From the NCBI RefSeq assembly GCF_003018115.1, contig NZ_CP027457.1: a DNA stretch of 64,000 bases; one strand, 5' to 3'. The notes below the pieces were generated by a model. The model had not been told where the DNA came from, did not search any database, and saw only the letters and a program-made list of their open reading frames with translations. Both the position numbers and the translations under genes were made by a program. This document shows positions 1 through 64,000 of the stretch, one piece after another (positions within the stretch are counted from its first letter, which is position 1; each line of letters opens with the position of its first letter). The stretch comes from Escherichia coli. Lineage in GTDB: Bacteria > Pseudomonadota > Gammaproteobacteria > Enterobacterales > Enterobacteriaceae.

Positions 1-201
1 ATGACCGATGCGCTGTGGTTGACCACACCGTGGACTGATATCTCTGGCGAAGTGGGGCAGATGGATAAGACCACAGTCAAATTTTCGATTCCAATGGATA
101 ACGCCATTTCGCTGCGTACGGTAGATGATAACGGCTGGTTTGGCGAAGTCAGCGCTTCAGGAGAAATTCATGTTCAGGCGACGTGGCGTAACATTAACTA
201 A
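1..201 (+). CDS. ecpD: EcpD fimbrial tip adhesin, C-terminal end (partial, runs off window start)
   Basis: ORF reads into window from upstream; position directly before ecpE in ecp operon order; identity from synteny rather than sequence recognition. Confidence 0.6.
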
Positions 202-880
202 GGCCCTGCTGACAGCGGTCTGTATGCTGGCGGCACCTTTGACACAGGCGATTTCGGTCGGCAATCTGACATTTTCGCTGCCGTCCGAGACTGACTTTGT
301 CAGCAAACGTGTAGTGAATAACAACAAAAGCGCACGGATATACCGTATTGCCATCAGTGCTATTGATAGCCCGGGCAGCAGTGAATTGCGCACCCGACCG
401 GTGGATGGTGAACTGCTTTTCGCCCCCCGCCAGCTGGCGTTGCAGGCTGGTGAGAGCGAGTATTTTAAATTTTACTATCATGGTCCACAGGATAACCGCG
501 AGCGCTACTACCGGGTCTCATTTCGCGAGGTCCCCACTCGTAACCAGACAAGACGCAGCCCAACCGGCGGCGAGGTCAGCACGGAGCCGGTGGTGGTGAT
601 GGATACCATTCTGGTAGTACGACCACGTCAGGTTCAGTTTAAATGGTCCTTCGATCAGGTGACCGGAACGGTAAGTAACACCGGCAACACGTGGTTTAAG
701 CTACTGATTAAACCAGGATGTGATTCGACCGAAGAGGAAGGCGATGCCTGGTATCTACGTCCGGGAGACGTGGTTCATCAGCCTGAGTTACGTCAGCCGG
801 GGAATCATTATCTGGTCTATAACGACAAATTCATTAAGATTAGCGATTCCTGTCCGGCTAAGCCCCCTTCGGCGGACTAA
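170..880 (+). CDS. ecpE: EcpE (YagV) fimbrial chaperone
   Basis: Translation [27 protein letters not shown]... with signal peptide; start chosen at internal Met 170 (overlaps ecpD end), 236 aa. Confidence 0.8.
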
Positions 881-1192
881 GACTTATCCATCGGTCGAGG
901 GAAGAATTCCACTTCAGAGCCCCAAAAATCGTTTAAATGATGTGGAAGCGATCGTCAATATCACCTGTAACGATGGGCTTTCTCATATGCACACCATAGT
1001 GTTCAGGAGACACGGAAAGGTATCAGGCAGCCTGCTAACGAGTGGTTTATTCACGAATTAGTACGTAAAATCGGTAACGGCTGGAAATCATTCAATACTC
1101 ACACTATCGAAAGTTCCCCAGCCAACCGCGGTACGTTCTTACATACGATGTACCGCTGTTCTCTTTACGATTTATAGCTGTACTGGTGAATT

Positions 1193-1522
1193 ATGAGCAA
1201 TCTGAATCCATGCATGACGTGTGGTGCCTGTTGTGCATTTTTCCGCGTCTCTTTTTACTGGGCCGAAGCCGACGATGCTGGTGGTACCATTCCCGCCAGG
1301 CTCACTGAACAAATATCCCCTTTTCACCGATGCATGAGCGGAACTAATCAGAAAAACCCCCGATGTATTGCCCTTGCAGGAACCCCGGGCAAAAATGCCT
1401 GCTGCACGATATATAAAAATCGATCGTCCACATGCAGAGAATTCGCCATGTCTGGTGAGAACGGAGTCGTCAATGAGGCTTGCAATCGTGCAAGGGCTAA
1501 ATACGGGCTGACACCGTTATAA
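1193..1522 (+). CDS. ykgJ: YkgJ family cysteine-cluster protein
   Basis: 109 aa, Cys-rich N-terminus [17 protein letters not shown]; synteny between ecpE and yagU. Confidence 0.8.
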
Positions 1523-1545
1523 ACATACAATAATTAATTGCACTG

Positions 1546-1578
1546 CCCCGCCTACTGTAATAGCGGGGCTTCGTTTTC
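1546..1578 (+). terminator. rho-independent terminator after ykgJ
   Basis: GC stem ccccgc...gcgggg followed by cttcgttttc. Confidence 0.5.
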
Positions 1579-1726
1579 AGGGACAACAAAACCCGAAACT
1601 TATTGTATTTGCCTGCAACAATGCCTCTCTTCTGTAGCGTTCTTCGGATCTACATCATCCTGAAGTAGCACGATATACTCACTGACTATCTGAATCAGAA
1701 TATAAAAAGCAATGTTTTTAACCTAT

Positions 1727-1755
1727 AAAAATGGCGCTGTATTTGCGCCATTTTT
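1727..1755. terminator. bidirectional hairpin between ykgJ and yagU (convergent)
   Basis: Perfect inverted repeat aaaaatggcgc-tgtattt-gcgccattttt flanked by A/T runs on both sides. Confidence 0.55.
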
Positions 1756-1768
1756 ATCATTCAATGCA

Positions 1769-2383
1769 TTATCTGTTTGAGCCTAAAGGGATCTCAGGGT
1801 CTGGCTCATGAGTAATTCTGTTTCGTAAATCTCTGCGAATAATTTCAATGGACCAGAACCAGACTAAATGTCCAAAAATTTCAGAAACATTCTCATACCA
1901 CGGGAGATCAAACAGAGGTGGTGTCAGTCCCATGAGAGGGAATGAAATCATATGAACAAAAAGTTGGGCTAAAGCACCTGCCAGTAAGCCCTGCCAGAGT
2001 TTAATTTTTGGAAATACTTCAGCGACCACACAATAACCGACAGCAAACACTATCGAAAAGATAATGTGCGTAACACCAACCCAGTTAAAGACATGCCCGG
2101 CAAAGGTATAAACAGCCGCATTGGGATCTGTCAGCCCCAGCCAGTCTCGAAGAAAAATATACGGAGGATTGAGAAAATTACGCGAGCAATCAATTTGCCC
2201 AGCAGCCCTGATTAATGATTCCGGGCCACACGCTGCATTAAACATATCCACCGGGCTACGTGGCGGCAATGGAACTTCAGCCCCCCACTTCACAAATGCG
2301 GAAACAACGCCAGCAATCAGCCCAATGAATGCAGCAAGACCATAACGTCTGCGGTTCGGTGGAGTTTGTTCAAATATATTCAT
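1769..2383 (-). CDS. yagU: YagU inner membrane protein (DUF1440)
   Basis: 204 aa hydrophobic protein; synteny next to paoA. Confidence 0.85.
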
Positions 2384-2800
2384 ATCTACCCTGCTTGTAC
2401 CATTATGTTATACACCTCTTCAGGAGTATTCATAAAACAAGGAAAATGTAAAGAACTGTATTGTTTTGTATAACAAGATGGTTGTCTAATCACCAAAGAA
2501 TATAAGCACCATCATTTCTCCCTATTTTTATATTAGAAGTGACATAGATTTGCAGGGTGATGCAGAGCTGACAATCACAGGTTTCCTTATCGGTTTTTGC
2601 ATCGTACAACTAAAGCAATAAAACAGCTCCCATCATCATCAACATCCCGGCGAACATGAATTTATTAGCCGGGCTCATAGCTGCATTCGCGTTTTAAGAA
2701 TAATCCTCCTGCTGTCGCCGACTATGCTTAACGTTTAAAAAAGCATCAGCACTCTCGCAACGCACTCTTATTTTCCCCTTTAGAATACCGGAGGCCTGGT

Positions 2801-3490
2801 ATGAGCAACCAAGGCGAATACCCCGAAGATAATCGGGTTGGGAAGCACGAGCCGCACGATTTTAGTTTGACCCGTCGCGATCTGATTAAAGTGAGCGCCG
2901 CAACGGCGGCGACCGCCGTGGTTTATCCTCATTCTACGCTTGCGGCAAGCGTTCCGGCAGCTACACCCGCGCCTGAGATAATGCCCCTGACACTTAAGGT
3001 GAACGGCAAAACCGAGCAGCTTGAAGTGGATACCCGAACCACGCTACTGGACGCTTTGCGTGAAAATCTGCATTTGATCGGTACCAAGAAAGGTTGCGAT
3101 CACGGACAGTGCGGAGCCTGTACCGTGCTGGTCAATGGTCGCAGGCTTAATGCCTGCCTGACGCTTGCAGTCATGCATCAGGGGGCCGAGATCACCACCA
3201 TTGAAGGCCTGGGTTCACCAGATAATCTTCACCCCATGCAGGCGGCCTTTATCAAGCATGATGGCTTCCAGTGCGGCTACTGTACCTCCGGGCAAATTTG
3301 CTCATCAGTAGCGGTGCTAAAAGAGATTCAGGACGGCATTCCCAGTCACGTCACGGTCGATTTGGTTTCCCCTCCAGAAACAACTGCCGATGAGATCCGT
3401 GAACGTATGAGCGGCAACATCTGTCGCTGTGGTGCATACGCTAACATCCTTGCCGCCATTGAAGACGCTGCGGGGGAGATAAAATCATGA
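2801..3490 (+). CDS. paoA: Aldehyde oxidoreductase 2Fe-2S subunit PaoA, Tat-exported
   Basis: 229 aa; twin-arginine motif TRRDLIK; Cys motifs CDHGQCGAC and CGYC typical of 2Fe-2S ferredoxin subunit. Confidence 0.9.
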
Positions 3491-4443
3491 AGGCGTTTAC
3501 CTATGAACGAGTGAACACCCCGGCCGAGGCGGCACTTAGCGCTCAGCGCGTACCCGGCGCAAAATTTATCGCGGGCGGGACCAATCTGCTGGACCTGATG
3601 AAGCTGGAAATTGAAACGCCCACCCACCTTATCGATGTGAACGGGCTCGGGCTCGATAAGATTGAAGTGACCGACGCGGGTGGGCTGCGCATCGGCGCAC
3701 TGGTACGGAACACCGACCTGGCGGCTCACGAGCGCGTGCGTCGTGATTACGCGGTACTCTCCCGCGCCCTGCTCGCTGGCGCGTCTGGTCAGTTACGCAA
3801 TCAGGCAACCACCGCAGGTAATCTGCTCCAGCGCACGCGCTGCCCCTATTTTTACGACACCAATCAGCCCTGCAATAAGCGCCTGCCCGGGAGCGGCTGC
3901 GCGGCGCTTGAAGGCTTTAGCCGTCAGCACGCGGTGGTAGGCGTAAGCGAAGCCTGCATTGCCACCCATCCGAGCGATATGGCGGTCGCAATGCGGTTGC
4001 TGGATGCGGTGGTGGAAACCATCACGCCGGAGGGAAAGACTCGCAGTATCACACTGGCTGATTTTTATCACCCACCGGGGAAAACGCCGCACATTGAAAC
4101 CGCCCTGCTTCCCGGTGAGCTTATCGTTGCGGTGACGTTACCTCCGCCGCTCGGCGGAAAACATATTTACCGTAAGGTGCGCGATCGCGCCTCCTACGCC
4201 TTTGCCCTGGTATCGGTCGCGGCGATTATTCAGCCTGACGGCAGCGGGCGCGTCGCGCTGGGCGGAGTAGCACATAAGCCCTGGCGCATTGAGGCTGCGG
4301 ATGCTCAGCTATCCCAGGGGGCACAGGCCGTATATGACACGCTGTTCGCCAGCGCCCATCCCACCGCTGAAAACACCTTTAAACTCCTGTTGGCGAAGCG
4401 AACGCTTGCCTCCGTACTGGCTGAAGCGAGGGCACAGGCATGA
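3487..4443 (+). CDS. paoB: Aldehyde oxidoreductase FAD-binding subunit PaoB
   Basis: 318 aa; start overlaps paoA stop (ATGA); FAD-binding molybdopterin dehydrogenase-like. Confidence 0.9.
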
Positions 4444-6638
4444 AATTTGATAAACCCGCAGGGGAAAACCCGATCGATCAGCTGAAGGTTGTCGGTCGTC
4501 CCCATGACCGCATCGACGGACCGCTGAAAACTACCGGCACGGCACGCTACGCCTACGAATGGCATGAAGAGGCCCCCAACGCCGCCTATGGCTATATCGT
4601 CGGTTCCGCCATTGCCAAAGGACGCCTCACCGCCCTTGATACGGACGCCGCGCAAAAAGCGCCGGGCGTACTGGCTGTCATTACCGCCAGTAACGCCGGG
4701 GCACTCGGCAAAGGCGACAAAAACACCGCCAGGCTGTTAGGCGGCCCCACTATTGAGCACTATCATCAGGCCATTGCGCTGGTAGTGGCCGAGACCTTCG
4801 AACAGGCGCGAGCGGCGGCCTCGCTGGTGCAGGCACACTATCGCCGTAATAAAGGAGCTTACTCCCTGGCGGACGAAAAACAGGCCGTCAATCAGCCGCC
4901 GGAAGACACGCCCGACAAAAACGTCGGTGACTTTGACGGGGCTTTCACCTCCGCTGCGGTGAAGATTGATGCTACCTACACGACCCCGGACCAGAGCCAT
5001 ATGGCGATGGAGCCGCATGCCTCGATGGCCGTCTGGGATGGAAATAAGCTTACTCTCTGGACCTCAAATCAGATGATTGACTGGTGCCGCACCGATCTGG
5101 CAAAAACGCTAAAAGTGCCCGTGGAGAATGTGCGTATTATCTCCCCGTATATCGGCGGAGGGTTTGGCGGCAAGCTGTTCCTGAGAAGCGATGCGCTGCT
5201 GGCAGCCCTCGCCGCCCGAGCGGTGAAACGTCCGGTTAAAGTGATGCTCCCCCGCCCCACTATTCCCAATAACACCACGCACCGCCCCGCCACCCTTCAG
5301 CACTTGCGTATCGGTGCCGACCAGAGCGGGAAAATCACCGCTATCTCACATGAAAGCTGGTCCGGAAACCTGCCCGGCGGCACGCCGGAAACGGCGGTAC
5401 AGCAAAGCGAATTACTCTACGCCGGGGCAAACCGTCATACCGGCCTGCGGCTCGCCACGCTTGATTTGCCGGAAGGGAACGCCATGCGTGCGCCCGGCGA
5501 AGCCCCCGGTCTGATGGCGCTCGAAATCGCGATCGACGAACTGGCGGAAAAAGCGGGCATCGATCCCGTCGAGTTTCGCATCCTGAATGACACTCAGGTT
5601 GACCCCGCCGACCCGACGCGCCGCTTCTCTCGCCGTCAGCTTATTGAGTGCTTGCGCACCGGAGCGGATAAATTTGGCTGGAAGCAGCGCAACGCCACAC
5701 CCGGACAGGTACGCGACGGAGAGTGGCTAGTCGGCCACGGCGTCGCGGCGGGCTTTCGCAATAATCTGCTGGAAAAATCGGGGGCTCGGGTTCACCTCGA
5801 ACCAAACGGCACCGTTACCGTGGAAACGGACATGACCGACATTGGCACCGGCAGCTACACCATTCTGGCCCAGACGGCAGCGGAAATGCTTGGCGTACCG
5901 CTGGAGCAGGTTGCGGTTCACCTCGGCGATTCCAGTTTCCCGGTTTCTGCGGGTTCTGGTGGACAATGGGGCGCGAATACCTCCACCTCCGGCGTTTACG
6001 CCGCCTGTGTGAAGCTTCGCGAAATGATTGCCTCGGCAGTCGGGTTTGATCCTGAGCAGTCGCAGTTTGCCGACGGCAAGATTACCAACGGTACCCGAAG
6101 CGCCATGCTACATGAGGCCACCGCAGGCGGCAGACTGACAGCGGAAGAGAGCATTGAATTCGGAACACTGAGCAAGGAGTACCAGCAGTCGACCTTTGCC
6201 GGGCATTTTGTGGAGGTCGGCGTGCATAGCGCGACGGGAGAAGTTCGGGTCCGGCGTATGCTCGCTGTGTGTGCTGCAGGACGCATCCTGAATCCGAAAA
6301 CTGCACGCAGCCAGGTCATTGGCGCAATGACTATGGGCATGGGCGCGGCACTGATGGAGGAGCTGGCGGTGGATGACCGTTTGGGCTACTTCGTTAATCA
6401 CGATATGGTGGGGTATGAGGTGCCGGTCCATGCGGATATCCCAAAACAGGAGGTGATTTTCCTGGATGATACCGACCCCATATCCTCCCCGATGAAGGCC
6501 AAAGGTGTCGGTGAGCTGGGCCTGTGCGGCGTGAGCGCTGCTATCGCCAACGCGGTGTATAACGCCACCGGTATTCGGGTACGCGATTATCCCATCACTC
6601 TGGATAAGCTGCTCGATAAGCTGCCGGATGTGGTTTAA
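4440..6638 (+). CDS. paoC: Aldehyde oxidoreductase molybdopterin-binding large subunit PaoC
   Basis: 732 aa; overlaps paoB stop; xanthine dehydrogenase family large subunit. Confidence 0.9.
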
Positions 6639-6647
6639 GGAGGAACA

Positions 6648-7604
6648 ATGTCATACCCGCTTTTTGATAAAGACGAACACTGGCATAAGCCAGAGCAGGC
6701 GTTTCTCACCGATGACCACCGTACCATTCTGCGCTTCGCCGTAGAGGCGCTAATGTCCGGTAAAGGAGCGGTGCTGGTGACGCTGGTGGAGATACGCGGC
6801 GGTGCGGCGCGCCCGCTCGGGGCGCAGATGGTGGTGCGCGAAGATGGTCGTTACTGCGGTTTTGTCTCTGGCGGCTGCGTGGAGGCCGCTGCCGCTTTTG
6901 AAGCGCTGGAGATGATGGGCTCAGGCCGCGATCGCGAAATTCGCTATGGCGAAGGTTCGCCGTGGTTTGACATCGTTCTGCCCTGCGGCGGTGGGATCAC
7001 GCTGACGCTCCATAAACTACGCTCGGCACAGCCTCTGCTCGCCGTGCTGAACCGCCTGGAACAGAGAAAACCGGCGGGGCTGCGCTACGATCCGCAAGCA
7101 CAATCGTTGGTGTGCCTGCCCACGCAAACCCGAACGGGCTGGAATCTCAATGGCTTTGAGGTGGGGTTCAGGCCATGCGTCAGGCTGATGATTTACGGAC
7201 GTTCTCTTGAGGCGCAGGCAACCGCGAGTCTTGCAGCAGCCACAGGCTATGACAGCCATATCTTCGATCTTTTTCCGGCCTCAGCCAGCGCTCAGATCGA
7301 TACCGACACGGCGGTCATTTTGCTGTGCCATGATCTCAACCGGGAGCTGCCAGTGTTGCAGGCCGCGCGAGAAGCAAAACCCTTTTATCTCGGCGCATTG
7401 GGCAGCTATCGAACCCACACGTTACGTCTGCAAAAGCTCCACGAGCGGGGATGGTCCAGGGAGGAGACAGCGCAAATCCGGGCACCCGTCGGGATATTCC
7501 CCAAAGCCCGGGATGCGCATACTCTGGCACTCTCCGTGCTGGCAGAAGTCGCCTCTGTACGTCTCCATCAGGAGGAGGATTCATGCCTGCCCCCGTCGTG
7601 CTGA
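6648..7604 (+). CDS. paoD: Molybdenum cofactor insertion chaperone PaoD (XdhC family)
   Basis: 318 aa; follows paoC by 9 nt with AGGAGG RBS. Confidence 0.85.
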   Translation: MSYPLFDKDEHWHKPEQAFLTDDHRTILRFAVEALMSGKGAVLVTLVEIRGGAARPLGAQMVVREDGRYCGFVSGGCVEAAAAFEALEMMGSGRDREIRYGEGSPWFDIVLPCGGGITLTLHKLRSAQPLLAVLNRLEQRKPAGLRYDPQAQSLVCLPTQTRTGWNLNGFEVGFRPCVRLMIYGRSLEAQATASLAAATGYDSHIFDLFPASASAQIDTDTAVILLCHDLNRELPVLQAAREAKPFYLGALGSYRTHTLRLQKLHERGWSREETAQIRAPVGIFPKARDAHTLALSVLAEVASVRLHQEEDSCLPPSC

Positions 7605-7663
7605 TCCTTGCGGCCGGGCGTGGAAAGCGCTTTCTCACCTCCGGGGGAAATACCATAAATTAA
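7583..7663 (+). pseudogene. 26-codon N-terminal stub of a MobA/MocA-like nucleotidyltransferase
   Basis: GAGGAGGATTC-ATG then MPAPVVLILAAGRGKRF (LAAGxGxRF motif), stop after 26 codons; overlaps paoD end. Confidence 0.4.
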
Positions 7664-7782
7664 GAGAAAAATCTGCAGTAGCCGTTTTAGAAAATCACCT
7701 AAATCATTTAAAAGAGCGACCTACCCATAGTGGGTGCTCATCGCCTTGTGTAACTTATTCAGCAACGCGCGCCCTCGCCGGA

Positions 7783-8976
7783 CTAAAGCGCACCGGCCTT
7801 CTGGCGTGCGGTAACAAAGGTCAGTACGCCCGCGCAAAGGAGCAGCACACTACTCATGGCAAACGTACTCTGCCAGCCAAGGCGGTCAAACACGATGCCT
7901 CCTGCCGTTGATCCAAGGGCGATTGAGAGCTGAATCACCGCGACCATGAGCCCGCCTCCGGCTTCGGCGTTGTCAGGCAACGTACGCGCAATCCATGTCC
8001 ACCATCCGGTTGGCGCGGCGGTGGCCAGCATGCCCCAGAGTCCTAACAGCAGCGAGACCGTCCAGACGTGATGCCCGGTAAGCATCAGACCGATGGCAAT
8101 GACGGCCATCAGTCCGGGTATGGCCATCAGCGTGGGGTAGAATTTTCTGTTGAGAAATGTCGAAACAACCAGCGTGCCAATAAAACCGGCCACGCCGATA
8201 ATCAGCAAAATCAACGACAAGCCTAAGGAATTAACCCGTGTCACCGACTCCAGAAACGGGCGCACATAGGTGAATAGCGCAAACTGCCCCATGAAAAACA
8301 GGCCACAAGCTATCATGCCGACCACAACCATGCGGCGGCTAAATAAGCGGAATACCGCGCCACATGACGTGTGGCTTTTATTCGCATCCATGCTGGGCAG
8401 ACTAATGCACTGCCAGATAAAGGCGACAACCGCCATGGGCACCAGGCACAAGAAAGCGCCTCGCCATCCGACCGTAGCCCCCAGATAGCTTCCCAGCGGC
8501 GCGGCCACGACCGTCGCCAGCGCATTACCGGCGTTGAAAATCGCCAGCGCACGCGTGACCTGATGCTGCGGCACCAGACGAATCGCCGTTGCCGCTGACA
8601 TCGACCAGAATCCGCCAATGGCCACACCAATCATCGCACGACCGACCATATACATCAGATAACTGGTAGCCAGCGCAATAATAAGCCCCGATACGGCCAT
8701 CAGAACCGTCATCCCCAGCAGCAGGAACTTACGATTCATCTTTCCAGCTAGCGTTGAAAGCGTCAGGCTGGTCAGAACAGCCAGCGCGCCGGAGATAGCA
8801 ATCCCCTGCCCTGCAAGCCCCTCCGTCACGCCTAAATCGCGGGTAATCGGCGTGAGCAGGCTGACGGGCATAAATTCAGAAGCAATCAGCACAAACACGC
8901 ACAGGGTCATAGCAAAAATACCGCCCCAGTATGCGTGCTGATGATGAGGTGATGGTGTTTGGCTTAGTGTCGACAT
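7783..8976 (-). CDS. MFS family transporter (12 TM)
   Basis: 397 aa highly hydrophobic, MFS-like helices and loop motifs. Confidence 0.75.
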   Translation of the reverse strand: MSTLSQTPSPHHQHAYWGGIFAMTLCVFVLIASEFMPVSLLTPITRDLGVTEGLAGQGIAISGALAVLTSLTLSTLAGKMNRKFLLLGMTVLMAVSGLIIALATSYLMYMVGRAMIGVAIGGFWSMSAATAIRLVPQHQVTRALAIFNAGNALATVVAAPLGSYLGATVGWRGAFLCLVPMAVVAFIWQCISLPSMDANKSHTSCGAVFRLFSRRMVVVGMIACGLFFMGQFALFTYVRPFLESVTRVNSLGLSLILLIIGVAGFIGTLVVSTFLNRKFYPTLMAIPGLMAVIAIGLMLTGHHVWTVSLLLGLWGMLATAAPTGWWTWIARTLPDNAEAGGGLMVAVIQLSIALGSTAGGIVFDRLGWQSTFAMSSVLLLCAGVLTFVTARQKAGAL

Positions 8977-9051
8977 AGTGAAATTTCACAAAGATCAGGA
9001 TAAAAGCCACCTGCCATAGACCGGTGGCTTTGCATCAATTCAGGAGAGGTT

Positions 9052-10188
9052 TTATTTCAGTTTGGTCTGGAAAAATTGTTCGAACTTCGCGAAAGGTATT
9101 TTTCCGGCCACGTTATCGTACAGGTCCACGTGATTTGCCCCTGGTACCACCACCAACTCTTTGTCTTTACTGCCAACCGCCTTGTAAGCATCTTCAGCAA
9201 AATAGCGTGAATGCGCTTTCTCACCGGTCACAATCAGCGTCGGGATGGTGATTTCACTGGCGTATCTCAACAGCGGCATATTCATAAATGACAGCGGCAT
9301 CGTTGCCGTCCACGCCCCGGTAGAGTTAACGGAACGTTCGTGGAAGCCGCGCGGCATGCGATAGTAGTCAAAGAACTCTTTCAGTACCGGATGAGGATTT
9401 GCCGGCAGCGTTTCTGGCAGAATACGCTCGCCCGCACTGACCTTGCCGTTGCTATCGACATTAATATCATGACCACCGTGAGCGAACGTTCCGCTATGCG
9501 CATCCTTCCAGCGCTGTTCATTCAGATATTGCAGAACAGCACGACGGTCGGCGGTAGAATAACGGTCTTTGCCATCCCCCACACCATGACCCATCGCCCG
9601 GCTCATGTCATACATCACGCTGGTAGCTACCGCTTTAACGCGGGTATCCATCGCCACGTCGTTCAGCGCCATGCCGCCCCAGCCACAAATACCGAGCAGC
9701 CCGATACGGTTGCGGTCTACCTCTTTTTGCAGCCCTAAGAAATCCACCGCCGCGCTGAAATCTTCAGTGTTGATATCCGGTGAGGCGACGTTTCGCGGAT
9801 AGCCGCCGCTTTCCCCGGTGTAAGAAGGATCGAACGCCAGGGTAACAAACCCTCGTTCCGCCAGCGTCTGCGCATACAGGCCGCTGGATTGCTCTTTCAC
9901 CGCGCCAAATGGCCCACTGACCGCAATCGCCGCCAGCTTGCGATCGCCACGGTCTTTAGGCAGGTAAAGATCGCCCACTAAGGTGATGCCATATCGGTTC
10001 GGGAACGAGACTTTACGGTGATCGACTTTCTGGCTCTCGGCGAACGTTTTATCCCATTTATCTGTCATGGACACAGGGGCATTAGGATTGGTTGAATCAG
10101 CATAACTCATTGTCGTGACTCCACTTAATGATGCGAAAAGCAGCATGGTCGGCATCGCGGTTTTTAGCGTTCGGGTGAAGGCTTTCAT
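9052..10188 (-). CDS. Secreted alpha/beta hydrolase, Cys-nucleophile (dienelactone-hydrolase-like)
   Basis: Signal peptide MKAFTRTLKTAMPTMLLFASLSG; nucleophile elbow GICGWGG; start set at internal Met. Confidence 0.6.
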   Translation of the reverse strand: MKAFTRTLKTAMPTMLLFASLSGVTTMSYADSTNPNAPVSMTDKWDKTFAESQKVDHRKVSFPNRYGITLVGDLYLPKDRGDRKLAAIAVSGPFGAVKEQSSGLYAQTLAERGFVTLAFDPSYTGESGGYPRNVASPDINTEDFSAAVDFLGLQKEVDRNRIGLLGICGWGGMALNDVAMDTRVKAVATSVMYDMSRAMGHGVGDGKDRYSTADRRAVLQYLNEQRWKDAHSGTFAHGGHDINVDSNGKVSAGERILPETLPANPHPVLKEFFDYYRMPRGFHERSVNSTGAWTATMPLSFMNMPLLRYASEITIPTLIVTGEKAHSRYFAEDAYKAVGSKDKELVVVPGANHVDLYDNVAGKIPFAKFEQFFQTKLK

Positions 10189-10374
10189 AAAAATCCCCAT
10201 AAAAAACAACAGAGAGATACAGGTTTCCGACGGACAACGCTGCGGTGCTTTACTTTGATGGGGTCATTATAGTGAGCAGAATTAGTGCTGATTAGGGGGC
10301 GATTAATGCTAAGATTAATACCATATTGTTATAAATTAATGCGGAGATTGCCGGCATGAAGGGGGGATGTTTCA

Positions 10375-11259
10375 ATGGCGAAAAGGGAGAACTACAACGA
10401 GCTGTACCTGTTTATGCAGGTGGTGCGGGAAGGCAGCTTTACCGCAGCGGCTCAGCGGCTGGGTCTTGCTCAGTCAGGAGTCAGCCGTTCTGTTCGCGAG
10501 CTTGAAGAAAGGCTGGGTGTCCAGCTGCTAGTGCGCACCACGCGTAAACTGTCGCTGACACAAGCAGGCGAGCAGCTCTACCAGAAGACGGCATCTGGAT
10601 TTGAAATGTTAGATCTTGGGCTTGCCACACTGGCGCACTATCGAGAGACGCCCTCCGGCACGGTGCGTATCAATGCCAGCCAGCACGCGATTGATAAATG
10701 CCTGCTGCCAAAGCTGGCGGTATTTAAACAGCGATATCCTGATATCCGGCTTGAACTGATAAATGAGAGCCGGTTCGTCGATATCATCGAGGAAAGATTC
10801 GATGCAGGTGTCCGCCTGGGGCCTGAAGTCGGCCAGGGTATGGTCGCGGTACGCATCACGCCCGATATGGAGATGGCAATTGTGGGGACTCCGGAACATT
10901 TTCGTCGTTATGGTTTTCCGCAAACCCCGGCGGATTTAAAGGCGCATCCCTGTATCGCCTATCAGTTTGCCGACGGCAGCGTATACCAGTGGGAACTCAA
11001 TCAGGATGATAAAAAAATCACTCATCGCCCTGAAGGGCAATGGGCCCTATCCGACAGCTATATGGAAGCAGAAGCCGCCCGGCTGGGCCTCGGATTGGCC
11101 TATGTTCCTGTTGAACTGGTCGCGGATGATTTAGAACACGGTAACCTTATCAGGGTGTTGCAGCGTTACAGCCTGCGAATGGAGGGATTGTTTCTCTATT
11201 ACCCTCATCGCAACGTCTCCCCCGCTCTGCGGATGGTCATTGATACATTGAAAATCTGA
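10375..11259 (+). CDS. LysR-family transcriptional regulator
   Basis: 294 aa; N-terminal HTH FTAAAQRLGLAQSGVSRSVRELEERLG; divergent from hydrolase-MFS genes. Confidence 0.85.
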   Translation: MAKRENYNELYLFMQVVREGSFTAAAQRLGLAQSGVSRSVRELEERLGVQLLVRTTRKLSLTQAGEQLYQKTASGFEMLDLGLATLAHYRETPSGTVRINASQHAIDKCLLPKLAVFKQRYPDIRLELINESRFVDIIEERFDAGVRLGPEVGQGMVAVRITPDMEMAIVGTPEHFRRYGFPQTPADLKAHPCIAYQFADGSVYQWELNQDDKKITHRPEGQWALSDSYMEAEAARLGLGLAYVPVELVADDLEHGNLIRVLQRYSLRMEGLFLYYPHRNVSPALRMVIDTLKI

Positions 11260-11968
11260 ACGTTAACAACGACCGACTCTTCACTGTGCAATATTGTGTC
11301 AGGTAGTCACTCTGCGTTCAATTCCAGGGGCCGCTTTGAGCGAGAAAGAGCGGACTTATCTGTATAAGGGGACTATCCAGCAATGGAGATCACCCAAAAG
11401 AAAAAACTACCTGGCTCCCTCAACAACCTTCATCCGGGAATTTAGCCTCAATCAACATTTTTATATCTGTCAGGTTACTTCATTATGAAAACCGATCAAT
11501 ATCGTTGTTTTTGTAGTAATAATAGAATACGCGTATTTATTCCTCCATTTCTATTAATAACAGCCATAAACTGTTCACTTCACTGATATTTAAAATATGC
11601 ATCCTTTTCCTGCTTTTCAAGTTGTTCAGCGGCGTAAGAAAACGTATTAAATATGAATTCGACGATTTAACCATTTCTGTCTGATTGGTAATCATCTGTG
11701 ATTAATGCTGGTCTATTGATTACGCCAGCATTAACCGCTTAGGGATGTATTCTTCCTGATCATATACAGCCCTCGAAAAAGAGAGAAAATAAAACTGTGT
11801 CCAATATTACTCTACCACTCCAGACCGAAGCATCGGTAGAATTAGCAGAACGACTGGTACAGAAGGTGGGTATAGCGTCATTTGTCGGGCATTCCATTGC
11901 CATCATAATGATAATTTTGAATCAATAGACGTGCTTCTTGATCATGTCTTAAAATTATACCATGAGCC

Positions 11969-12199
11969 TTATGAAGCATCATTTTTACTGACTGGTGTTA
12001 ACTTTGCTATCATATAAACTCTGTTCTTAAAAAACGCGCCCAGAATTTTATATGATTTCCCTTGTTTTTCTGCCTGTAAAGAAATTTCTTTTTCAGTGCT
12101 GTCAATAGTTGAACCGACGGCAGTAATCGTTTTGGCGACGCTACTGAATGATAATAAAGACAGTGCAACCACAACAATTAAAGAACAGATAGTATTCAT
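11969..12199 (-). CDS. Small secreted protein, DUF1471 (BhsA/McbA/YdgH-like) candidate
   Basis: Signal peptide MNTICSLIVVVALSLLSFSSVA then ~55 aa mature domain; start at internal Met of ORF 11969..12247. Confidence 0.45.
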   Translation of the reverse strand: MNTICSLIVVVALSLLSFSSVAKTITAVGSTIDSTEKEISLQAEKQGKSYKILGAFFKNRVYMIAKLTPVSKNDAS

Positions 12200-12412
12200 G
12201 CTAATTCTCCTGACAATTAAGAGGATGAGTTTTATATATAAAGGCATTAAACATGAGTCATATTTACTTCCTGTGAAAATAATCTTTCTGTAATTAAACC
12301 TTCATCTCCTTCGGGGTGAGCAATACATAATGCATCTTGCTATGAAAAACACAGGGATATATAAATCTTCCTTCTGACCTATTTAATAAAACGTGAATGT
12401 AAAAGTTATTCT

Positions 12413-13135
12413 TCAGTTTGCAGATGCAGTGGGTCTGATGGTAATTTCGGTTGTATCAACGCTTTCGGGAGATTCAATAATATGCCTTACCGCACGGGCA
12501 ATATCCGCAGGTTGAAGTGCAACAGAACGGTAGGAGTCCATTGCCTTCATGGTTTCCACATGGGTAATGGTTGAAGCCAGTTCACTTTCGACAACGCCAG
12601 GATTTACGCAGGTCACACGGATTTTCGAGCTTTCCTGCCGTAAGCCATCAGAAATAGCCCGTACTGCAAATTTTGATGCACAATAGACTGCGCCTGTGGG
12701 CACAACAGAAAGGGCACCAATAGAACCAAGATTGATTATCTGACCGGAACCCTGTGCTTCCATCACCGGAAGTACAGCGCCAATTCCCCACAGTACACCT
12801 TTGATATTCACGTCAATAGTGAGCGCCCATTCATCTTGTTTTCCTGCTGCAAGCGGTGAAAGCGGCATAACGCCCGCATTATTGATAAGAACATCAACTC
12901 GCCCCCAGCTATCCAGCGCTGCTTGCACGAAATCGGCCATGGACTGTCGGTCTGTGACATCCAACTCCCGCGCTTTAGCAATTCCTCCTGCGCGGCAGAT
13001 TTCGGTTGCAATGGCTTCGATACGCTCAACTCTGCGTGCTCCCAGTAAAACCTTTGCACCTGTCGTTCCAAGCTCTCTGGCAATACCTTCCCCAATACCA
13101 CTTGATGCGCCGGTAATTAATATGACCTTATCCAT
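12413..13135 (-). CDS. Short-chain dehydrogenase/reductase (SDR)
   Basis: TGASSGIG NAD(P)-binding motif, YCASK catalytic motif; start at MDKVILITG. Confidence 0.85.
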   Translation of the reverse strand: MDKVILITGASSGIGEGIARELGTTGAKVLLGARRVERIEAIATEICRAGGIAKARELDVTDRQSMADFVQAALDSWGRVDVLINNAGVMPLSPLAAGKQDEWALTIDVNIKGVLWGIGAVLPVMEAQGSGQIINLGSIGALSVVPTGAVYCASKFAVRAISDGLRQESSKIRVTCVNPGVVESELASTITHVETMKAMDSYRSVALQPADIARAVRHIIESPESVDTTEITIRPTASAN

Positions 13136-13233
13136 TACGTTCTCCTTCAAATGTGTTCGGAGAGAGAATAGAACTTTATGATTGGTTCCAGTATCCTGCT
13201 TTCAATGTACTCAGTGGTTAGCGGCATTAAACA

Positions 13234-14133
13234 ATGAAAATCGATCTTAATCTTTTACCCATTTTTATCGCGGTAGCAGAAGAGAGTAATTTTAGTAAAG
13301 CCGCCGCACGACTGGGCGTTACCCGTTCAGCGGTCAGTCAGGGAATAAGACGTCTTGAAGATGCATTCGGGACAATGCTTGTAATGCGGACCACGCGCTC
13401 AGTTAATTTGACGGAAGCGGGAGAACGGCTGCATAAATCGTTGTCATTACCTTTATCCGGTATTGAGGCAGCGTTCGAAGAGATGGTCTCTGACCATGTA
13501 CCACGTGGACATCTCAGAATCGCGGTGACGTCGATAGCAGAAGAATTTCTTTCAGGTCCGCTAATCGCTTCGTTTGCAGCTGCCAATCCAGCCGTTACGC
13601 TTGATATTGTTGTCACGGATGAGGAATTCGATATCGTTGCCGCAGGTTACGATGCTGGCGTAAGGCTCGGAGAGGTCATTGAAAAAGACATGATTGCTGT
13701 TCCCCTTACCGGCAGGCAGCGTGAAATGGTCGTTGCCTCTCCCTCCTATCTCGCAGCCAACAGCACACCTGTTCATCCGCGTGAACTTGTGAATCATAAG
13801 TGTATCGGCTGGCGTCAGTCCCCGGAGGTTGCGCCTTATCGCTGGCCATTTGAAGAAAACGGGAGAGCTTTCGACCTTGCGATTGAACCGCAGATTACGA
13901 CTAATGATCTGCGTCTGATGTTGCGGCTGGCTCTTGCCGGTGGAGGAATAACAATTGCCACTCAGGAAACTTTCAGGCCGTATATTGAAAGCGGTAAGCT
14001 TGTATCTCTGCTTGATGACTTTCTTCCACAATTTCCGGGCTTCTATCTGTATTTCCCACAGCGTCGCAATATTGCACCAAAGCTCCGCGCCCTGATTGAC
14101 CACGTCAAGGAATGGCGGCAGCAATTGGCTTAA
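13234..14133 (+). CDS. LysR-family transcriptional regulator (possibly the intact counterpart of K-12 yagP fragment)
   Basis: 299 aa; HTH FSKAAARLGVTRSAVSQGIRRLE; divergent from SDR. Confidence 0.8.
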   Translation: MKIDLNLLPIFIAVAEESNFSKAAARLGVTRSAVSQGIRRLEDAFGTMLVMRTTRSVNLTEAGERLHKSLSLPLSGIEAAFEEMVSDHVPRGHLRIAVTSIAEEFLSGPLIASFAAANPAVTLDIVVTDEEFDIVAAGYDAGVRLGEVIEKDMIAVPLTGRQREMVVASPSYLAANSTPVHPRELVNHKCIGWRQSPEVAPYRWPFEENGRAFDLAIEPQITTNDLRLMLRLALAGGGITIATQETFRPYIESGKLVSLLDDFLPQFPGFYLYFPQRRNIAPKLRALIDHVKEWRQQLA

Positions 14134-14259
14134 ATGTCTGCACCTACATTGCCTGATGTCAGAACAGTATTTTGATTAATTGCCAGGGTTACAATGGCAC
14201 AAATACGGCACAGGAGGAAACGTGGTGTATTTAAATATGGGGTAACTACTTGATTTAAA

Positions 14260-14335
14260 TGGTGCCGATAATAGGAGTCGAACCTACGACCTTCGCATTA
14301 CGAATGCGCTGCTCTACCAACTGAGCTATATCGGC
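14260..14335 (-). tRNA. thrW: tRNA-Thr (anticodon CGU)
   Basis: Reverse complement reads GCCGATATAGCTCAGTTGGTAGAGCAGCGCATTCGTAATGCG...TTCGACTCCTATTATCGGCACCA; cloverleaf with CGT anticodon and CCA end. Confidence 0.9.
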
Positions 14336-14449
14336 CCTGAAAGGACATGTTCACGAACGTGAATCACGGTGGACAAGGTTAAAACTAACCGGGCGATGCG
14401 TCAATGGCCTTGTGAATCAAATGGCTACTTTTGCATCACCCGGTTTTAT

Positions 14450-15703
14450 TTACGCACGAATGGTGTAATCACCAATGCCGATCCACTTGTAAGTGGTCAG
14501 TGCTTCCAGCCCCATTGGGCCACGCGCGTGGAGTTTTTGTGTGCTTACCGCCACTTCCGCGCCCAGTCCAAACTGGCCGCCGTCGGTAAAACGCGTAGAG
14601 GCGTTAACGTAAACAGCGGACGAATCCACTTCGTTAACAAAACGCTGGGCGTTGCGCATATCGCGGGTCAGGATCGCATCGGAGTGTTGCGTGCCGTGTT
14701 CACGAATATGGGCGATGGCATCGTCAAGATCGCTGACGATTTTGACGTTCAAATCTAATGACAGAAACTCATCGTCATACTCTTCGGCTTTAACCGCCAC
14801 CACCTTCGCAGGGCCTGTCTGCAACTGCGCCAGCGCAGCTGCATCTGCGTGTAACGTCACGCCGCTTTCCGCCATTTGTTTGCTTAATGCGGGCAGGAAG
14901 CTATCGGCGATGTTTTTATTCACCAGCAACGTTTCTACCGTATTACATGTGCTCGGACGCTGGGTTTTCGCGTTGACGATCACTTTTAATGCTTCAGCGA
15001 TCTCTGCACTTTCATCAACGTAAATATGGCATACGCCTATACCACCAGTGATCACCGGGATCGTCGACTGCTCGCGGCACAGTTTATGCAAACCAGCCCC
15101 GCCGCGCGGGATCAGCATGTCGATGTATTTATCCATACGCAGCATTTCACTGACCAGCGCACGGTCAGGATTATCAATCGCCTGCACGGCACCCGCCGGT
15201 AAGCCACAGGATTTCAGGGCGTCCTGAATCACCGCCACCGTTGCAGCGTTAGTGCGACACGTTTCTTTGCCGCCGCGCAGGATCACTGCGTTACCTGTTT
15301 TCAGGCACAGCGAAGCGACATCAACCGTCACGTTCGGGCGCGCTTCATAAATCACGCCAATAACCCCCAGCGGTACGCGACGACGCTCAAGACGCAGGCC
15401 GCTGTCCAGTACGCCGCCATCGATTACCTGCCCCACCGGATCGGCGAGGTTGCACACCTGGCGCACATCATCGGCAATGCCTTTCAGCCGTGCGGGCGTC
15501 AGTGCCAGACGGTCAAGCATCGCTTCGCTAAGGCCATTGGCTCGCGCGTCAGCAACATCCTGGGCGTTAGCGTTGAGGATGATTTCGCTTTGTGCTTCCA
15601 GTTCATCGGCGATTTTTTCCAGCACACGATTTTTTTCGCGGCTGGAGAGTTGCGCTAATTTATACGAGGCTTGCTTCGCGGCAATGCCCATTTGTTCCAG
15701 CAT
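14450..15703 (-). CDS. proA: Gamma-glutamyl phosphate reductase
   Basis: 417 aa; [19 protein letters not shown]...; synteny proB-proA-thrW. Confidence 0.95.
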
Positions 15704-15714
15704 CGGCCAGCTCC

Positions 15715-16818
15715 TTAACGGGTAATCATGTCATCACGGTGAACGGCAACCGGGCCGTATTCATATCCCAGTATTGCATCAATTTCTTGCGAGTGGTGCC
15801 CGGCAATACGGCGTAATGCATCGCTGTTGTAACGACTGACGCCGTGGGCGATATCGCGACCTTCGAGGTTGCAAATGCGGATGACTTCACCACGCGAGAA
15901 ATTGCCAGTCACGCTTTTAATGCCTTTCGGCAACAGGGAGCTGCCGCGTTCAAGAATGGCGGCGGTTGCCCCTTCATCTACCGTGATTTCACCCGCAGGC
16001 GGCGCACCGAAAATCCAGCGTTTACGGTTTTCAAGCGGAGTCGCCTGGGCATGGAACAGCGTACCGACGGAAATGCCTTCCATCACATCACCAATGACGC
16101 CCGGCTTGCTGCCCGCGGCAATAATGGTGTCGATACCCGCACGGCAAGCCACGTCCGCGGCCTGCAATTTGGTACTCATGCCGCCAGTTCCGAGGCCTGA
16201 AACGCTGTCACCGGCAATCGCGCGCAGTGCGTCATCAATGCCGTAAACATCTTTAATCAGTTCTGCCTGCGGATTGCTGCGCGGGTCAGCGGTATACAAA
16301 CCTTTTTGATCGGTCAGTAACAACAGTTTATCGGCACCCGCCAGAATCGCCGCCAGCGCAGAAAGGTTGTCGTTATCGCCGACTTTAATCTCTGCCGTAG
16401 CGACAGCATCGTTCTCATTGATTACCGGAACGATATTGTTATCGAGCAACGCACGCAGGGTGTCGCGGGCGTTCAGGAAGCGTTCACGGTCTTCCATATC
16501 AGCACGAGTCAGCAGCATTTGCCCGACGTGAATGCCATAAATCGAAAACAGCTGTTCCCACAGTTGAATCAGTCGACTCTGCCCTACCGCCGCCAGCAGT
16601 TGTTTCGAGGCGATAGTCGCTGGCAGTTCCGGGTAACCCAGGTGCTCACGTCCGGCGGCGATCGCGCCCGACGTCACAATAACAATCCGATGCCCGGCGG
16701 CATGTAACTGCGCGCACTGGCGAACAAGTTCAACGATATGGGCACGGTTCAGGCGGCGCGATCCGCCTGTTAGCACACTGGTGCCGAGTTTTACCACCAG
16801 CGTCTGGCTGTCACTCAT
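15715..16818 (-). CDS. proB: Glutamate 5-kinase
   Basis: Start set at [16 protein letters not shown] (367 aa); ORF extends upstream to 16905 but canonical start is internal. Confidence 0.9.
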
Positions 16819-17006
16819 GATTCTCTGCCATTCAATTTTAGGAAAAATGATATCAAACGAACGTTTTAGCAGGACTGTCGTCGGTTGCCAACCATCTGCG
16901 AGCAAAGCATGGTGTTTTGTTGCGCGGGATCAGCAAGCGTAGCGGCAGTTGTTTACGCTTTCATTACAGATTTAATAAATTACCACATTTTAAGAATATC
17001 ATTAAT

Positions 17007-17028
17007 CTGTAATATATCTTTAACAATC
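17007..17028 (+). promoter_or_regulatory. Pho box (PhoB binding site) in phoE promoter
   Basis: CTGTAATATATCTTTAACAATC matches two direct CTGTCATA-like repeats about 80 bp upstream of phoE ATG. Confidence 0.6.
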
Positions 17029-17105
17029 TCAGGTTAAAAACTTTCCTGTTTTCAACGGGGCTCTCCCGCTGAATATTCGCGCGTTAATTAAAATCAGGAA
17101 TGAAA

Positions 17106-18161
17106 ATGAAAAAGAGCACTCTGGCATTAGTGGTGATGGGCATTGTGGCATCTGCATCCGTACAGGCCGCAGAAATATATAACAAAGACGGTAATAAACT
17201 GGATGTCTATGGCAAAGTTAAAGCCATGCATTATATGAGTGATAACGACAGTAAAGATGGCGACCAGAGTTATATCCGTTTTGGTTTTAAAGGCGAAACA
17301 CAAATTAACGATCAACTGACTGGTTATGGTCGTTGGGAAGCAGAGTTTGCCGGTAATAAAGCAGAGAGTGATACTGCACAGCAAAAAACGCGTCTCGCTT
17401 TTGCCGGGTTGAAATATAAAGATTTGGGTTCTTTCGATTATGGTCGTAACCTGGGCGCGTTGTATGACGTGGAAGCCTGGACCGATATGTTCCCGGAATT
17501 TGGTGGCGACTCCTCGGCGCAGACCGACAACTTTATGACCAAACGCGCCAGCGGTCTGGCGACGTATCGGAACACCGACTTCTTCGGCGTTATCGATGGC
17601 CTGAACTTAACCCTGCAATATCAAGGGAAAAACGAAAACCGCGACGTTAAAAAGCAAAACGGCGATGGCTTCGGCACGTCATTGACATATGACTTTGGCG
17701 GCAGCGATTTCGCCATTAGTGGGGCCTATACCAACTCAGATCGCACCAACGAGCAGAACCTGCAAAGCCGTGGCACAGGCAAGCGTGCAGAAGCATGGGC
17801 AACAGGTCTGAAATACGATGCCAATAATATTTATCTGGCAACTTTTTATTCTGAAACACGCAAAATGACGCCAATATCTGGCGGCTTTGCCAATAAAACT
17901 CAGAACTTTGAAGCGGTCGCTCAATACCAGTTTGACTTTGGTCTGCGTCCATCGCTGGGTTATGTCTTATCGAAAGGGAAAGATATTGAAGGTATCGGTG
18001 ATGAAGATCTGGTCAATTATATCGATGTCGGGGCTACATATTATTTCAACAAAAATATGTCAGCGTTTGTTGATTATAAAATCAACCAACTGGATAGCGA
18101 TAACAAATTGAATATTAATAATGATGATATTGTCGCGGTTGGCATGACCTATCAGTTTTAA
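17106..18161 (+). CDS. phoE: Outer membrane phosphoporin PhoE
   Basis: [21 protein letters not shown] signal peptide, C-terminal ...VAVGMTYQF porin terminus. Confidence 0.95.
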
Positions 18162-18199
18162 TGATTATTGCCGGATGTGATGCATCCGGCACATTTCAC

Positions 18200-18658
<459 letters not shown>

Positions 18659-19903
18659 TTAACACAAGCGTTTTTCGATCCAGCCGGTGATTTCCTGAAG
18701 ACCTTTGTCAAAATTCCGATACACCGGGTTAAATGGGATCTCTAATAATTTACCGTCAGCAGATGATGAGGTGATTAAGCGTGAGTCCTCTTCCGGGCTG
18801 AACGGATCGTTCTTCCAGTAGCCTGATAACATTGGCGTTGGGCAGCGACGTCCCAGCAATCCTTGCACTTTTAATGAATAGCGATTCAGCTCCACGCGCA
18901 ACGCGTCATCGGAAGCATCATGCATCCCCAAACGACTCGCCAGAACGTCAAGATACATTTCCGGCACCTGTTGCTGGCACTTAAAATCACTCAACAGGGT
19001 ATGAACTACCGGACCAAGACAGGCAACCGCTTTCAGACGCGGCGATTCAAGGTATGCCAGACGCACGGCAACGTTAGCGCCGAAACGGAAACCAAAGGCC
19101 GCGACGCGAGTGTGATCCACCCACGGTACGTTAGGCAGCGCCTTTAAGACGTGCTGATGCAACAGGCTGGAGTCCTGGGTGAGCTTCCATTTTGAAGAAA
19201 AGCCCACCGACGGCATATCAATAGTCAGCATCGCAATGCCGCGCGGCGCAAAATAACGTTCATACAGGCTGTAATAGTCCGTCTGCATCGCATCCAGACC
19301 ACCACACATTAATACTGTCGGGAACGGGCCATCGCCTTTCGGCATATGCAAAAAGCCGGTGATGGGCGCACCGCCGGGTACGGTAAACTCCATCTGCCGC
19401 ATCGTGCCCGGCAGACGCTGGGCGGCCTCTTCATAGGCGCGGTTTGATAAAGCCTGCGCTTGCTCGGCCAGGTCATCTCCTTTCAGATGAGGATAGGCGG
19501 CAATGTTGTACAACGTAGCCGCATGCAGCCAGTGTCGACCACTGAGTTGCGGATCTTCTTCCGCACAGGCTTTTTGTTGCCACACCATCGCCTGGGTGGC
19601 CCACTCATAAATCCAGTTGCCACCACGGTAGCCAATCACGGTATCGTATAAATCATCATCGGTACGTTCAGCATCGCTCATCACAATACGTGCCTGGACG
19701 TCGAGGATTTCACGTGGGTCAATGCCGCGCCAGATCCACATCAGACGGTTAATCATGCGATACCAGTGAGGGATGGTTTTACCATCAAGGGCCGACTGCA
19801 CAGGCGGTTGTGCGCCGTGATTAAAGCGGCGGACTAGCGTCGAGGTTTCAGGATGTTTAAAGCGGGGTTTGAACAGGGTTTCGCTCAGGTTTGCCTGTGT
19901 CAT
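18659..19903 (-). CDS. frsA: Esterase FrsA (fermentation/respiration switch protein)
   Basis: 414 aa; synteny crl-frsA-gpt. Confidence 0.9.
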
Positions 19904-19994
19904 GGATGCAGCCTCCAGAATACTTACTGGAAACTATTGTAACCCGCCTGAAGTTAAAAAGAACAACGCCCGGCAGTGCCAGGCGTTGAAAAGA

Positions 19995-20453
19995 TTAGCG
20001 ACCGGAGATTGGCGGGACGAATACGACGCCCATATCCCACGGCTGTTCGATCCAGGTATCTTGCGGGATATCAACAACATAATCATCAACCAGCGGACGA
20101 CCAGCCGGTTTTGCAAAGATGGTGACAAAGTGCGCTTTTGGATACATTTCACGAATCGCAACCGCAGTACCACCGGTATCCACCAGGTCATCAATAACGA
20201 TGAAGCCTTCGCCATCGCCTTCTGCGCGTTTCAGCACTTTAAGCTCGCGCTGGTTGTCGTGATCGTAGCTGGAAATACAAACGGTATCGACATGACGAAT
20301 ACCCAGTTCACGCGCCAGTAACGCACCCGGTACCAGACCGCCACGGCTTACGGCAATAATGCCTTTCCATTGTTCAGAAGGCATCAGTCGGCTTGCGAGT
20401 TTACGTGCATGGATCTGCAACATGTCCCAGGTGACGATGTATTTTTCGCTCAT
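19995..20453 (-). CDS. gpt: Xanthine-guanine phosphoribosyltransferase
   Basis: 152 aa [23 protein letters not shown]...; PRTase motif [11 protein letters not shown]. Confidence 0.95.
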
Positions 20454-20713
20454 GTGAAGTGTCCCAGCCTGTTTATCTACGGCTTAAAAAGTGTTCGAGG
20501 GGAAAATAGGTTGCGCGAGATTATAGAGATCTGGCGCACTAAAAACCAGTATTTCACATGAGTCCGCGTCTTTTTACGCACTGCCTCTCCCTGACGCGGG
20601 ATAAAGTGGTATTCTCAAACATATCTCGCAAGCATGTCTTGTGTTGACAACATTTTCTGCTAACCCTGTGACCTGCAATACTGTTTTGCGGGTGATCGAC
20701 AAGGAGACTTAAC

Positions 20714-22171
20714 GTGTCTGAACTGTCTCAATTATCTCCACAGCCGCTGTGGGATATTTTTGCCAAAATCTGTTCTATTCCTCACCCGTCCTATCATGAA
20801 GAGCAACTCGCTGAATACATTGTTGGTTGGGCAAAAGAGAAAGGTTTCCATGTCGAACGCGATCAGGTAGGTAATATCCTGATTCGTAAACCTGCTACCG
20901 CAGGTATGGAAAATCGTAAACCGGTCGTCTTGCAGGCCCACCTCGATATGGTGCCGCAGAAAAATAACGACACTGTGCATGACTTCACGAAAGATCCTAT
21001 CCAGCCTTATATTGATGGCGAATGGGTTAAAGCGCGCGGCACCACGCTGGGTGCGGATAACGGCATTGGTATGGCCTCTGCGCTGGCGGTTCTGGCTGAC
21101 GAAAACGTGATTCACGGCCCGCTGGAAGTGCTGCTGACCATGACCGAAGAAGCCGGTATGGACGGTGCGTTCGGCTTACAGAGCAACTGGTTGCAGGCTG
21201 ATATTCTGATTAACACCGACTCCGAAGAAGAAGGTGAAATCTACATGGGTTGCGCGGGGGGTATCGACTTCACCTCCAACCTGCATTTAGATCGTGAAGA
21301 GGTTCCAGCTGGTTTTGAAACCTTCAAGTTAACCTTAAAAGGTCTGAAAGGCGGTCACTCCGGCGGTGAAATCCACGTTGGCCTCGGTAATGCCAACAAA
21401 CTGCTGGTGCGCTTCTTGGCGGGTCATGCGGAAGAACTGGATCTGCGCCTTATCGATTTCAACGGCGGTACACTGCGTAACGCCATCCCGCGTGAAGCCT
21501 TTGCGACCATTGCTGTCGCAGCTGATAAAGTCGACGCACTGAAATCTCTGGTGAATACCTATCAGGACATTCTGAAAAACGAGCTGGCAGAAAAAGAGAA
21601 AAATCTGGCCTTGTTGCTGGACTCTGTAGCGAACGATAAAGCTGCCCTGATTGCGAAATCTCGCGATACCTTTATTCGTCTGCTGAACGCCACTCCGAAC
21701 GGTGTGATCCGCAATTCCGACGTGGCAAAAGGTGTGGTTGAAACCTCCCTGAACGTCGGTGTGGTGACCATGACTGACAATAACGTAGAAATTCACTGCC
21801 TGATCCGTTCACTGATCGACAGCGGTAAAGACTACGTGGTGAGCATGCTGGATTCGCTGGGTAAACTAGCTGGCGCGAAAACCGAAGCGAAAGGCGCATA
21901 TCCTGGCTGGCAGCCGGACGCTAATTCTCCGGTGATGCATCTGGTACGTGAAACCTATCAGCGTCTGTTCAACAAAACACCGAACATCCAGATTATCCAC
22001 GCGGGCCTGGAATGTGGTCTGTTCAAAAAACCGTATCCGGAAATGGACATGGTTTCTATCGGGCCAACTATCACCGGTCCACACTCTCCGGATGAGCAAG
22101 TTCACATCGAAAGCGTAGGTCATTACTGGACGCTGCTGACTGAACTGCTGAAAGAAATTCCGGCGAAGTAA
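20714..22171 (+). CDS. pepD: Cytosol nonspecific dipeptidase (aminoacyl-histidine dipeptidase)
   Basis: 485 aa, GTG start; MSELSQLSPQPLWDIFAKICSIPHPSYHEEQ. Confidence 0.95.
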   Translation: MSELSQLSPQPLWDIFAKICSIPHPSYHEEQLAEYIVGWAKEKGFHVERDQVGNILIRKPATAGMENRKPVVLQAHLDMVPQKNNDTVHDFTKDPIQPYIDGEWVKARGTTLGADNGIGMASALAVLADENVIHGPLEVLLTMTEEAGMDGAFGLQSNWLQADILINTDSEEEGEIYMGCAGGIDFTSNLHLDREEVPAGFETFKLTLKGLKGGHSGGEIHVGLGNANKLLVRFLAGHAEELDLRLIDFNGGTLRNAIPREAFATIAVAADKVDALKSLVNTYQDILKNELAEKEKNLALLLDSVANDKAALIAKSRDTFIRLLNATPNGVIRNSDVAKGVVETSLNVGVVTMTDNNVEIHCLIRSLIDSGKDYVVSMLDSLGKLAGAKTEAKGAYPGWQPDANSPVMHLVRETYQRLFNKTPNIQIIHAGLECGLFKKPYPEMDMVSIGPTITGPHSPDEQVHIESVGHYWTLLTELLKEIPAK

Positions 22172-22227
22172 TTATTTGATTTGCTGCCGGATGGCGTTTA
22201 ATCGCCTTCCGGCAGTTTCATCCTTCA

Positions 22228-22785
22228 TTATCCTTCGATAAAAGCCATCCCTGTAAATGTCCGTCTCGGGTTGCCACGTTCAATCTGGTGATGGAACATT
22301 CGCCGCTGCGATTTCAGCACCGCGCTATTTTCCTGTTGCTGCTGCTCCAGCCTCCAGGCAATCAGCAATCGTGCCAGCCGCTTGTTAGCATGCTGACTAC
22401 GCTCTGACTGAACCTTCACGCTAATACCGGATGCCAAATGCGTGGCGCGTACCGCCGAGTCGGTTTTATTGACATGTTGACCGCCCGGCCCCGACGAACG
22501 CAACGTCTCATAACGGATTGCATCCGATTGTTCCTGCTCATCAGCGGTAAAACGCCCAATGCCCAGAAACCAGTTTTTGCGCCCATGATGAGGCCGATAC
22601 GGACTCGGACAAATCCACTGAATAGTGCCACACCAGCTTTCGCTTAATGCCCATGCGTTATCGCCATCCAGAGAAACCAGCGCCGAACGCAGCGTGTCAG
22701 AGTAGCAGCCCGTTTCTGTTTCCAGCACCGTTACCGCGACGTCTTGTCGGGTAAAAACGACCAACAGAGAAGAACGCTGCGCCAA
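22228..22785 (-). CDS. prfH: Peptide chain release factor homolog PrfH (probably 5'-truncated as in K-12)
   Basis: Contains SGPGGQHVN (GGQ motif); 185-aa ORF overlapping ykfJ remnant. Confidence 0.75.
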
Positions 22786-22963
22786 TCGGGTAGCCGCGTC
22801 CGGGGTGTAAATCTGGCATCCCCACTACGCGCTGCATGTTGGGTAAATTTGCCGTGGTGTGTAATTGTTGGATCGCTAAACTCTCGATCCACAGGTCATC
22901 AGATGCGATGGTAAATACCGCATCGGATAAGGGAAGAATATATTTGCCCATGTACCATTCCAT
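22697..22963 (-). pseudogene. ykfJ: RtcB-like RNA ligase N-terminal fragment (ykfJ)
   Basis: [16 protein letters not shown] resembles the RtcB N-terminal motif; only ~70 aa of homology before reading out of frame into prfH. Confidence 0.6.
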
Positions 22964-23268
22964 TTATACTCGTCATACTTCAAGTTGCATTTACTGCGAC
23001 TGCGTTCGTTCACCCCAGTCACTTACTTATGTAAGCTCCTGGCGATTCACTCGCTTGTCGCCTTCCTGCAACTCGAATTATTTAGAGTATATAAATATAA
23101 AAATCAGGAAATGGCAGACGAATCCAGGGCAAGAAAAAAAGAATTAATCCTGGAAAGGTCTGCAAAGAGTCATTGATAAAGGATTTGTCATGATTTACCT
23201 CCTTGCAGTTTGTGGAATAAGAAAACGCGCACATACCAGGCGGGCGTTATTTTCATTGCAAGCTGGAT

Positions 23269-23721
23269 TTAATGTTGCGGTTTATATCGCATATAAAAAT
23301 TAGTAAACCACGCTCCCCGGCATTCAACGCGCTGCTGCTTAACTGTCTGAAAACCATAACGTTCAAAAAAGGGTTTTGCGGTTATGCTGGCATCTACCGT
23401 AAGTTCGGATTCAGACTTAATCAATGGTTTTAACAAGGCGCTGGCAACCCCGCGGCGGGTGTATTCAGGGTCAACAAATAACATATCGATATAACGTTCA
23501 ATGCGGGAAATAAAACCAACCGGTTGTGCATTAATGACGGCAACCCGCACTTGTGATTTCGCGAGTTTCTCCTTCCAGCGAGATTCGTCAATCTGCGCCC
23601 AGGCGGCAATTTGTTGTGGAGAATAGTGCTGACTGGAGGTCATCGTAACCGCTCTAATGAAAATAGCGCATAGTTGCTGAAAATCGCCAGGCTGATAGTT
23701 TCTTATTTGTATGTTATTCAT
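23269..23721 (-). CDS. yafP: GNAT family acetyltransferase YafP
   Basis: 150 aa [25 protein letters not shown]; ATG overlaps dinB stop. Confidence 0.9.
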
Positions 23722-24773
23722 AATCCCAGCACCAGTTGTCTTTCCATTTGCGGATCCAGCAACGTCACATGCAGCCCCACCAGTCGCACACCGCGCCCGC
23801 CGCGGCGTTCATCCCAGGTTTTACGCGCGGTGGCGATTAAGTCAGCTTTATTCAGCCGCGGCCAGACGTGCTCCTGGGTGGTTTGCTGAAAATCGTCGAA
23901 CTTTAATTTCACCCCCTGGCGAGCAATCAGTAAATCAGGTTTTACCTTTGCCAGACGGCGTTCAAGTTCCGGATACAGCCGCTCGATAATCGCTTCACAT
24001 TCAGACCAGTGATGAATATCTTCCGCCATCGTGCGTTCCACGCCGACGGATTTTCGCAACCGTTCGCTGTTAACATCGCGTTCGTCAATCCCCTGACTAC
24101 GCTCCCACAAAATGCGGCCAAATTTGCCAAAGCGTTTAAGCAGCATCACCAGATCACACTTTTGTACATCACCGCAGGTCCGCAGCCCCATCGCTTCCAG
24201 TTTTGCCGCCGAGACTTTGCCGACGCCGGGGATTTTTGCCAGTGGTAAGGTTTGTAAAAATGCCGGAACTTCTGCCGGCGTAATCACAAACTGGCCGTTG
24301 GGTTTATTCATGTCGGAGGCGATTTTGGCGAGAAACTTTACTGGTGCCACGCCCGCAGACGCCGTCAGTTGCAGCTCGTTGAAAATCGTCTGGCGGATTT
24401 CCTGGGCAATGAGGGTCGCAGAACCGTGGCAATGGACGCTGTCGGTGACATCGAGATAAGCCTCATCCAGTGACAACGGCTCAATGCGAGAGGTGTAGCG
24501 CGAGAAGATTTCACGGATATGATTTGAGGCTTCTTTGTAGGCGTCAAAGCGCCCCGGAAGCAAGGTGAGATGTGGGCATAATTTGAGCGCCATCCCTGTC
24601 GGCATAGCGCTGCGTACGCCAAATTTACGCGCGGGATAATTAGCGGTGCTGATCACCCCCCGACGTTCGCGGCTGCCGCCAATAGCAATAGGGATATCGC
24701 GCAGGGCGGGATTGTCGCGCATCTCCACTGCGGCGAAAAAGCAGTCCATATCCACATGAATGATTTTACGCAT
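23718..24773 (-). CDS. dinB: DNA polymerase IV
   Basis: 351 aa [33 protein letters not shown] (Y-family polymerase). Confidence 0.95.
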
Positions 24774-24787
24774 TACTCACCTCTCAA

Positions 24788-24805
24788 CACTGGTAAAGTA
24801 TACAG
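24788..24805 (-). promoter_or_regulatory. LexA (SOS) box upstream of dinB
   Basis: Reverse complement CTGTATACTTTACCAGTG fits CTGT-N8-ACAG. Confidence 0.75.
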
Positions 24806-24843
24806 TGATTTCAGGGTTTGAGAAATGCGTAAAGATTCAGCAT

Positions 24844-25575
24844 TTAGCGCGTTCGCTGCGAAAGCACCTGCTGCTTATCCAGCTTTTGCACCAGCGGCTG
24901 CACCACTTTATCCCCATGCTGACCAAAGTATTGATACAGCGTATCGGACGCACTTTTGGTCAGCACCATAATCTCAATACGCCGATTGCCCGCGCTTTGC
25001 GGATTTTTGGCATCCAGCAGCATCTGGTCAGCCATTGCGCTTACCTGCATCACTTTATCTTCCGGCATTCCGGCCTCTTCCAGCACCCGACGAGCCGAAA
25101 GCGCGCGGTCACCCGAAAGGTTCCAGTTGTTGTAGATATTGTTTTTGTAAGCCATCGCATCGGTATGCCCGGTAATAATAATTTTGTTATCGAGCGAGTC
25201 GAACACTGGCGCGAGCTCCACCAGCAAAGTTTTAAAGAACGGCATAATCTGCGCGCTGCCGCGTTCGAACATATTGCGATTCTGGTCGTCTTTAATCAGC
25301 ACGCGTAATCCCTGCGGGACAATCTCCATCTCCAGATTCGCTTCCATATGCGCATCACGGGCAATGGTGTTGATACTGGTTGCCAGCTCGCCAAGCTCGG
25401 TGGCGGATTTCTTCTTCAGCAGCGCCGTTTTCTCATTCACATCACGCGCTTTTTTCTCCGTCTCTTCCGGCACCGCCACGGTGGCAGGTTTTGGCGGATG
25501 AGACGGGCTGATTTTATTTAACGGCGACAGCCCACCACCGTTAAAAATCGACTGCCCGTGCAGCGCGGCGATAAT
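24844..25575 (-). pseudogene. lafU: lafU (mbhA) MotB-like flagellar motor protein, 5'-truncated; Flag-2 remnant
   Basis: C-terminal OmpA-like domain (NWNLSGDRALSARRVLEEAGM... RRIEIMV) present, N-terminal TM segment absent; upstream part of ORF is antisense of lfhA fragment. Confidence 0.75.
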
Positions 25576-25599
25576 GCTTTCACGCTCGGATTTACTGAC

Positions 25600-27313
25600 G
25601 CTGTTGACAATCAACTTTATCGTCGTCACCAAAGGGGCCGAGCGTATTTCCGAGGTTTCTGCCCGCTTTACCCTGGACGCGATGCCCGGCAAACAGATGG
25701 CGATTGACGCCGACCTTAACGCCGGGTTGATCAACCAGGCGCAGGCGCAAACCCGGCGTAAAGATGTCGCCAGCGAGGCCGATTTCTACGGCGCGATGGA
25801 CGGGGCGTCAAAGTTTGTGCGCGGGGATGCCATCGCCGGGATGATGATTCTGGCAATCAACCTGATCGGCGGCGTCTGTATCGGGATCTTCAAATACAAC
25901 CTGAGCGCCGACGCCGCCTTCCAGCAATATGTGCTGATGACCATCGGCGATGGGCTGGTGGCGCAGATCCCTTCCCTGCTGCTCTCCACCGCGGCGGCGA
26001 TTATCGTCACCCGCGTCAGCGACAACGGCGATATCGCCCATGACGTGCGCCACCAGCTGCTGGCAAGCCCGTCGGTGCTCTACACCGCTACCGGGATCAT
26101 GTTCGTGCTGGCGGTGGTACCGGGGATGCCGCACCTGCCGTTTTTGCTGTTCAGCGCCCTGCTTGGTTTTACCGGCTGGCGGATGAGCAAACGCCCGCAG
26201 GCGGCAGAGGCGGAAGAGAAAAGCCTCGAAACGCTAACCCGCACCATCACCGAAACCAGCGAGCAACAGGTCAGTTGGGAAACCATTCCGCTGATCGAGC
26301 CCATCAGCTTAAGCCTCGGCTACAAACTGGTGGCGCTGGTGGACAAAGCGCAGGGCAACCCGCTCACCCAGCGGATTCGCGGCGTGCGGCAGGTGATTTC
26401 TGACGGCAACGGCGTGCTGCTGCCGGAGATCCGCATTCGGGAAAACTTCCGCCTCAAGCCGAGCCAGTACGCCATTTTCATCAACGGCATTAAGGCCGAT
26501 GAAGCGGATATTCCGGCGGATAAACTGATGGCCCTGCCCTCCAGCGAAACCTACGGCGAGATAGACGGCGTGCTGGGGAACGACCCGGCGTACGGGTTGC
26601 CGGTGACCTGGATCCAGCCTGCGCAGAAAGCGAAGGCGCTGAATATGGGGTATCAGGTGATCGACAGCGCCAGCGTGATTGCCACCCATGTGAATAAGAT
26701 TGTACGCAGCTATATTCCTGATTTGTTTAACTATGACGACATCACACAGTTGCATAACCGTTTGTCGTCGATGGCACCGCGCCTGGCAGAAGACTTAAGC
26801 GCGGCGCTGAATTACAGCCAGTTGCTGAAAGTGTACCGGGCGTTACTGACCGAAGGCGTTTCCCTGCGCGATATCGTCACCATCGCCACCGTGCTGGTCG
26901 CCAGTAGCGCGGTGACCAAAGATCATATTCTGCTGGCAGCCGATGTGCGCCTGGCGCTGCGGCGCAGCATTACCCATTCGTTTGTTCGCAAGCAGGAGCT
27001 GACGGTGTATACGCTGAATAATGAGCTGGAAAATCTGCTGACCAACGTGGTGAATCAGGCGCAACAGGGCGGGAAAGTGATGCTCGACAGCGTGCCGGTC
27101 GCCCCGAATATGCTCAACCAGTTCCAGAACACGATGCCGCAGGTAAAAGAGCAGATGAAAGCGGCGGGGAAAGACCCGGTGCTGCTGGTGCCGCCGCAGC
27201 TTCGCCCTTTGCTGGCGCGCTATGCGAGATTGTTTGCGCCGGGACTGCATGTGCTGTCGTATAATGAAGTGCCGGACGAGCTGGAGTTGAAGATTATGGG
27301 GGCGTTGATGTAA
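25600..27313 (+). pseudogene. lfhA: lfhA (fhiA) FlhA-like flagellar export protein, 5'-truncated; Flag-2 remnant
   Basis: Homology starts mid-protein (NFIVVTKGAERISEVSARFTLDAMPGKQMAIDADLNAG); lacks N-terminal TM domain. Confidence 0.75.
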
Positions 27314-27319
27314 GAATCC

Positions 27320-27500
27320 GGCATCGGTGCACAATTGCCGGATGCGGCGTGAACGCCTTATCCGGCCTACCGTTCAGGCACAGGTTTCCAGGCATGATAA
27401 GACGCGCCAGCGTCGCATCAGGCATCCGCGCACAACTGCCGGATGCGGCACAGATTTGTAGGCCGGATAAGCGTAAGCGCATCCGGCACCAGCGCACAAT
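27320..27500. repeat. REP/BIME cluster (several REP units)
   Basis: Repeated GCCGGATGCGGCGTGAACGCCTTATCCGGCCTAC-type palindromes. Confidence 0.85.
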
Positions 27501-27997
27501 TATAAAATAATACGCTCGCCAGCATTTAAATCCGTTATGTCTCCCGCCCAATCGATGGGATATAACCCTCGCGCAACATCGCGATGGAACGTTGAGAATG
27601 GCCAATCACACACCTGCTTAACCCAGCCATGTTTCACTGGATTTATATAAATATAATCAACATGATGCCGATAATCTTTTGTATTACGGATGGCATGCTC
27701 CCAAAAACGCGGTTGCCAGATATTTTTCAATCCGCAAGCATGGGTGAACTGCTTTTTAATCTCTCTCCAGCGCGAGGAAAAATCATCATCGCCTTCAGGT
27801 AATGTCCATATGCAATGCATATGCTCTGGTAAAACGACCCAAGCGTTGATTTCAAAAGGTCTGTCTCGCTTAACTTTAATAATAGCGTTACGGAGCATCT
27901 GGAACTGAGCGGTCAGAAGGTGGCTTCGACGATTTCGTAGGTTAACCGTGAAAAACCAGGTTCCCCCCTTGATGTAATACCGACGATATTCAGACAT
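27500..27997 (-). CDS. rayT: REP-associated tyrosine transposase RayT (TnpA-REP)
   Basis: 165 aa; IS200/IS605-like HUH transposase fold, flanked on both sides by REP sequences. Confidence 0.85.
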   Translation of the reverse strand: MSEYRRYYIKGGTWFFTVNLRNRRSHLLTAQFQMLRNAIIKVKRDRPFEINAWVVLPEHMHCIWTLPEGDDDFSSRWREIKKQFTHACGLKNIWQPRFWEHAIRNTKDYRHHVDYIYINPVKHGWVKQVCDWPFSTFHRDVARGLYPIDWAGDITDLNAGERIIL

Positions 27998-28059
27998 AGC
28001 GACTCCTTTTTCTCAACGGTAAGAAGAAAAGGAAAGGTCGGCAATGAGGTGATGGAATA

Positions 28060-28170
28060 ACGGGAAAGCGGCTCGCAAAAACGCACAAATTTGTAGGCAT
28101 GATAAGACGCGTCAGCGTCGCATCAGGCATCCGTGCACAACCGCCGGATGCGGCGTAAACGCCTTATCCG
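28060..28170. repeat. REP cluster
   Basis: TGTAGGCATGATAAGACGCGTCAGCGTCGCATCAGGCATC...GCCGGATGCGGCGTAAACGCCTTATCCG. Confidence 0.85.
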
Positions 28171-28172
28171 TC

Positions 28173-28922
28173 CTACAAAATCGTCTCCTCCGTCAAAATC
28201 CGTCGCGCGCCTAAAAAATGATCCTGCCAGAAAGGTTCAGCTAACCGACTTACCCGAATGGTTTCCCCGGTGCGCGGTGACTCAATAAACTGACCGTCTC
28301 CCAGATACACCCCCATATGGTCGGCAATCTCACGACTGTGAATATGGAAAAACAGCAAATCTCCCCGGCGCAGGTCGTTGTTCGCCACAATCGTTGCCCG
28401 ATGGTAGTGATACATCTCATTGGCTGTGCGCGGGAGCTTAGCCTCAAGGATCTTGTTGTAGGCATAAAAAACCAACCCGCTACAGTCGAAGCCTTTATCG
28501 GGCCGCGTGCCGCCCCAGACGTAAGGCTTGCCAAGTTGCTGTTCCAGGCGGTGAATCGCCACTTCGGTGATGTTATGCAGATGGTCACTGCTTAGAAAGT
28601 GGTTGTTTTCCGCCAGCGCCTGCCAGCGTCTGTCACTCGCCTTGAGCGGTGCAGGAAACCATTCTGGATGCTGTTTTATCTGCTCCCGGTTGTGCTGGCG
28701 TAGCGCCCTTCTGCTTTCGGCATTGCCTTCCACAATATAGCTGGCCTGTTTTTTCAGATGGGTTTGGTACTGTTTTAATAAACGCGCACGGTTTTGCATC
28801 CGCTGGCGGGCGGCGTAGCTGAAAGAGATATGTGATGTGGTGGCGCTGGCAAATGAAGAAAACGGCAAACAAATCAACAGTAATCCCGACAATACAAAGG
28901 ATGGAATCGACGGCAAGGACAT
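28173..28922 (-). CDS. yafL: NlpC/P60 family lipoprotein peptidase YafL
   Basis: Signal/lipobox region MSLPSIPSFVLSGLLLICLPFSSFA; C-terminal NlpC/P60 Cys-His domain (DCSGLVFYAY...H); start at internal Met. Confidence 0.8.
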   Translation of the reverse strand: MSLPSIPSFVLSGLLLICLPFSSFASATTSHISFSYAARQRMQNRARLLKQYQTHLKKQASYIVEGNAESRRALRQHNREQIKQHPEWFPAPLKASDRRWQALAENNHFLSSDHLHNITEVAIHRLEQQLGKPYVWGGTRPDKGFDCSGLVFYAYNKILEAKLPRTANEMYHYHRATIVANNDLRRGDLLFFHIHSREIADHMGVYLGDGQFIESPRTGETIRVSRLAEPFWQDHFLGARRILTEETIL

Positions 28923-29099
28923 ACTCAATAATGGCTGGTCATGCTTTAATGTTGCAGTGTATCCCGGATCGTTTCTGAACAAACTTAATAAACCATTATT
29001 ATAAAATTAACATATATATTTCAGTGAATTATGTAAATACATCAGTTTATTGAATTGCTCATGAATTGCCGCTGTTGCTCAATTGAGCTACAATTCAAG

Positions 29100-29115
29100 C
29101 TGAATATATATACAG
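29100..29115 (+). promoter_or_regulatory. LexA box in dinJ promoter
   Basis: CTGAATATATATACAG palindrome 17 bp upstream of dinJ ATG. Confidence 0.6.
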
Positions 29116-29131
29116 CACAGGAGATACCCCA

Positions 29132-29392
29132 ATGGCTGCTAACGCGTTTGTTCGCGCCCGAATCGATGAAGATCTGAAGAATCAGGCGGCGGACGTACTG
29201 GCCGGGATGGGGCTGACCATCTCTGACCTGGTTCGCATAACCCTCACAAAGGTCGCGCGTGAAAAGGCATTGCCGTTTGATTTACGCGAGCCTAATCAAT
29301 TAACCATTCAATCAATCAAAAACAGCGAAGCTGGCGTTGATGTTCATAAGGCCAAAGACGCCGATGATTTATTTGATAAATTAGGAATTTAA
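29132..29392 (+). CDS. dinJ: Antitoxin DinJ
   Basis: 86 aa MAANAFVRARIDEDLKNQAADVLAGMGLTISDLVRI. Confidence 0.95.
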   Translation: MAANAFVRARIDEDLKNQAADVLAGMGLTISDLVRITLTKVAREKALPFDLREPNQLTIQSIKNSEAGVDVHKAKDADDLFDKLGI

Positions 29393-29394
29393 AT

Positions 29395-29673
29395 ATGATT
29401 CAAAGGGATATTGAATACTCGGGACAATTTTCAAAGGATGTAAAACTTGCACAAAAGCGTCATAAGGATATGAATAAATTGAAATATCTTATGACGCTTC
29501 TTATCAATAATACTTTACCGCTTCCAGCTGTTTATAAAGACCACCCGCTGCAAGGTTCATGGAAAGGTTATCGCGATGCTCATGTCAAACCGGACTGGAT
29601 CCTGATTTACAAACTTACCGATAAACTCTTACGATTTGAGAGAACTGGAACTCACGCGGCGCTCTTTGGGTAA
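29395..29673 (+). CDS. yafQ: mRNA interferase toxin YafQ (RelE family)
   Basis: 92 aa MIQRDIEYSGQFSKDVKLAQKRHKDM...; 2 nt after dinJ stop. Confidence 0.95.
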   Translation: MIQRDIEYSGQFSKDVKLAQKRHKDMNKLKYLMTLLINNTLPLPAVYKDHPLQGSWKGYRDAHVKPDWILIYKLTDKLLRFERTGTHAALFG

Positions 29674-29828
29674 AGCCCGCTTCCGATGAAATTTGTAAAC
29701 CCTGCGCCGACAGGCTTGCGTAAAACTCTTTTGGTGATAATGTGAGCCTTCCAAATCCAGACTATTCCGATTTGGGATCCATTTTGCCGTCCTGGCGTGT
29801 GTAACCGTTTTATCAAGGAATAAGCAGT

Positions 29829-30569
29829 ATGCGTAAAATCGCATTAATTCTTGCGATGTTGTTGATCCCGTGCGTTTCGTTTGCCGGTTTGCTGGGCAGC
29901 AGTAGCTCGACCACGCCAGTGAGCAAAGAGTATAAGCAGCAGTTGATGGGATCCCCTGTCTACATCCAGATCTTCAAGGAAGAACGTACGCTCGATCTCT
30001 ACGTCAAAATGGGCGAGCAATATCAACTGCTCGACAGCTATAAAATCTGTAAATATTCCGGCGGCTTAGGGCCAAAACAGCGTCAGGGCGATTTCAAAAG
30101 CCCGGAAGGGTTTTATAGTGTCCAGCGTAATCAGTTAAAACCAGACAGCCGTTACTACAAAGCGATTAATATTGGTTTCCCCAATGCCTATGACCGTGCG
30201 CATGGTTATGAAGGGAAATACCTGATGATCCACGGCGATTGTGTTTCCATCGGCTGCTACGCAATGACCAATCAGGGTATTGATGAGATCTTCCAGTTCG
30301 TTACTGGTGCGCTGGTGTTTGGTCAGCCGAGCGTGCAAGTGAGTATTTACCCGTTCCGCATGACCGACGCCAATATGAAGCGCCATAAATATTCCAACTT
30401 TAAGGACTTCTGGGAGCAACTGAAGCCGGGTTACGACTACTTTGAGCAAACCCGTAAGCCACCGACCGTTTCTGTGGTCAATGGCCGTTACGTGGTCAGC
30501 AAGCCGTTAAGCCACGAAGTGGTGCAGCCACAACTGGCATCAAACTACACGCTCCCCGAGGCAAAATAA
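29829..30569 (+). CDS. yafK: Periplasmic L,D-transpeptidase-fold protein YafK
   Basis: 246 aa with signal peptide; YkuD-like catalytic core [12 protein letters not shown]. Confidence 0.9.
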
Positions 30570-31307
30570 GCGCCATTCGCCTGGCATAATTTTTTGCCAG
30601 GTTTCATTGCCCGTCAGCGGCTGTGTCGCAATCACCGTGACCACATCATTCGGTGTGGTCTGCGAGCTGAAGTCGATTTCCACATCCTGATCCAGCAACG
30701 TTGCCACGCCAAACGGCGCGCGGCGGGTGATCCAGTGTAAATTAGTCGAGCAATACGCCATCACATAGCGCCCGTCAGAAAGCAGCATGTTGAAAACGCC
30801 CTTCTGCCGCAGTTCATCCGCCAGTGAGGCGATATATTTAAATACCGCCGCCATGTTGCCCGGTGTGCGCGGGTAACGCTGCGTTAATTTATGCAGCAGC
30901 CAGCAGAAGGCTTTTTCGCTGTCGGTTTCGCCTACCGGGCGGAAGTTGCCGGTTTCCAGTGATTTGTAGCCCGTCAGTTGTCCGTTATGGGCATAAGTCC
31001 AGTTACGCCCCCATAACTCGCGGGTAAACGGGTGAGTATTTTCCAGCGCCACCTCGCCCCGATTAGCCTGCCGAATATGAGCCACCACCGAACAGGATTT
31101 TATCGGGTAGTCCTGGACAAGTTTGGCGATGGGGGAATTAAAGCTGGGTTGTGGATCTTTAAATGTGCGACAGCCTTTACCTTCGTAAAAGGTAATGCCC
31201 CAGCCATCTTTATGTGGCCCGGTTCCACCACCACGCTGTACAAGCCCGGTGAAACTAAAGCAGATATCGGTAGGGACGTTGGCGCTCATCCCGAGCAATT
31301 CGCACAT
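30540..31307 (-). CDS. yafJ: Class II glutamine amidotransferase YafJ
   Basis: N-terminal MCELLGMS (Ntn Cys2); start set at internal Met (255 aa). Confidence 0.9.
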
Positions 31308-31369
31308 GGGTAACCTCCACAACAGCGGGAGCGCATGGCCCCCGGCGAAGATTGATTTAAGAATTTTGA

Positions 31370-31505
31370 GGTCGGATGCGGCGTGAACGCATTATTCGGC
31401 CTACGGTTCGCGTACAGATTTGTAGGCATGATAAGACGCGTCAGCGTCGCATCAGGCATCAGCGCACAAATGCCGGATGCGGCGTAAACGTCTTATCCGG
31501 CCTAC
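31370..31505. repeat. REP/BIME cluster
   Basis: GGATGCGGCGTGAACGC...TGTAGGCATGATAAGACGCGTCAGCGTCGCATCAGGCATC...GCCGGATGCGGCGTAAACG. Confidence 0.85.
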
Positions 31506-31512
31506 GCCAGAC

Positions 31513-32091
31513 TTACTTAACCATCTCTTTTTCAATTAACTGGATCAGGATATGGATCACTTTAATATGGATCTCCTGAATGCGGTCGGCATAACCAAAG
31601 TGCGGAACGCGAATTTCGATATCCGCCGTGCCAGCCATTTTGCCGCCGTCTTTACCGGTCAGGGTGATCACTTTCATCCCCTTCTCACGCGCCGCTGCGA
31701 TCGCTTTGATCACGTTTGCAGAGTTACCGGAGGTGGAGATCCCCAGCAGTACATCGCCTTCGCGACCTACCGCTTCAACGTAGCGGGAGAAAATATCATT
31801 GAAACCGAAATCATTACCGACGCAGGAAATATGACTAACGTCAGAAATGGCAATCGCCGGGTAGCCCGGACGGTTTTCACGGTAGCGACCGGTCAACTCT
31901 TCGGCAAAGTGCATGGCGTCGCAATGGGAACCGCCGTTGCCGCAGGAAAGCACTTTGCCACCGGCTTTAAAGCTATCTGCTAACAGGACCGCCGCGCGCT
32001 GAATGGCGTGAATATTGGCGTCATCTTTTAAAAAGTTAGCCAGCGTTTCCGCCGCTTCGTTCAGTTCGTTACGAATAAGATCCTGGTACAT
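31513..32091 (-). CDS. gmhA: Phosphoheptose isomerase (sedoheptulose-7-P isomerase)
   Basis: 192 aa from [17 protein letters not shown]; SIS domain; ORF extends upstream to 32253 but canonical start is internal. Confidence 0.95.
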
Positions 32092-32330
32092 GAGGATATC
32101 CTTCAGCATAAATGTAATAGACAAAATGCAGTGTACCGGATACCGCCAAAAGCGAGAAGTACGGGCAGGTGCTATGACCAGGACTTTTTGACCTGAAGTG
32201 CGGATAAAAACAGCAACAATGTGAGCTTTGCTGTAATTATATTGTAAACACATTGCTAAATGTTTTTACATCCACTACAACCATATCATCACAAGTGGTC
32301 AGACCTCCTACAAGTAAGGGGCTTTTCGTT

Positions 32331-34775
32331 ATGATGATTTTGAGTATTCTCGCTACGGTTGTCCTGCTCGGCGCGTTGTTCTATCACCGCGTGAGCTTAT
32401 TTATCAGCAGTCTGATTTTGCTCGCCTGGACAGCCGCCCTCGGCGTTGCTGGTCTGTGGTCGGCGTGGGTACTGGTGCCTCTGGCCATTATCCTCGTGCC
32501 ATTTAACTTTGCGCCTATGCGTAAGTCGATGATTTCCGCGCCGGTATTTCGCGGTTTCCGTAAGGTGATGCCGCCGATGTCGCGCACTGAGAAAGAAGCG
32601 ATTGATGCGGGCACCACCTGGTGGGAGGGCGACTTGTTCCAGGGCAAGCCGGACTGGAAAAAGCTGCATAACTATCCGCAGCCGCGCCTGACGGCTGAAG
32701 AGCAAGCGTTTCTCGACGGCCCGGTAGAAGAAGCCTGCCGGATGGCGAATGATTTCCAGATCACCCATGAACTGGCGGATCTGCCGCCAGAGTTGTGGGC
32801 GTACCTTAAAGAGCATCGCTTCTTCGCGATGATCATCAAAAAAGAGTACGGCGGGCTGGAGTTCTCGGCTTATGCCCAGTCTCGTGTGCTGCAAAAACTC
32901 TCCGGCGTGAGCGGGATCCTGGCGATTACCGTCGGCGTGCCGAACTCATTAGGCCCGGGCGAGCTGCTGCAACATTACGGCACTGACGAGCAGAAAGATC
33001 ACTATCTGCCGCGTCTGGCGCGTGGTCAGGAAATCCCTTGTTTTGCGCTAACCAGCCCGGAAGCGGGTTCCGATGCGGGCGCGATTCCGGACACCGGGAT
33101 TGTCTGCATGGGTGAATGGCAGGGCCAGCAGGTGCTGGGCATGCGACTGACCTGGAACAAACGCTACATTACGCTGGCACCGATTGCGACCGTGCTGGGT
33201 CTGGCGTTTAAACTCTCCGACCCGGAAAAATTACTCGGCGGTGCAGAAGATTTAGGCATTACCTGTGCGCTGATCCCGACCACCACGCCGGGCGTGGAAA
33301 TTGGTCGTCGCCACTTCCCGCTGAACGTACCGTTCCAGAACGGACCGACGCGCGGTAAAGATGTCTTCGTGCCGATCGATTACATCATCGGCGGGCCGAA
33401 AATGGCCGGGCAAGGCTGGCGGATGCTGGTGGAGTGCCTCTCGGTAGGCCGCGGCATCACACTGCCTTCCAACTCAACCGGCGGCGTGAAATCGGTAGCG
33501 CTGGCAACCGGCGCGTATGCTCACATTCGCCGTCAGTTCAAAATCTCTATCGGTAAGATGGAAGGGATTGAAGAGCCGCTGGCGCGTATTGCCGGGAACG
33601 CTTATGTAATGGATGCTGCGGCATCGCTGATTACCTACGGCATTATGCTCGGCGAAAAACCTGCCGTGCTGTCGGCTATCGTTAAGTATCACTGTACCCA
33701 CCGCGGGCAGCAGTCGATTATTGATGCGATGGATATTACTGGTGGCAAAGGCATTATGCTCGGGCAAAGCAACTTCCTGGCGCGTGCTTACCAGGGCGCA
33801 CCGATTGCCATCACCGTTGAAGGGGCTAACATTCTGACCCGCAGCATGATGATCTTCGGACAAGGAGCGATTCGTTGCCATCCGTACGTGCTGGAAGAGA
33901 TGGAAGCGGCGAAGAACAATGACGTCAACGCGTTCGATAAACTGTTGTTCAAACATATCGGTCACGTCGGTAGCAACAAAGTTCGCAGCTTCTGGCTGGG
34001 CCTGACGCGCGGTTTAACCAGCAGCACGCCAACCGGCGATGCCACTAAACGCTACTATCAGCACCTGAACCGCCTGAGCGCCAACCTCGCCCTGCTTTCT
34101 GATGTCTCGATGGCAGTGCTGGGCGGCAGCCTGAAACGTCGTGAGCGTATCTCGGCACGTCTGGGGGATATTTTAAGCCAGCTTTACCTCGCCTCTGCCG
34201 TTCTGAAGCGTTATGACGACGAAGGCCGTAATGAAGCCGATCTGCCGCTGGTGCACTGGGGCGTACAGGATGCGCTGTATCAGGCAGAACAGGCGATGGA
34301 CGATTTACTGCAAAACTTCCCGAACCGCGTGGTTGCCGGGCTGCTGAATGTGGTGATCTTCCCGACCGGACGTCATTATCTGGCACCGTCTGACAAGCTG
34401 GATCATAAAGTGGCGAAGATTTTACAAGTGCCGAACGCCACCCGTTCCCGCATTGGTCGCGGTCAGTACCTGACGCCGAGCGAGCATAACCCGGTTGGTT
34501 TACTGGAAGAGGCGCTGGTGGATGTGATTGCCGCCGACCCGATTCATCAGCGGATCTGTAAAGAGCTGGGTAAAAACCTGCCATTTACCCGTCTGGATGA
34601 ACTGGCGCACAACGCGCTGGCGAAGGGGCTGATTGATAAAGATGAAGCCGCTATTCTGGTGAAAGCTGAAGAAAGCCGTCTGCGCAGTATTAACGTTGAT
34701 GACTTTGATCCGGAAGAGATGGCGACGAAGCCGGTAAAGTTGCCGGAGAAAGTGCGGAAAGTTGAAGCCGCGTAA
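32331..34775 (+). CDS. fadE: Acyl-CoA dehydrogenase FadE
   Basis: 814 aa from [21 protein letters not shown]. Confidence 0.95.
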
Positions 34776-34817
34776 TTGAATAACGGAGCCGAAAGGCTCC
34801 GTTTCTTTATCCGCTAA

Positions 34818-35291
34818 TTATTTAAAATTAAAGCCATCCGGATGGTTTTCCAGGCTGCCGGTCAACGCCGCGAACAGCACCGTTTTACCATCAATCGAAA
34901 GCGCATCGTTCACATTCAACCAGGTGAGTTTCTCTTGCGACGTTTTCTCATCAATAGTCGAGAACAGCCCCGTCATCTGATTAGATTTCTCGGACCACAT
35001 CACAGCGATACGTTGCGAGCCACAGTCATGCGGTTTGCACGCGCTCATCACCTGATACGTCTCATCTCCCAACGTTACGGTTTGTGCAGGGGTATAAGTA
35101 CCGCCTTTCATCACCCAGGCAGGCAGCTTATGCCCTTGCACCATCTGATTAAATGCAGCTTTGGTGGTTTCGCCCTTTGCAAGGCTGCTAATGGTTAAAT
35201 CATCCTGCGCCATTGCACTGGTGGCGATGACCAGTGCGGCGACTGTCGTTATTGCCTTAAACATCATTCCTCCCGAGCTTATCCTGCCCAT
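34818..35291 (-). CDS. ivy: Inhibitor of vertebrate lysozyme Ivy
   Basis: 157 aa; signal peptide; CKPHDC motif. Confidence 0.95.
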   Translation of the reverse strand: MGRISSGGMMFKAITTVAALVIATSAMAQDDLTISSLAKGETTKAAFNQMVQGHKLPAWVMKGGTYTPAQTVTLGDETYQVMSACKPHDCGSQRIAVMWSEKSNQMTGLFSTIDEKTSQEKLTWLNVNDALSIDGKTVLFAALTGSLENHPDGFNFK

Positions 35292-35444
35292 GTTATTAAC
35301 CTTCTAAAGCCTGGCGATAACACGATAATTTGCAAATCAGATATTTCCAATATCAGCATTTGTTATCAATTTATTCTGCGCTAAGGCAACTGCCTGATAA
35401 GGTGTTAAAGTTATAAAACCCTTCGCATAAAGGAGTTGTACACC

Positions 35445-36212
35445 GTGCCTGGTTTGAAGATTACGCTTTTGCAGCAACCACTGGTGTGGATGGATGGCCC
35501 TGCCAACCTGCGTCATTTTGATCGTCAACTGGAAGGTATTACCGGGCGCGATGTGATCGTTCTACCGGAGATGTTTACCAGCGGCTTTGCCATGGAAGCG
35601 GCAGCTTCGTCGCTAGCACAAGATGACGTAGTGAACTGGATGACAGCTAAGGCGCAGCAGTGCAATGCGCTGATTGCAGGCAGTGTTGCATTACAAACGG
35701 AGTCTGGTTCGGTTAACCGCTTTTTGCTGGTTGAGCCGGGCGGCACGGTACATTTTTATGATAAGCGTCATCTGTTCCGCATGGCAGATGAGCATCTACA
35801 TTATAAAGCGGGCAATGCGCGAGTGATTGTGGAATGGCGCGGCTGGCGTATTTTGCCGCTGGTGTGCTACGACTTACGTTTTCCTGTGTGGTCGCGCAAT
35901 CTCAACGATTATGACCTCGCCCTGTACGTCGCCAACTGGCCTGCTCCGCGCTCTCTGCACTGGCAGGCATTGCTGACGGCCCGCGCGATTGAGAATCAGG
36001 CGTATGTGGCGGGATGCAATCGCGTCGGCAGCGATGGCAACGGCTGCCATTATCGCGGTGACAGCCGGGTGATTAATCCACAGGGCGAGATTATCGCTAC
36101 TGCCGACGCGCATCAGGCAACGCGCATTGATGCGGAGCTGTCGATGGCGGTGTTAAGGGAATATCGCGATAAGTTTCCGGCATGGCGGGATGCGGATGAG
36201 TTTAGGTTGTAG
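35445..36212 (+). CDS. yafV: Omega-amidase / nitrilase-family hydrolase YafV
   Basis: GTG start giving [22 protein letters not shown]; carbon-nitrogen hydrolase E-K-C triad region. Confidence 0.9.
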
Positions 36213-36239
36213 TGAGTGGGTGTTGTGTTTAGGGCTGGG

Positions 36240-36680
36240 GAGAGTCGGGGAAGACTACGAAAGCCCGCTCTCCTGCGACCACTTTTATCATAGGAGTGTG
36301 GAAGTGCTTTTCCATCAATCGCGATGACGTCTTTGTCATTTGATGAATGGCAGTCACGCATCCAGTTAATAAAGCACTCGTGAAATTTTGCAGGACTGAT
36401 ACAGGATACAACTCTGGCAATGGTATCGTGAACAGGAATACCATTTTCAAAATCACCATATTGCTTCAAAAAATCGAGATGTGTTTCCCCAAAATCCTCT
36501 ATATCTTCCCAACCTTCTGCACCAGAAATAACGGCACAAATAGTCAACAGTAGAATATCCGATAATTTATGTTCCACGTTCCAGGCTTGTCTGTAATCGG
36601 GGATAACAGAAATATGTTCCATCAATTTTTTAAGTTCCATTTTGTTCTCCTTAATTATGTAAGGAGTATTTGATCCAGGG
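36240..36680 (-). mobile_element. Internally deleted ISAs1-family (H-repeat) element; encodes only first ~120 aa of transposase
   Basis: Near-identical to 37420..37860 (same antisense ORF on both copies); protein diverges after ...DKS; shared end motif ACGAAAGCCCGCTC at both elements. Confidence 0.75.
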
Positions 36681-36685
36681 CAAGA

Positions 36686-37822
36686 TTACGAAAGCCCGCT
36701 CCCCGCAAGGACTGACGCCAGATAGTTTCTGTCCATGGCTGCTTTTCGCATCTTACGTCTTAACCCTGCCTTGAATACCTTATCATTCGTCAAAATATTA
36801 ATAGCAATGTGCCGTATCCCTGAAAATAATTCCGCTGCATTTCCTCTTCTTATTCTGCAGTCGTCTTCATTCATTACCACGTCCAGGCGCCAGTGCAGCT
36901 TATTTTCCACGTGCCAGTGATTTCGGTTCGCTGTGGCGAACTTCTCTGCAGTTAAATCAGCAGAGCTGATATAATATCTGACCGTCATTTCGGGTTCTTT
37001 CTTTTGTTCTGCTATTATTGACCGAAAGGAGACTGCCACGCATAATTTCTTCAGCCCTTTCCATTCAAACGTGAAATCAATAAGTTCATCAGGGACATCG
37101 CAAACAATATGAAGACGGATTTCTTCTCTGCCGTGACTCTTTTCACTGATTGCGTAACTGTCATGCTCTGGATTATTTAATTCTTTCAGCGGAAATTTTT
37201 CCTCAAAGGCTTTATTTAGCCGCCCCTGGTTTCCTTTTACCGCGAATAAATAATCACCTCCCTGTTTTTGTATCTTCTCTGCAATATCTTTCTGGCAACC
37301 CATCGCATCAGTTGTGATGATTTTTCCTTTAATATCCAGCATGTTAAGAAGTTCTGGGATAGCTGTAATCTCATTAGATTTCTCATCCGTCCTGATCTGT
37401 CCGATGACCAGACTGTGCATTGTTGAGAACGCACTAATGACATGAATCGCTCCCCTGCGGCGACTCTTGTCATAAGAGTGCCGGAGCGTTTTTCCATCAA
37501 TTGCAATGACGTCTTTATCATCTGAAGAATGGCAGTCACGCATCCAGTTAATAAAGCACTCGTGAAATTTTGCAGGACTGATACAGGATACAACTCTGGC
37601 AATGGTATCGTGAACAGGAATACCATTTTCAAAATCACCATATTGCTTCAAAAAATCGAGATGTGTTTCCCCAAAATCCTCTATATCTTCCCAACCCTCT
37701 GCACCAGAAATGACGGCACAAATAGTCAACAGTAGAATATCTGACAATTTATGTTCTACTTTCCAGGCTTGTCTGTAATCGGGGATAATAGAAATATGTT
37801 CCATCAGTTTTTTAAGTTCCAT
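36686..37822 (-). mobile_element. ISAs1-family transposase (H-repeat-associated protein), complete
   Basis: 378 aa [60 protein letters not shown]... DDE transposase typical of Rhs-associated H-rpt. Confidence 0.9.
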
Positions 37823-38290
37823 TTTGTTCTCCTTATTTATGCAAGGAGTATTTGATCATATATAAGCTATGAAAAATAGTTTTAGGTAATAAGGAATATC
37901 TCAATTATTGAACATTTAGCGCGAATTATTTAGTACAAAAAGTGTACTTCTGATGACCTTTCCCTGCTCCAAAGTCTTCTAAAATCAACAATGTAGACTC
38001 TTAATTATATTTATCAACACAATAATCTATCCTATTACTATCTTGACAAGAGAGAACCGTTTTTTATTTAAATATATGATACACATCATTAAATATATAA
38101 CCATACTTTTTCATAAGGCAATCTAACTTAGCTCTTAAATCACCAAAACCCATCACACCATAACATCTAATAGCCATTGCCACACGTCACCATGGATTTA
38201 TTTCCACCTGCAATTACTTCGTCCTAACTTTAATTTAATCTCAAGAAGCATTAAGATCTCAATAGCGAGCTTAATACTTCTTGAATAATA

Positions 38291-38668
38291 TCACTCCTGA
38301 CCAAAATTTTTCCACACTAATGCATGAGACTTTGATTTGTCACCCAGAAATTTACTTACATCTTGCCAAAGTAAAGAATTGCTATCGGTCGCAGTGACTA
38401 TTGCCTCTATAAGCCCTGTAGCTACAACTGTGGCCAATTCATCATCAAGCGAGACCATACCATCTTCGACATGTTTAAATATTTTTTCTCTTTCAATATC
38501 CCCCATTTCATAAAAATTTTTTACAATCGTTTTTCCAACCTGAGAGAACAACATAACCACCGGTGGCGTTTCTGGATGCCAGTATTCATTAGCTAATGAG
38601 ACTGTCTCAGACAAAACAGTGGAAAATGATGCCATTTTTTCTATATAACTAGCAATATATTGGTTCAT
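38291..38668 (-). CDS. Putative Rhs immunity protein (RhsI), family unassigned
   Basis: 125 aa acidic ORF whose ATG shares one base with the Rhs stop (TAATG); AT-rich like the Rhs CT. Confidence 0.7.
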   Translation of the reverse strand: MNQYIASYIEKMASFSTVLSETVSLANEYWHPETPPVVMLFSQVGKTIVKNFYEMGDIEREKIFKHVEDGMVSLDDELATVVATGLIEAIVTATDSNSLLWQDVSKFLGDKSKSHALVWKNFGQE

Positions 38669-41600
38669 TACTTGCCTCCCAAAGCATTCTGTAAATCCTG
38701 AAGAACGTTTTCTGCTGCTGCTCGATCCCCTGGAGATGCTGTTGGATTCTTATCCAACCAATCCTGTAAAGCCCTTGTATAATCCTGTGCTTTCAATACA
38801 TGTCCTCTACCACCAACTTTTTCACCTGTGGCCAATTCATAACGAACAGCATCTGCTGTGCTTCCACTTCCTACTTTTGCATTTGGCCGATAAAGATCGT
38901 CTATAATATTTTTCAAATTTGAATCTGTAACGTCGGGTTTTCCCATTTTCTGTCGCAATTCATCTTTATACCGTTCATGCTGCATACGATCCCTTGCGCT
39001 ATTCTCATCTTCTGGTCCCCATCCTCCCGGGCTTCCCGTACTGCCGCCGGCCAGGCAGTTCTTCTCTTCATCCGTCAAATCCTTCCCAACATTCGGCTGA
39101 CTCCCTGACGAATTATCATTCTCATGTGGGCTATCTAAAGGACAACTACTGGTCCAGTAACACATTTCAGCCTGAGAATTTATTAACTGCCCATCGCTCA
39201 GAGCCTTCCCGGCACGCCCATCATTAGCGAGAAGGTCATATCCCATTGGCCCAGCGACCACAGCCATTGCTCCAAGAGCAGGGGCAGCAGACGCCATAGC
39301 CGCCGTGACTGCATCAAAAGTCGCCGCCCCACCCGAAAGTAACGCCCCCCCAAATTCTGTTCCTGTTACTGTTGTGGCAGAACCAAGAACCAGTGTCTCA
39401 CCAGACAACCCAAGAGGATCCCCCCGCTGCACCGGGTTCAGCGGATACGCATACAGGTTCCATCCCCCCTTCAGCCCAATGGGATCCTGGGTGATATAGC
39501 GTCCCTGCAACGGATCGTAGTACCGGTTCCGGTTATAGTACAGCCCCGACTCCTCATCATACTGCTGCCCCGGCAGACGGAGTGACTGTTGAAGGTGCTG
39601 CGCGCTGGTTTCGCCCAGCAGGTTTCCCCACTCGTCATACTCCCCCTGCCACGCCGTTTCCCCTTCCGGGCTGATGAGCGCCAGCGGCAGTCCCCGGTGG
39701 TCGCAGTGGTAAAGATGAAGTTTCCTCTCCGGGATGTATTCCGCCTCCAGCTGTGCGGCCATCTGCTCCGCCGTCAGCCCGCACTGCGCAAGCCATGCCT
39801 CACTCTCCGCACTCACCGCTCCCGCGCGCAGTTCCCGCTCCAGCCTCCCCAGCATCACCGACAGCTCCGCCGGTAGCGTCACACCCGTGTCCTCCTGCAA
39901 CACCTCCGCCAGGCTCCGGTGCCGCGCCTTCGCCTGTTCGCCATTCTCTGTTTCGATTCTCAGGAGCGGCGTGAAGCTCCCCGGCTGGTATACCGTCTGG
40001 ATACGCGTGGTGCCGGTCTGTATCGTCGTCAGCCTGTCACCGTCCCACCCGTACCATGTCACCTCCGGTTTACGCGACAGCGACATCCACCCCGTCAGGT
40101 CACGCTCCCGCCGCCATACCCGTTTTCCCGTCCGGCGGCCCAGCGGGTCATAGAGGTACCGGCTCTCCACCTGTGGTTCGCCGTGCTGTATCCGCGTGTA
40201 GAACACCAGGCGGTGCTGGCTGTCGTAGTGATAGTGGTGGGTGCGCTCGTCGTGCATCCGGATAACCCCTTCCGGGATACGGTCCGTCTTCTCCGCCAGC
40301 CTGCCGTATTCATCGTGGCGGTAGACATAGTGCGCATCCTCCGCGATGCGGTTATCCGGCCACGCCGTGAGCGTGCTGTCCGGGTGCAGTTCCGGGTCCG
40401 GCAGCCGGTTTCCTGCCGGGTCCGTCGCATACGGGATATCAATGTCCAGGTTCGCTGCCGTGGTGTGGACGCCCGTCAGCCTTCCCGTGCCGCTGTAACG
40501 GTACTCCCGGCTCTCCTGCGGGCCGCTGATGCGGATTAGCTGTCCGTTGTCGTTCCACGTATACTCACGGTCAAGCTGCGGAAGGTTCAGGTGCCTGCTC
40601 CGGAGCTGGCCGCTGGTATTCCAGGCGGTGGCAAGTTCATATGCCTCCCCGCCGAAGCTGCGGGCCGTCTCACGGTGCAGCCGGTCCCGCGTGTACTCGA
40701 CCAGCGGCGTTCCGCCCAGCTTCATCCCCGCAAGATAACCGCTGCCATACGTCAGCCACTCCACCGGCGGCAGACCGTCCGGCTCCTGACGGGTCGCCAG
40801 CCCCTGTTCGCTGTACGCATGCCCCGTCTCATGCTCCCACAGCATCTCCCCCGTCTCCGGGTTCTCCACCGTCTGCCGTTCGCCCGTCAGGCGGCCTTTA
40901 TCGTCATAGCCGTAGTGGACCGACACGCGGTGGCCTTCACTGGTATGGCTGAGGGTGGTTAACCACCCGTGCTCATCATACTGCCACTGCTCTGCCGGGT
41001 CGCCGTTCACCGTCCGGTGCGTGATGCGGTCCGACGCATCGTAGTGCCAGAGGGTGATAAGCCCCTCGTCTTCACTCTGCGTGAGTTTTCCGGTCAGGTC
41101 ATAGTGGTAACGTTGCGTCCGGCCGTCAAAACCGCGCTGTTCAGTCAGCCTGTCCACCGGGTCATACCGGAACGTGGACTGGCTGCCGTTCTCGTTGGTC
41201 AGCACGGTGATGCGCCCGGCAGCGTCATACCCCATGCTGCGCGTAAGACCGCCTTCCGTCACACTCACCGGACGCCCGTGTTTATCATATTCGATGGTGC
41301 TGCGTTTACCGTCCGGTGATATCGTTGCTGTCAGGTCGCCTGCGGCGCTGTACTCATAACGGATTTCACGCCCCTGCGCATCCTTCTGACTGACCAGTTG
41401 CCCACGCGGGTTATAACTGCTGTAAGTGCTGATGCCTTCCTCCCGGTGAACGGCGATTTGTTGACCGTACCAGTCATACTCATACCGCGTCGTGTACCCC
41501 GAGCAGTCCGTGAAGGCCCGAAGCTGACCGTACCGGTTTCGCGTTATTCTCCGCGTCACCCCGGTTCCGTCTTCCACCGCGCCGGGCAGGCTACTGCGGG

Positions 41601-43173
41601 GGGAGTCATAAAACCAGCGCGTAATGTTACCGTTGCGCGAGGTCTCTTCTGCCAGTCGGCCCTGACGGTCATATTTCCGGTTGCTGCGTAAACCATCCGG
41701 ATATGTCACTGAAGTCAGTTGCAACTGGCTGTTGTAACCATACCGTACCGTCCTGCCGTCCGGCAGTATCACTGAAGTCAGCTTTCCAGACGCCATATGC
41801 AGCCGGTACTCCGTCCGCCGCCCCGCCGCATCCGTCTGCGCCTTCAGCCTCCCCGCCTCATCATACTCGCTGCGGGTGATGCTCCCGTCCGCATGTTCCT
41901 TCTTCACCACACGCTTCAGGCCACCTTCGCCCTCCGTGTACAGCACCTCCCGCCGGTTCAGGCTGTCCGTGATGGTCACACGGTCCTGCCCGTACTCAAA
42001 GCGGTAGTCCAGCCCCTCCGGGTTGACCTGTTCTGTCACCCGACCGGTATCATCATACCGGTAGCGGCTCTCCGGCCTCCCTGCATAATGGTGCGCCACC
42101 ATCCGCCCGGCGTGCTGCACATCATAAGTAAACCCGCGCACCTGCGTCCCGCTGCGGTCATACACCGCCCGCAGTTCTCCGCTGGCCGTGTACGTGTAGC
42201 GCGCCAGCGGCGCAGTCGGCTGTTCATCCGGGTATGCCGGGTCGTGTGTCAGCCACACCGCCTCCAGCCGGATACCGTTATCGGCACCGTACTCTGTACC
42301 GGCGGGCAGCGTGTCGGGGAAAGCTGAAGAAAAGGAAGAAGAGGAAACAGAACGGGGACTGGCCGGGGAAGATAAGGAAGACTCGCGCTGTTTACGGAAG
42401 GCTTCCGCCCGCTGCGCCTGTGTGGTCAGCGCCAGGTGAAAACGGCGGCCCGCGCCGTCCGTCACCCCCGTCACCGCGCCCGCCACGTCACCCTCCGCCG
42501 CCCTGTGAAAGGCCAGCGTCCGACCAAAGCCATCCACCACGCCCGTCAGCACCCGGTATGCGGGCGGCTCCGGCGGCAGCACCTCGTCCGCCTCCGGCAC
42601 CCGCTCCGGCCAGCTGAGCACCAGCCACTGCCCGGTTGTGCTGACAGCCATCATATAGGTGTGTGGACTCAGACGGACCGCTTCCGGCAGCGCCCGCCAG
42701 AGCCGGGCCAGCGGGTGGCCTTTGTGTTGTTTCAGCACCCCACCCCTTGCCAGCCAGAGTGACTCGCTGCGGCTGTAGCTTATCTCGCCGGGAAACAGCG
42801 GCTCAAAGTGAATGCTCCTGCCGCCGTTGTCGTTGAGTATCAGTTCCCGCTCATGAATCTGTAAGCGGATATCAAAGGGGGCTTTCCAGCCGGGGCCAAA
42901 CACCCCCACCGGCGCGGGCGTCCTGGTCCGGTAACTGCTGTAGGCACGGGAAAGAATGAACGGCAGCGGGCCGGGCAGCGCAAGGTCCGTCTCGCCCGGC
43001 AGCACCTTCGCACCCAGTAGCGGGTTCACCGGGTTAGCATAGGTAATCCCTCCCGGACACACCGAGCAGGCCACTCCCGTCGGCGCACCTATCAGCACCC
43101 CCGCTGAACCCTGCACAATATCCAGTCCCTTGCGGGTCATATCACCCTGCCGCGCCGCCGGTTTTCCGCCCAT
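38668..43173 (-). CDS. rhs: Rhs-family polymorphic toxin: N-terminal PAAR-like region, YD-repeat core, variable C-terminal toxin domain
   Basis: 1501 aa; N-term [12 protein letters not shown]...[10 protein letters not shown]; many YD repeats; core ends [27 protein letters not shown]; ~245 aa CT encoded at 38671..39405. Confidence 0.9.
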
Positions 43174-43248
43174 GAATCAATTCCTTCTGCTTTTAATATG
43201 GTTTATCTGGTCACTGCACCAGTTCCGTTTTGATTTTTTGCGCCTGAC

Positions 43249-45390
43249 TCAAAATTGCCGCATATCCGGCATTCCGGGGGGTAAATCTTTCGGCACAGGC
43301 GCATCCGGTACAGGTTGTGTGGCACCACAGTTCCAGTTAATCACCGGCGCATCACCGTTCACATCCGACTCCCCTTCCAGATGAATGTGCGTACCATTAA
43401 GAAATATGCTTCCGTCCTTCGTCAGCACCAGCCTTGCCTTACCACAGCAGAGTTCAAGATGCTCACCGGCAGAATAAACTGCTGTTTGTCCGGTGTTTTC
43501 CTTCATCGTCTTGCCCACCGAGAAGGTGACGTTATTCCCTACATTGACGCTGTAGCCCATTCCCACCATCAGTGATTTATGCAGCCCTACCTGTGAGGAC
43601 TGCAACAACGCCACCGAGGTATTCATAATGCCGCCTACCGTCGTCTGATACGCCACACCCACCGTCAGCGCACGAATGATCCCCACCTTTTCAACCTGGT
43701 TTGATCCCACTTTGATAATCTGGTTACTGCCCACCGTTTCCACCTGGTTGACACCAACCGTCTGTATCTGATTAACGCCAATGTTCTGGATCTGGTTATT
43801 GGTAACGGTGATCGCCTGGTTGTTACCTATTTTTTCGGCATGGTTGTTTATCACATCAGTGGTGCGGTTATTCAGCACCTCGGTGTTCATGTTCTTCTGC
43901 GCGTGGATGTAGACCTGTTCTTTCCCTGTCGCATCGTCAAACTTCAGTTCATTAAACCCGCTGCCCTTATAGGTTTTCGAACGAATGGTCATCTGCGTCT
44001 TTGTTCCCGGCAGGCTGCCGGGTGTGCGGTTTTCCTGGTGGTAGGTGCGCCCCATAATGATCGGCTGGTCCGGATCGCCGTTGAGGAAGTCCACAATCAC
44101 CTCCTGACCCACACGCGGTATCGCCAGGTTACCAAACCCGGTGCCTGCCCACGCCTGTGCCACACGGATCCAGCATGAACTGTCCTGGTTTGACGGGTTA
44201 TAGCGGTCCCAGTTAAATTTCACCCGCACGCGACCATGTTCGTCGCAGAAGATTTCCTCGCCTGCCGGTCCCGTCACGACGGCGCTCTGCGGGCCATCCA
44301 CCAGCGGTTTCAGCAACGGCTGTGGTCGCCATGTTCTGTCTGCCGGTATTACCGCAAAATGGTTATCCAGCGTGGTGCCTGAACCCCTGCGTCCCGGTAC
44401 CGCCTGCGGCTGTTCGCCGTGAAGATCGCTCGCCACCACCTGCCATTCCCGGTTCAGGTTCGCCTGCGGATGCCCCGTCAGCACAATTCGCCGTCCCGGC
44501 CATATCTCCGGCGAACGGCTTGTTCCGCGCGCCACTTCTGCGTTGTTTCGCCAGCCATCCATCTGCCAGCGGGCAAAGTTCTGCCCGTGGGCACCCTTGA
44601 AACGTCCGGGGTAGTCATACACTTCATACTGTGTGCGCTGGTAATCCTGGTACTGGCCTTCCTGATCAAAACGCCCTGCCCAGCCGGGTCGTTTAAAGGT
44701 GTAGTCTTTGGTCACCACGGAAGAAGGGCGGATTTGTGCGCTGTAGCGAAACTGGCTGATGCAGAGGGTGCTTACCTCGGTACGGGTGTTCGGATTCCAG
44801 GGGATCTCAAAGGACTCCGGCAGATAACGCACGGTATCGCACAGGACCAGGCTCTGGTCGGTACTTTTTTGCGCGTGCTCCTCATAAAAGAAGATGCCTT
44901 CCTCCGCCGCCATCCGGCACAGGAAATCGTAATCAGTCTCACCGTACTGGACACAAAACTCACGGGAAGGATGCGGTTCACTGAACAGCGGACTCCACTC
45001 GGTCACCCCGTTTTCCTGCAATATCGTGCCGAGGATGCTTTTGATGTCCTCGTTCTGGAAGATACGGAAGTTCTGGCGCAGCCCTGTGCGCCACAGCGGC
45101 GGGCATACCTTCATGCTGTACAGCTTCTGGTTTTTGTCGTTCTCCCCCAGTTCAAACCAGGTCACCACACCTTTCACCCGGCGCTGTACGTCATCGCCCT
45201 GCCATATCGTCAGGTAGGCCATTTTGTCGAGGATCTGCTGGAATTCAAGGGAGAGAAACTGCTGGCTGACCAGAGAGAGAGCGAGGGAAAAAAGCGAAGA
45301 GAGTGACTGGTTCAGATGAAAGGAGACCACCGCAAAAGCATCCGGTGGCAGGCCGTCCACTTCCAGCGTGAAACGTAATCCGGTTGACAT
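43249..45390 (-). CDS. vgrG: Type VI secretion spike protein VgrG
   Basis: 713 aa; gp27/gp5-like VgrG; 75 bp upstream of rhs. Confidence 0.9.
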   Translation of the reverse strand: MSTGLRFTLEVDGLPPDAFAVVSFHLNQSLSSLFSLALSLVSQQFLSLEFQQILDKMAYLTIWQGDDVQRRVKGVVTWFELGENDKNQKLYSMKVCPPLWRTGLRQNFRIFQNEDIKSILGTILQENGVTEWSPLFSEPHPSREFCVQYGETDYDFLCRMAAEEGIFFYEEHAQKSTDQSLVLCDTVRYLPESFEIPWNPNTRTEVSTLCISQFRYSAQIRPSSVVTKDYTFKRPGWAGRFDQEGQYQDYQRTQYEVYDYPGRFKGAHGQNFARWQMDGWRNNAEVARGTSRSPEIWPGRRIVLTGHPQANLNREWQVVASDLHGEQPQAVPGRRGSGTTLDNHFAVIPADRTWRPQPLLKPLVDGPQSAVVTGPAGEEIFCDEHGRVRVKFNWDRYNPSNQDSSCWIRVAQAWAGTGFGNLAIPRVGQEVIVDFLNGDPDQPIIMGRTYHQENRTPGSLPGTKTQMTIRSKTYKGSGFNELKFDDATGKEQVYIHAQKNMNTEVLNNRTTDVINNHAEKIGNNQAITVTNNQIQNIGVNQIQTVGVNQVETVGSNQIIKVGSNQVEKVGIIRALTVGVAYQTTVGGIMNTSVALLQSSQVGLHKSLMVGMGYSVNVGNNVTFSVGKTMKENTGQTAVYSAGEHLELCCGKARLVLTKDGSIFLNGTHIHLEGESDVNGDAPVINWNCGATQPVPDAPVPKDLPPGMPDMRQF

Positions 45391-45549
45391 AGCAACCTCC
45401 GGGGTTAAGGAAAAACAGACAGTTCGCTGTTAAAGCGGCTGTGACAGTACAGTGTTACGCTTGCGTTCAGGCACGCTACCGCCGAAGTTTCCGGCAGCCG
45501 CCATCTCCCGTGAACGTAACCCCTTACTGACAACCTTTCTTTCTACGGC

Positions 45550-45592
45550 GTAATACAAAAACAGCATCCGGCCTGATAGCCGGATGCTGTTG
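45550..45592 (-). terminator. rho-independent terminator/attenuator after hcp
   Basis: Perfect 11-bp stem CAGCATCCGGC/GCCGGATGCTG with 6-nt loop, followed on the minus strand by TTTTTGTATT. Confidence 0.7.
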
Positions 45593-45599
45593 GCTTAAC

Positions 45600-46118
45600 T
45601 TATGCTTCCAGCGGTGCGCGCCAGTCGTCGGCACCGGAGGTGCCAGATTTGACGTGTTCCCATTCAATTTTGCGGTAGGCCAGTGAAACTTCGAGCAACT
45701 GGGTGAACTCGCGTTTCGCCGGGTCCTGGCAATGCGGCATATGCAGTTTCATATCGACAATCGTCGAATCAGTCAGGCGGGTAGTGAAATAATGCTCCTG
45801 TTTGCCTTCCACAGAGGTACGCCACCAGTGAAGTTCAGTGGTTGGCAGCATTTCGCCGGAGGCCAGTGCGTTGTACATCAGCGGAACCGCTTTGTTCAGC
45901 GCCACGGTAAAAATGAAAGGCTTGTGAGCACGCTGACCCGCAGGCTGACCGGACTGAGGATCGGTCGGGACAGTAACGTTATGCAGGAATTCCTGCACCA
46001 GCATCTCGTCTTCGTGCCCCTGCACATAGATGTTGCCGACAGAATCAGCGGTAAATGCACCTGCAGTAATATTTCCCTGGGTCTGACCAGTGATGGAGAT
46101 ATAACACGGTGTTGGCAT
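45600..46118 (-). CDS. hcp: Type VI secretion tube protein Hcp (TssD)
   Basis: 172 aa MPTPCYISITGQTQGNITAGAFTADSVGNIYVQGHEDEMLVQ. Confidence 0.9.
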   Translation of the reverse strand: MPTPCYISITGQTQGNITAGAFTADSVGNIYVQGHEDEMLVQEFLHNVTVPTDPQSGQPAGQRAHKPFIFTVALNKAVPLMYNALASGEMLPTTELHWWRTSVEGKQEHYFTTRLTDSTIVDMKLHMPHCQDPAKREFTQLLEVSLAYRKIEWEHVKSGTSGADDWRAPLEA

Positions 46119-46412
46119 TTGTAAACTCCTTGTTAACGTGGTTAATTACTACTTACAATGACCTGCCGTTAATCCCAGACAGGCAGATGCAGCTCACTTC
46201 ACGGAACCGCATCATTTTTCAGTATTTTTTACATACAAACCGAGCTAGAATTTACGGTTGTCGTAAAAACTATTTTTAAAATCATTAAATCTCTTATTCA
46301 GCAATAACTTAATAATATATATCTGGATAACCATACCCAACTGTTCAAAGTCCGTATTGCCTCCATAAAATGGCCAAAGCTGAATCATGAATAAATATTG
46401 TATTTATCCTTT

Positions 46413-46432
46413 CTGAATTATCATTTTGATAA
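46413..46432. promoter_or_regulatory. Fur-box-like AT hexamer repeat in hcp/tssB divergent control region
   Basis: GAATTATCATTTTGATAATT resembles GATAATGATAATCATTATC. Confidence 0.3.
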
Positions 46433-46815
46433 TTTTTGAGATATTCCTTAAAAATACCCACTTAATCAATCACAAAACAAATATATAAACAAGCAATCAT
46501 TAGATTAGCTTATGTTTAATAAAATTATTATACAATTCAATAAGATGAATAAAAAACCCTATATTTAAATTATTGCCATAATACACCTGACGCGAATTAC
46601 ACAGGTTCACACAATCTATTTAACGCTTGCAGAATACCCCTCTTTACGATCGATAAAAAGTCCTTTTCTTATTTATTTTGAAGCGTAAAATGCGGGGTGA
46701 TGAAGGAGTGGTGATTTTATTTTCACCGCCATTAGGGCGGCATTGCCGATATTTTTTTGCGGTACAAATATGCCGTGTTCATGGCCTGTACGAGATAACA
46801 TGACGGATCACTTTT

Positions 46816-47316
46816 ATGAGCAAAAAATTTGAAGGCAGCGTCGCGCCTCGCGAGCGTATTAATATATCGTATGTCCCAAAAACAGATGGCCAGACGGCTG
46901 AAGTGGAACTTCCGCTTAACATGCTCGTTGTCGGCGATACCGGAAATACGCAGGAAACATCCCCACTGGATGAACGTCAGGCAGTTTCCGTTAACAAGCA
47001 CAATTTCGGTGCAGTGATGGCTGAAGCAGCCATTGGCCTCAATTTTACCGTCCCTGCCACACTGAAGGGAAGCACAACGGACGATGAGCTGAATGTGGCG
47101 CTGAATATCAAGTCACTGGATGATTTTTCACCAGATAGCGTGGCCCGGCAGGTTCCGGAAGTGAATAAATTGCTGGAACTGCGTGAAGCACTGACTGCAC
47201 TGAAGGGGCCGATGGGTAACCTTCCGGCATTCCGTACCCAGCTCCAGGCATTGCTGGAAAATGAAGAGTCCCGCGAGCAGTTGCTCAAAGAAATCGGCCA
47301 GGTGAGCAATAAATAA
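46816..47316 (+). CDS. tssB: T6SS sheath small subunit TssB (VipA)
   Basis: 166 aa MSKKFEGSVAPRERINISYVPKTDGQTAEVELPLNMLVVGD. Confidence 0.9.
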   Translation: MSKKFEGSVAPRERINISYVPKTDGQTAEVELPLNMLVVGDTGNTQETSPLDERQAVSVNKHNFGAVMAEAAIGLNFTVPATLKGSTTDDELNVALNIKSLDDFSPDSVARQVPEVNKLLELREALTALKGPMGNLPAFRTQLQALLENEESREQLLKEIGQVSNK

Positions 47317-47350
47317 CCACCACTATTTCATTAAACAGGGTTATCCAGGC

Positions 47351-47575
47351 ATGACGGCACACAAAAATATCTCCGGGACATACCACCTCTCTGTTGCAGA
47401 CATTCTGCAGGTGGTTTACCAGGTATGTTTCAGCCCGTCCGTTGAAATCAACCAGGATGGTGTGGCTGCGCTGATTACAACACTGGATCGCCGTATCAGT
47501 GATCTATTGGATGAGATTATCCATTTTTGTGAGTTTCAGCAGAGCGCGTCGCACTGGCAGCGCGTACTTCACTGA
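47351..47575 (+). other. 74-aa ORF paralogous to the N-terminal region of TssC (fragment or divergent duplicate)
   Basis: ...ALITTLDRRISDLLDEIIHFCEFQQSASHWQRV aligns to TssC ...SMIADIDERISRQMDVIIHAPAFQQVESFWRSL (~40-45% identity over ~60 aa). Confidence 0.45.
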
Positions 47576-47625
47576 CGGCGAAAAGCCGGTTTCAGAAACA
47601 CAGCTAAAACAGAAGGATTTTCAGT

Positions 47626-49101
47626 ATGTCTTTACAGGAAGAGGAACTCGTTTCCAGTCATGCCGGGCAGCCTGAGCAGGCATCGTCGCTGCTTGATCAA
47701 ATCATGGCACAGACCCGTATTCAGCCCGGTTCGGAAGGTTATGACGTTGCCCGCCAGGGTGTGACAGCCTTTATTGCCAGCATCCTGCAATCCACTGCAT
47801 CTGCCGAACCGGTCAATAAACTGGCCGTGGACAGCATGATTGCAGATATTGATGAACGCATCAGCCGCCAGATGGATGTCATCATCCATGCGCCTGCCTT
47901 TCAGCAGGTCGAGTCGTTCTGGCGCTCACTGAAAACCATGGTGGATCGCGTTGATTTCCGTGAAAACATCAAGGTCAACGTGCTTCATGTCACCAAGCAG
48001 GAACTTCTGGAAGACTTTGAGTTTGCGCCAGAAATTATTCAGTCCGGATTTTATAAGCACGTTTATTCGTCCGGTTTCGGACAGTTTGGCGGTGAACCCA
48101 TCGCTGCCGTGCTGGGCGCTTATGAGTTCAAAAATACCGCGCCTGACATGAAACTGCTGCAATACGTCAGTGCCGTGGGCGCAATGGCGCACGCACCGTT
48201 CCTGTCCTCCGTTTCCCCGGAGTTTATGGGGCTGAACTCGTGGACCGAACTGCCTAATATCAAAGATCTTTATGCCATCTTTGAAGGTCCGGCCTACACC
48301 AAATGGCGCGCCCTGCGTGACTCGGAAGATTCGCGCTATTTAGGGCTTACGGCACCCCGCTTCCTGCTTCGCCAGCCCTATTCACCAACAGATAACCCTG
48401 TTAAGAACTTTAACTATTACGAAGATGTCAGCCAGAACCACGAAGATTATCTGTGGGGTAATACGGCCTGGATGCTGGCATGCAATATCGCAGACAGTTT
48501 TGCCAAATACCGCTGGTGTCCAAACATTATCGGTCCGCAAAGCGGCGGCGCAGTGAAAGATCTGCCGGTGCATCTGTTCGAAACGATGGGGCAGATTCAG
48601 GCCAAAATCCCAACCGAGGTGCTGGTCACCGATCGCCGCGAATTTGAACTGGCTGAAGAGGGTTTTATCACCCTTACCATGCGTAAAGACTCTGATAATG
48701 CAGCCTTTTTCTCTGCAAACTCGGTACAAAAACCGAAGCACTTTCCGGGAAAAGATGCAGAAACCAACTATAAGCTGGGTACGCAGCTTCCTTATCTCTT
48801 CATCATCAATCGGTTAGCGCACTACATCAAGGTGTTGCAGCGTGAACAACTGGGGTCATGGAAAGAAAGGAGCGACTTAGAAAGAGAGCTTAATACCTGG
48901 ATCCGTCAGTATGTTGCCGACCAGGAAAACCCGCCTGCAGACGTGCGCAGCCGCAAACCTCTGCGCGCTGCCAAAGTTGAGGTTATGGATGTAGAAGGCG
49001 AACCCGGCTGGTACCAGGTTGCGCTAAGCGTGAGACCTCATTTTAAATTTATGGGGGCAAATTTTGAGCTTTCCCTGGTTGGCCGGTTAGACAGGGAGTA
49101 A
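47626..49101 (+). CDS. tssC: T6SS sheath large subunit TssC (VipB)
   Basis: 491 aa; HAPAFQQVESFWRSL conserved TssC motif. Confidence 0.9.
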   Translation: MSLQEEELVSSHAGQPEQASSLLDQIMAQTRIQPGSEGYDVARQGVTAFIASILQSTASAEPVNKLAVDSMIADIDERISRQMDVIIHAPAFQQVESFWRSLKTMVDRVDFRENIKVNVLHVTKQELLEDFEFAPEIIQSGFYKHVYSSGFGQFGGEPIAAVLGAYEFKNTAPDMKLLQYVSAVGAMAHAPFLSSVSPEFMGLNSWTELPNIKDLYAIFEGPAYTKWRALRDSEDSRYLGLTAPRFLLRQPYSPTDNPVKNFNYYEDVSQNHEDYLWGNTAWMLACNIADSFAKYRWCPNIIGPQSGGAVKDLPVHLFETMGQIQAKIPTEVLVTDRREFELAEEGFITLTMRKDSDNAAFFSANSVQKPKHFPGKDAETNYKLGTQLPYLFIINRLAHYIKVLQREQLGSWKERSDLERELNTWIRQYVADQENPPADVRSRKPLRAAKVEVMDVEGEPGWYQVALSVRPHFKFMGANFELSLVGRLDRE

Positions 49102-49107
49102 CACACC

Positions 49108-49521
49108 ATGATACCGGATCGGGAAAGAACCACAGGTTCTCTTTTTGAGCGTATGGAAGCCTCTTCGGCCAGAAACCGGCAGGGAGGCAGTATTCATTCG
49201 CTCAGGCAATCCATTCGCCAGAACCTACGAAACATTCTTAATACCCGGTCCGGTAGTTGCCGGGGTGCGCCTGAGCTGGGCATTGATGAACCGGAAGGGG
49301 CTGAAAACTTCCGCGAATCCATGAGTCGGGCCATCGAGCAATGTATAGAACGCTATGAACCCCGGATCTCACACGCTGAAGTGCAGGCAGTGGTTTCATC
49401 CGCCTCCAGCCCGCTGGATATGACGTTTCATATTACAGCCTGGGTGACATTTAACGAAACGCATGAGGTGCTTGAATTTGATATGGCACCGAATGGCAGC
49501 CAGCATTACCGGGTGGACTGA
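49108..49521 (+). CDS. tssE: T6SS baseplate protein TssE (gp25-like)
   Basis: 137 aa; position after tssC. Confidence 0.8.
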   Translation: MIPDRERTTGSLFERMEASSARNRQGGSIHSLRQSIRQNLRNILNTRSGSCRGAPELGIDEPEGAENFRESMSRAIEQCIERYEPRISHAEVQAVVSSASSPLDMTFHITAWVTFNETHEVLEFDMAPNGSQHYRVD

Positions 49522-49524
49522 CAA

Positions 49525-51375
49525 ATGGAATTTGAAGAACGCTATTTTCGGGAAGAACTCGATTACCTGCGCCAGCTTAGCAAGCTGCTGGCAACGGAAA
49601 AACCCCATCTGGCCCGCTTCCTGGCCGAAAAAGATGCGGATCCGGATATTGAACGCCTGCTGGAAGGGGTGGCTTTTCTTACCGGCAATCTCCGCCAGAA
49701 AATTGAGGATGAATTCCCAGAACTGACGCACGGGCTTATTAAGATGCTATGGCCTAATTACCTGCGTCCGGTTCCGGCAATGACCCTTATTGAATATACG
49801 CCGGATATGGATAAGTCTTCTGTACCGGTGTTAATCCCCCGTAATGAGCAGTTTACAACCAACGCCGGGGAAATCAGAGTTGATGAAGTGCTGCCCTCTG
49901 ATGCTAAAAAGGAGGAGCCGCCTCCCTGTACCTTCACCCTCTGCCGGGATATCTGGCTGCTGCCCGTTCGCCTGGAGCAGATTGAAAACCGCAGTACGAC
50001 CCGTAATGGTGTTATCAACATCACCTTTTCGGTCGCACCGGGAACGGATTTCCGCACGCTGGATCTGAACAAACTTCGCTTCTGGCTCGGCAATGACGAC
50101 AACTATACCCGTGACCAGCTTTATTTATGGTTCTGCGAATACTTGCAGGGTGCCGACCTGACTGTGGGTGAACAGCATATTCGCCTGCCTGAGTTTATGC
50201 TAAAAGCTGTCGGTTTTGAGCCGCAGGATGCCATGCTGCCCTGGCCGAAAAACGTCCACAGCGGCTACCGGATCCTTCAGGAGTATTTCTGTTACCCCGA
50301 TGCGTTTCTCTTTTTTAATCTTTGTGGTTGTCCGGCTTTGCCTGACGGATTGCAGGCGGAATTCTTTACCCTGCAACTGCGTTTTTCGCGCCCTTTGCCC
50401 GTGGACATCCGGCTGCGCCGCGATTCCCTGCGCCTGTATTGCGCACCTGCCATTAATTTATTTATCCACCATGCAGAAGCCATCACGCTGGACAACCGGC
50501 GGGCAGACTATCCGCTGGTTCCCAGCCGCCATTACCCACAACATTACGATGTATTTTCCGTTAACAGTGTGGTGAGCCAGGTCCAGGATATGTTCAGGAA
50601 AAAAGATCTGGGGCGTCCTGTTTCGACGCAGGCCGCGCGCCAGTGGCCAGCCTTTGAAAGTTTCAGCCATCAGATGGAATACAGCCGGAAGCGGGAAGTG
50701 GTGTACTGGCATCACCGGACCAAAACATCCCTGTTCCATCGCGGCTTTGATCATACCCTTGCCTTTATACATGCTGATGGCAGTTATCCGTCAGACGAAT
50801 CTCTGCTCAGTAATGAAGTGGTTTCGGTATCGCTGACCTGTACCAACCGTGAGCTTCCGTCACAAATTCGTTCCGGCGATATCACCGGCACAACCGGTAA
50901 AAATGCGGCTGTTGCTTCATTTCGCAACATTACCCGCCCGACGCAACCACTCTGGCCGGTCATTGATGGCAGCCTGCACTGGTCCCTACTCTCCGCCATG
51001 AACCTGAATTATCTGTCATTACTGGATACGGACGCGCTGAAGCAGGTCATCGCCAACTTTGATCGCCACGCAATCCATCATCCGCAGACGGCACGGCTGT
51101 CACAACAAAAGCTGGATGCCATTGAGCGTCTGGAGACCCGCCCCGTTGATCGCCTGTTTACGGGTATTCCCGTCCGGGGGCTGGCCTCCACGCTGTATCT
51201 GCACCCGGAGCCGTTTGTCTGTGAAGGGGAAATGTATCTGCTCGGTACGGTGCTTTCGCATTTTCTGTCGCTGTACGCCAGCGTTAACTCATTCCACATG
51301 CTGACCGTTGTGAACACAGAAAGCCAGGAGACATGGAAATGGACGGAAAGAATCGGGCAGCATCCTCTTATCTGA
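49525..51375 (+). CDS. tssF: T6SS baseplate protein TssF
   Basis: 616 aa; position and size. Confidence 0.85.
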   Translation: MEFEERYFREELDYLRQLSKLLATEKPHLARFLAEKDADPDIERLLEGVAFLTGNLRQKIEDEFPELTHGLIKMLWPNYLRPVPAMTLIEYTPDMDKSSVPVLIPRNEQFTTNAGEIRVDEVLPSDAKKEEPPPCTFTLCRDIWLLPVRLEQIENRSTTRNGVINITFSVAPGTDFRTLDLNKLRFWLGNDDNYTRDQLYLWFCEYLQGADLTVGEQHIRLPEFMLKAVGFEPQDAMLPWPKNVHSGYRILQEYFCYPDAFLFFNLCGCPALPDGLQAEFFTLQLRFSRPLPVDIRLRRDSLRLYCAPAINLFIHHAEAITLDNRRADYPLVPSRHYPQHYDVFSVNSVVSQVQDMFRKKDLGRPVSTQAARQWPAFESFSHQMEYSRKREVVYWHHRTKTSLFHRGFDHTLAFIHADGSYPSDESLLSNEVVSVSLTCTNRELPSQIRSGDITGTTGKNAAVASFRNITRPTQPLWPVIDGSLHWSLLSAMNLNYLSLLDTDALKQVIANFDRHAIHHPQTARLSQQKLDAIERLETRPVDRLFTGIPVRGLASTLYLHPEPFVCEGEMYLLGTVLSHFLSLYASVNSFHMLTVVNTESQETWKWTERIGQHPLI

Positions 51376-52421
51376 GTCCGGGAAATCCCCCGGCAGATAA
51401 AGAGCAGAATGATCCGCTGGCACAGGTTTTCCATAATGCCTGCTCTTACAATTTTTTTGCGATGGCGGAGCTGTTGCACCGCCTGGCAAAGGGTGAAAAG
51501 GGGACGCCAGAATTATCCCTGCGCGACGATCCGGCACAGGAAACCCTGCGTTTCAGCGCCGATGCCAGCCTTGCCTTCCCGTGCAGTGATATCAGTGCGC
51601 TGAAACGGGATACGTCAGGGGCATTCAGGATGACCACCACCTTTATGGGGTTACAGGGGAGCCAGTCGCCTCTCCCCGGTTATTACCTCGATCACCTGGC
51701 CTGGAAAGCGGTACATGAACAAAGTCCGGTAGGTGATTTTCTGGATATGTTCAGCCACCGCCTGACCCAGTTTGTCTGGCATATCTGGCGTAAGTACCGC
51801 TATCACATCAGTTTTCGTAACGGCGGTGTGGATGCGTTCTCGCAGCGCATGTACTCCCTTGTCGGGCTGGGCCACCGCCAGCTTCGCGATAAGCTGGCGA
51901 TTAATCACAGCAAAATGCTGGCGTATTCCGGGATCCTGGCAAATCCGGGACGATCCCCGGAAATTATCTGTGGCCTGGTGTCCCACTGCTTTGATTTGTC
52001 AGAAGTGACGCTGCAAAACTGGCAACGTCGCAAGGTGGATATTGAACCGGATCAGCAAAATAGTCTGGGGAGCTATTCTCTTAAAAATGGCGAAAAACTG
52101 GCGGGAAGATCGGTACTGGGCAACTTTGTTCTGGGTACACAAGTGCCCGATCTCAGCGGAAAATTCCAGCTCAGTATTACCAGCCTGACCCGAAAACAGT
52201 TCCTCTCTTTTCTGCCGTCCGGCGAAAACTTCCTGCCACTGACGATGTTCGTGTCCTTCATCCTGCGCGATCAGCTTGCCTGGGACTTACATCTGGGGCT
52301 GGCGCCGGAGCAGGTGGGCGCAATGCGCCTGGGCGATAACAAAAGTGCGCTGCTGGGCTGGACCAGCTTCCTCGGCACACCGGAAGAACGCCCCTCAGTC
52401 ACCATCAGGGTACGGTCGTAA
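51333..52421 (+). CDS. tssG: T6SS baseplate protein TssG
   Basis: 362 aa; overlaps tssF end; exact start uncertain. Confidence 0.8.
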   Translation: MEMDGKNRAASSYLSPGNPPADKEQNDPLAQVFHNACSYNFFAMAELLHRLAKGEKGTPELSLRDDPAQETLRFSADASLAFPCSDISALKRDTSGAFRMTTTFMGLQGSQSPLPGYYLDHLAWKAVHEQSPVGDFLDMFSHRLTQFVWHIWRKYRYHISFRNGGVDAFSQRMYSLVGLGHRQLRDKLAINHSKMLAYSGILANPGRSPEIICGLVSHCFDLSEVTLQNWQRRKVDIEPDQQNSLGSYSLKNGEKLAGRSVLGNFVLGTQVPDLSGKFQLSITSLTRKQFLSFLPSGENFLPLTMFVSFILRDQLAWDLHLGLAPEQVGAMRLGDNKSALLGWTSFLGTPEERPSVTIRVRS

Positions 52422-52424
52422 ATT

Positions 52425-53726
52425 ATGATAATCACGGAGCAGAATATGCCGGAAGAGAAACTACAGACGCTTTCATTGCAGGTCATTAACGGCAGTGAGC
52501 TGGAAAGCGGGCGGGCGGCGCGCTGTCTGTTCACACAGCAGGGAAATGTCGGCCATGGCCCCGAATGCCACTGGTCGGTACAGGATCGTCAGCAGAGCAT
52601 TCCGGCCCAGGCTTTTACCGTTATCCTGCACGATGGCACATTTTGTCTACGCCCGCAGACGGCACAACTGTGGCTGAATCAGGCAAAAGTCACAGCAACA
52701 TCAGACCTGATACAGTTGCGCCAGGGCGATGAGATCCAGATCGGACGGCTGATGGTGAGGGTTCATCTGAACCGGGGAGATATTCCCCATTACGATGAGG
52801 AAATGGCCACTCCCGAAACCATCGTTACCAATCGCGATATGCTCACGGATACCCTGCTATCAACGGAGGGTGCGCCACACTATCCGGGAATGACTCACCG
52901 GCACCAGCTTGCAGACACCGTGGTAAACGGTTTTTCTGCCGATCCACTCCAGGCACTTCAGTCCGAAAGCCTGATTACCACGGGCGATCCGCTTTCAGGC
53001 ATTGCGGCTGTCCGGCCATCGGCACCGCTGTCCGATCCGGCAAGTAATGGGGGGATCAATACTCCGTTTATGGATCTGCCGCCCATTTATGCCAGCCCCG
53101 GCGATCGTAATGACGACGTCTCTGCGGCAGAAATGGCGCAACGCCACCTTGCGGTCACCCCCTTACTGCGCGGTCTTGGCGGCTCGCTTACCATGAGCAA
53201 TTCCGACGATGCGGATGATTTTCTGGAGGAGGCCGGACGAACGTTACAGGCCGCAATAAAAGGTCTGCTCGATTTGCAGCAGCAGCGTAACAGCCTCTCA
53301 GACAAACATTTGCGCCCGCTGGAAGATAACCCGCTGCGCCTGAACATGGATTACGCCACCGCGCTCGACGTGATGTTTGCCGAAGGTAAAAGCCCGGTAC
53401 ATCTGGCGGCTCCCGCCGCCGTCAGTGAAAGCCTGCGCAATGTCCGCCACCACGAAGAAGCTAACCGGGCAGCAATTGTGGAGTCGCTTCGTGTCCTGCT
53501 GGATGCTTTCTCACCACAAAATCTGCTGCGCCGCTTTGTGCAGTACCGCCGCAGCCATGAACTGCGCCAGCCGCTGGATGATGCCGGAGCATGGCAAATG
53601 TACAGCCATTATTACGAAGAACTGGCCTCCGATCGCCAGCAGGGGTTTGAGATGCTGTTTAACGAGGTCTACGCCCAGGTCTATGACCGGGTGCTTCGTG
53701 AAAAACAGCGGGAGCCGGAAGCATGA
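52425..53726 (+). CDS. tagH: T6SS FHA-domain protein TagH (Fha)
   Basis: 433 aa; N-terminal FHA-like region (LSLQVINGSELESGRAARCLF...LHDGTFCLRP...NQAKV). Confidence 0.7.
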   Translation: MIITEQNMPEEKLQTLSLQVINGSELESGRAARCLFTQQGNVGHGPECHWSVQDRQQSIPAQAFTVILHDGTFCLRPQTAQLWLNQAKVTATSDLIQLRQGDEIQIGRLMVRVHLNRGDIPHYDEEMATPETIVTNRDMLTDTLLSTEGAPHYPGMTHRHQLADTVVNGFSADPLQALQSESLITTGDPLSGIAAVRPSAPLSDPASNGGINTPFMDLPPIYASPGDRNDDVSAAEMAQRHLAVTPLLRGLGGSLTMSNSDDADDFLEEAGRTLQAAIKGLLDLQQQRNSLSDKHLRPLEDNPLRLNMDYATALDVMFAEGKSPVHLAAPAAVSESLRNVRHHEEANRAAIVESLRVLLDAFSPQNLLRRFVQYRRSHELRQPLDDAGAWQMYSHYYEELASDRQQGFEMLFNEVYAQVYDRVLREKQREPEA

Positions 53727-54247
53727 ACAGGAAGGCGTTTCTGGCCTGCGTGCTGATGTGCGTCATATTAACCGGCTGCGAAACGGCGAAAAAAATCAGC
53801 GAGGTGATCAAAAACCCGGATATCCAGGTCGGGAGCCTGAAGGAGCAACCTTCGGAAATAACCGTCACCCTGCTGACTGAACCGGACACCAATACCAATG
53901 CGGAGGGTGAATCAGCCGCCGTGGATGTGCAACTGGTGTACCTGACTGACGACTCAAAATTGCAGGCAGCCGACTATGACCAGATAGCCAGTACGCCGCT
54001 ACCGGATGTGCTGGGTAAAAACTATATCGACCACCAGGATTTCAACCTGTTGCCGGACACCATCAAAACCCTGCCGCCGATAAAGCTGGATGAGAAAACG
54101 CAGTTTATTGGTGTCGTGGCCTATTTCTCCGATGACCAGGCCACTGAATGGAAACAAATCGAGACGGTGGAAGGAACCGGCCACCATTACCGCCTGCTGG
54201 TGCATGTACGTCAAAGCAGCATCGAAATGAAAAAAGAGGATGAATAA
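53723..54247 (+). CDS. tssJ: T6SS outer-membrane lipoprotein TssJ
   Basis: 174 aa; lipobox LTGC after signal peptide. Confidence 0.85.
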   Translation: MNRKAFLACVLMCVILTGCETAKKISEVIKNPDIQVGSLKEQPSEITVTLLTEPDTNTNAEGESAAVDVQLVYLTDDSKLQAADYDQIASTPLPDVLGKNYIDHQDFNLLPDTIKTLPPIKLDEKTQFIGVVAYFSDDQATEWKQIETVEGTGHHYRLLVHVRQSSIEMKKEDE

Positions 54248-54249
54248 TT

Positions 54250-55581
54250 ATGGCAACCACCCGCAATAAGGTGATGTGGCAGGAAGGGATGCTGATGCGC
54301 CCACACCATTTCCAGCAACAGCAGCGTTACAACGACTACCTGGATAACCAGCGTTTCCGGGCCATGAATGATTTATCCTGGGGATTTACCGAACTCACCC
54401 TCAACAATGAACTGCTGGCGCAGGGTAAGATCATGATTGACAGCGCGTCAGGCACACTGCCTGACGGCACCGTCTTTTCTATCCCCGACCAGGACGCACT
54501 GCCCGATCCGCTGCACCCGCAAAATTTTCCGGACGAAAGAAGCCGCAATATTTACCTCGCTCTGCCGGTCGCCAGTGATGTGAGAAATGAAATCAGCGAC
54601 GGGCGGCGAATCGGGCGTTACCGGCTGAATTATGCCGATGTCCGGGATCTGCATTCAGAAGAAGGCGACGCGCGAACACTGACGCTGGGACAACTGACGC
54701 CGCGCATTATGAGCGGTGCAGAAGATATGAGTGCCTATATTACGCTCCCGCTTTGCCGTATCAGCGATCGCCATGCCGACGGCTCCCTGACGCTGGATGA
54801 CGATTTTATCCCCTCCTGCCAGAATATTCAGGTCAGTAAGAAACTGCGTGTTTATCTCAAAGAGGTACAGGGGGCCATTGGCGGACGGGCAAGCGATCTG
54901 GCAAACCGTATTGGCTCTCCGGCGCAGAGCGGCATCGCGGATGTGGCGGAATTTATGATGTTGCAGTTGCTTAACCGTAACCAGACCCGGTTTACCCATC
55001 GCGCCCGCCGATCCCAGCTCCACCCGGAAGATTTCTACCTTGATCTTGCCGGGTTGCTGGGTGAACTGATGACCTTTACAGAGCCGTCACGCCTGCCCTG
55101 CCCGCTTGATGTGTATGATCATCATGACCTGACCAAAACATTTAAAACACTGTTACCGGAAGTCAAACGGGCGCTGCATACCGTACTGTCGCCAAGAGCG
55201 GTCAATCTGCCGCTGCATCTGCGTGACGGCATCTGGCAGGCCGATGTTCATGACTCGGAACTGCTACAGTCTGCCACCTTTGTACTGGCCGTGGCAGCAA
55301 ATATGCCTGTCGATCAGATCCAGCGTCAGTTTATCCAGCAGTCGAAAATTTCCTCGCCGGAAAAAATCCGCAATATGGTCAGTGTGCAGATCCCGGGTAT
55401 TCCTCTGCGCGCACTGATGGTGGCCCCCCGCCAGCTTCCCTACCATTCCGGGTTCAGCTATTTCGAACTCGACAAGAGCGGCCAGACCTGGACAGAAATG
55501 GCTGCCGCCGGGGCCGTTGCACTGCATGTATCCGGCAGTTTCCCGGATCTGAACATGCAACTGTGGGCGATAAGAGGGTAA
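54250..55581 (+). CDS. tssK: T6SS baseplate protein TssK
   Basis: 443 aa; position and size. Confidence 0.85.
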   Translation: MATTRNKVMWQEGMLMRPHHFQQQQRYNDYLDNQRFRAMNDLSWGFTELTLNNELLAQGKIMIDSASGTLPDGTVFSIPDQDALPDPLHPQNFPDERSRNIYLALPVASDVRNEISDGRRIGRYRLNYADVRDLHSEEGDARTLTLGQLTPRIMSGAEDMSAYITLPLCRISDRHADGSLTLDDDFIPSCQNIQVSKKLRVYLKEVQGAIGGRASDLANRIGSPAQSGIADVAEFMMLQLLNRNQTRFTHRARRSQLHPEDFYLDLAGLLGELMTFTEPSRLPCPLDVYDHHDLTKTFKTLLPEVKRALHTVLSPRAVNLPLHLRDGIWQADVHDSELLQSATFVLAVAANMPVDQIQRQFIQQSKISSPEKIRNMVSVQIPGIPLRALMVAPRQLPYHSGFSYFELDKSGQTWTEMAAAGAVALHVSGSFPDLNMQLWAIRG

Positions 55582-55585
55582 GACG

Positions 55586-56347
55586 ATGGATGAGGGGTCA
55601 CTGTCTCTGCCACCATTTACCGGATACGACGAAAAAAGCCTGCGCGACTACCATCTCGCGCTTCGTGGCAACAGCCTGAATCCGATGATCGACGCGGCGA
55701 CGCCGCTACTCGGTATGGTAATGCGCCTTTCCACCATGAACAGCCAGACGATGCCGGAGCATCTTTTTGCTCAGGTGGTGACAGATGTTCAGGCCGTGGA
55801 GCAACTGCTTCAGGAACAGGGCTACGAACCGGGCGTGATTATCTCGTTTCGCTACATCCTCTGCACGTTTATTGATGAAGCGGCGCTCGGTAACGGCTGG
55901 TCGAACAAGAACGAGTGGATCAAGCAGTCATTGCTGGTCCATTTCCACAACGAAGCCTGGGGTGGCGAGAAAGTTTTCATCCTGCTGGAGCGCCTGATCC
56001 GTGAACCCAAACGTTACCAGGATCTGCTGGAATTTCTCTGGCTCTGTTTTTCTCTGGGATTTCGCGGGCGCTACAAAGTGGCAGTACAGGATCAGGGGGA
56101 ATTTGAGCAGATCTACCGCCGTCTGTACCACGTTCTGCATAAACTGCGCGGCGATGCCCCTTTCCCGCTGTTACACCAGGACAAAAAAACCCAGGGCGGG
56201 CGTTATCAGCTCATCAGTCGCCTGACTGTTAAACATATTTTTTGTGGTGGCGTTGTCGTGCTGGCGTTGTTTTACCTGTTCTATCTGTTGCGGCTGGACA
56301 GCCAGACGCAGGACATCCTGCACCAGCTAAACAAATTACTTCGATAA
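55586..56347 (+). CDS. tssL: T6SS membrane complex protein TssL (DotU)
   Basis: 253 aa with single C-terminal TM helix (GGVVVLALFYLFYLL). Confidence 0.85.
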   Translation: MDEGSLSLPPFTGYDEKSLRDYHLALRGNSLNPMIDAATPLLGMVMRLSTMNSQTMPEHLFAQVVTDVQAVEQLLQEQGYEPGVIISFRYILCTFIDEAALGNGWSNKNEWIKQSLLVHFHNEAWGGEKVFILLERLIREPKRYQDLLEFLWLCFSLGFRGRYKVAVQDQGEFEQIYRRLYHVLHKLRGDAPFPLLHQDKKTQGGRYQLISRLTVKHIFCGGVVVLALFYLFYLLRLDSQTQDILHQLNKLLR

Positions 56348-56355
56348 GGACGTTT

Positions 56356-59127
56356 ATGATCCAGATTGATCTTCCCACGCTGGTAAAACGGCTGAACCTG
56401 TTCTCCCGCCAGGCGCTGGAGATGGCCGCCTCTGAATGTATGAGTCAGCAGGCTGCGGAAATTACCGTCAGCCATGTGCTTATTCAGATGCTCGCCATGC
56501 CACGCAGTGACCTGCGGGTTATTACCCGCCAGGGCGATATTGGCATGGAAGAGTTGCGCCAGGCGTTGACGGTAGAGAACTACACAACCGCCCGTTCTGC
56601 GGACAGCTACCCGGCGTTTTCCCCGATGCTGGTTGAGTGGCTTAAAGAGGGCTGGCTGCTGGCGTCGGCTGAGATGCAGCACAGCGAACTGCGCGGCGGC
56701 GTGTTGCTGCTGGCCTTGCTGCATTCGCCGCTGCGTTATATACCGCCTGCTGCCGCCCGGCTGTTGACCGGCATTAACCGTGACCGTCTGCAACAGGACT
56801 TTGTGCAGTGGACACAGGAGTCGGCGGAATCAGTCGTGCCGGATGCAGACGGTAAAGGCGCAGGCACACTGACGGACGGCTCTGACACCCTGCTTGCCCG
56901 CTACGCCAAAAACATGACCGCAGACGCCCGTAACGGCAGGCTAGACCCGGTACTGTGCCGCGACCACGAAATCGACCTGATGATCGACATTCTCTGCCGC
57001 CGCCGTAAAAACAACCCGGTGGTGGTGGGCGAAGCAGGCGTGGGTAAAAGCGCGCTGATTGAAGGGCTGGCGCTGCGCATCGTGGCAGGCCAGGTGCCGG
57101 ACAAACTGAAAAACACCGATATCATGACCCTTGACCTGGGCGCATTGCAGGCCGGGGCATCGGTGAAGGGTGAGTTTGAAAAACGCTTCAAGGGGCTGAT
57201 GGCGGAGGTCATTTCCTCTCCGGTGCCGGTCATTCTGTTTATCGACGAAGCGCATACCCTGATTGGCGCGGGCAACCAGCAGGGCGGGCTGGATATCTCC
57301 AACCTGCTGAAACCGGCGCTGGCGCGTGGCGAACTGAAAACCATCGCCGCCACCACCTGGAGCGAGTACAAAAAATACTTCGAGAAAGACGCCGCCCTGT
57401 CGCGCCGCTTCCAGTTAGTGAAGGTCAGCGAACCCAACGCTGCCGAAGCCACCATTATTCTGCGTGGTCTGTCGGCGGTCTATGAACGGTCTCACGGCGT
57501 GCTGATTGACGATGATGCCTTGCAGGCCGCAGCAACGCTGAGCGAACGTTATCTCTCCGGGCGTCAGTTACCGGACAAAGCGATTGATGTGCTGGATACC
57601 GCCTGCGCCCGTGTGGCCATCAACCTGTCGTCGCCGCCGAAGCAAATCTCGGCGCTGACCACTCTGAGCCACCAGCAGGAGGCGGAAATTCGCCAGCTTG
57701 AGCGCGAGCTTCGCATCGGACTGCGTACCGACACATCACGGATGACCGAGGTGCTGGTGCAGTATGATGAAACGCTGACGGCGCTGGATGAACTGGAAGC
57801 GGCCTGGCACCAGCAGCAGACGCTGGTCCGGGAGATTATCGCGCTGCGCCAGCAGTTACTGGGCGTGGCAGAGGACGATGCGGCGCCGTTGCCGGACGCA
57901 GATACCGTGGAGGATACGCAGCCAGAGTCAGAGTCAGAGTCAGAACAGGATAATACCGGTGCCGTACCGGCTGATGAGGCCGACAGAGAACAGCCGGAAG
58001 AGACCGCTGAAACAGTTTCCCCGGTACAGCGGCTGGCCCAGCTCACTGCCGAACTGGACGCCCTGCATAACGACCGGTTGCTGGTCTCCCCGCACGTCGA
58101 TAAAAAACAGATTGCGGCGGTGATTGCCGAATGGACCGGCGTGCCGCTCAACCGCCTGTCGCAGAATGAAATGTCGGTCATCACCGACCTGCCGAAATGG
58201 CTGGGCGACACCATCAAAGGCCAGGACCTGGCGATTGCCAGCCTGCATAAGTATCTACTGACCGCACGCGCCGACCTGCGTCGTCCGGGACGCCCGCTCG
58301 GTGCGTTCCTGCTGGCTGGCCCCAGCGGTGTGGGTAAAACCGAAACCGTCCTGCAACTGGCAGAGCTGCTCTACGGCGGTCGCCAGTACCTGACCACCAT
58401 CAATATGTCCGAATTCCAGGAGAAACACACCGTCTCGCGGCTGATTGGTTCGCCTCCGGGCTACGTTGGCTACGGTGAAGGCGGCGTACTGACCGAAGCG
58501 ATTCGCCAGAAACCCTACTCGGTAGTACTGCTCGATGAAGTGGAAAAAGCGCACCCGGATGTGCTCAACCTGTTCTACCAGGCGTTCGATAAGGGCGAAA
58601 TGGCAGACGGTGAAGGCCGCCTGATTGACTGCAAAAATATCGTCTTCTTCCTGACGTCCAACCTCGGCTACCAGGTAATAGTCGAGCATGCCGATGACCC
58701 GGAAACCATGCAGGAAGTACTGTATCCGGTGCTGGCCGACTTCTTCAAACCTGCCCTGCTGGCGCGTATGGAAGTGGTGCCGTATCTGCCGCTGTCGAAA
58801 GAGACGCTCGCCACCATTATCGCCGGGAAACTGGCCCGTCTGGATAACGTGCTGCGCAGTCGCTTTGGTGCAGAAGTGGCCATTGAACCGGAAGTGACGG
58901 ACGAAATCATGAGCCGCGTCACCCGCGCGGAAAACGGCGCGAGGATGCTGGAATCGGTCATCGATGGCGACATGCTACCGCCGCTCTCGCTGCAGCTGTT
59001 GCAGAAAATGGCGGCTAACACGGCGATTGCCCGGATTCGGTTGTCGGCAGTGGACGGCGCATTTACGGCAGACGTGGAAGATGCTCAGAACGACGAGTCC
59101 GTCACAAAGGATGAAACGGTTTTATGA
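56356..59127 (+). CDS. clpV: T6SS AAA+ ATPase ClpV (TssH)
   Basis: Two AAA modules: Walker A GEAGVGKSA and GPSGVGKTE; start set at MIQIDLPTLVKRLN (in-frame internal ATG of ORF 56242). Confidence 0.9.
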   Translation: MIQIDLPTLVKRLNLFSRQALEMAASECMSQQAAEITVSHVLIQMLAMPRSDLRVITRQGDIGMEELRQALTVENYTTARSADSYPAFSPMLVEWLKEGWLLASAEMQHSELRGGVLLLALLHSPLRYIPPAAARLLTGINRDRLQQDFVQWTQESAESVVPDADGKGAGTLTDGSDTLLARYAKNMTADARNGRLDPVLCRDHEIDLMIDILCRRRKNNPVVVGEAGVGKSALIEGLALRIVAGQVPDKLKNTDIMTLDLGALQAGASVKGEFEKRFKGLMAEVISSPVPVILFIDEAHTLIGAGNQQGGLDISNLLKPALARGELKTIAATTWSEYKKYFEKDAALSRRFQLVKVSEPNAAEATIILRGLSAVYERSHGVLIDDDALQAAATLSERYLSGRQLPDKAIDVLDTACARVAINLSSPPKQISALTTLSHQQEAEIRQLERELRIGLRTDTSRMTEVLVQYDETLTALDELEAAWHQQQTLVREIIALRQQLLGVAEDDAAPLPDADTVEDTQPESESESEQDNTGAVPADEADREQPEETAETVSPVQRLAQLTAELDALHNDRLLVSPHVDKKQIAAVIAEWTGVPLNRLSQNEMSVITDLPKWLGDTIKGQDLAIASLHKYLLTARADLRRPGRPLGAFLLAGPSGVGKTETVLQLAELLYGGRQYLTTINMSEFQEKHTVSRLIGSPPGYVGYGEGGVLTEAIRQKPYSVVLLDEVEKAHPDVLNLFYQAFDKGEMADGEGRLIDCKNIVFFLTSNLGYQVIVEHADDPETMQEVLYPVLADFFKPALLARMEVVPYLPLSKETLATIIAGKLARLDNVLRSRFGAEVAIEPEVTDEIMSRVTRAENGARMLESVIDGDMLPPLSLQLLQKMAANTAIARIRLSAVDGAFTADVEDAQNDESVTKDETVL

Positions 59128-59867
59128 GCAGGTTGCGCGTTTTCCGGCAGACAGGATGGTTTATCGCGGGCCTGATGACGGGCTTACCCGCCACTGCCGC
59201 GCCCGCAGAAGCATCGTCAATGGCCAGTGTGGCGGTCGCCGTCGCCACCACGACCCCGCCGGATGCGACAGCCACGTTACAGGCCATGCAGTCCTGTCGG
59301 CGGGAGTCCGCGGCGCTGGAGCGGCTTGACTGCTATGACCGCCTGCTGGCACCGCTGTCCCCGTCAGGGTTTGACGGGGCGCTGGTCAAAGCCGGTTTTG
59401 TGGGCGAGGCCTGGACCCGCGCCACAGAGCAGGAAAAACGCCGCGAGGGCAACACCACAGAACTGCTGGTGACGCAGGTGCCGGGGGAGCGCCCGACGGT
59501 GGTGATAACCACCCCGGCTATCGGCCATGTTCCGCCGCGCCCGGTGCTGATGTTCAGTTGCGTGGACAATATCACCCGGATGCAGGTGGCGCTGATGCAC
59601 CCTCTGGATGTCCATGATATCGCCGTCACTCTGAATGCCGACAGCCGGGCATTGCGCAGCCACTGGTTTGTGCGCGAGAACGGCACCCTGCTGGAGTCCA
59701 GCCGGGGGCTGTCCGGGATTGATGAAATTAAGCAACTGTTCGGCGCAAAAACGCTGACAGTGGATACCGGCGCAGATAACGCCGCAGGAAAGCTGACCTT
59801 TAACATTGACGGGCTGGCAAGGGCGATTGCCCCCCTGCGCGATGCCTGCCACTGGGCGGGAGAATAA
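59124..59867 (+). CDS. T6SS-associated periplasmic protein (VasI/TagO-like), function unknown
   Basis: 247 aa with signal peptide; overlaps clpV stop and precedes tssA. Confidence 0.5.
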   Translation: MSRLRVFRQTGWFIAGLMTGLPATAAPAEASSMASVAVAVATTTPPDATATLQAMQSCRRESAALERLDCYDRLLAPLSPSGFDGALVKAGFVGEAWTRATEQEKRREGNTTELLVTQVPGERPTVVITTPAIGHVPPRPVLMFSCVDNITRMQVALMHPLDVHDIAVTLNADSRALRSHWFVRENGTLLESSRGLSGIDEIKQLFGAKTLTVDTGADNAAGKLTFNIDGLARAIAPLRDACHWAGE

Positions 59868-59871
59868 AAAT

Positions 59872-61284
59872 ATGGCAATGGACTTACGCGATCCGAATGT
59901 CTGGATATCGCACCTGCTGGAAAACCTGCCAGAAGAAAAACTGGCATCGGCGCTGAAAGATGACAACCCGAACTGGGAGTATATCGACGGCGAAATCGTC
60001 AAACTGGGATCTCTGGCCCACAGTCAACTGGATATCCCGGAACTCCAGCGCCGGGGGCTGGTCATTCTGGCTTCGGAGAGTAAGGACTTTCGTCTGCTGG
60101 CGCATCTGCTGAGAACCCTGCAACACGCCGGTGATCCTCATCTCGCATTGCGCCTGCTGGCGCTGTATGTGGAGCATTACTGGTCGGTGGCTGCGCCGCA
60201 GAATATGGCACATAAAAAACGCTTTGCCAGCCAGGTCATTAAACGCTTTGAAACAGGTATTGAAGGCTTTTCACAGAACGCCGCCACAGCGCAGCGCGAC
60301 GCGCTGTCAGGGGAACTGGCGAAACTGGCGCAGTGCTGGCAGTCACATAACGCCCCGGAACTGGCACTGGCTACCGATGATCTTTTTGCCCTGTACCAGC
60401 GTGCGTTTAATCGTGCGGCACCGGCTCCTGCCCCCACTCCGGCGGCCTCCGATAGTTCACCACAGACCACCGCCACGTCTGAAAGCGGCGTGACGCAACC
60501 CAGTGCTCCGACTCCCCAAATCGCCATCGACAGTCACGACGACAAAGCCTGGCGCGACACGCTGTTAAAAGTGGCGGCTATTTTATGTGAACGCCAGCCG
60601 GACTCGCCGCAGGGCTATCGCCTGCGCCGCCATGCCCTGTGGCAATCCATCACCAGTACACCCCAGGCGGAAAGCGATGGACGTACCCCATTGGCTGCGG
60701 TCTCTGCCGATATGGTGGCGGATTACCAGTCCCGGCTTGCCAGCGCGGATATGGCGCTGTGGCAGCAGGTTGAGAAAAGCGTATTGCTGGCTCCTTACTG
60801 GCTGGACGGTCACTGTCTTTCTGCACAGACGGCACTGCGTCTGGGTTACAAACAGGTGGCAGACACCATCCGCGATGAGGTCATCCGCTTCCTTGAGCGT
60901 CTGCCCCAGCTTACCGGGCTGCTGTTTAATGACCGCACACCGTTTCTCAGTGAGCAGACGAAACAATGGCTGGCTGCTTCGCCCGACGGCAAAGTTGCAC
61001 CGGTTGCGCAAATCGGTGAGGAATCGCAGGCAGCCAGAGCCTGTTTTGCTGGGCAGGGTCTGGAGGCGGCGCTGCGATATCTGGACATGCTACCCGAAGG
61101 CGATCCCCGCGATCAGTTTCACCGCCAGTACCTTGCCGCACAGTTGACGGAGGAGGCGGGGCTGATACAGCTTGCGCAGCAACAGTACCGGATGTTGTTG
61201 ATGATAGGGAGTCAGATGATGGTGTCTGACTGGGAGCCATCATTACTTACGCAGCTTGAACAAAAATTCACGGCAGAACAATAA
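59872..61284 (+). CDS. tssA: T6SS protein TssA (ImpA N-terminal domain)
   Basis: Start MAMDLRDPNVWISHLLENLPEEKLASAL with GGGAG RBS; ~470 aa. Confidence 0.8.
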   Translation: MAMDLRDPNVWISHLLENLPEEKLASALKDDNPNWEYIDGEIVKLGSLAHSQLDIPELQRRGLVILASESKDFRLLAHLLRTLQHAGDPHLALRLLALYVEHYWSVAAPQNMAHKKRFASQVIKRFETGIEGFSQNAATAQRDALSGELAKLAQCWQSHNAPELALATDDLFALYQRAFNRAAPAPAPTPAASDSSPQTTATSESGVTQPSAPTPQIAIDSHDDKAWRDTLLKVAAILCERQPDSPQGYRLRRHALWQSITSTPQAESDGRTPLAAVSADMVADYQSRLASADMALWQQVEKSVLLAPYWLDGHCLSAQTALRLGYKQVADTIRDEVIRFLERLPQLTGLLFNDRTPFLSEQTKQWLAASPDGKVAPVAQIGEESQAARACFAGQGLEAALRYLDMLPEGDPRDQFHRQYLAAQLTEEAGLIQLAQQQYRMLLMIGSQMMVSDWEPSLLTQLEQKFTAEQ

Positions 61285-61302
61285 AAGAGAACAGGAGTTT
61301 TT

Positions 61303-64000
61303 GTGTTCAGATTACCAACACCCCGACTACTCAGCGGACTCAAATCAGCCCTACGCCCGGCGATGCCCCGGTTTAAAGTCTCCGCTTTCTGGCTGCTGAT
61401 ACTGGCGTGGATTTTTCTGCTGGTATGGATCTGGTGGAAAGGCTCGACGTGGACGCTGTATGAAGAACAGTGGCTCAAACCACTGGCGAACCGCTGGCTG
61501 GCAACGGCGGCATGGGGGATTATCGCCCTGGTGTGGCTTACCGTCCGGGTGATGAAGCGCCTGCAACAACTTGAAAAAATGCAAAAGCAGCAGCGCGAGG
61601 AGGCCATTGATCCGCTCAGTGTGGAGCTGAACGCCCAGCAGCGTTACCTTGACCGCTGGCTGCTGCGCCTGCAACGCCATCTCGACAACCGCCGTTTCCT
61701 GTGGCAGTTGCCGTGGTATATGGTCATCGGCCCGGCGGGCAGTGGCAAAACGACACTGCTGGGCGAGGGGTTTCCGTCAGACATTATTTATGCCCCGGAA
61801 GGCGCGCGCGGCACAGAACAACGCCTGTACCTTACGCCCCATGTCGGTAAACAGGCGGTGATCTTTGATATCGACGGCACACTCTGCGCTCCCGCTGATG
61901 CGGATATCCTGCATCGCCGTCTGTGGGAACATGCCCTCGGCTGGCTGAAAGAAAAGCGCGCGCGCCAGCCGCTGAACGGGATTATTCTGACACTCGATTT
62001 ACCCGATCTGCTTACCGCAGACAAACGCCGCCGCGAGCATCTGTTACAGACGCTGCGCAGCCGCTTGCAGGATATACGCCAGCATCTTCACTGCCAGTTA
62101 CCGGTTTACGTGGTACTCACCCGGCTTGATTTATTGCAGGGTTTTGCCGCCCTGTTCCAGTCACTGAACAGACAGGATCGCGATGCGATTCTGGGCGTCA
62201 CGTTCACCCGCCGCGCCCATGAAAATGATGACTGGCGAACAGAGTTGAATGCTTTCTGGCAGACATGGGTGGATCGAATGAACCTAGCGTTGCCGGATCT
62301 GATGGTCGCTCAGACTCACACCCGCGCGTCTTTATTTAGTTTTTCCCGCCAGATGCAGGGAAGCCGTGAACCGCTGGTGTCACTGCTTGAGGGTCTACTT
62401 GATGGCGAAAATATGAACGTGATGCTGCGTGGTGTCTATCTCACCTCTTCGCTTCAGCGTGGACAGATGGATGATATATTCACCCAGTCTGCCGCCCGCC
62501 AGTACCGGCTGGGCAATAACCCACTGGCGTCCTGGCCTCTGGTGGACACCGCGCCTTATTTCACCCGCAGCTTGTTCCCGCAGGCATTACTCGCAGAGCC
62601 TAATCTGGCAACGGAGAGCCGCGCCTGGCTGATGCGTTCCCGTCGCCGCCTGACGGTTTTCTCTACCACAGGAGGCGTGGCGGCACTGCTGCTCATCACC
62701 GGCTGGCATCACTATTACAACGGTAACTATCAGTCCGGCATCACCGTGCTTAAGCAGGCCAAAGCCTTTATGGATGTGCCGCCTCCACAGGGGGAAGATG
62801 ACTACGGCAACCTGCAACTGCCGCTGCTGAACCCGGTACGCGATGCCACACTGGCCTATGGCGACTGGGGCGACCGCAGCCGTCTGGCCGATATGGGACT
62901 GTACCAGGGACGACGTATCGGGCCTTATGTGGAACAGACCTATCTGCAACTGCTGGAGCAACGTTACCTGCCCTCGCTGTTTAACGGGCTGGTTAAAGCG
63001 ATGAATGCCGCGCCGCCGGAGAGTGAAGAAAAACTCGCGGTGCTGCGCGTGATGCGAATGCTGGAGGACAAAAGCGGACGTAACAATGAGGTGGTGAAGC
63101 AGTATATGGCAAAACGCTGGAGCGAAAAGTTCCACGGCCAGCGCGATATCCAGGCACAACTGATGTCCCATCTTGACTACGCGCTGGCTCATACTGACTG
63201 GCACGCAGAGCGTCAGGCGGGCGACGGTGACGCCATCAGCCGCTGGACGCCATATGACAAGCCCGTGGTATCAGCACAGAAAGAACTGAGCAAACTGCCT
63301 GTCTACCAGCGGGTTTACCAGAGCCTGAAAACGCGGGCGCTGGGCGTTCTTCCTGCCGACCTCAATCTGCGTGACCAGGTAGGGCCAACCTTTGACCAGG
63401 TGTTTACATCTGCCGATGACAACAAACTGGTTGTTCCACAGTTTCTTACCCGTTACGGCCTGCAAAGCTATTTTGTAAAACAGCGCGATGAACTGGTTGA
63501 ACTGACGGCGATGGATTCCTGGGTACTTAACCTTACCCGCAGCGTGAAATACAGTGACGCCGACCGCGCGGAAATCCAGCGCCAGCTCACCGAGCAGTAT
63601 ATCAGCGACTACACCGCCACCTGGCGGGCCGGGATGGACAATCTGAATATCCGCAATTTTGAGTCCATCGGACAACTGACCGGGGCGCTGGAGCAGGTTA
63701 TCAGCGGCGACCAGCCTTTGCAGCGGGCGCTGACCGTGCTGCGTGACAACACACAGCCAGGCGTCTTTTCTGAAAAACTCTCTGCCAAAGAACGGGATGA
63801 GGCCCTGGCAGAGCCGGACTACCAGTTACTCACCCGTCTCGGGCATGAGTTCGCCCCGGAAAACAGTACCCTGGCAGTACAGAAAGACAAAGAAAGCACG
63901 ATGCAGGCAGTATATCAGCAACTCACCGAGTTGCACCGCTACCTGCTGGCAATCCAGAACGCGCCTGTACCAGGGAAATCGGCGCTGAAAGCCGTGCAGT
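61303..64000 (+). CDS. tssM: T6SS membrane complex protein TssM (IcmF), N-terminal ~900 aa; partial, runs off window end
   Basis: GTG start VFRLPTPRLL; TM helices then Walker A GPAGSGKTT; open frame to 64000, not in ORF track because no stop in window. Confidence 0.85.
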   Translation, partial: MFRLPTPRLLSGLKSALRPAMPRFKVSAFWLLILAWIFLLVWIWWKGSTWTLYEEQWLKPLANRWLATAAWGIIALVWLTVRVMKRLQQLEKMQKQQREEAIDPLSVELNAQQRYLDRWLLRLQRHLDNRRFLWQLPWYMVIGPAGSGKTTLLGEGFPSDIIYAPEGARGTEQRLYLTPHVGKQAVIFDIDGTLCAPADADILHRRLWEHALGWLKEKRARQPLNGIILTLDLPDLLTADKRRREHLLQTLRSRLQDIRQHLHCQLPVYVVLTRLDLLQGFAALFQSLNRQDRDAILGVTFTRRAHENDDWRTELNAFWQTWVDRMNLALPDLMVAQTHTRASLFSFSRQMQGSREPLVSLLEGLLDGENMNVMLRGVYLTSSLQRGQMDDIFTQSAARQYRLGNNPLASWPLVDTAPYFTRSLFPQALLAEPNLATESRAWLMRSRRRLTVFSTTGGVAALLLITGWHHYYNGNYQSGITVLKQAKAFMDVPPPQGEDDYGNLQLPLLNPVRDATLAYGDWGDRSRLADMGLYQGRRIGPYVEQTYLQLLEQRYLPSLFNGLVKAMNAAPPESEEKLAVLRVMRMLEDKSGRNNEVVKQYMAKRWSEKFHGQRDIQAQLMSHLDYALAHTDWHAERQAGDGDAISRWTPYDKPVVSAQKELSKLPVYQRVYQSLKTRALGVLPADLNLRDQVGPTFDQVFTSADDNKLVVPQFLTRYGLQSYFVKQRDELVELTAMDSWVLNLTRSVKYSDADRAEIQRQLTEQYISDYTATWRAGMDNLNIRNFESIGQLTGALEQVISGDQPLQRALTVLRDNTQPGVFSEKLSAKERDEALAEPDYQLLTRLGHEFAPENSTLAVQKDKESTMQAVYQQLTELHRYLLAIQNAPVPGKSALKAVQ

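Follow-up and report, generated by a model that had tools for sequence, protein, structure and literature searches.

[quoted passage not shown] A preliminary description of the window (the whole stretch of E. coli DNA analysed here, 64,000 bp) placed the pair either beyond tssM or nowhere, the latter implying a different activation mechanism. We consider it likely that E. coli T6SS-2 at aspV is a system without PpkA, PppA or TagF in which, we infer, a TagH with a lost pocket serves phosphorylation-independent assembly under mainly transcriptional control.

The T6SS-2 cluster at aspV

The region is the E. coli T6SS-2 gene cluster, on an island at the tRNA-Asp gene aspV. Its sequence is 98-99% identical to the chromosome of E. 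coli strain NCTC9112 across the cluster, and the tssA-tssM segment is matched in 3196 of 5426 complete E. coli genomes. We compared four complete genomes of the species (NCTC9112, SCU-316, EC1515 and O157:H7 Sakai), three of which are among the top matches, with 99.5-99.6% identity over the tssA-tssM segment; Sakai has an identical layout adjoining aspV, and the layout seen in the window and in Sakai has been named T6SS-2 (PMC10711316). The left flank of the island (yafV/ivy/fadE) lies inside the window, and the right flank (aspV, dnaQ) is seen in near-identical genomes, the window itself stopping within tssM. An rhs gene adjoins vgrG, as expected of E. coli T6SS-2, rhs genes being specific to this system within the species (PMC10711316). 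The genes are as follows.

38291-38668, minus strand: 125-aa ORF from the ORF list, abutting the rhs stop; candidate immunity gene by position, with a weak DUF7674 match below the cut-off
38668-43173, minus strand: rhs-family effector, 1501 aa, downstream of vgrG (Pfam RHS_repeat 1e-73, DUF6531, RHS core); no Pfam family match in its C-terminal ~210 aa
43249-45390, minus strand: VgrG spike, 713 aa (Pfam Phage_GPD 1e-73, Gp5_trimer_C, Phage_base_V)
45600-46118, minus strand: Hcp tube protein, 172 aa (Pfam T6SS_HCP 5e-31)
46816-47316, plus strand: tssB, sheath small subunit (Pfam T6SS_VipA 1e-51)
47351-47575, plus strand: 74-aa ORF resembling the TssC N-terminus (hypothetical in RefSeq; tblastn matches to the tssC N-terminus of the same and other loci)
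47626-49101, plus strand: tssC, sheath large subunit (Pfam VipB 2e-126, VipB_2)
49108-49521, plus strand: tssE, baseplate (Pfam GPW_gp25 6e-16)
49525-51375, plus strand: tssF, baseplate (Pfam T6SS_TssF 1e-129)
51333-52421, plus strand: tssG, baseplate (Pfam T6SS_TssG 2e-86)
52446-53726, plus strand: tagH/fha, 426 aa from the RefSeq start (Pfam T6SS_FHA_C, PF20232, 2e-41, 142 bits; FHA 22.2 bits)
53723-54247, plus strand: tssJ lipoprotein (Pfam T6SS-SciN 1e-23)
54250-55581, plus strand: tssK (Pfam T6SS_VasE 4e-142)
55586-56347, plus strand: tssL, DotU, short form (Pfam DotU 1e-57)
56356-59127, plus strand: clpV/tssH AAA+ ATPase (Pfam AAA_2, AAA_lid_9, ClpB_D2-small)
59124-59867, plus strand: vasI accessory gene (Pfam VasI PF11319, 4e-53)
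59872-61284, plus strand: tssA, VasJ type (Pfam T6SS_VasJ 2e-70, ImpA_N)
61303-64000, plus strand: tssM, first ~899 codons (Pfam IcmF-related, IcmF-related_N; GTG start, AGGAG upstream); no stop codon before base 64000, the gene continuing past the window edge

The operon order tssB-tssC-tssE-tssF-tssG-tagH-tssJ-tssK-tssL-clpV-vasI-tssA-tssM (5' part) is intact and contiguous (46816-64000), and the ORFs within the window are all intact. The core genes named in the preliminary description (tssB, C, E, F, G, J, K, L, H, A and the start of tssM) are all present with strong Pfam matches, and hcp and vgrG are divergent, as it stated, both lying on the minus strand. While it was right that the genes are contiguous, it overlooked vasI (59124-59867) and the 74-aa ORF (47351-47575), which its matches mark as a partly duplicated 5' end of tssC. 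Its 433-aa TagH is indeed an FHA-type gene, but an ORF of that length begins at 52425, whereas the RefSeq-mapped start at 52446 makes 426 aa.

The T6SS at aspV in EHEC O157:H7 (EDL933 z0243-z0275; Sakai ECs_0212-ECs_0237) shares species, insertion site and gene order with the window, including tagH (ImpI, ECs_0227, 426 aa), vasI and divergent hcp-vgrG-rhs, and has no ppkA or pppA. It differs in alleles only; in Sakai, tssA is annotated as a pseudogene and the Rhs and IS content is different, whereas in the window's strain tssA is intact and the Rhs C-terminus is the strain's own. The large T6SS cluster of V. cholerae (VCA0107-VCA0123) has a like order, tssBCEFG-tagH-tssJKL-clpV-...-vasI-tssA-tssM-vasL, and its Fha/TagH (VCA0112) likewise occurs without PpkA, PppA and TagF. 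This V. cholerae-like order is unvarying in 80 of 80 related loci from other Enterobacterales and Aggregatibacter (10 kb either side of tagH, flanks that reach to within, or near the end of, tssM) and in the four E. coli genomes. E. coli T6SS-2 is a V. cholerae-type system natively without PpkA, PppA and TagF.

Kinase and phosphatase partners

No Ser/Thr kinase or PP2C phosphatase was found in the 64 kb by phmmer with a T6SS-linked PpkA/PppA pair, a catalytic-motif regular expression or HMMs, which bears out the earlier remark that neither partner is seen upstream of tssM. The custom HMMs were built from 6 T6SS-linked kinases and 5 PP2Cs. Because the PP2C model recovered a PP2C outside its training set in control locus L095, its sensitivity is adequate, and the kinase model picked up two further kinase-like ORFs beyond its training set. 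A kinase and/or PP2C was present in all 10 canonical control clusters (10/10), and none was found by HMM, phmmer and motif scans of the window, the four E. coli loci and the 80 related loci, 2.1 Mb in total. No cluster ORF in the window was assigned to tagF, all matching other families, and none is annotated 3' of tssM in the four genomes; in canonical clusters, by contrast, tagF is present.

Could ppkA and pppA nevertheless lie just past the window edge in the source strain, 3' of tssM, with ordinary TPP regulation? The window does stop within tssM, and canonical clusters place the pair directly after tssM or tagF (loci L003, L098, L105 and L107). However, what follows tssM in the four complete E. 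coli genomes is a VasL-domain gene, hcp, small ORFs, a DUF1311 gene, tRNA-Asp aspV and dnaQ, and neither annotation nor scans found ppkA or pppA between tssM and aspV/dnaQ, directly downstream of tssM or further on. Since these four same-cluster genomes run from tssM to aspV/dnaQ without any kinase or phosphatase, the pair is absent and not hidden past the edge, the downstream evidence coming from near-identical genomes as the window stops in tssM. A TagH that lacks phosphothreonine-binding residues also speaks against a pair beyond the edge, as do literature reports of the pair missing from the E. coli O157 and V. cholerae clusters, and we regard this alternative as extremely improbable. Between the two options first offered, beyond tssM or absent, it is thus absence that stands. 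With the pair absent from the cluster, activation therefore differs from the PpkA/PppA pathway, as had been anticipated.

The starting premise of a usual partnership between FHA-domain TagH and PpkA/PppA is over-general: true of only some TagH proteins, it fails for the entire V. cholerae-like lineage, where TagH occurs without the pair (absent in 80/80 related loci). Boyer et al. 2009 (PMC2660368, sub-group I) had reported FHA genes without the pair, and PMC8993066 states the same of V. cholerae and, explicitly, of E. coli O157; Y. pestis clusters are likewise described in the literature as having an FHA gene without ppkA/pppA. Since V. cholerae-type T6SS never carries PpkA/PppA, the missing pair is the standard, already known arrangement for this class and not an anomaly of the locus.

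The FHA domain of TagH

Three regions can be distinguished in TagH.

52464-52775, plus strand: FHA-fold domain, residues 7-110 (AlphaFold2 pLDDT > 95; Foldseek; alignments)
52830-53114, plus strand: intrinsically disordered linker, residues 129-223 (pLDDT < 50; Pro/Leu/Asp/Thr/Ser-rich)
53124-53711, plus strand: helical C-terminal domain, residues 227-422 (Pfam PF20232; helices in the model)

The AlphaFold2 model has a beta-sandwich at residues 7-110 (pLDDT > 95), for which the top Foldseek matches in the PDB are all FHA domains (engineered and Rad53 FHA1, OdhI, GarA and FhaA; probability 1.0, target TM-score 0.6-0.8). The preliminary description had allowed that the 433-aa protein might lack an FHA fold; the two methods give that fold confidently. 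At the sequence level, the Pfam FHA score (PF00498) of 22.2 bits is marginally above the gathering threshold of 20.7, and precomputed Pfam annotation of close relatives lists PF20232 alone. As modelled, TagH retains the three-part Fha architecture of N-terminal FHA fold, disordered linker and helical C-terminal domain that has also been described in bioRxiv 10.1101/2023.12.21.572528. Across the 80 loci, the C-terminal domain is the best conserved region (mean identity 67%) and the linker the least conserved. In the FHA domain, N15, L19, S21, G22, W43, Q46, D47, D63, C67, N78 and D95 are invariant and E20 is 99% conserved, a pattern indicating that the domain is still under constraint.

The TPP-type pocket residues (Gly-Arg, Ser-x-x-His and the TNG-loop Asn), on the other hand, are not retained in E. 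coli TagH. In alignment with canonical TagH and M. tuberculosis FhaA (PDB 3po8), the pocket is degenerate, with Arg replaced by His37, Ser by Pro53 and His by Ala56, and the TNG loop shortened with Ala73; judged by this alignment, the domain has lost its phosphothreonine-binding residues. His37 and Pro53 match residues required for Hcp secretion in Agrobacterium Fha (R30/S46; PMC3953482) and in P. aeruginosa Fha1 (R32/S48; PMC8993066). The P. aeruginosa H1-T6SS (PpkA/PppA/Fha1/TagF/TagQRST) resembles the E. coli cluster in its core apparatus and in a homologous Fha/TagH with FHA domain, linker and C-terminal domain, but it has the kinase, phosphatase and TagF that E. coli is without, and a functional need for R32 and S48. 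Similarly, in Agrobacterium tumefaciens (PpkA-TssL(pThr14)-Fha), secretion depends on the accessory protein Fha, which binds membrane-complex TssL, and this binding needs PpkA, TssL Thr14 and Fha R30/S46 (PMC3953482), whereas the E. coli cluster is without PpkA, a conserved Thr in the TssL tail, or the pocket Arg or Ser. The pocket Arg was found in 0 of ~90 kinase-less TagH proteins as against 10 of 10 from clusters with kinase and/or PP2C, a contrast that is not phylogenetically independent, most kinase-less examples coming from one lineage. In V. cholerae TagH, the Arg and Ser are also replaced, by S38 and K54 where E. coli has H37 and P53; the FHA His kept by most Vibrio-type sequences is lost in E. 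coli (Ala56).

Changing S38 and K54 of V. cholerae TagH to alanine reduced Hcp secretion (PMC8993066), so the pocket face of the FHA domain still matters and may conceivably accept a non-canonical phospho-ligand. On balance, we lean slightly towards TagH of the kinase-less V. cholerae/E. coli T6SS-2 lineage carrying a 'pseudo-FHA' domain, its pocket lost together with PpkA, PppA and TagF and a different surface recruiting Tss proteins independently of phosphorylation. The loss would comprise Arg to His or Ser, Ser to variable residues, a shortened TNG loop and, in enteric bacteria, His to Ala or Gln, and the recruiting surface would include the invariant or nearly invariant N15, L19-E20-S21-G22, W43 and Q46-D47. 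This interpretation contradicts the working assumption of PMC8993066 that the pocket positions are conserved phosphopeptide-binding residues.

The same mutations could also be read as support for a chromosomal Ser/Thr kinase elsewhere, which would mark a T6SS-2 component that TagH reads through a non-canonical FHA surface. One candidate is YegI, a eukaryote-like kinase present in E. coli along with the PP2C-like phosphatase PphC (bioRxiv 10.1101/819920, 10.1101/303594); another kinase could also be involved, and a review raises as-yet-unnamed kinases for V. cholerae TagH (PMC10482370). Enteric TagH proteins, moreover, conserve His37, which might in principle touch an anion. Yet E. coli TagH retains none of the four canonical positions that contact phosphate or peptide, each being substituted or deleted, and phosphorylated TagH was not detected in V. 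cholerae (PMC8993066). Across the 80 related loci, the TssL N-terminal tail, site of the acceptor Thr14 in Agrobacterium, is poorly conserved and shows no conserved Thr. V. cholerae Fha also condenses in E. coli without its own system (bioRxiv 10.1101/2023.12.21.572528), and we find a kinase encoded elsewhere unlikely.

Proposed assembly role and transcriptional control

By analogy with the kinase-less V. cholerae Fha, TagH is most likely a phosphorylation-independent assembly factor that would unite membrane-complex and baseplate proteins, a scaffold mechanism carried over from Acidovorax and V. cholerae (preprint). In V. cholerae, which is without PpkA/PppA, Hcp secretion requires TagH, and TagH phosphorylation was not detected (PMC8993066; review PMC10482370); the V. 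cholerae Fha formed condensates independently of phosphorylation and was needed for baseplate foci (bioRxiv 10.1101/2023.12.21.572528).

The on/off decision would then fall mainly at transcription, for which the following region is of interest.

46119-46815, unstranded: divergent hcp/tssB control region, 697 bp, 33% G+C (computed)

This intergenic region has no match to the sigma-54 site (TGGCAC-N5-TTGCW), and its sigma-70-like matches do not exceed chance expectation. V. cholerae and many relatives have the sigma-54 activator gene vasH between clpV and vasI, whereas in E. coli clpV overlaps vasI directly (59124-59127) with no VasH gene between; of the 80 related loci, only about a dozen have VasH. 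As the cluster is also without VasH, H-NS silencing of the AT-rich hcp/tssB region, a plausible H-NS target, is one candidate switch. The EHEC cluster is reported to be functional and H-NS-repressed; it is nearly silent in vitro, with Hcp secreted after hns deletion (PMC5363993).

Near-silence in vitro might instead mean that TagH is a decaying remnant or the cluster inactive, and the missing partners functionally meaningless. The barely sufficient Pfam FHA score would fit, and so would the pseudogenes in clusters of related strains (a VasL-domain gene frameshifted in three strains, besides tssA in Sakai). However, secretion upon hns deletion, the intact ORFs of the window, the many invariant FHA residues and well-conserved C-terminal domain, the very confidently predicted fold and the requirement for TagH in V. 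cholerae (PMC10482370; PMC8993066) all argue against decay, which we think very unlikely.

Overall, the result is cleanly negative: an intact apparatus without the partners, as is normal for the V. cholerae-like class. E. coli T6SS-2 is well described and the missing PpkA/PppA beside an FHA gene has been noted since 2009, so the absence carries little weight as a discovery. In our sample, the pocket Arg followed a linked kinase and/or PP2C without exception; this correlation goes beyond the known absence of the pair, offers a simple sequence test for a likely phosphorylation-gated T6SS and may help those who work on T6SS assembly. It also counsels against presuming that V. cholerae-type TagH binds phosphothreonine through its FHA domain.

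Content and identity of the cluster

The preliminary description of this T6SS operon had reported a contiguous and intact set of apparatus genes, and the ORF listing and Pfam scans agree on this point, with every ORF intact, those on the minus strand included. While the genes named there all stand, two had been overlooked, namely vasI and a 74-aa ORF between tssB and tssC.

Features of the T6SS cluster in the window (coordinates, strand, gene)
38668-43173, minus, rhs (1501 aa)
43249-45390, minus, vgrG
45600-46118, minus, hcp
46816-47316, plus, tssB
47351-47575, plus, 74-aa ORF annotated as 'hypothetical'
47626-49101, plus, tssC
49108-49521, plus, tssE
49525-51375, plus, tssF
51333-52421, plus, tssG
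52446-53726, plus, tagH (the 433-aa ORF starts at 52425)
53723-54247, plus, tssJ
54250-55581, plus, tssK
55586-56347, plus, tssL
56356-59127, plus, clpV
59124-59867, plus, vasI
59872-61284, plus, tssA
from 61303, plus, tssM (open to the window edge)

The 74-aa ORF occurs both in E. coli and in loci L013-L016 from Citrobacter, Yokenella and Atlantibacter. It is similar to TssC over the first ~60 residues of the latter (36% identity to tssC of the same locus, with further matches to the tssC N-terminus of other genera), which suggests that the 5′ end of tssC has been partially duplicated. The RefSeq start of tssM in near-identical genomes falls on a CTG codon at 61393 (stretch 61303-61395); this is probably too far downstream, because in-frame alternatives exist at GTG 61303, with AGGAG 6 nt upstream, and at ATG 61363. 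The clpV gene has 2772 nt here, as in E. coli O157:H7 Sakai, and 2760 nt in E. coli NCTC9112 (L001 15369-18128), the 12-nt difference being an in-frame indel polymorphism. Pseudogenes also differ between related strains (L001, NCTC9112, 23839-25249; L011 and L012, from SCU-316 and EC1515, 12839-14249; L093, Sakai, 20971-22382); the VasL-domain gene 3′ of tssM carries a frameshift in NCTC9112, SCU-316 and EC1515 but none in Sakai, where it is intact, and tssA, an annotated pseudogene in Sakai, is intact in the window.

The last 3 kb of the window have matches in 3196 of 5426 complete E. coli genomes (best 99.6% identity), and the entire window aligns with NCTC9112 at 98-99%, from yagU/pao through fadE-ivy-yafV into the cluster. 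In Sakai the same cluster adjoins tRNA-Asp aspV; it is the 37-kb island that in EHEC has been shown to encode a functional, H-NS-repressed T6SS (PMC5363993). Its organisation, known in E. coli as T6SS-2 (PMC10711316), is that of V. cholerae, seen also in L006 (a fetched locus), Salinivibrio and V. maritimus, and the cluster belongs to this known T6SS-2 or V. cholerae-like class.

Several features of the flanks deserve mention. The stretches 36113-37822 and 38291-39300 (both minus) include an intact ISAs1-family transposase of 378 aa and a truncated copy of 175 aa, both downstream of rhs, the C-terminal ~210 aa of Rhs, which have no Pfam match, and a 125-aa ORF that abuts the stop codon of rhs and may encode an immunity protein. 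Here, at ~36.7-39.5 kb, the window and NCTC9112 differ. Further away, window ~24800-27300 corresponds by alignment to NCTC9112 L002 26165-28634, annotated with lafU beside an N-terminally truncated flhA, which looks like the remnant of a lateral-flagella gene cluster; near it, NCTC9112 has truncated prfH and rtcB fragments, and its pepD and yafP are frameshifted.

Absence of ppkA and pppA

We scanned all ORFs of the window, of four E. coli loci and of every other locus fetched (2.1 Mb) for the PpkA Ser/Thr kinase and the PppA PP2C phosphatase, using a T6SS-linked PpkA/PppA pair (phmmer), a catalytic-motif regex and HMMs from 6 T6SS-linked kinases and 5 PP2Cs. The single, atypical pair was judged too narrow as a phmmer query, and the regex and HMMs took over; the PP2C HMM detected one PP2C outside its training set, in a control cluster. 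Matches were confined to canonical control clusters, with none in the window or the E. coli loci by any of the three methods, which bears out the earlier observation that neither gene lies upstream of tssM; TagF is likewise absent from this cluster. A regex PP2C match in locus L030 was dismissed as chance because it falls in an antisense ORF that the HMM does not see.

As the window ends in tssM, absence of the pair from the source strain rests on near-identical genomes. In NCTC9112, SCU-316, EC1515 and Sakai, the genes 3′ of tssM are the VasL-domain gene, an hcp, a number of small ORFs and a DUF1311 gene, with tRNA-Asp and then dnaQ beyond them. The pair had been proposed either to lie beyond tssM or to be absent, and these four complete genomes, which lack it, argue for absence and against a position beyond tssM; that it sits just past the window edge in this particular strain is contradicted by all four and hardly credible. 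Taken together, we hold the identity of the cluster and its lack of ppkA and pppA to be nearly certain.

How common is this layout? When one genome per species was scanned with an alignment of TagH, 80 loci emerged, which come from Citrobacter, Salmonella-like Enterobacteriaceae, Yersinia, Serratia, Photorhabdus, Xenorhabdus, Proteus, Morganella and Aggregatibacter. Other anchors were rejected: TssA is too poorly conserved (27-34% identity), anchoring on TssM would cost the FHA domain wherever a cluster includes vasH, and ClpV would draw in ClpB. With TagH as the anchor, the loci end near the end of tssM. All 80 share the order hcp(-) / tssBCEFG-tagH-tssJKL-clpV-(vasH)-vasI-tssA-tssM, in which vasH is optional, and none holds a kinase or PP2C within 10 kb on each side of tagH. 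Lack of the pair in this class is not unusual and has already been described: Boyer et al. 2009 noted that the PpkA/PppA/Fha mechanism is not employed by sub-group I, to which the V. cholerae locus belongs (PMC2660368); Wang et al. 2022 list the V. cholerae, E. coli O157 and Y. pestis clusters as having an FHA gene without ppkA and pppA (PMC8993066); and a 2023 review notes that V. cholerae encodes neither, yet requires TagH for Hcp secretion (PMC10482370). The missing partners were correctly noted at the outset, and of the two readings offered then, absence is the right one; the accompanying premise that an FHA-domain TagH usually works with PpkA/PppA was too general given the V. cholerae-like class.

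The FHA domain of TagH and its pocket

TagH matches T6SS_FHA_C strongly (2e-41) but only just passes the generic Pfam FHA model, with 22.2 bits where 20.7 are required. Its AlphaFold2 model, built from a 39-sequence alignment, comprises a beta-sandwich (residues 7-110, pLDDT >95), a disordered stretch (129-223, pLDDT <50) and a helical C-terminal domain (227-422), the same three-part architecture as in Fha of Acidovorax citrulli (bioRxiv 10.1101/2023.12.21.572528). A fold other than FHA, which would have undercut the preliminary description, is not what is predicted, because the top Foldseek matches in the PDB are all FHA domains, including Rad53 FHA1, OdhI, GarA and FhaA (probability 1.0, target TM-score 0.6-0.8). 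By sequence, TagH on its own had no match in the PDB; FHA structures there were reached through a family profile.

Canonical FHA domains contact phosphothreonine through Gly-Arg, Ser-x-x-His and the Asn of an (S/T)-N-G loop. In T6SS Fha proteins the pocket residues R32/S48 of P. aeruginosa and R30/S46 of Agrobacterium are required for Hcp secretion (PMC3953482, PMC8993066), and V. cholerae TagH has S38 and K54 at these positions (PMC8993066). E. coli TagH was compared by alignment with canonical members of its family and, via the family profile, with M. tuberculosis FhaA (PDB 3po8), with GG-x-IG, W-x-L-x-D, F-C-L and I-N-G as anchoring motifs on the flanks. The Arg position is occupied by His37, the Ser position by Pro53 (spacing 16, as in the experimental pairs), the His position by Ala56 and the Asn position, in a shortened loop, by Ala73; judged by this alignment, the pocket is degenerate, its residues replaced. 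The canonical set is kept in only 3 of about 85 cluster representatives (50% identity), and across the 80 loci almost every TagH has His or Ser in place of the Arg; three have Cys, and two TagH sequences are truncated there.

A kinase acting in trans, whether YegI with PphC, both of which exist in E. coli, or an unknown one, could still mark a target that the FHA face reads non-canonically. This keeps some weight because the S38A/K54A substitution in V. cholerae TagH lowers secretion (PMC8993066) and His37 is conserved in enterics. We nevertheless consider it improbable: all four pocket positions are lost, phosphorylation of V. cholerae TagH was not found (PMC8993066), and the N-terminal tail of TssL holds no conserved phospho-acceptor Thr.

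Invariant in the 80 loci are N15, L19, S21, G22, G33, G36, W43, Q46, D47, D63, C67, N78 and D95, with E20 99% conserved; the FHA domain is constrained despite its altered pocket. That TagH is a decaying remnant is contradicted both by this conservation and by its requirement in V. cholerae, and we regard it as very unlikely.

Control without a linked kinase

The cluster thus combines intact apparatus genes, no PpkA, PppA, TagF or VasH, and a TagH in which an FHA fold and a disordered linker precede a conserved helical C-terminal domain. TagH probably works as a scaffold. It would be a phosphorylation-independent assembly factor, a role supported from other organisms: V. cholerae Fha is needed for TssG foci and, when expressed in E. 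coli, forms dynamic condensates, and Fha condensation is reported to be phosphorylation-independent (bioRxiv 10.1101/2023.12.21.572528). On this view, control would lie mainly at transcription. Between the divergent hcp and tssB genes, the intergenic region (46119-46815, 697 bp) has 33% G+C against about 55% in the operon, in keeping with the silencing by H-NS that was shown in EHEC (PMC5363993). Neither a sigma-54 promoter nor its consensus occurs in this region, and matches over the window as a whole are as many as chance would give; sigma-70-like sequences in the region likewise do not exceed chance.

Clusters with an Arg-bearing TagH were fetched in search of counterexamples to a link between pocket and kinase.

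Kinase and PP2C genes in clusters with an Arg-bearing TagH
Metagenomic contig (L003): PP2C and kinase 3′ of tssM
Azospirillum: kinase and PP2C
Rhizobium etli: kinase and PP2C
Caballeronia: PP2C adjacent; no kinase seen within the range fetched
Leisingera: kinase and PP2C
Bradyrhizobium: kinase
Pseudoalteromonas: kinase and PP2C
Vibrio tubiashii: kinase-like ORF 3′ of tssM
Pseudomonas frederiksbergensis: kinase and PP2C
Sphingomonas: tagF, PP2C and kinase

Sphingomonas parapaucimobilis, with a canonical Arg pocket and no kinase within 14 kb, was rejected as a counterexample; its cluster is split, with tssM-tagF-PP2C-kinase further along. The metagenomic contigs L004 and L008, which carry TagH relatives, do not extend far enough to give evidence on neighbouring genes. 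A kinase and/or PP2C accompanies Arg-bearing TagH in 10/10 clusters and Arg-less TagH in 0 of about 90 (the 80 loci, the window and four complete E. coli genomes, L006, Salinivibrio, V. maritimus and a plasmid-borne Campylobacter system), most of the latter seen only to about the end of tssM; the contrast is striking, between loci that are not phylogenetically independent. On the Campylobacter coli plasmid pCOS503, a 299-aa FHA-domain protein directly 3′ of tssM (L101 13935-14834) has Gly-Ser in place of the pocket Arg, and no kinase or PP2C lies within 14 kb; this T6SS may represent a second, independent kinase-less lineage. Overall, we incline slightly to the view that the FHA domain of the whole E. 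coli T6SS-2 / V. cholerae-like lineage is a pseudo-FHA domain that co-evolved with loss of the kinase pathway, which, if true, would be of modest interest.

Follow-up and report, generated by a model that had tools for sequence, protein, structure and literature searches.

The window analysed here is a 64,000-nucleotide stretch of Escherichia coli DNA that is 99-100% identical to E. coli chromosomes and contains a type VI secretion system (T6SS) locus. Within this locus, an Rhs gene, vgrG (43249-45390) and hcp (45600-46118) lie on the minus strand and are followed, after a gap of ~700 bp, by plus-strand genes beginning with tssB (46816-47316), which encodes the sheath small subunit of 166 aa according to the list of open reading frames (ORFs) and is annotated as tssB by RefSeq in homologous genomes. 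The gene for the sheath large subunit, tssC (47626-49101; 491 aa, full-length), as well as tssE, tssF and further genes lie downstream on the same strand. Between tssB and tssC, a 74-aa ORF (47351-47575, plus strand) runs from ATG to TGA, starting 34 nt past the tssB stop codon and ending 50 nt ahead of the tssC start codon. RefSeq lists its product as 'hypothetical protein' (WP_000123970.1); one database source tags a member of the ORF family as 'predicted component of type VI protein secretion system'.

The ORF is flanked by two spacers on the plus strand. Spacer 1 (47317-47350) carries an SD-like motif, CAGGG, 10-14 nt upstream of the ORF start and is probably a duplicated copy of the tssC ribosome-binding region. 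Spacer 2 (47576-47625) is, as judged from sequence comparison, the native tssC leader with the SD sequence GAAGGA, and in a spacer alignment it is conserved between both clades of the ORF described below.

The locus corresponds to the T6SS-2 island of EHEC EDL933 (z0243-z0267), which is repressed by H-NS and induced inside macrophages (PMC5363993, PMC7216683). In EHEC EDL933, z0264 ('hcp-2') was re-assigned as tssB (PMC7216683), and it corresponds to tssB in the window. The tssB-ORF-tssC stretch is present in 2276 of 5426 complete E. coli genomes, and its carriers include O157:H7, O104:H4, O111, O121 and strain HS. We found no description of the ORF in the literature by accession, as a small tssB/tssC ORF or as a partial duplication, and it does not feature in those published maps of the T6SS-2 island that we consulted; Z0263, which may be the ORF, is only listed among virulence-factor genes (PMC10657854).

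The ORF is similar to the N terminus of TssC

In the sequence-only reading, this ORF had been described as an extra ORF that is a paralogue of the TssC N terminus. In agreement with this description, the ORF is intact in the window, and a profile of the ORF family matched a profile of TssC N termini with a probability of 97% and E=1.2e-10 in hhalign, aligning ORF residues 27-72 with TssC residues 57-102. This TssC-homologous core, which comprises the long helix of domain 3 and the conserved IIH..FQQ..W motif, is encoded by positions 47429-47566, and the paralogous segment of tssC, the putative parent of the fragment, by positions 47794-47931, both on the plus strand. The ORF-family profile also matched the VipB/TssC chains 5MXN, 5OJQ, 3J9G and 5URW (E ~1e-5 to 1e-4), and in a local DNA alignment the ORF core matched tssC with z=8.7 over shuffles. 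In total, the similarity between the ORF and TssC is well above chance.

Using BLASTP, 20 of 58 residues (34%) were identical between residues 15-72 of the ORF and residues 50-102 of the downstream TssC (pairwise E=2e-8), while a direct count over the core (ORF 32-72, TssC 62-102) gave 17/41 identities, i.e. 41%. Thus, the identity of ~40-45% over 60 residues that had been read from the sequence is true of the 41-residue core, but not of the full alignment of 58-60 residues. The motif in common reads IIHFCEFQQSASHW in the ORF and IIHAPAFQQVESFW in TssC; the IIH..EFQQ..S.W pattern pointed out in the sequence-only reading is seen in both sequences, and the homology of the ORF covers the N-terminal domain-3 helices of TssC together with the IIHxxxFQxxExxW motif. 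Matches to curated families were at the level of fragments: Pfam VipB was matched with E=0.003 at model positions 2-33 of 301 only, and NCBIfam TIGR03355 was matched weakly with E=5e-4.

In BLASTP and NCBIfam, the match reaches further, up to ORF residue 14-15 (~TssC 50), and takes in the preceding domain-3 helix. The N-terminal 24-28 residues of the ORF have no significant similarity to TssC residues 1-58 (shuffle p=0.05-0.75). We also considered ORF residues 13-24 as a vestigial ClpV-binding motif; this match was not significant, and BLASTP and NCBIfam place these residues at TssC ~48-56.

The ORF is restricted to one T6SS sub-lineage

Protein searches retrieved as relatives only small ORFs of the same kind, 70-74 aa in length, which form two clades: a 74-aa clade in Escherichia (E. 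coli with two alleles, E. albertii and E. marmotae) and a 70-aa clade, referred to as clade C, in Salmonella enterica, Citrobacter portucalensis, Atlantibacter and further enterobacterial contigs. In every retrieved locus, the ORF is located between tssB and tssC in the layout hcp / tssB-ORF-tssC-tssE-tssF. The occurrence of the same ORF at the same site in a second clade, with a protein identity of 31-43% between the clades and of 36-40% for the ORF of the window, supports the earlier view that it is not a recent tandem duplication. The residues that are conserved in both ORF clades are also conserved in TssC (N34, I42, D46, R48, I49, DEIIH, QQ and W69). Some members of clade C carry the helix-breaking substitutions L45P and H58P.

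As had been noted, tssB and tssC usually lie next to each other. This was confirmed by six related loci of identical layout, from Rahnella, Proteus, a Vibrio parahaemolyticus plasmid, Superficieibacter, Citrobacter farmeri and Enterobacter bugandensis, which lack the ORF and have a tssB-tssC gap of 0-27 nt. Because these six outgroup loci lack it, the insert of ~290-310 nt is a derived feature of one sub-lineage, and the ORF accounts for the unusually long spacing of tssB and tssC.

The ORF likely originates from a tssC gene of its own sub-lineage

When a library of 1.84 billion representative proteins was scanned in full with HMMER, we found no TssC closer to the ORF than the resident one. 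A different TssC as donor was rejected, since the scan returned the ORF's own family and spurious repetitive proteins, and no TssC at E<1e-3. The ORF-family HMM scored 41 bits against the TssC of Superficieibacter, 33-35 bits against the cognate TssCs and 20-26 bits against distant i1-type TssCs. The states DEIIH and EFQQ are common to the ORFs and Superficieibacter TssC. The latter is the closest TssC lacking the insert.

The region around the start codon of the ORF resembles that of tssC. In clade C, the ORF start region reads CAGGGAGATTATCCTGGT ATG AGC TTG CGG, and the tssC start region, in tssC and in the outgroups, reads CAGGAAGGTTTTAGT ATG TCA CTA CAG; accordingly, the first codons are ATG-Ser-Leu-Gln/Arg in the clade C ORFs and ATG-Ser-Leu-Gln in tssC. 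The start-anchored similarity to the tssC start has p=0.001-0.007 for clade C and p=0.03-0.06 for the Escherichia ORFs. The last ~20 nt ahead of tssC are homologous to the short tssB-tssC spacer of the outgroup loci.

Evaluated as a tandem duplication, the copy is adjacent to and co-oriented with tssC, it is nearest to the TssC of its own sub-lineage, and the outgroups lack the insert; support at the 5' boundary is modest. We favour a partial tandem duplication because the best HMM scores fall on the own sub-lineage, because the SD and start region resemble those of tssC, and because the outgroups lack the insert. The TssB and TssC trees conflict over Superficieibacter, which groups with the outgroups in the TssB tree and with Escherichia in the TssC tree. 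Because of this disagreement, and because the first ~25 residues lack significant similarity at the protein level, a recombination of the replacement type that left a stump would be an alternative route. Under either origin, the sequences point to a TssC of the same sub-lineage as the donor rather than to another T6SS subtype. An origin of the ORF as a remnant of another kind of T6SS sheath gene is therefore disfavoured: there is no closer TssC in the proteins scanned, the HMM scores best on the own sub-lineage, and the SD and start region are tssC-like.

The ORF was under protein-level constraint and is near neutral within clades

To compare selection at the codon level, tssB, the ORF and tssC were taken from nine loci. 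In pairwise comparisons (NG86), the omega of the ORF was 0.9-1.5 within Escherichia and 0.4-0.7 within clade C, while tssB and tssC had an omega of 0.01-0.18 in the same within-clade pairs. Between the ORF of the window and the ST2747 allele, there are 3 synonymous and 15 non-synonymous differences, and the omega of tssB and tssC in this pair is 0.03-0.14. Similarly, the ratio of synonymous to non-synonymous polymorphism is 1:8 in the ORF vs 29:18 in tssC. Between the two ORF clades, pS is ~0.67 vs a pN of ~0.39 (NG86).

Branch models were fitted with our own maximum likelihood implementation (GY-type with F3x4). Under a one-ratio model, the omega of the ORF was 0.65, without a significant difference from 1 (p=0.06). 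The fit of a three-ratio model was far better (p=8e-6), with an omega of 1.8 in Escherichia, 0.77 in clade C and 0.03 on the branch joining the clades; the last value is unreliable as a point estimate because synonymous sites are saturated, and NG86 gives about 0.2-0.3. An omega of 1 was rejected for the joining branch (p=7.6e-7) but not within either clade (p=0.18 and p=0.11). When a single within-clade value was shared, it was 1.04, and values of 0.6 or below were excluded at p<0.03 by profile likelihood. Taken as a test for a pseudogene with no protein constraint, omega is thus 1.04 within the clades but 0.03 on the inter-clade branch. The N-terminal half and the TssC-like core of the ORF each displayed the same pattern of selection.

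As frame controls, shifting the reading frame of this alignment by +1 and +2 gave an inter-clade omega of 1.5 and 2.5, and as a gene control, tssB had an omega of ~0.10 on all three branch classes. The sole indel between the ORF clades is 12 nt and in frame. In a neutral, substitution-only simulation, the frame and the ATG survived in 1.4% of the runs at 44.6% divergence. The inter-clade differences per codon position are 0.39, 0.34 and 0.54 for positions 1, 2 and 3, i.e. the third-position excess is modest. Relaxation would be needed in both crown clades, which is somewhat unparsimonious. In total, we conclude that selection acted on the encoded protein during a large part of the history of the ORF, and that the ORF now evolves close to neutrality in both crown groups.

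The spacer between tssB and tssC lacks recognisable RNA signals

We found no promoter- or terminator-like site in the tssB-tssC spacer, and an Rfam search of the spacer gave no match. Its folding energy has z=-1.66, and 6 of 100 shuffled sequences fold equally well. Because the spacer contains no promoter, no terminator, no Rfam family and no unusual RNA stability, we assume that the ORF shares a transcript with tssB and tssC. Substitutions accumulate more slowly in the spacer than at the flanking synonymous sites (K/dS ~0.2-0.6). The flanking dS is confounded as a neutral yardstick by recombination mosaicism and by the bias of NG86 at a kappa of ~4.

The ORF is intact in most copies and disrupted in some relatives

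Reading-frame decay is seen in related lineages, and most copies of the ORF are intact. In Yokenella regensburgei, a 1-nt insertion causes a frameshift, and in Citrobacter youngae a stop codon follows after ~20 codons; in both species, the disrupted ORF lies alongside intact tssB and tssC. The ORF of E. albertii NBRC 107761 has lost its start codon and carries indels of -1, +4 and -18 nt; tssB is intact, and the contig stops short of the end of tssC. The ORF copy is also disrupted in one metagenome locus (L021). Frameshifted variants from error-ridden assemblies, e.g. a locus in which every gene is fragmented (L003), were left out of the losses.

In complete E. coli genomes, the full spacer is present in 2240 genomes as two alleles, with 1967 matches at 99% or above and 284 at 90-95%, mostly ~93.5%. 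In an evenly spread sample of these 2240 genomes, the ORF is annotated in 59 of the 59 full-length rows, an outcome that is equally compatible with a weak ongoing function and with low diversity. A metagenome scan with a conserved 30-mer recovered 89 stretches, 78 of them with an intact 74-codon frame. Null alleles in E. coli metagenome contigs comprise Y11*, ATG>ACG and W69* (three contigs, two allele backgrounds). We weigh these alleles lightly as evidence for dispensability, because 20 of 67 of these metagenome contigs have an interrupted tssC, too, as a result of assembly errors or in decaying loci. The sequence-only reading would have been contradicted by an ORF that is absent or frameshifted in close relatives with identical flanks and is not expressed. 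In part, the data go in this direction: some relatives carry a broken ORF and the nearest outgroup loci have none, but it is intact in 59/59 E. coli rows.

The predicted product corresponds to the TssC part of sheath domain 3

An AF2 model of the ORF product, built with the family alignment, has a mean pLDDT of 82 and contains helices at residues 15-26 and 35-73. A Foldseek search of the PDB with this model returned no usable match, as the model consists of helices only and is too small. Sheath structures that have been solved show domain 3 as a bundle at the surface, formed by the N-terminal helices of TssC and the C-terminal helix or helices of TssB (PMC5807055); in Pseudomonas aeruginosa, the tri-helical bundle comprises E39-E54 and S66-M86 of TssC1 together with D117-L133 of TssB1 (PMC5807055). 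ClpV recognises residues 15-28 of VipB, which are N-terminal to the domain-3 helices (PMC4632598). The two helices predicted for the ORF product match the published description of domain 3 (PMC5807055, PMC4632598). Because the ORF aligns to both TssC helices of the bundle and has no detectable ClpV handle, we propose pairing with the C-terminal helix of TssB as the most plausible past or residual activity of the protein.

The homology with TssC/VipB (PF05943 N terminus, TIGR03355; 3J9G, 5MXN, 5URW, 5N8N) extends over ORF residues ~15-72 and TssC residues ~50-102; however, the ORF product has 74 aa against ~491 aa, and it lacks domains 1 and 2, VipB_2 and a recognisable ClpV-binding helix (VipB 15-28, LLDEIMAQT-type; PMC4632598). 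Its TIGR03355 score is 19.1 bits, and that of the clade C member P0045 is 22.5 bits, against a cut-off of 271.5. A full TssC (TIGR03355; PF05943 and PF18945) has ~470-500 aa, a score in the curated range and both VipB and VipB_2, none of which was found for the ORF. The ORF product is unable to polymerise as a sheath subunit and is not a TssC.

Two other proteins encoded in T6SS clusters invite comparison. TagJ/HsiE1, a non-essential accessory protein that binds a terminal helix of TssB/VipA (PMC4632598), may serve as a conceptual analogue; however, it binds the N terminus of TssB as well as ClpV and belongs to H1-type (i3) systems, whereas the ORF derives from TssC, and we found no sequence relationship between the ORF and TagJ/HsiE1. 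If the ORF product is active, it would represent a sheath-binding accessory of a similar type. z0249, a fragment resembling the C terminus of TssA in the T6SS-2 of EHEC EDL933, is likewise a partial copy of a core gene (PMC7216683), but differs from the ORF in its parent gene, TssA, and in its position. As z0249 shows, partial duplicates recur in the E. coli T6SS-2 island.

Discussion

We consider it reasonably probable that the ORF is an old truncated paralogue of tssC, which arose by tandem duplication of the 5' end of the gene, was once functional, and is now dispensable or decaying. The duplication would have copied the ribosome-binding site, the start codon and approximately the first 105 codons of the resident tssC in the ancestor of the sub-lineage that comprises E. 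coli T6SS-2 and its relatives in Citrobacter, Salmonella, Yokenella and Atlantibacter, and internal deletions would afterwards have shortened the duplicated copy. Because the ORF sits inside the tssB-tssC operon, we infer co-transcription with these genes and translation that starts at the duplicated SD/ATG. Its product, a small protein of two helices, would be equivalent to the TssC share in sheath domain 3. This protein may once have had an effect on the sheath, for which pairing with the C-terminal helix of TssB is the most plausible mechanism. At present, the ORF appears to be dispensable and, in most lineages, E. coli among them, to be turning into a pseudogene by drift. The suggestion in the sequence-only reading of a small sheath-interacting accessory protein would hold historically, given the constraint on the deep branch, but not today, given near-neutral evolution and losses beside intact sheath genes.

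Several explanations compete with an old, formerly functional duplicate. The ORF could still be a working accessory gene, whose product would be a free domain-3 hairpin that binds the C-terminal helix of TssB or displaces the N terminus of TssC, and that would either influence the assembly of TssB with TssC, as a chaperone or a brake, or modulate ClpV-dependent recycling. We regard this as unlikely. It would explain the purifying selection on the deep branch, the retention of TssC-conserved residues in both ORF clades, the conserved SD-like motif and start codon, the intact ORF in all 59 of the full-length sampled complete E. coli genomes and the confident helical AF2 model, and the place between tssB and tssC would allow co-expression. 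A working accessory is difficult to reconcile with a within-clade omega of ~1 in the N-terminal half and the core alike, the helix-breaking substitutions in clade C, the broken ORFs in Yokenella and C. youngae with intact tssB and tssC and in the E. albertii strain with intact tssB, the null alleles in E. coli metagenome contigs, and the same-type outgroup T6SS, all of which work without the ORF. It is likewise doubtful that a protein of 70-74 aa is still made and, as a free mimic of the TssC half of domain 3 that pairs with the TssB C-terminal helix and offers no ClpV handle, tunes the availability of TssB for polymerisation or the recycling of contracted sheaths. Such a mimic would be specific to the E. 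coli T6SS-2/Citrobacter/Salmonella lineage. At the other extreme, the within-clade omega of ~1, the repeated disruption of the ORF, the lack of a Pfam or NCBIfam family of its own and a spacer divergence that is similar for intact and broken ORFs would all fit a relic that was never functional and is open by chance and recency. Such a relic is improbable: the inter-clade omega is far below 1 in the annotated frame alone; start, stop position and frame were kept at 45% nucleotide divergence with one in-frame indel, an outcome reached in 1.4% of neutral simulations; and flanking synonymous sites are saturated between the clades (dS >1.5), while the spacer is nonetheless alignable.

An intermediate idea is that translation itself matters, with ribosomes covering the gap of ~300 nt that arose by the duplication and thereby maintaining the translational coupling of tssB and tssC or protecting them against Rho-dependent polarity. 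It predicts the within-clade pattern exactly, i.e. an open frame, an omega of ~1 and a conserved SD/ATG, and the absence of a terminator or internal promoter from the spacer, the tight tssB-tssC spacing of 0-27 nt in the outgroups and the requirement for TssB and TssC at 1:1 are in its favour; because it leaves unexplained both the amino-acid-level constraint on the deep branch and the retention of TssC-like conserved residues, and because lineages with an early stop or a lost start still have an intact tssC, we give it little credence. As to origin, the ORF could be a 5' stump that remained of an earlier tssC, either resident or foreign, which was displaced when a new tssC and downstream genes recombined into the locus. 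The loci are mosaic, dS of tssB and tssC differing within the same pair (e.g. 0.205 vs 0.012), and Superficieibacter changes its position between the TssB and TssC trees, both consistent with such a stump; however, the ORF family is nearest to the TssC of the same sub-lineage and to no other type, shares DEIIH and EFQQ with the closest TssC, that of Superficieibacter, and has an SD and start region that looks like a mutual copy of that of tssC, which together make a displaced tssC as improbable as a never-functional relic. Finally, the conserved element could be an RNA, either a leader or an sRNA, to which the ORF is incidental, as the slow evolution of the spacer relative to flanking synonymous sites might suggest. 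This is very improbable in view of the missing Rfam match, a folding stability reached by 6/100 shuffles and a deep-branch constraint that is codon-periodic and in one frame only, and the NG86 dS overstates the neutral rate at a kappa of ~4.

Altogether, the old truncated paralogue has an ordinary origin, a partial tandem duplication, and a mildly interesting history of long constraint and subsequent drift; it is a curiosity of minor weight rather than a novel core component. The locus encodes the T6SS of EHEC O157:H7 and is found in about 41% of complete E. coli genomes, and recognising the ORF as a truncated tssC paralogue averts its misreading as an effector gene, as an immunity gene or as a core gene of unknown kind. 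If the product were active, which is a minority view on the selection data, this would be a rare case of a structural subunit giving rise to its own small regulator, i.e. a duplication-derived, built-in regulator of sheath dynamics. For the family, the ORF represents a clean synapomorphy of one enterobacterial T6SS sub-lineage and a worked example of a micro-ORF with differing deep and recent selective regimes.

Recombination in the sheath operon

Comparison of the sheath operon in the window (46816-49101) with loci L002, L009-L016 and L109 indicates that this operon is a recombination mosaic. Between the window and the ST2747 allele of this operon, in which a small ORF is located between tssB and tssC, dS was 0.205 for tssB but only 0.012 for tssC. 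Between Salmonella and the other loci of clade C, which carry the 70-aa form of the ORF, divergence was far greater in tssC than in tssB. Moreover, Superficieibacter, one of the outgroup loci without the ORF, grouped with the outgroups in the TssB tree, whereas the TssC tree placed it as sister to Escherichia. The breakpoints of the mosaic seem to lie near the tssB-tssC junction.

In three metagenome loci (L079, L082 and L083), codon W69 of the ORF is changed to a stop (TGG>TGA), giving a 68-aa product. The identical change was found on two different ORF allele backgrounds, which suggests that this truncating variant has spread through recombination.

Deleted and shortened forms of the ORF

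A 100-aa fusion protein (P0033), found on seven contigs, consists of residues 1-26 of the ORF followed by the C-terminal ~74 residues of TssC, the sequence reading …QVVYQVC up to the junction and LERELNTWIRQ… after it. The fusion implies a deletion allele that lacks most of the ORF as well as nearly all of tssC. In E. marmotae, a 58-aa variant of the ORF (P0020) lacks 16 residues (positions 21-36), so that the loop and the last part of the first helix are missing; at the level of the protein sequence, this loss is apparently in-frame.

The hcp-tssB intergenic region

On its plus strand, the divergent intergenic region between hcp and tssB (46119-46815; ~700 bp) contains four weak sigma-70-like sites, a number not above that expected from shuffled sequences. 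H-NS repression of the T6SS locus has been described (PMC5363993), and this region presumably controls the sheath operon under repression by H-NS.

State of tssC and neighbouring T6SS genes

Among metagenome loci L020-L108, we determined the integrity of tssC downstream of the ORF on contigs covering tssC. A premature stop or an altered length was present in 20 of the 67 E. coli-type contigs, for which assembly errors and real decay of T6SS-2 are both possible. In clade C locus L008 (a Logan contig), the 70-aa ORF is intact, but the gene call for the tssC 3' of it covers just 234 aa, and a YafT-family gene comes next; this locus appears to be truncated downstream.

In the near-identical genome of E. 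coli strain 165 (L001; NZ_CP020509.1), the annotation lists the neighbouring vgrG and hcp and a DUF6531 gene as partial pseudogenes. The same locus also has a shortened TssF and a partial vasI pseudogene; its tssB, its tssC and the small ORF between them are intact. The T6SS island is undergoing decay in some strains.

Follow-up and report, generated by a model that had tools for sequence, protein, structure and literature searches.

The CAGAGT array in tssH (clpV), the gene for the AAA+ ATPase of an Escherichia coli T6SS, is a coding microsatellite (VNTR) that is very probably neutral or nearly neutral, made by replication slippage and accommodated in a permissive loop of the protein. The length-variable repeat itself is not new, as it is already known and in routine strain-typing use as an MLVA marker that we take to be CVN016, whose place in the tssH gene we describe below.

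The window, by which we mean the whole 64-kb stretch of DNA that was analysed, contains the array as three CAGAGT units at 57923-57940 followed by CAGA up to 57944, as read directly from the sequence (Table 1). The first-pass annotation had described an in-frame CAGAGT x3 repeat, and this stands; the end that it gave, 57943, falls one base before the end reported by TRF, a difference that is immaterial. The codons CCA GAG TCA GAG TCA GAG TCA GAA CAG give P523-ESESESE-Q531, and the array thus encodes (Glu-Ser)3 + Glu, the variable part of the locus. With the frame read from the codons, the ES units are residues E524-S529 of TssH and lie inside a 50-residue acidic stretch, in agreement with the ESESES originally proposed, and the peptide that had been given with it, DDAAPLPDADTVEDTQPESESESEQDNTGAVPADEADREQPEE, is found exactly in the TssH translation. 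This array is the only perfect hexamer repeated three times in the 64-kb window, and when the window was simulated 300 times under a first-order Markov model, such arrays occurred 0.01 times on average, a count so low that the array is not a chance feature.

Table 1. Coordinates of the array, its gene, the encoded domain features and the MLVA primer sites in the window
Feature	Position	Strand	Basis
Perfect (CAGAGT)x3.7 array	57923-57944	+	TRF: period 6, 3.7 copies, 100% matches
tssH/clpV CDS, 923 aa + stop, T6SS AAA+ ATPase	56356-59127	+	TIGR03345; ClpB/3zri alignments; RefSeq orthologues = tssH
Middle (M) domain coiled coil, residues ~429-571, inserted in first AAA+ module	57640-58068	+	AF2; ClpB alignment
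Acidic low-complexity loop, residues 503-555, 53 residues	57862-58020	+	AF2 model
MLVA primer site CGCCGCCGAAGCAAATCTC	57632-57650	+	0 mismatches; primer from PMC8143711, PMC8261245
Partner MLVA primer site GCAATCACCGCCGCAATCTGTT	58106-58127	-	0 mismatches

The repeat-bearing gene had been named clpV from the sequence, and both the protein and its surroundings uphold that name. TssH scores 1124.5 bits against the equivalog model TIGR03345, for which the cutoff is 884.95, and scores below the respective cutoffs of the ClpB, ClpA, ClpK and ClpG models. Residues 2-159 match the solved N-domain of Vibrio cholerae ClpV (3zri/3zrj, E = 2.5e-33), and the Walker A residues G228, G230 and K231, as well as G658, G660 and K661, are invariant in an alignment of 118 ClpV sequences. 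Both AAA+ modules are recovered by phmmer against E. coli ClpB, TssH 179-487 matching ClpB 160-465 and TssH 574-888 matching ClpB 525-840. The automatic ORF call begins at a TTG codon at 56242, overlapping the upstream gene, and the ATG at 56356, which gives 923 aa, is likely to be the true start. The neighbours of tssH in the window are TssJ, TssK, TssL/DotU, VasI and TssA, all scoring over their model cutoffs; tssA is intact, and the reading frame of tssM stays open as far as the window end. The same gene order occurs in the annotated strain 107, where the cluster adjoins tRNA-Asp (aspV) and dnaQ. The window is E. coli DNA, and the repeat is part of the E. coli T6SS island next to aspV. Out of the 5,426 complete genomes of E. 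coli, 2,736, about half, have the region.

With 500 nt surrounding the repeat as the query, the matched spans in complete E. coli genomes vary by 6-nt steps. The arrays of 25 tssH alleles that span the repeat were then fetched and read directly, yielding 1, 2, 3, 4, 5, 6, 8, 11, 12, 15, 17, 32 and 34 pure units; overall, copy numbers of 1, 2, 3, 4, 5, 6, 8, 10-18, 27 and 32-34 occur in the complete genomes. The first-pass annotation had suggested a possible linker of variable length that would gain or lose ES units without a frameshift. This suggestion is borne out, since the repeat number is not invariant across the clpV alleles of different strains but extends from 1 to at least 34 units among complete E. 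coli genomes, and all unit-number variants are in frame, the remainder of the linker being nearly constant in the fetched alleles. For the distribution we sampled 85 rows, evenly spaced along two rankings and representing 84 distinct genomes (a systematic and not a random sample), with row counts read from the spans and corrected by the directly read alleles. Divergent alleles without an array account for 5 of the 85 rows; a single unit is seen in about 20 rows and 2 units in about 25, while 6 rows have 3, 3 have 4, 3 have 5, 2 have 6, 4 have 8, 13 have 10-18 and 4 have 27-34 units, which places 35 of the 85 rows in the range of 3-34 units. The distribution shows a strong skew towards 1-2 units and a long tail, which could stem from biased mutation or from selection that disfavours long tracts.

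A single unit (PESEQ), within a 46-residue linker, is found in E. albertii and in many E. coli alleles, so that the array represents a single pre-existing ES codon pair that was expanded in some E. coli lineages. A search for the exact pattern of two units plus the right flank in one genome per species (GTDB) returned two unrelated MAG matches only and thus, at this stringency, gave no sign of the array beyond E. coli, a weak negative result. Where long arrays are interrupted, it is by CAGAAT units alone, which change GAG to GAA synonymously. Two spans, of 579 and 495 bp, were not multiples of 6, and we rejected them as unit-number frameshift alleles: one reflects a 1-bp deletion within a unit and the other an assembly with scattered indels. 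In strain 2014C-3050 one unit measures 5 bp, owing to a 1-bp deletion inside it, and the gene is annotated as frameshifted, whereas the UTME-7 assembly carries scattered 1-bp indels. That some records are faulty at this very place, as in UTME-7 and 2014C-3050, could be taken as a sign that errors of assembly or sequencing in public genomes have produced the apparent variation. We regard this as hardly credible, however: the arrays measure 12-204 bp and are well under read length, clean multiples of 6 are seen in genomes from many independent studies, and PCR followed by capillary or Sanger typing independently shows the same polymorphism.

The flanks of the arrays bear on how the length differences arose. 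Four O157:H7 strains, ECP19-198, NE122, SS NE 1040-1 and Z869, carry 3, 2, 5 and 4 units, respectively, with 0 differences across 2,478 flanking nt. Likewise, the 150-nt flanks are identical among 15-, 32- and 34-unit alleles, between 6- and 17-unit alleles, and between 11- and about-17-unit alleles. Length differences are exact 6-bp multiples within the perfect tract. Because copy number differs on identical flanks, replication slippage rather than allele exchange appears to be the main source of the differences, the mechanism being one to which the compared sequences point rather than one that was observed. The competing source would be recombination, or the horizontal exchange of complete tssH alleles or T6SS islands. 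The region is indeed mosaic, with even the closest complete genomes reaching at most 99.2-99.6% identity to the window, and there are several distinct flanking haplotypes. Yet changes in copy number recur on identical as well as on different haplotypes, and the four O157:H7 strains, the 15-, 32- and 34-unit alleles and the restriction of all differences to exact 6-bp multiples inside the perfect tract largely refute exchange as the main source, which we consider very unlikely. Descent does contribute to the pattern: the very long alleles cluster on few flanking haplotypes, so that part of the copy-number distribution reflects descent and not independent events. Under the slippage explanation that we favour, the perfect 6-bp tract would misalign during replication (slipped-strand mispairing) and gain or lose whole units; since a unit is two codons, each such change would add or remove one Glu-Ser pair and keep the frame.

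The variable tract coincides with a marker that is in use for typing. PMC8143711 lists the primer pairs of the generic E. coli MLVA; when all of them were tested on the window, one pair matched exactly, on either side of the repeat (Table 1). Its in silico amplicon, 57632-58127, measures 496 bp, or 478 + 3x6. Among the fetched alleles, all 13 that have at least two units and were tested show 0 mismatches to the primers, and the in silico product is 478+6n bp for each array-bearing fetched allele, with products of 484, 490, 496, 502, 508, 514, 526, 544, 550, 568, 580 and 670 bp matching 1, 2, 3, 4, 5, 6, 8, 11, 12, 15, 17 and 32 units, in that order. The published size rule for CVN016 is the same, the number of repeats being given as (product - 478)/6 (PMC8143711). 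CVN016 belongs to GECM-10, the 10-locus generic E. coli MLVA of Lobersli, Haugum & Lindstedt (2012), as described in PMC3877011, PMC5217547 and PMC8143711. A 475-bp zero-repeat CVN016 product has been reported in ST131 isolates (PMC3877011); UTI89 and a second strain give a repeat-less 481-bp product, and UTI89-type alleles, at ~475-481 bp, are consistent with that report.

The name of the locus required some care, as the primer tables list the pair GCAATCACCGCCGCAATCTGTT/CGCCGCCGAAGCAAATCTC as "CVN017" (PMC8143711, PMC8261245). We rejected this label at face value, since (496-202)/6 = 49 is impossible for an allele of 3 units, whereas (496-478)/6 = 3. The pair printed as "CVN016" amplifies the clpA-tRNA-Ser-infA spacer, which contains CRISPR repeats with a 60-bp period, giving products of 279 and 339 bp; this pair is the CRISPR locus CCR001. 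It follows that, relative to the primers, the names are one row out of step; in both tables (PMC8143711, PMC8261245) this shift appears to affect CVN016, CVN017 and CCR001. Given also the 478-bp offset, we infer that the tssH repeat is CVN016, the basis for the name being the size rule of the amplicon together with secondary papers. An earlier candidate, CVN014, which varies most among the generic loci, was rejected, its primers being without a match in the window.

CVN016 and the locus in the window share the primers, the 6-bp unit, the size rule, the null alleles and the high polymorphism, and we found no sequence-level difference between them, the window simply holding a 3-unit allele. In the typing literature, CVN016 has 1-15 repeats and a Nei index of 0.70 in non-O157 STEC, a DN of 0.70 in O26:H11, and alleles of up to 47 repeats in ST405 and of 10-20 in ST38; it is ranked among the most diverse MLVA loci and gives null alleles in many strains. 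Whereas it figures in that literature as an anonymous marker, with ClpV unmentioned, it is placed here in tssH/clpV. In the open-access literature on ClpV together with MLVA, tandem repeats or VNTR, we found no paper that ties an E. coli marker to ClpV, and a search for CAGAGT as an E. coli VNTR retrieved unrelated primers only, such as those of an Enterobacter hormaechei scheme. The position of CVN016 in a T6SS island explains its null alleles, which would come from strains that lack the island or have divergent primer sites.

The place of the tract within ClpV was examined with an AlphaFold2 model built from 118 diverse ClpV sequences (mean pLDDT 91.3, pTM 0.80). The helices of the middle domain are modelled at residues 429-453 and 460-502, with a return helix at 556-571, and the acidic loop separates the second of these from the return helix. 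The ten-residue pLDDT means over residues 501-560 are 79, 61, 46, 43, 48 and 88; the model, confident elsewhere, is least so at residues 520-547, where the values fall below 50, and DSSP assigns nothing across 503-555 except a three-residue helical turn at 515-517. The ES tract, 524-529, sits near the centre of this loop. Residues 507-556 comprise 18 D/E and 1 K/R, and the earlier description of the repeat as lying in an acidic, low-complexity segment is thereby confirmed, the segment being a non-helical, low-confidence loop in the model. The model suggests that the acidic loop holding the repeat is probably disordered. In 117 diverse ClpV representatives (36-64% identity), the corresponding segment measures 20-90 residues, with a median of 38; it is low-complexity and unalignable, and in most representatives the alignment to the query stops before the segment and resumes after it. 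The E. coli TssH segment is near the long end of this range even with three units. The loop is thus generally a permissive, hypervariable site across the ClpV family. A search of the literature on the ClpV middle domain found nothing specific to this loop.

The tract lies in a long, acidic, probably disordered loop of the middle domain, a position that tolerates widely differing lengths across the ClpV family, so that in the favoured explanation most changes in length probably have little or no selective effect. Near-neutral changes would then pile up as polymorphism, and the accumulated length polymorphism is what would let the locus work as the typing marker CVN016. The same position, in an acidic loop of low model confidence, explains the tolerance of huge expansions. 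From these considerations we infer the neutrality of the length changes.

The homology of the middle domain to that of ClpB invites a different reading. Within the first AAA+ module, ClpV carries its coiled-coil insertion where ClpB/Hsp104 has the middle domain, and TssH 488-573, which phmmer leaves unaligned, stands in place of ClpB 466-524, the region of motif 2 in the coiled-coil middle domain of ClpB. Motif 2 of ClpB controls its activity and the docking of Hsp70; we know of no evidence that ClpV works with DnaK. In TssH, the AF2 model has the loop 503-555 and one return helix rather than a complete motif 2 (end of helix 2, helices 3 and 4); the 53-residue acidic loop of ClpV connects the long helix with the return helix, and ClpB is ~27 residues shorter there. 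By analogy, since the homologous region of ClpB regulates ATPase activity, an effect of loop length on ClpV is conceivable. The number of Glu-Ser pairs could then act as an adaptive tuning knob, altering the length or charge of the loop at the tip of the middle domain and thereby ATPase autoinhibition, hexamer packing or disassembly of the TssB/TssC sheath, with copy number under selection and the repeat allowing T6SS dynamics to be adjusted quickly and reversibly. Besides the position of the loop in the place of ClpB 466-524, the unusually broad range of copy numbers (1-34 units here, up to 47 reported) and the purity of the arrays, with synonymous interruptions, speak for such a role, but purity and synonymous interruptions are equally produced by slippage alone. 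The segment is unalignable in the ClpV family and spans 20-90 residues, as expected for an unconstrained loop, and half of the sampled genomes have 1-2 units only. Moreover, the T6SS is already broken in some carriers, tssA and tssM both being frameshifted in strain 107, and in strain Z1323CEC0019 an IS1203 is inserted inside the array. We therefore consider an adaptive role of this kind unlikely. A more specific proposal, in which slippage, through the length and negative charge of the loop, adjusts the activity of ClpV or its engagement of the contracted sheath and lets E. coli lineages quickly retune T6SS firing and recycling, so that the 27-47-unit alleles would be selected states and not products of drift, seems to us improbable as well.

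Short perfect repeats with a unit that is a multiple of 3, located in ORFs, changed by slippage and tolerated by the protein also serve as typing VNTRs in other enterobacteria. Examples of such in-frame hexanucleotide VNTRs, in other genes, are the STTR loci of Salmonella and the MLVA loci specific to O157. Phase-variable contingency loci resemble the tssH array in undergoing slipped-strand mispairing in a perfect short repeat; they switch genes on and off, however, whereas the 6-bp unit of tssH, located inside an ORF, preserves the reading frame when its number changes. Contingency loci act through a frame shift or a change in promoter spacing, and the unit-number variants seen here were all in frame; the sole frameshifted allele that we saw results from a 1-bp deletion within a unit and not from a change in unit number. 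Since a gain or loss of units cannot silence the gene, the tssH array is not a contingency locus.

The repeat is thus a real and fast-evolving coding microsatellite, yet already a typing marker, and its importance as a finding is small. What our analysis adds is a place for CVN016, in the acidic loop of the ClpV middle domain within the aspV-linked T6SS, together with a caution that the shifted names in the primer tables (PMC8143711, PMC8261245) could mislead users of MLVA. Should copy number affect ClpV function, the alleles that circulate in E. coli would constitute a natural allelic series for the poorly understood middle domain of ClpV.

Among the typing loci of generic E. coli MLVA, the pair labelled CVN017 in PMC8143711 and PMC8261245 lands on the tssH repeat (window 57632-57650 and 58106-58127), with an offset of 478 bp, and is most likely CVN016, whose product size is 478+6n bp. 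The pair labelled CVN016 in the same two papers lands on a CRISPR array between clpA and infA, with a 60-bp period and products of 279/339 bp (L028-L030), and is CCR001. In the tables of both papers, the locus names seem to be displaced by one row relative to the primers.

Our scan of one genome per bacterial species for a 22-nt pattern, composed of two CAGAGT units and the right flank, also returned one match in a Synergistaceae bin (L022 7179-7200) and one in a Bacillota metagenome bin (L023 2361-2382), both presumably due to chance.

The start of tssH is likely the ATG at 56356 rather than the mechanically called TTG (see the table), in agreement with the 2,772-nt coding sequence of RefSeq orthologues. 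Downstream, tssA and tssM (intact and open, respectively, in the window; see the table) are annotated as frameshifted pseudogenes in the cattle strain 107 (L009 22173-27155), a close relative of the O157:H7 alleles.

Features around tssH and its repeat
Feature	Window position	Remark
Degenerate tandem repeat, 24 bp x3	43677-43749	upstream of the tssH array; 65% matches, TRF score 60
tssL	55586-56347	
Mechanical ORF start, TTG	56242	overlaps the tssL end
tssA	59872-61284	intact
tssM	about 61291 to window end	open throughout

In E. coli MS 21-1, one spacer (32 nt, L031 601-632) of a type I-E CRISPR array is 100% identical to a segment of tssH (window 57769-57800); the strain has no further match to this tssH region. 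The BLAST match extends to 34 nt because the two bases that follow the spacer coincide with the CRISPR repeat. In the canonical repeat orientation, the triplet flanking the target is GCC, not the usual AAG/ATG motif.

In strain Z1323CEC0019 (L018 2792-4170), an IS1203 element, of the IS3 family, has inserted into the run of CAGAGT units, leaving 8 on its upstream side and 4 on its downstream side, and splits tssH into two pseudogene fragments. In strain 2014C-3050 (L019 392-492), tssH is annotated as frameshifted because one unit of the 17-unit array reads CAGGT, a 1-bp deletion that may be genuine or a sequencing error. The frameshift annotated in strain UTME-7 (L020) results from several 1-bp insertions scattered over 700 nt of tssH, a pattern typical of uncorrected long-read errors, in an assembly designated "complete".

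Intact alleles of 15, 16, 18, and 27 to 34 units (H15, H16, H46, H59, H66, and H70-H72 among the matches in complete E. coli genomes) are named "AAA family ATPase" in RefSeq, not TssH, and one 17-unit allele (H20) retains the tssH name. Expansion of the repeat appears to take the TssH protein beyond the RefSeq naming rule.

What the first reader, a model, noticed from the sequence alone, without database searches (positions are those of the whole stretch)
59124..59867. Signal-peptide protein of unknown function encoded between clpV and tssA
A 247-aa predicted periplasmic protein is translationally coupled to clpV (overlapping stop/start) and immediately precedes tssA. Its placement inside the core operon implies a role in apparatus assembly, but I cannot assign it confidently to a named T6SS accessory family.
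Basis: inference. Interest (0 to 1): 0.3.

Follow-up and report, generated by a model that had tools for sequence, protein, structure and literature searches.

The report
Known T6SS accessory protein VasI/TagO
The gene between clpV and tssA is real and encodes VasI (also called TagO), an already named and routinely annotated periplasmic accessory protein of Vibrio cholerae-type type VI secretion systems, so the finding is ordinary, although how VasI works is still unknown.

Summary
The ORF 59124-59867 (+, 247 aa) is confirmed. Its ATG overlaps the clpV stop (ATGA), and tssA starts 4 nt after its stop. It can be assigned to a family. It matches Pfam PF11319 "VasI" (E 3.7e-53, full length) and NCBIfam TIGR03360 "VasI" (259 bits, cutoff 124). 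It differs at one residue from a RefSeq protein annotated vasI.

The window is the E. coli aspV "T6SS-2" island. The clpV-vasI-tssA junction occurs in 2848 of 5426 complete E. coli genomes.

The family has a signal peptide, four invariant cysteines and an RLxC[YF]D motif. In all 80 loci examined it sits directly upstream of tssA-tssM.

The V. cholerae member, VCA0118, has been deleted experimentally. Hcp and VgrG-1 secretion persist, but amoeba virulence is lost and bacterial killing drops. VasI is therefore not an essential assembly part.

My best reading is a stoichiometric periplasmic accessory of the membrane complex, possibly bracing it in clusters that lack a peptidoglycan-binding module. 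That last step is inferred. Novelty: already known. Interest: low.

The parts
59124..59867 (+). vasI (tagO) coding sequence, 247 aa including the stop codon span
   Evidence: ORF. PF11319 E 3.7e-53. TIGR03360 258.8 bits against a cutoff of 124.2. 246/247 identical to the L001 CDS annotated vasI, WP_000088863.1.
59124..59127 (+). ATGA overlap of the vasI start with the clpV stop (translational coupling)
   Evidence: Read directly from the sequence. The same junction occurs in Escherichia and Citrobacter loci, where the ClpV match ends where the VasI match starts.
59124..59207 (+). Predicted Sec signal peptide, aa 1-28, with probable cleavage A-P-A|E
   Evidence: Hydropathy and charge pattern. 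The conserved A-x-A|[EQND]T position in close homologues. Hydrophobic N-termini in 80 of 81 loci. The model shows a helix at residues 3-19. The cleavage site is inferred; no predictor was available.
59208..59264 (+). Variable Ala/Thr/Pro-rich linker, aa 29-47
   Evidence: Length-variable and poorly conserved in alignment A1. pLDDT 51-75 and no secondary structure in the model.
59265..59348 (+). N-terminal helical hairpin, aa 48-75, carrying C58, R67, C70 and D72 (RLxC[YF]D motif)
   Evidence: Helices 48-58 and 64-75. C58, R67, C70 and D72 are invariant in 79 diverse sequences.
59295..59855 (+). Match to the VasI domain (PF11319), aa 58-244
   Evidence: Profile positions 2-184 of 184 are matched.
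59466..59804 (+). Beta-sandwich core, aa 115-227, IalB-like / MotY-like fold
56356..59127 (+). clpV/tssH, the upstream gene; intact here (923 aa)
   Evidence: ORF. Annotated tssH in L001. Length and lack of internal stops checked.
59872..61284 (+). tssA (ImpA_N plus VasJ-type C-terminal domain), the invariant downstream neighbour
   Evidence: TIGR03362 E 1.6e-150. tssA follows vasI in 80 of 80 loci that have downstream sequence.
61393..64000 (+). tssM, N-terminal 869 codons; runs off the window end
   Evidence: The translation shows the Walker A motif and TssM-like sequence. The position corresponds to tssM in L001. tssM follows tssA in every locus that has sequence there.
55586..56347 (+). 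tssL, short DotU form with no peptidoglycan-binding extension
   Evidence: Only the Pfam DotU domain, residues 33-234 of 253. TssL ORFs are 237-305 aa in 73 VasI-linked loci.

Best explanation
The gene is vasI (tagO), the E. coli T6SS-2 (aspV island) member of the VasI family whose V. cholerae representative is VCA0118.

Shown:
- It is co-oriented with clpV and tssA and overlaps the clpV stop.
- It carries an N-terminal Sec-type signal, a variable linker, a helical hairpin and a beta-sandwich.
- It has four invariant cysteines.

Inferred:
- It is exported, cleaved near A28|E29, and oxidised to two disulfides. It stays in the periplasm as a soluble protein, because it has no lipobox and no TM segment after the signal.
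- It acts as a stoichiometric, non-essential accessory of the envelope-spanning TssJ-TssL-TssM complex. It raises the efficiency of productive firing into target cells and is not required for tube export. This rests on the V. cholerae deletion phenotype and on copy numbers.
- More speculatively (about 0.2), its IalB/MotY-like sandwich forms a periplasmic brace or collar. This would tie the complex to the cell envelope in this class of T6SS, which has no peptidoglycan-binding module of its own.

Approximate sub-confidences: identity 0.98; periplasmic soluble protein 0.85; accessory of the membrane complex that improves delivery 0.55; envelope brace 0.2.
For: Identity:
- PF11319 E 3.7e-53, full length.
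- TIGR03360 equivalog, 258.8 bits against a cutoff of 124.2.
- RefSeq annotates the gene vasI. The junction region occurs in 2848 of 5426 complete E. coli genomes. The protein differs at one residue from WP_000088863.1.

Export:
- Signal-like N-terminus.
- C58, C70, C146 and C242 are invariant across 79 sequences of 24-86% identity.

Link to the machine:
- vasI sits directly upstream of tssA-tssM in 80 of 80 loci. The median distance from the vasI stop to the TssA match is 11 nt. The linkage holds where the rest of the cluster is rearranged (L003).

Phenotype:
- Deleting VCA0118 keeps Hcp and VgrG-1 secretion, abolishes amoeba virulence and lowers E. coli killing to about the level of a clpV deletion (PMC3166118).

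Stoichiometry in V. cholerae, copies per cell (supplement of PMC6565705):
- VasI about 800-1200.
- TssL about 1100-1290.
- TssJ about 1500-1630.
- TssM about 2100-2290.
- PAAR about 140-200.
- VasI is also stable after translation arrest.

Fold:
- Model pLDDT 86.3.
- MotY-N domains pack head-to-tail and wedge between FlgI and FlgT (bioRxiv 10.64898/2025.12.04.692373).

No peptidoglycan anchor in these clusters:
- TssL is the short form in the window and in 73 loci.
- No OmpA-like domain appeared among the families listed for 60 non-core ORFs from 17 loci.
- The literature singles out V. cholerae as lacking a T6SS peptidoglycan-binding domain (PMC8253398).
Against: - No experiment on the E. coli protein was found. 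The phenotype is transferred from a distant family member, and the V. cholerae sequence was not among the proteins I retrieved.
- No binding partner is shown.
- A distance-matrix (mirror-tree) comparison across 62 loci did not single out TssM or TssJ. All r values were 0.76-0.93, and TssJ had the lowest partial r.
- The fold matches are at 9-12% identity with no sequence-level link to IalB. They show shape, not function, and IalB's own molecular role is unknown.
- The Pfam listing showed 25 of 35 families, so a weak OmpA-like hit could be hidden.
- VasI has no recognisable peptidoglycan-binding domain itself.
Confidence: 0.55

Rival explanations
1. VasI is a transient periplasmic biogenesis factor. 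It might be a chaperone or adaptor that helps TssM/TssJ cross the peptidoglycan, or that recruits a housekeeping wall hydrolase. On this view it is not a resident part of the finished machine.
For: It is periplasmic and tightly linked to tssA-tssM. It is non-essential for secretion but needed for full activity. Other T6SSs recruit wall-degrading enzymes during membrane-complex assembly (stated in PMC8253398).
Against: Its copy number equals that of membrane-complex subunits, and it persists after translation arrest. This fits a structural partner better than a catalytic or transient helper. No enzyme-like fold or motif was found.
Confidence: 0.2
2. VasI is an exported effector, adhesin or translocation enhancer that acts outside the producer cell. 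This is the proposal of the authors of the V. cholerae deletion study.
For: The VCA0118 deletion keeps Hcp and VgrG-1 secretion but loses amoeba virulence and part of the actin cross-linking and bacterial killing (PMC3166118). The fold resembles IalB, an invasion-associated envelope protein.
Against: - A Sec signal peptide and four invariant cysteines point to the periplasm. As background knowledge, T6SS substrates are loaded in the cytoplasm without signal peptides.
- The gene is fixed next to tssA-tssM, not next to vgrG, hcp, PAAR or immunity genes.
- Sequence conservation and synteny look like a machine part, not a variable effector.
- It affects killing of both bacteria and amoebae, which argues against a target-specific toxin.
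Confidence: 0.1
3. VasI is a periplasmic sensor or regulatory input. For example, it could sense envelope state and feed into the TagH/Fha post-translational pathway or into VasH-type transcription control.
For: In many lineages it lies next to a regulator: vasH in L002, L005 and L082, and a 265-aa HTH_8 protein in Yersinia- and Proteus-type clusters. The E. coli cluster carries tagH.
Against: It has no transmembrane segment or known signalling domain, so it could not signal across the inner membrane alone. Hcp expression is unchanged in the V. cholerae deletion. In E. coli it is retained although vasH is absent.
Confidence: 0.07
4. It is an anti-phage defence protein of the 'VasI-like' SDIC4B kind that happens to lie in a T6SS island.
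For: [quoted passage not shown]
Against: That study states SDIC4B proteins share no detectable BLAST identity with T6SS VasI and are not found in T6SS clusters, being associated with BrxR instead. The window protein is a full-length sequence-level VasI, sits inside the operon, and has no PADLOC hit.
Confidence: 0.02

Closest known systems
VasI / TagO (V. cholerae VCA0118; Pfam PF11319, formerly DUF3121; NCBIfam TIGR03360)
   Same: Full-length profile match. Same size class. Signal peptide and four cysteines. Same position between clpV (or vasH) and tssA-tssM in a V. cholerae-type gene order.
   Different: The E. coli cluster lacks vasH, so vasI overlaps clpV directly. It has a longer Ala/Thr/Pro linker after the signal peptide than most members. 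No experiment on the E. coli protein was found.
IalB, invasion-associated locus B protein of Bartonella (PDB 3DTD; Pfam PF06776)
   Different: Only 10-12% identity. None of 79 VasI sequences hits the IalB profile. IalB lacks the VasI N-terminal disulfide hairpin motif and is not T6SS-linked. Its mechanism is unknown.
MotY of the Vibrio polar flagellar T ring (PDB 8Z5N chain A)
   Different: MotY has a second domain, MotY-C, which is an OmpA-like peptidoglycan-binding domain according to my own background knowledge. VasI has no second domain. There is no sequence similarity. That the match lies in the N-terminal domain of MotY is inferred, not reported by the tool.
T6SS peptidoglycan-anchoring modules (TagL, TagN, TagP, 'evolved' TssL)
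   Same: Accessory, periplasm-facing components thought to hold the membrane complex in place. VasI-type clusters are the ones that lack such a module. VasI is therefore a candidate functional substitute; this is an inference.
   Different: VasI has no OmpA/Pal/MotB-like domain and no membrane anchor. Peptidoglycan binding has not been shown or predicted.
SDIC4B 'VasI-like' anti-phage proteins of Serratia and enterobacterial defence islands
   Same: Reported by HHpred to share the VasI fold.
   Different: No BLAST-level identity to T6SS VasI. Encoded next to BrxR in defence islands, not in T6SS clusters. The window protein has no PADLOC hit.

Membership tests
VasI / TagO (PF11319, TIGR03360) | Profile HMM score above the curated cut-off over the whole model | tested here: met
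   PF11319: 180.3 bits against a cutoff of 26.5, profile positions 2-184 of 184. TIGR03360 equivalog: 258.8 bits against 124.2, positions 1-187 of 187.
VasI / TagO (PF11319, TIGR03360) | Encoded inside a T6SS cluster, immediately upstream of tssA (vasJ) and tssM (vasK) | tested here: met
   Window gene order is tssL-clpV-vasI-tssA-tssM. The same adjacency holds in 80 of 80 homologous loci.
VasI / TagO (PF11319, TIGR03360) | N-terminal export signal (VCA0118 is described as 'predicted to be exported') | tested here: met
   Charged n-region, hydrophobic core and an A-x-A site. Hydrophobic N-termini in 80 of 81 loci. This is a heuristic; no SignalP was available.
VasI / TagO (PF11319, TIGR03360) | Family-invariant residues: four Cys, the RLxC[YF]D motif, W181, G195, W244 | tested here: met
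   All are present in the window protein. They are invariant in the 79-sequence alignment A2.
VasI / TagO (PF11319, TIGR03360) | Deletion phenotype: Hcp secretion retained, target killing reduced | not testable with these tools
   Known only for V. cholerae VCA0118 (PMC3166118).
IalB family (PF06776) | Sequence-profile match to IalB | tested here: not met
   No IalB hit for the window protein at E up to 1, or for any of 79 VasI sequences at E up to 10.
IalB family (PF06776) | IalB-like beta-sandwich fold | tested here: met
MotY (flagellar T-ring protein) | C-terminal OmpA/MotB-like peptidoglycan-binding domain | tested here: not met
   The only Pfam domain is VasI. Nothing follows residue 247.
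T6SS peptidoglycan-binding accessories (TagL/TagN/TagP/evolved TssL) | OmpA/Pal/MotB-type peptidoglycan-binding domain | tested here: not met
   No such Pfam or NCBIfam hit.
TssJ-type outer-membrane lipoprotein | Lipobox with Cys at +1 after the signal peptide | tested here: not met
   There is no cysteine before residue 58. The real tssJ is at 53723-54247.
Known anti-phage defence proteins (PADLOC-DB v2) | Match to a defence-system profile | tested here: not met
   No families at E up to 1. SDIC4 post-dates this library, so that subtype could not be tested by profile.

The most novel reading that the evidence does not exclude
VasI is the missing envelope anchor of V. cholerae-type (i1) T6SSs. 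On this reading it is a MotY/IalB-like periplasmic collar, present in roughly one copy per TssL. It braces the TssJLM complex against the wall or outer membrane in the one large class of T6SS that has no peptidoglycan-binding module. Without it the machine still fires Hcp into the medium but cannot deliver enough force or positional stability to penetrate targets. It would follow that IalB-family 'invasion' proteins are also braces for envelope machines.
Probability: 0.15. Interest if true: 0.55.

Novelty: already known. Interest (0 to 1): 0.15.

Why it matters
As a finding it matters little. The gene is a routinely annotated member of a family defined more than a decade ago, present in about half of complete E. 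coli genomes.

The residual interest is that VasI/TagO is one of the few conserved T6SS cluster genes with no mechanism. A 2023 structural review of the T6SS does not mention it at all.

Four observations collected here make a concrete, testable hypothesis about how wall-anchor-less T6SSs are stabilised:
- invariant linkage to tssA-tssM;
- copy numbers like those of the membrane complex;
- an IalB/MotY-like fold;
- no peptidoglycan-binding module in any VasI-type cluster examined.

Tried and rejected
- PDB sequence searches with the protein and with a 79-sequence profile found nothing.
- The AlphaFold-database fold libraries were not available. The spare fold search went to viral structures and returned only uncharacterised phage proteins and one phage IalB.
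- The 79-sequence alignment was too diverse for the search for related loci. A closer 17-sequence alignment worked, but its pattern biases the 77 loci towards Enterobacterales, Pasteurellaceae and Orbaceae.
- Pfam scans of all 79 family members gave no second family and no IalB link. PADLOC gave nothing.
- A mirror-tree test for a co-evolving partner across 62 loci was not discriminating.
- I looked for the V. cholerae VasI peptides from the proteomics paper among the retrieved proteins so as to align the two directly. None were present.
- My guess at which flanking ORFs are the four DcrB-family hits was wrong.
- I did not use the second structure-prediction job for a VasI-TssM, VasI-TssJ or VasI-TagA fusion. 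The tool returns neither coordinates nor inter-domain error, so an interface could not have been judged.
- A Tat signal was considered and rejected. S-R-L-R is not a twin arginine and is not conserved.
- The alternative start at M33 was rejected because the signal-like N-terminus is conserved and RefSeq uses M1.
Full report
**Observation.** The start ATG (59124-59126) overlaps the clpV TGA (59125-59127) as ATGA. The stop TAA (59865-59867) lies 4 nt before the tssA ATG at 59872. The only Shine-Dalgarno-like element (AAGGA, 59107-59111) is 12 nt from the ATG. Re-initiation coupled to clpV termination is therefore plausible (read from the sequence; inference). No +-strand promoter-like site was found in the region scanned, and no +-strand terminator-like site lies between clpV, vasI and the start of tssA; three +-strand terminator-like hits fall inside tssA, and overall counts are at shuffle level. 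The locus is GC-rich (vasI 63.8% against 53% for the window), so long spurious ORFs occur in other frames. Four of them (81-212 aa) hit no Pfam family.

**What it is.** The protein matches Pfam PF11319 'VasI' with E 3.7e-53 over profile positions 2-184 of 184. It matches NCBIfam TIGR03360 'type VI secretion system-associated protein VasI' at 258.8 bits against a cut-off of 124.2. VasI and TagO are two names for the same gene (database names; PMC7575072).

The window is E. coli. A 1.4-kb probe spanning the clpV end, vasI and the tssA start is found in 2848 of 5426 complete E. coli genomes, and RefSeq labels the gene vasI. The window protein differs at one residue, S35 for G35 in the variable linker, from WP_000088863.1.

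Neighbouring genes are tssB, tssC, tssE, tssF, tssG, tagH, tssJ, tssK, tssL, clpV, vasI, tssA and tssM. This is the V. cholerae vas gene order without vasH (compare). In a near-identical strain the island ends at tRNA-Asp/dnaQ. It corresponds to the aspV-associated E. coli 'T6SS-2' of the literature.

**Family anatomy.**
- The family is small: 316 clusters at 50% identity among 1.84 billion representatives.
- Seventy-nine full-length members of 24-86% identity all match only VasI in Pfam.
- Invariant residues are C58, R67, C70, D72, C146, W181, G195, C242 and W244. R107, R152, R194 and R239 are nearly invariant.
- All sampled N-termini have a hydrophobic, signal-like segment. Across 81 loci the only exception is Yersinia pestis, where the N-terminus appears lost.
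- In close relatives a conserved A-x-A|[EQND]T site aligns with A26-P27-A28|E29. I infer cleavage there, with no lipobox and no twin-arginine motif.
- Four invariant cysteines in an exported protein suggest two periplasmic disulfides (inference).

**Structure.** With the 79-sequence alignment, AlphaFold2 gives mean pLDDT 86.3 and pTM 0.68. The model has these parts:
- a signal helix, residues 3-19;
- a disordered linker, 20-47;
- a helical hairpin, 48-75, bearing C58, C70 and the RLxC[YF]D motif;
- a low-confidence loop, 76-94;
- a helix, 95-105;
- a beta-sandwich, 115-227, with pLDDT above 95;
- short C-terminal helices with C242.

No solved structure matches by sequence. By fold, the best matches are:

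In that flagellar structure the MotY N-terminal domains pack head-to-tail and wedge between FlgI and FlgT to stabilise the P ring. IalB is a signal-peptide envelope protein needed for erythrocyte invasion, with no known mechanism. These are resemblances of shape at about 10% identity. Membership of IalB was tested by profile and not met.

**Genomic linkage.** Three distant members sit directly upstream of tssA (ImpA_N plus VasJ domains) and tssM. In one of them vasI is the first gene of a vasI-tssA-tssM unit divergent from tssB.

In 77 species-level genomes, tssA follows vasI in every locus that has downstream sequence (80 of 80 counting the earlier loci). The median distance from the vasI stop to the TssA match is 11 nt, and tssM follows tssA.

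The upstream neighbour varies:
- clpV directly, in Escherichia, Citrobacter and relatives;
- vasH, in L002, L005 and L082;
- a 265-aa protein with only a Fis-type HTH, in Yersinia, Serratia, Photorhabdus, Proteus, Providencia and Morganella.

TagA/VasL (ImpA_N, one predicted TM helix, VasL domain) follows tssM in 12 of 17 loci sampled.

**What is known experimentally.** In V. cholerae V52, an in-frame deletion of VCA0118 leaves Hcp expression, Hcp secretion and VgrG-1 secretion at wild-type level. It abolishes virulence to Dictyostelium, weakens actin cross-linking in macrophages, and lowers E. coli killing to roughly the level of a clpV deletion. The authors suggested an effector or adhesin (PMC3166118).

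Targeted proteomics in V. cholerae 2740-80 gives these copies per cell (supplement of PMC6565705):
- VasI: about 1200 and about 790 (two peptides);
- TssL: about 1100-1290;
- TssJ: about 1500-1630;
- TssM: about 2100-2290;
- TssA: about 770-800;
- PAAR: about 140-200.

VasI is also stable after translation arrest. A 2024 preprint still calls the function 'poorly understood'. A 2023 T6SS structure review never mentions VasI or TagO. I found no experiment on the E. coli protein.

**Most likely mechanism.** The steps shown are family identity, operon position, domain layout and conservation. The steps inferred are:
- Sec export, cleavage and disulfide formation;
- residence in the periplasm as a soluble protein;
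- action as a stoichiometric, non-essential accessory of the TssJLM envelope complex.

The accessory role fits several facts. VasI is the only exported product of the invariant vasI-tssA-tssM block other than TssM's own periplasmic domain. Its copy number matches the membrane-complex subunits. Its loss affects delivery into both bacterial and eukaryotic targets without stopping tube export.

The more specific idea is that VasI braces the complex in the envelope. It rests on four points:
- The MotY/IalB-like fold.
- My finding that TssL is the short DotU form in the window and in all 73 VasI-linked loci.
- No OmpA-like domain among the families listed for 60 non-core ORFs from 17 loci (only 25 of 35 families were displayed).

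I put this specific reading at about 0.15-0.2.

**Rivals.**
- A transient biogenesis helper (0.2) is not excluded, but fits the copy numbers less well.
- The effector/adhesin proposal (0.1) conflicts with the Sec signal, the cysteines, and fixed synteny with structural genes, not with vgrG or immunity genes.
- A sensor role (0.07) lacks any transmembrane or signalling element, and Hcp expression is unchanged in the mutant.
- The anti-phage 'VasI-like' SDIC4B proteins share only fold, lie outside T6SS clusters, and are a different family.

**Verdict.** The gene is an already known, routinely annotated T6SS accessory gene, so novelty is 'already known' and interest is low (0.15). What remains open is the mechanism of the family.

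Noticed in passing
L047 9986-10612 (Yersinia pestis NCTC5923), compared with L049 (Y. similis): The Y. pestis vasI ORF begins MDDGITPPVAEKEE... and lacks the hydrophobic signal-like N-terminus that Y. similis (MPAMNTWLLISSLLFSGS...) and 80 of 81 loci have. This is probably an N-terminal disruption that would keep the protein in the cytoplasm.
   Followed up: partly
L047 9133-9930, and the same position in L038, L041, L049, L060, L063, L065, L077: In Yersinia, Serratia, Photorhabdus, Proteus, Providencia and Morganella clusters, a gene of about 265 aa sits between clpV and vasI, where V. cholerae has vasH. It has only a C-terminal Fis-type HTH (PF02954) and no sigma-54 AAA+ domain.
   Followed up: partly
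window 57901-58017 (ClpV aa 516-554): ClpV carries an acidic low-complexity insert (DTVEDTQPESESESEQDNTGAVPADEADREQPEETAETV). The window gene is intact (923 aa). The near-identical strain XH990 has a shorter tssH annotated as a pseudogene with an internal stop, and a frameshifted vasL.
   Followed up: partly
window 47351-47575 (+), between tssB and tssC: A 74-aa ORF annotated 'hypothetical protein' in RefSeq gives a weak hit (E 0.0026, below cut-off) to the first 33 positions of the VipB/TssC N-terminal domain. It may be a remnant duplication of the tssC 5' end.
   Followed up: partly
L006 and L007: Short contigs (3.4 and 6.4 kb) binned as 'Bacillota bacterium' and 'Collinsella sp.' MAGs carry clpV-vasI-tssA at 94-98% protein identity to E. 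coli. This is almost certainly Escherichia contamination of those bins.
   Followed up: no
proteins P0016, P0018, P0019, P0040, P0048, P0049, P0050, P0080, P0110: Cluster representatives, nearly all singletons and mostly from E. coli assemblies, join a near-identical VasI segment to IcmF_C, IcmF-related, VasL or VasJ domains. They are probably deletions, frameshifts or misassemblies within the island, not natural fusions.
   Followed up: no
17 VasI-type loci, non-core ORFs (alignment A4): Four of 60 flanking ORFs belong to the DcrB family (best E 9.7e-47). Single ORFs carry Glucosaminidase, Amidase_3, PAAR and 'Immunity protein 22' domains, which is likely effector/immunity cargo. I did not resolve which ORFs are the DcrB ones.
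   Followed up: partly
L016 15901-17241 and equivalents downstream of tssM: TagA/VasL proteins have a single predicted TM helix (about residues 235-260) between the cytoplasmic ImpA_N domain and the VasL domain. This would place the VasL domain in the periplasm, making it a further possible partner for VasI.
   Followed up: partly
window 38668-46118 (- strand): Divergent from tssB lie hcp (45600-46118), vgrG (43249-45390) and a 1501-aa Rhs core protein (38668-43173), followed by a small ORF (38291-38668). This is the effector arm of the island. A related strain has two Rhs core genes here.
   Followed up: no
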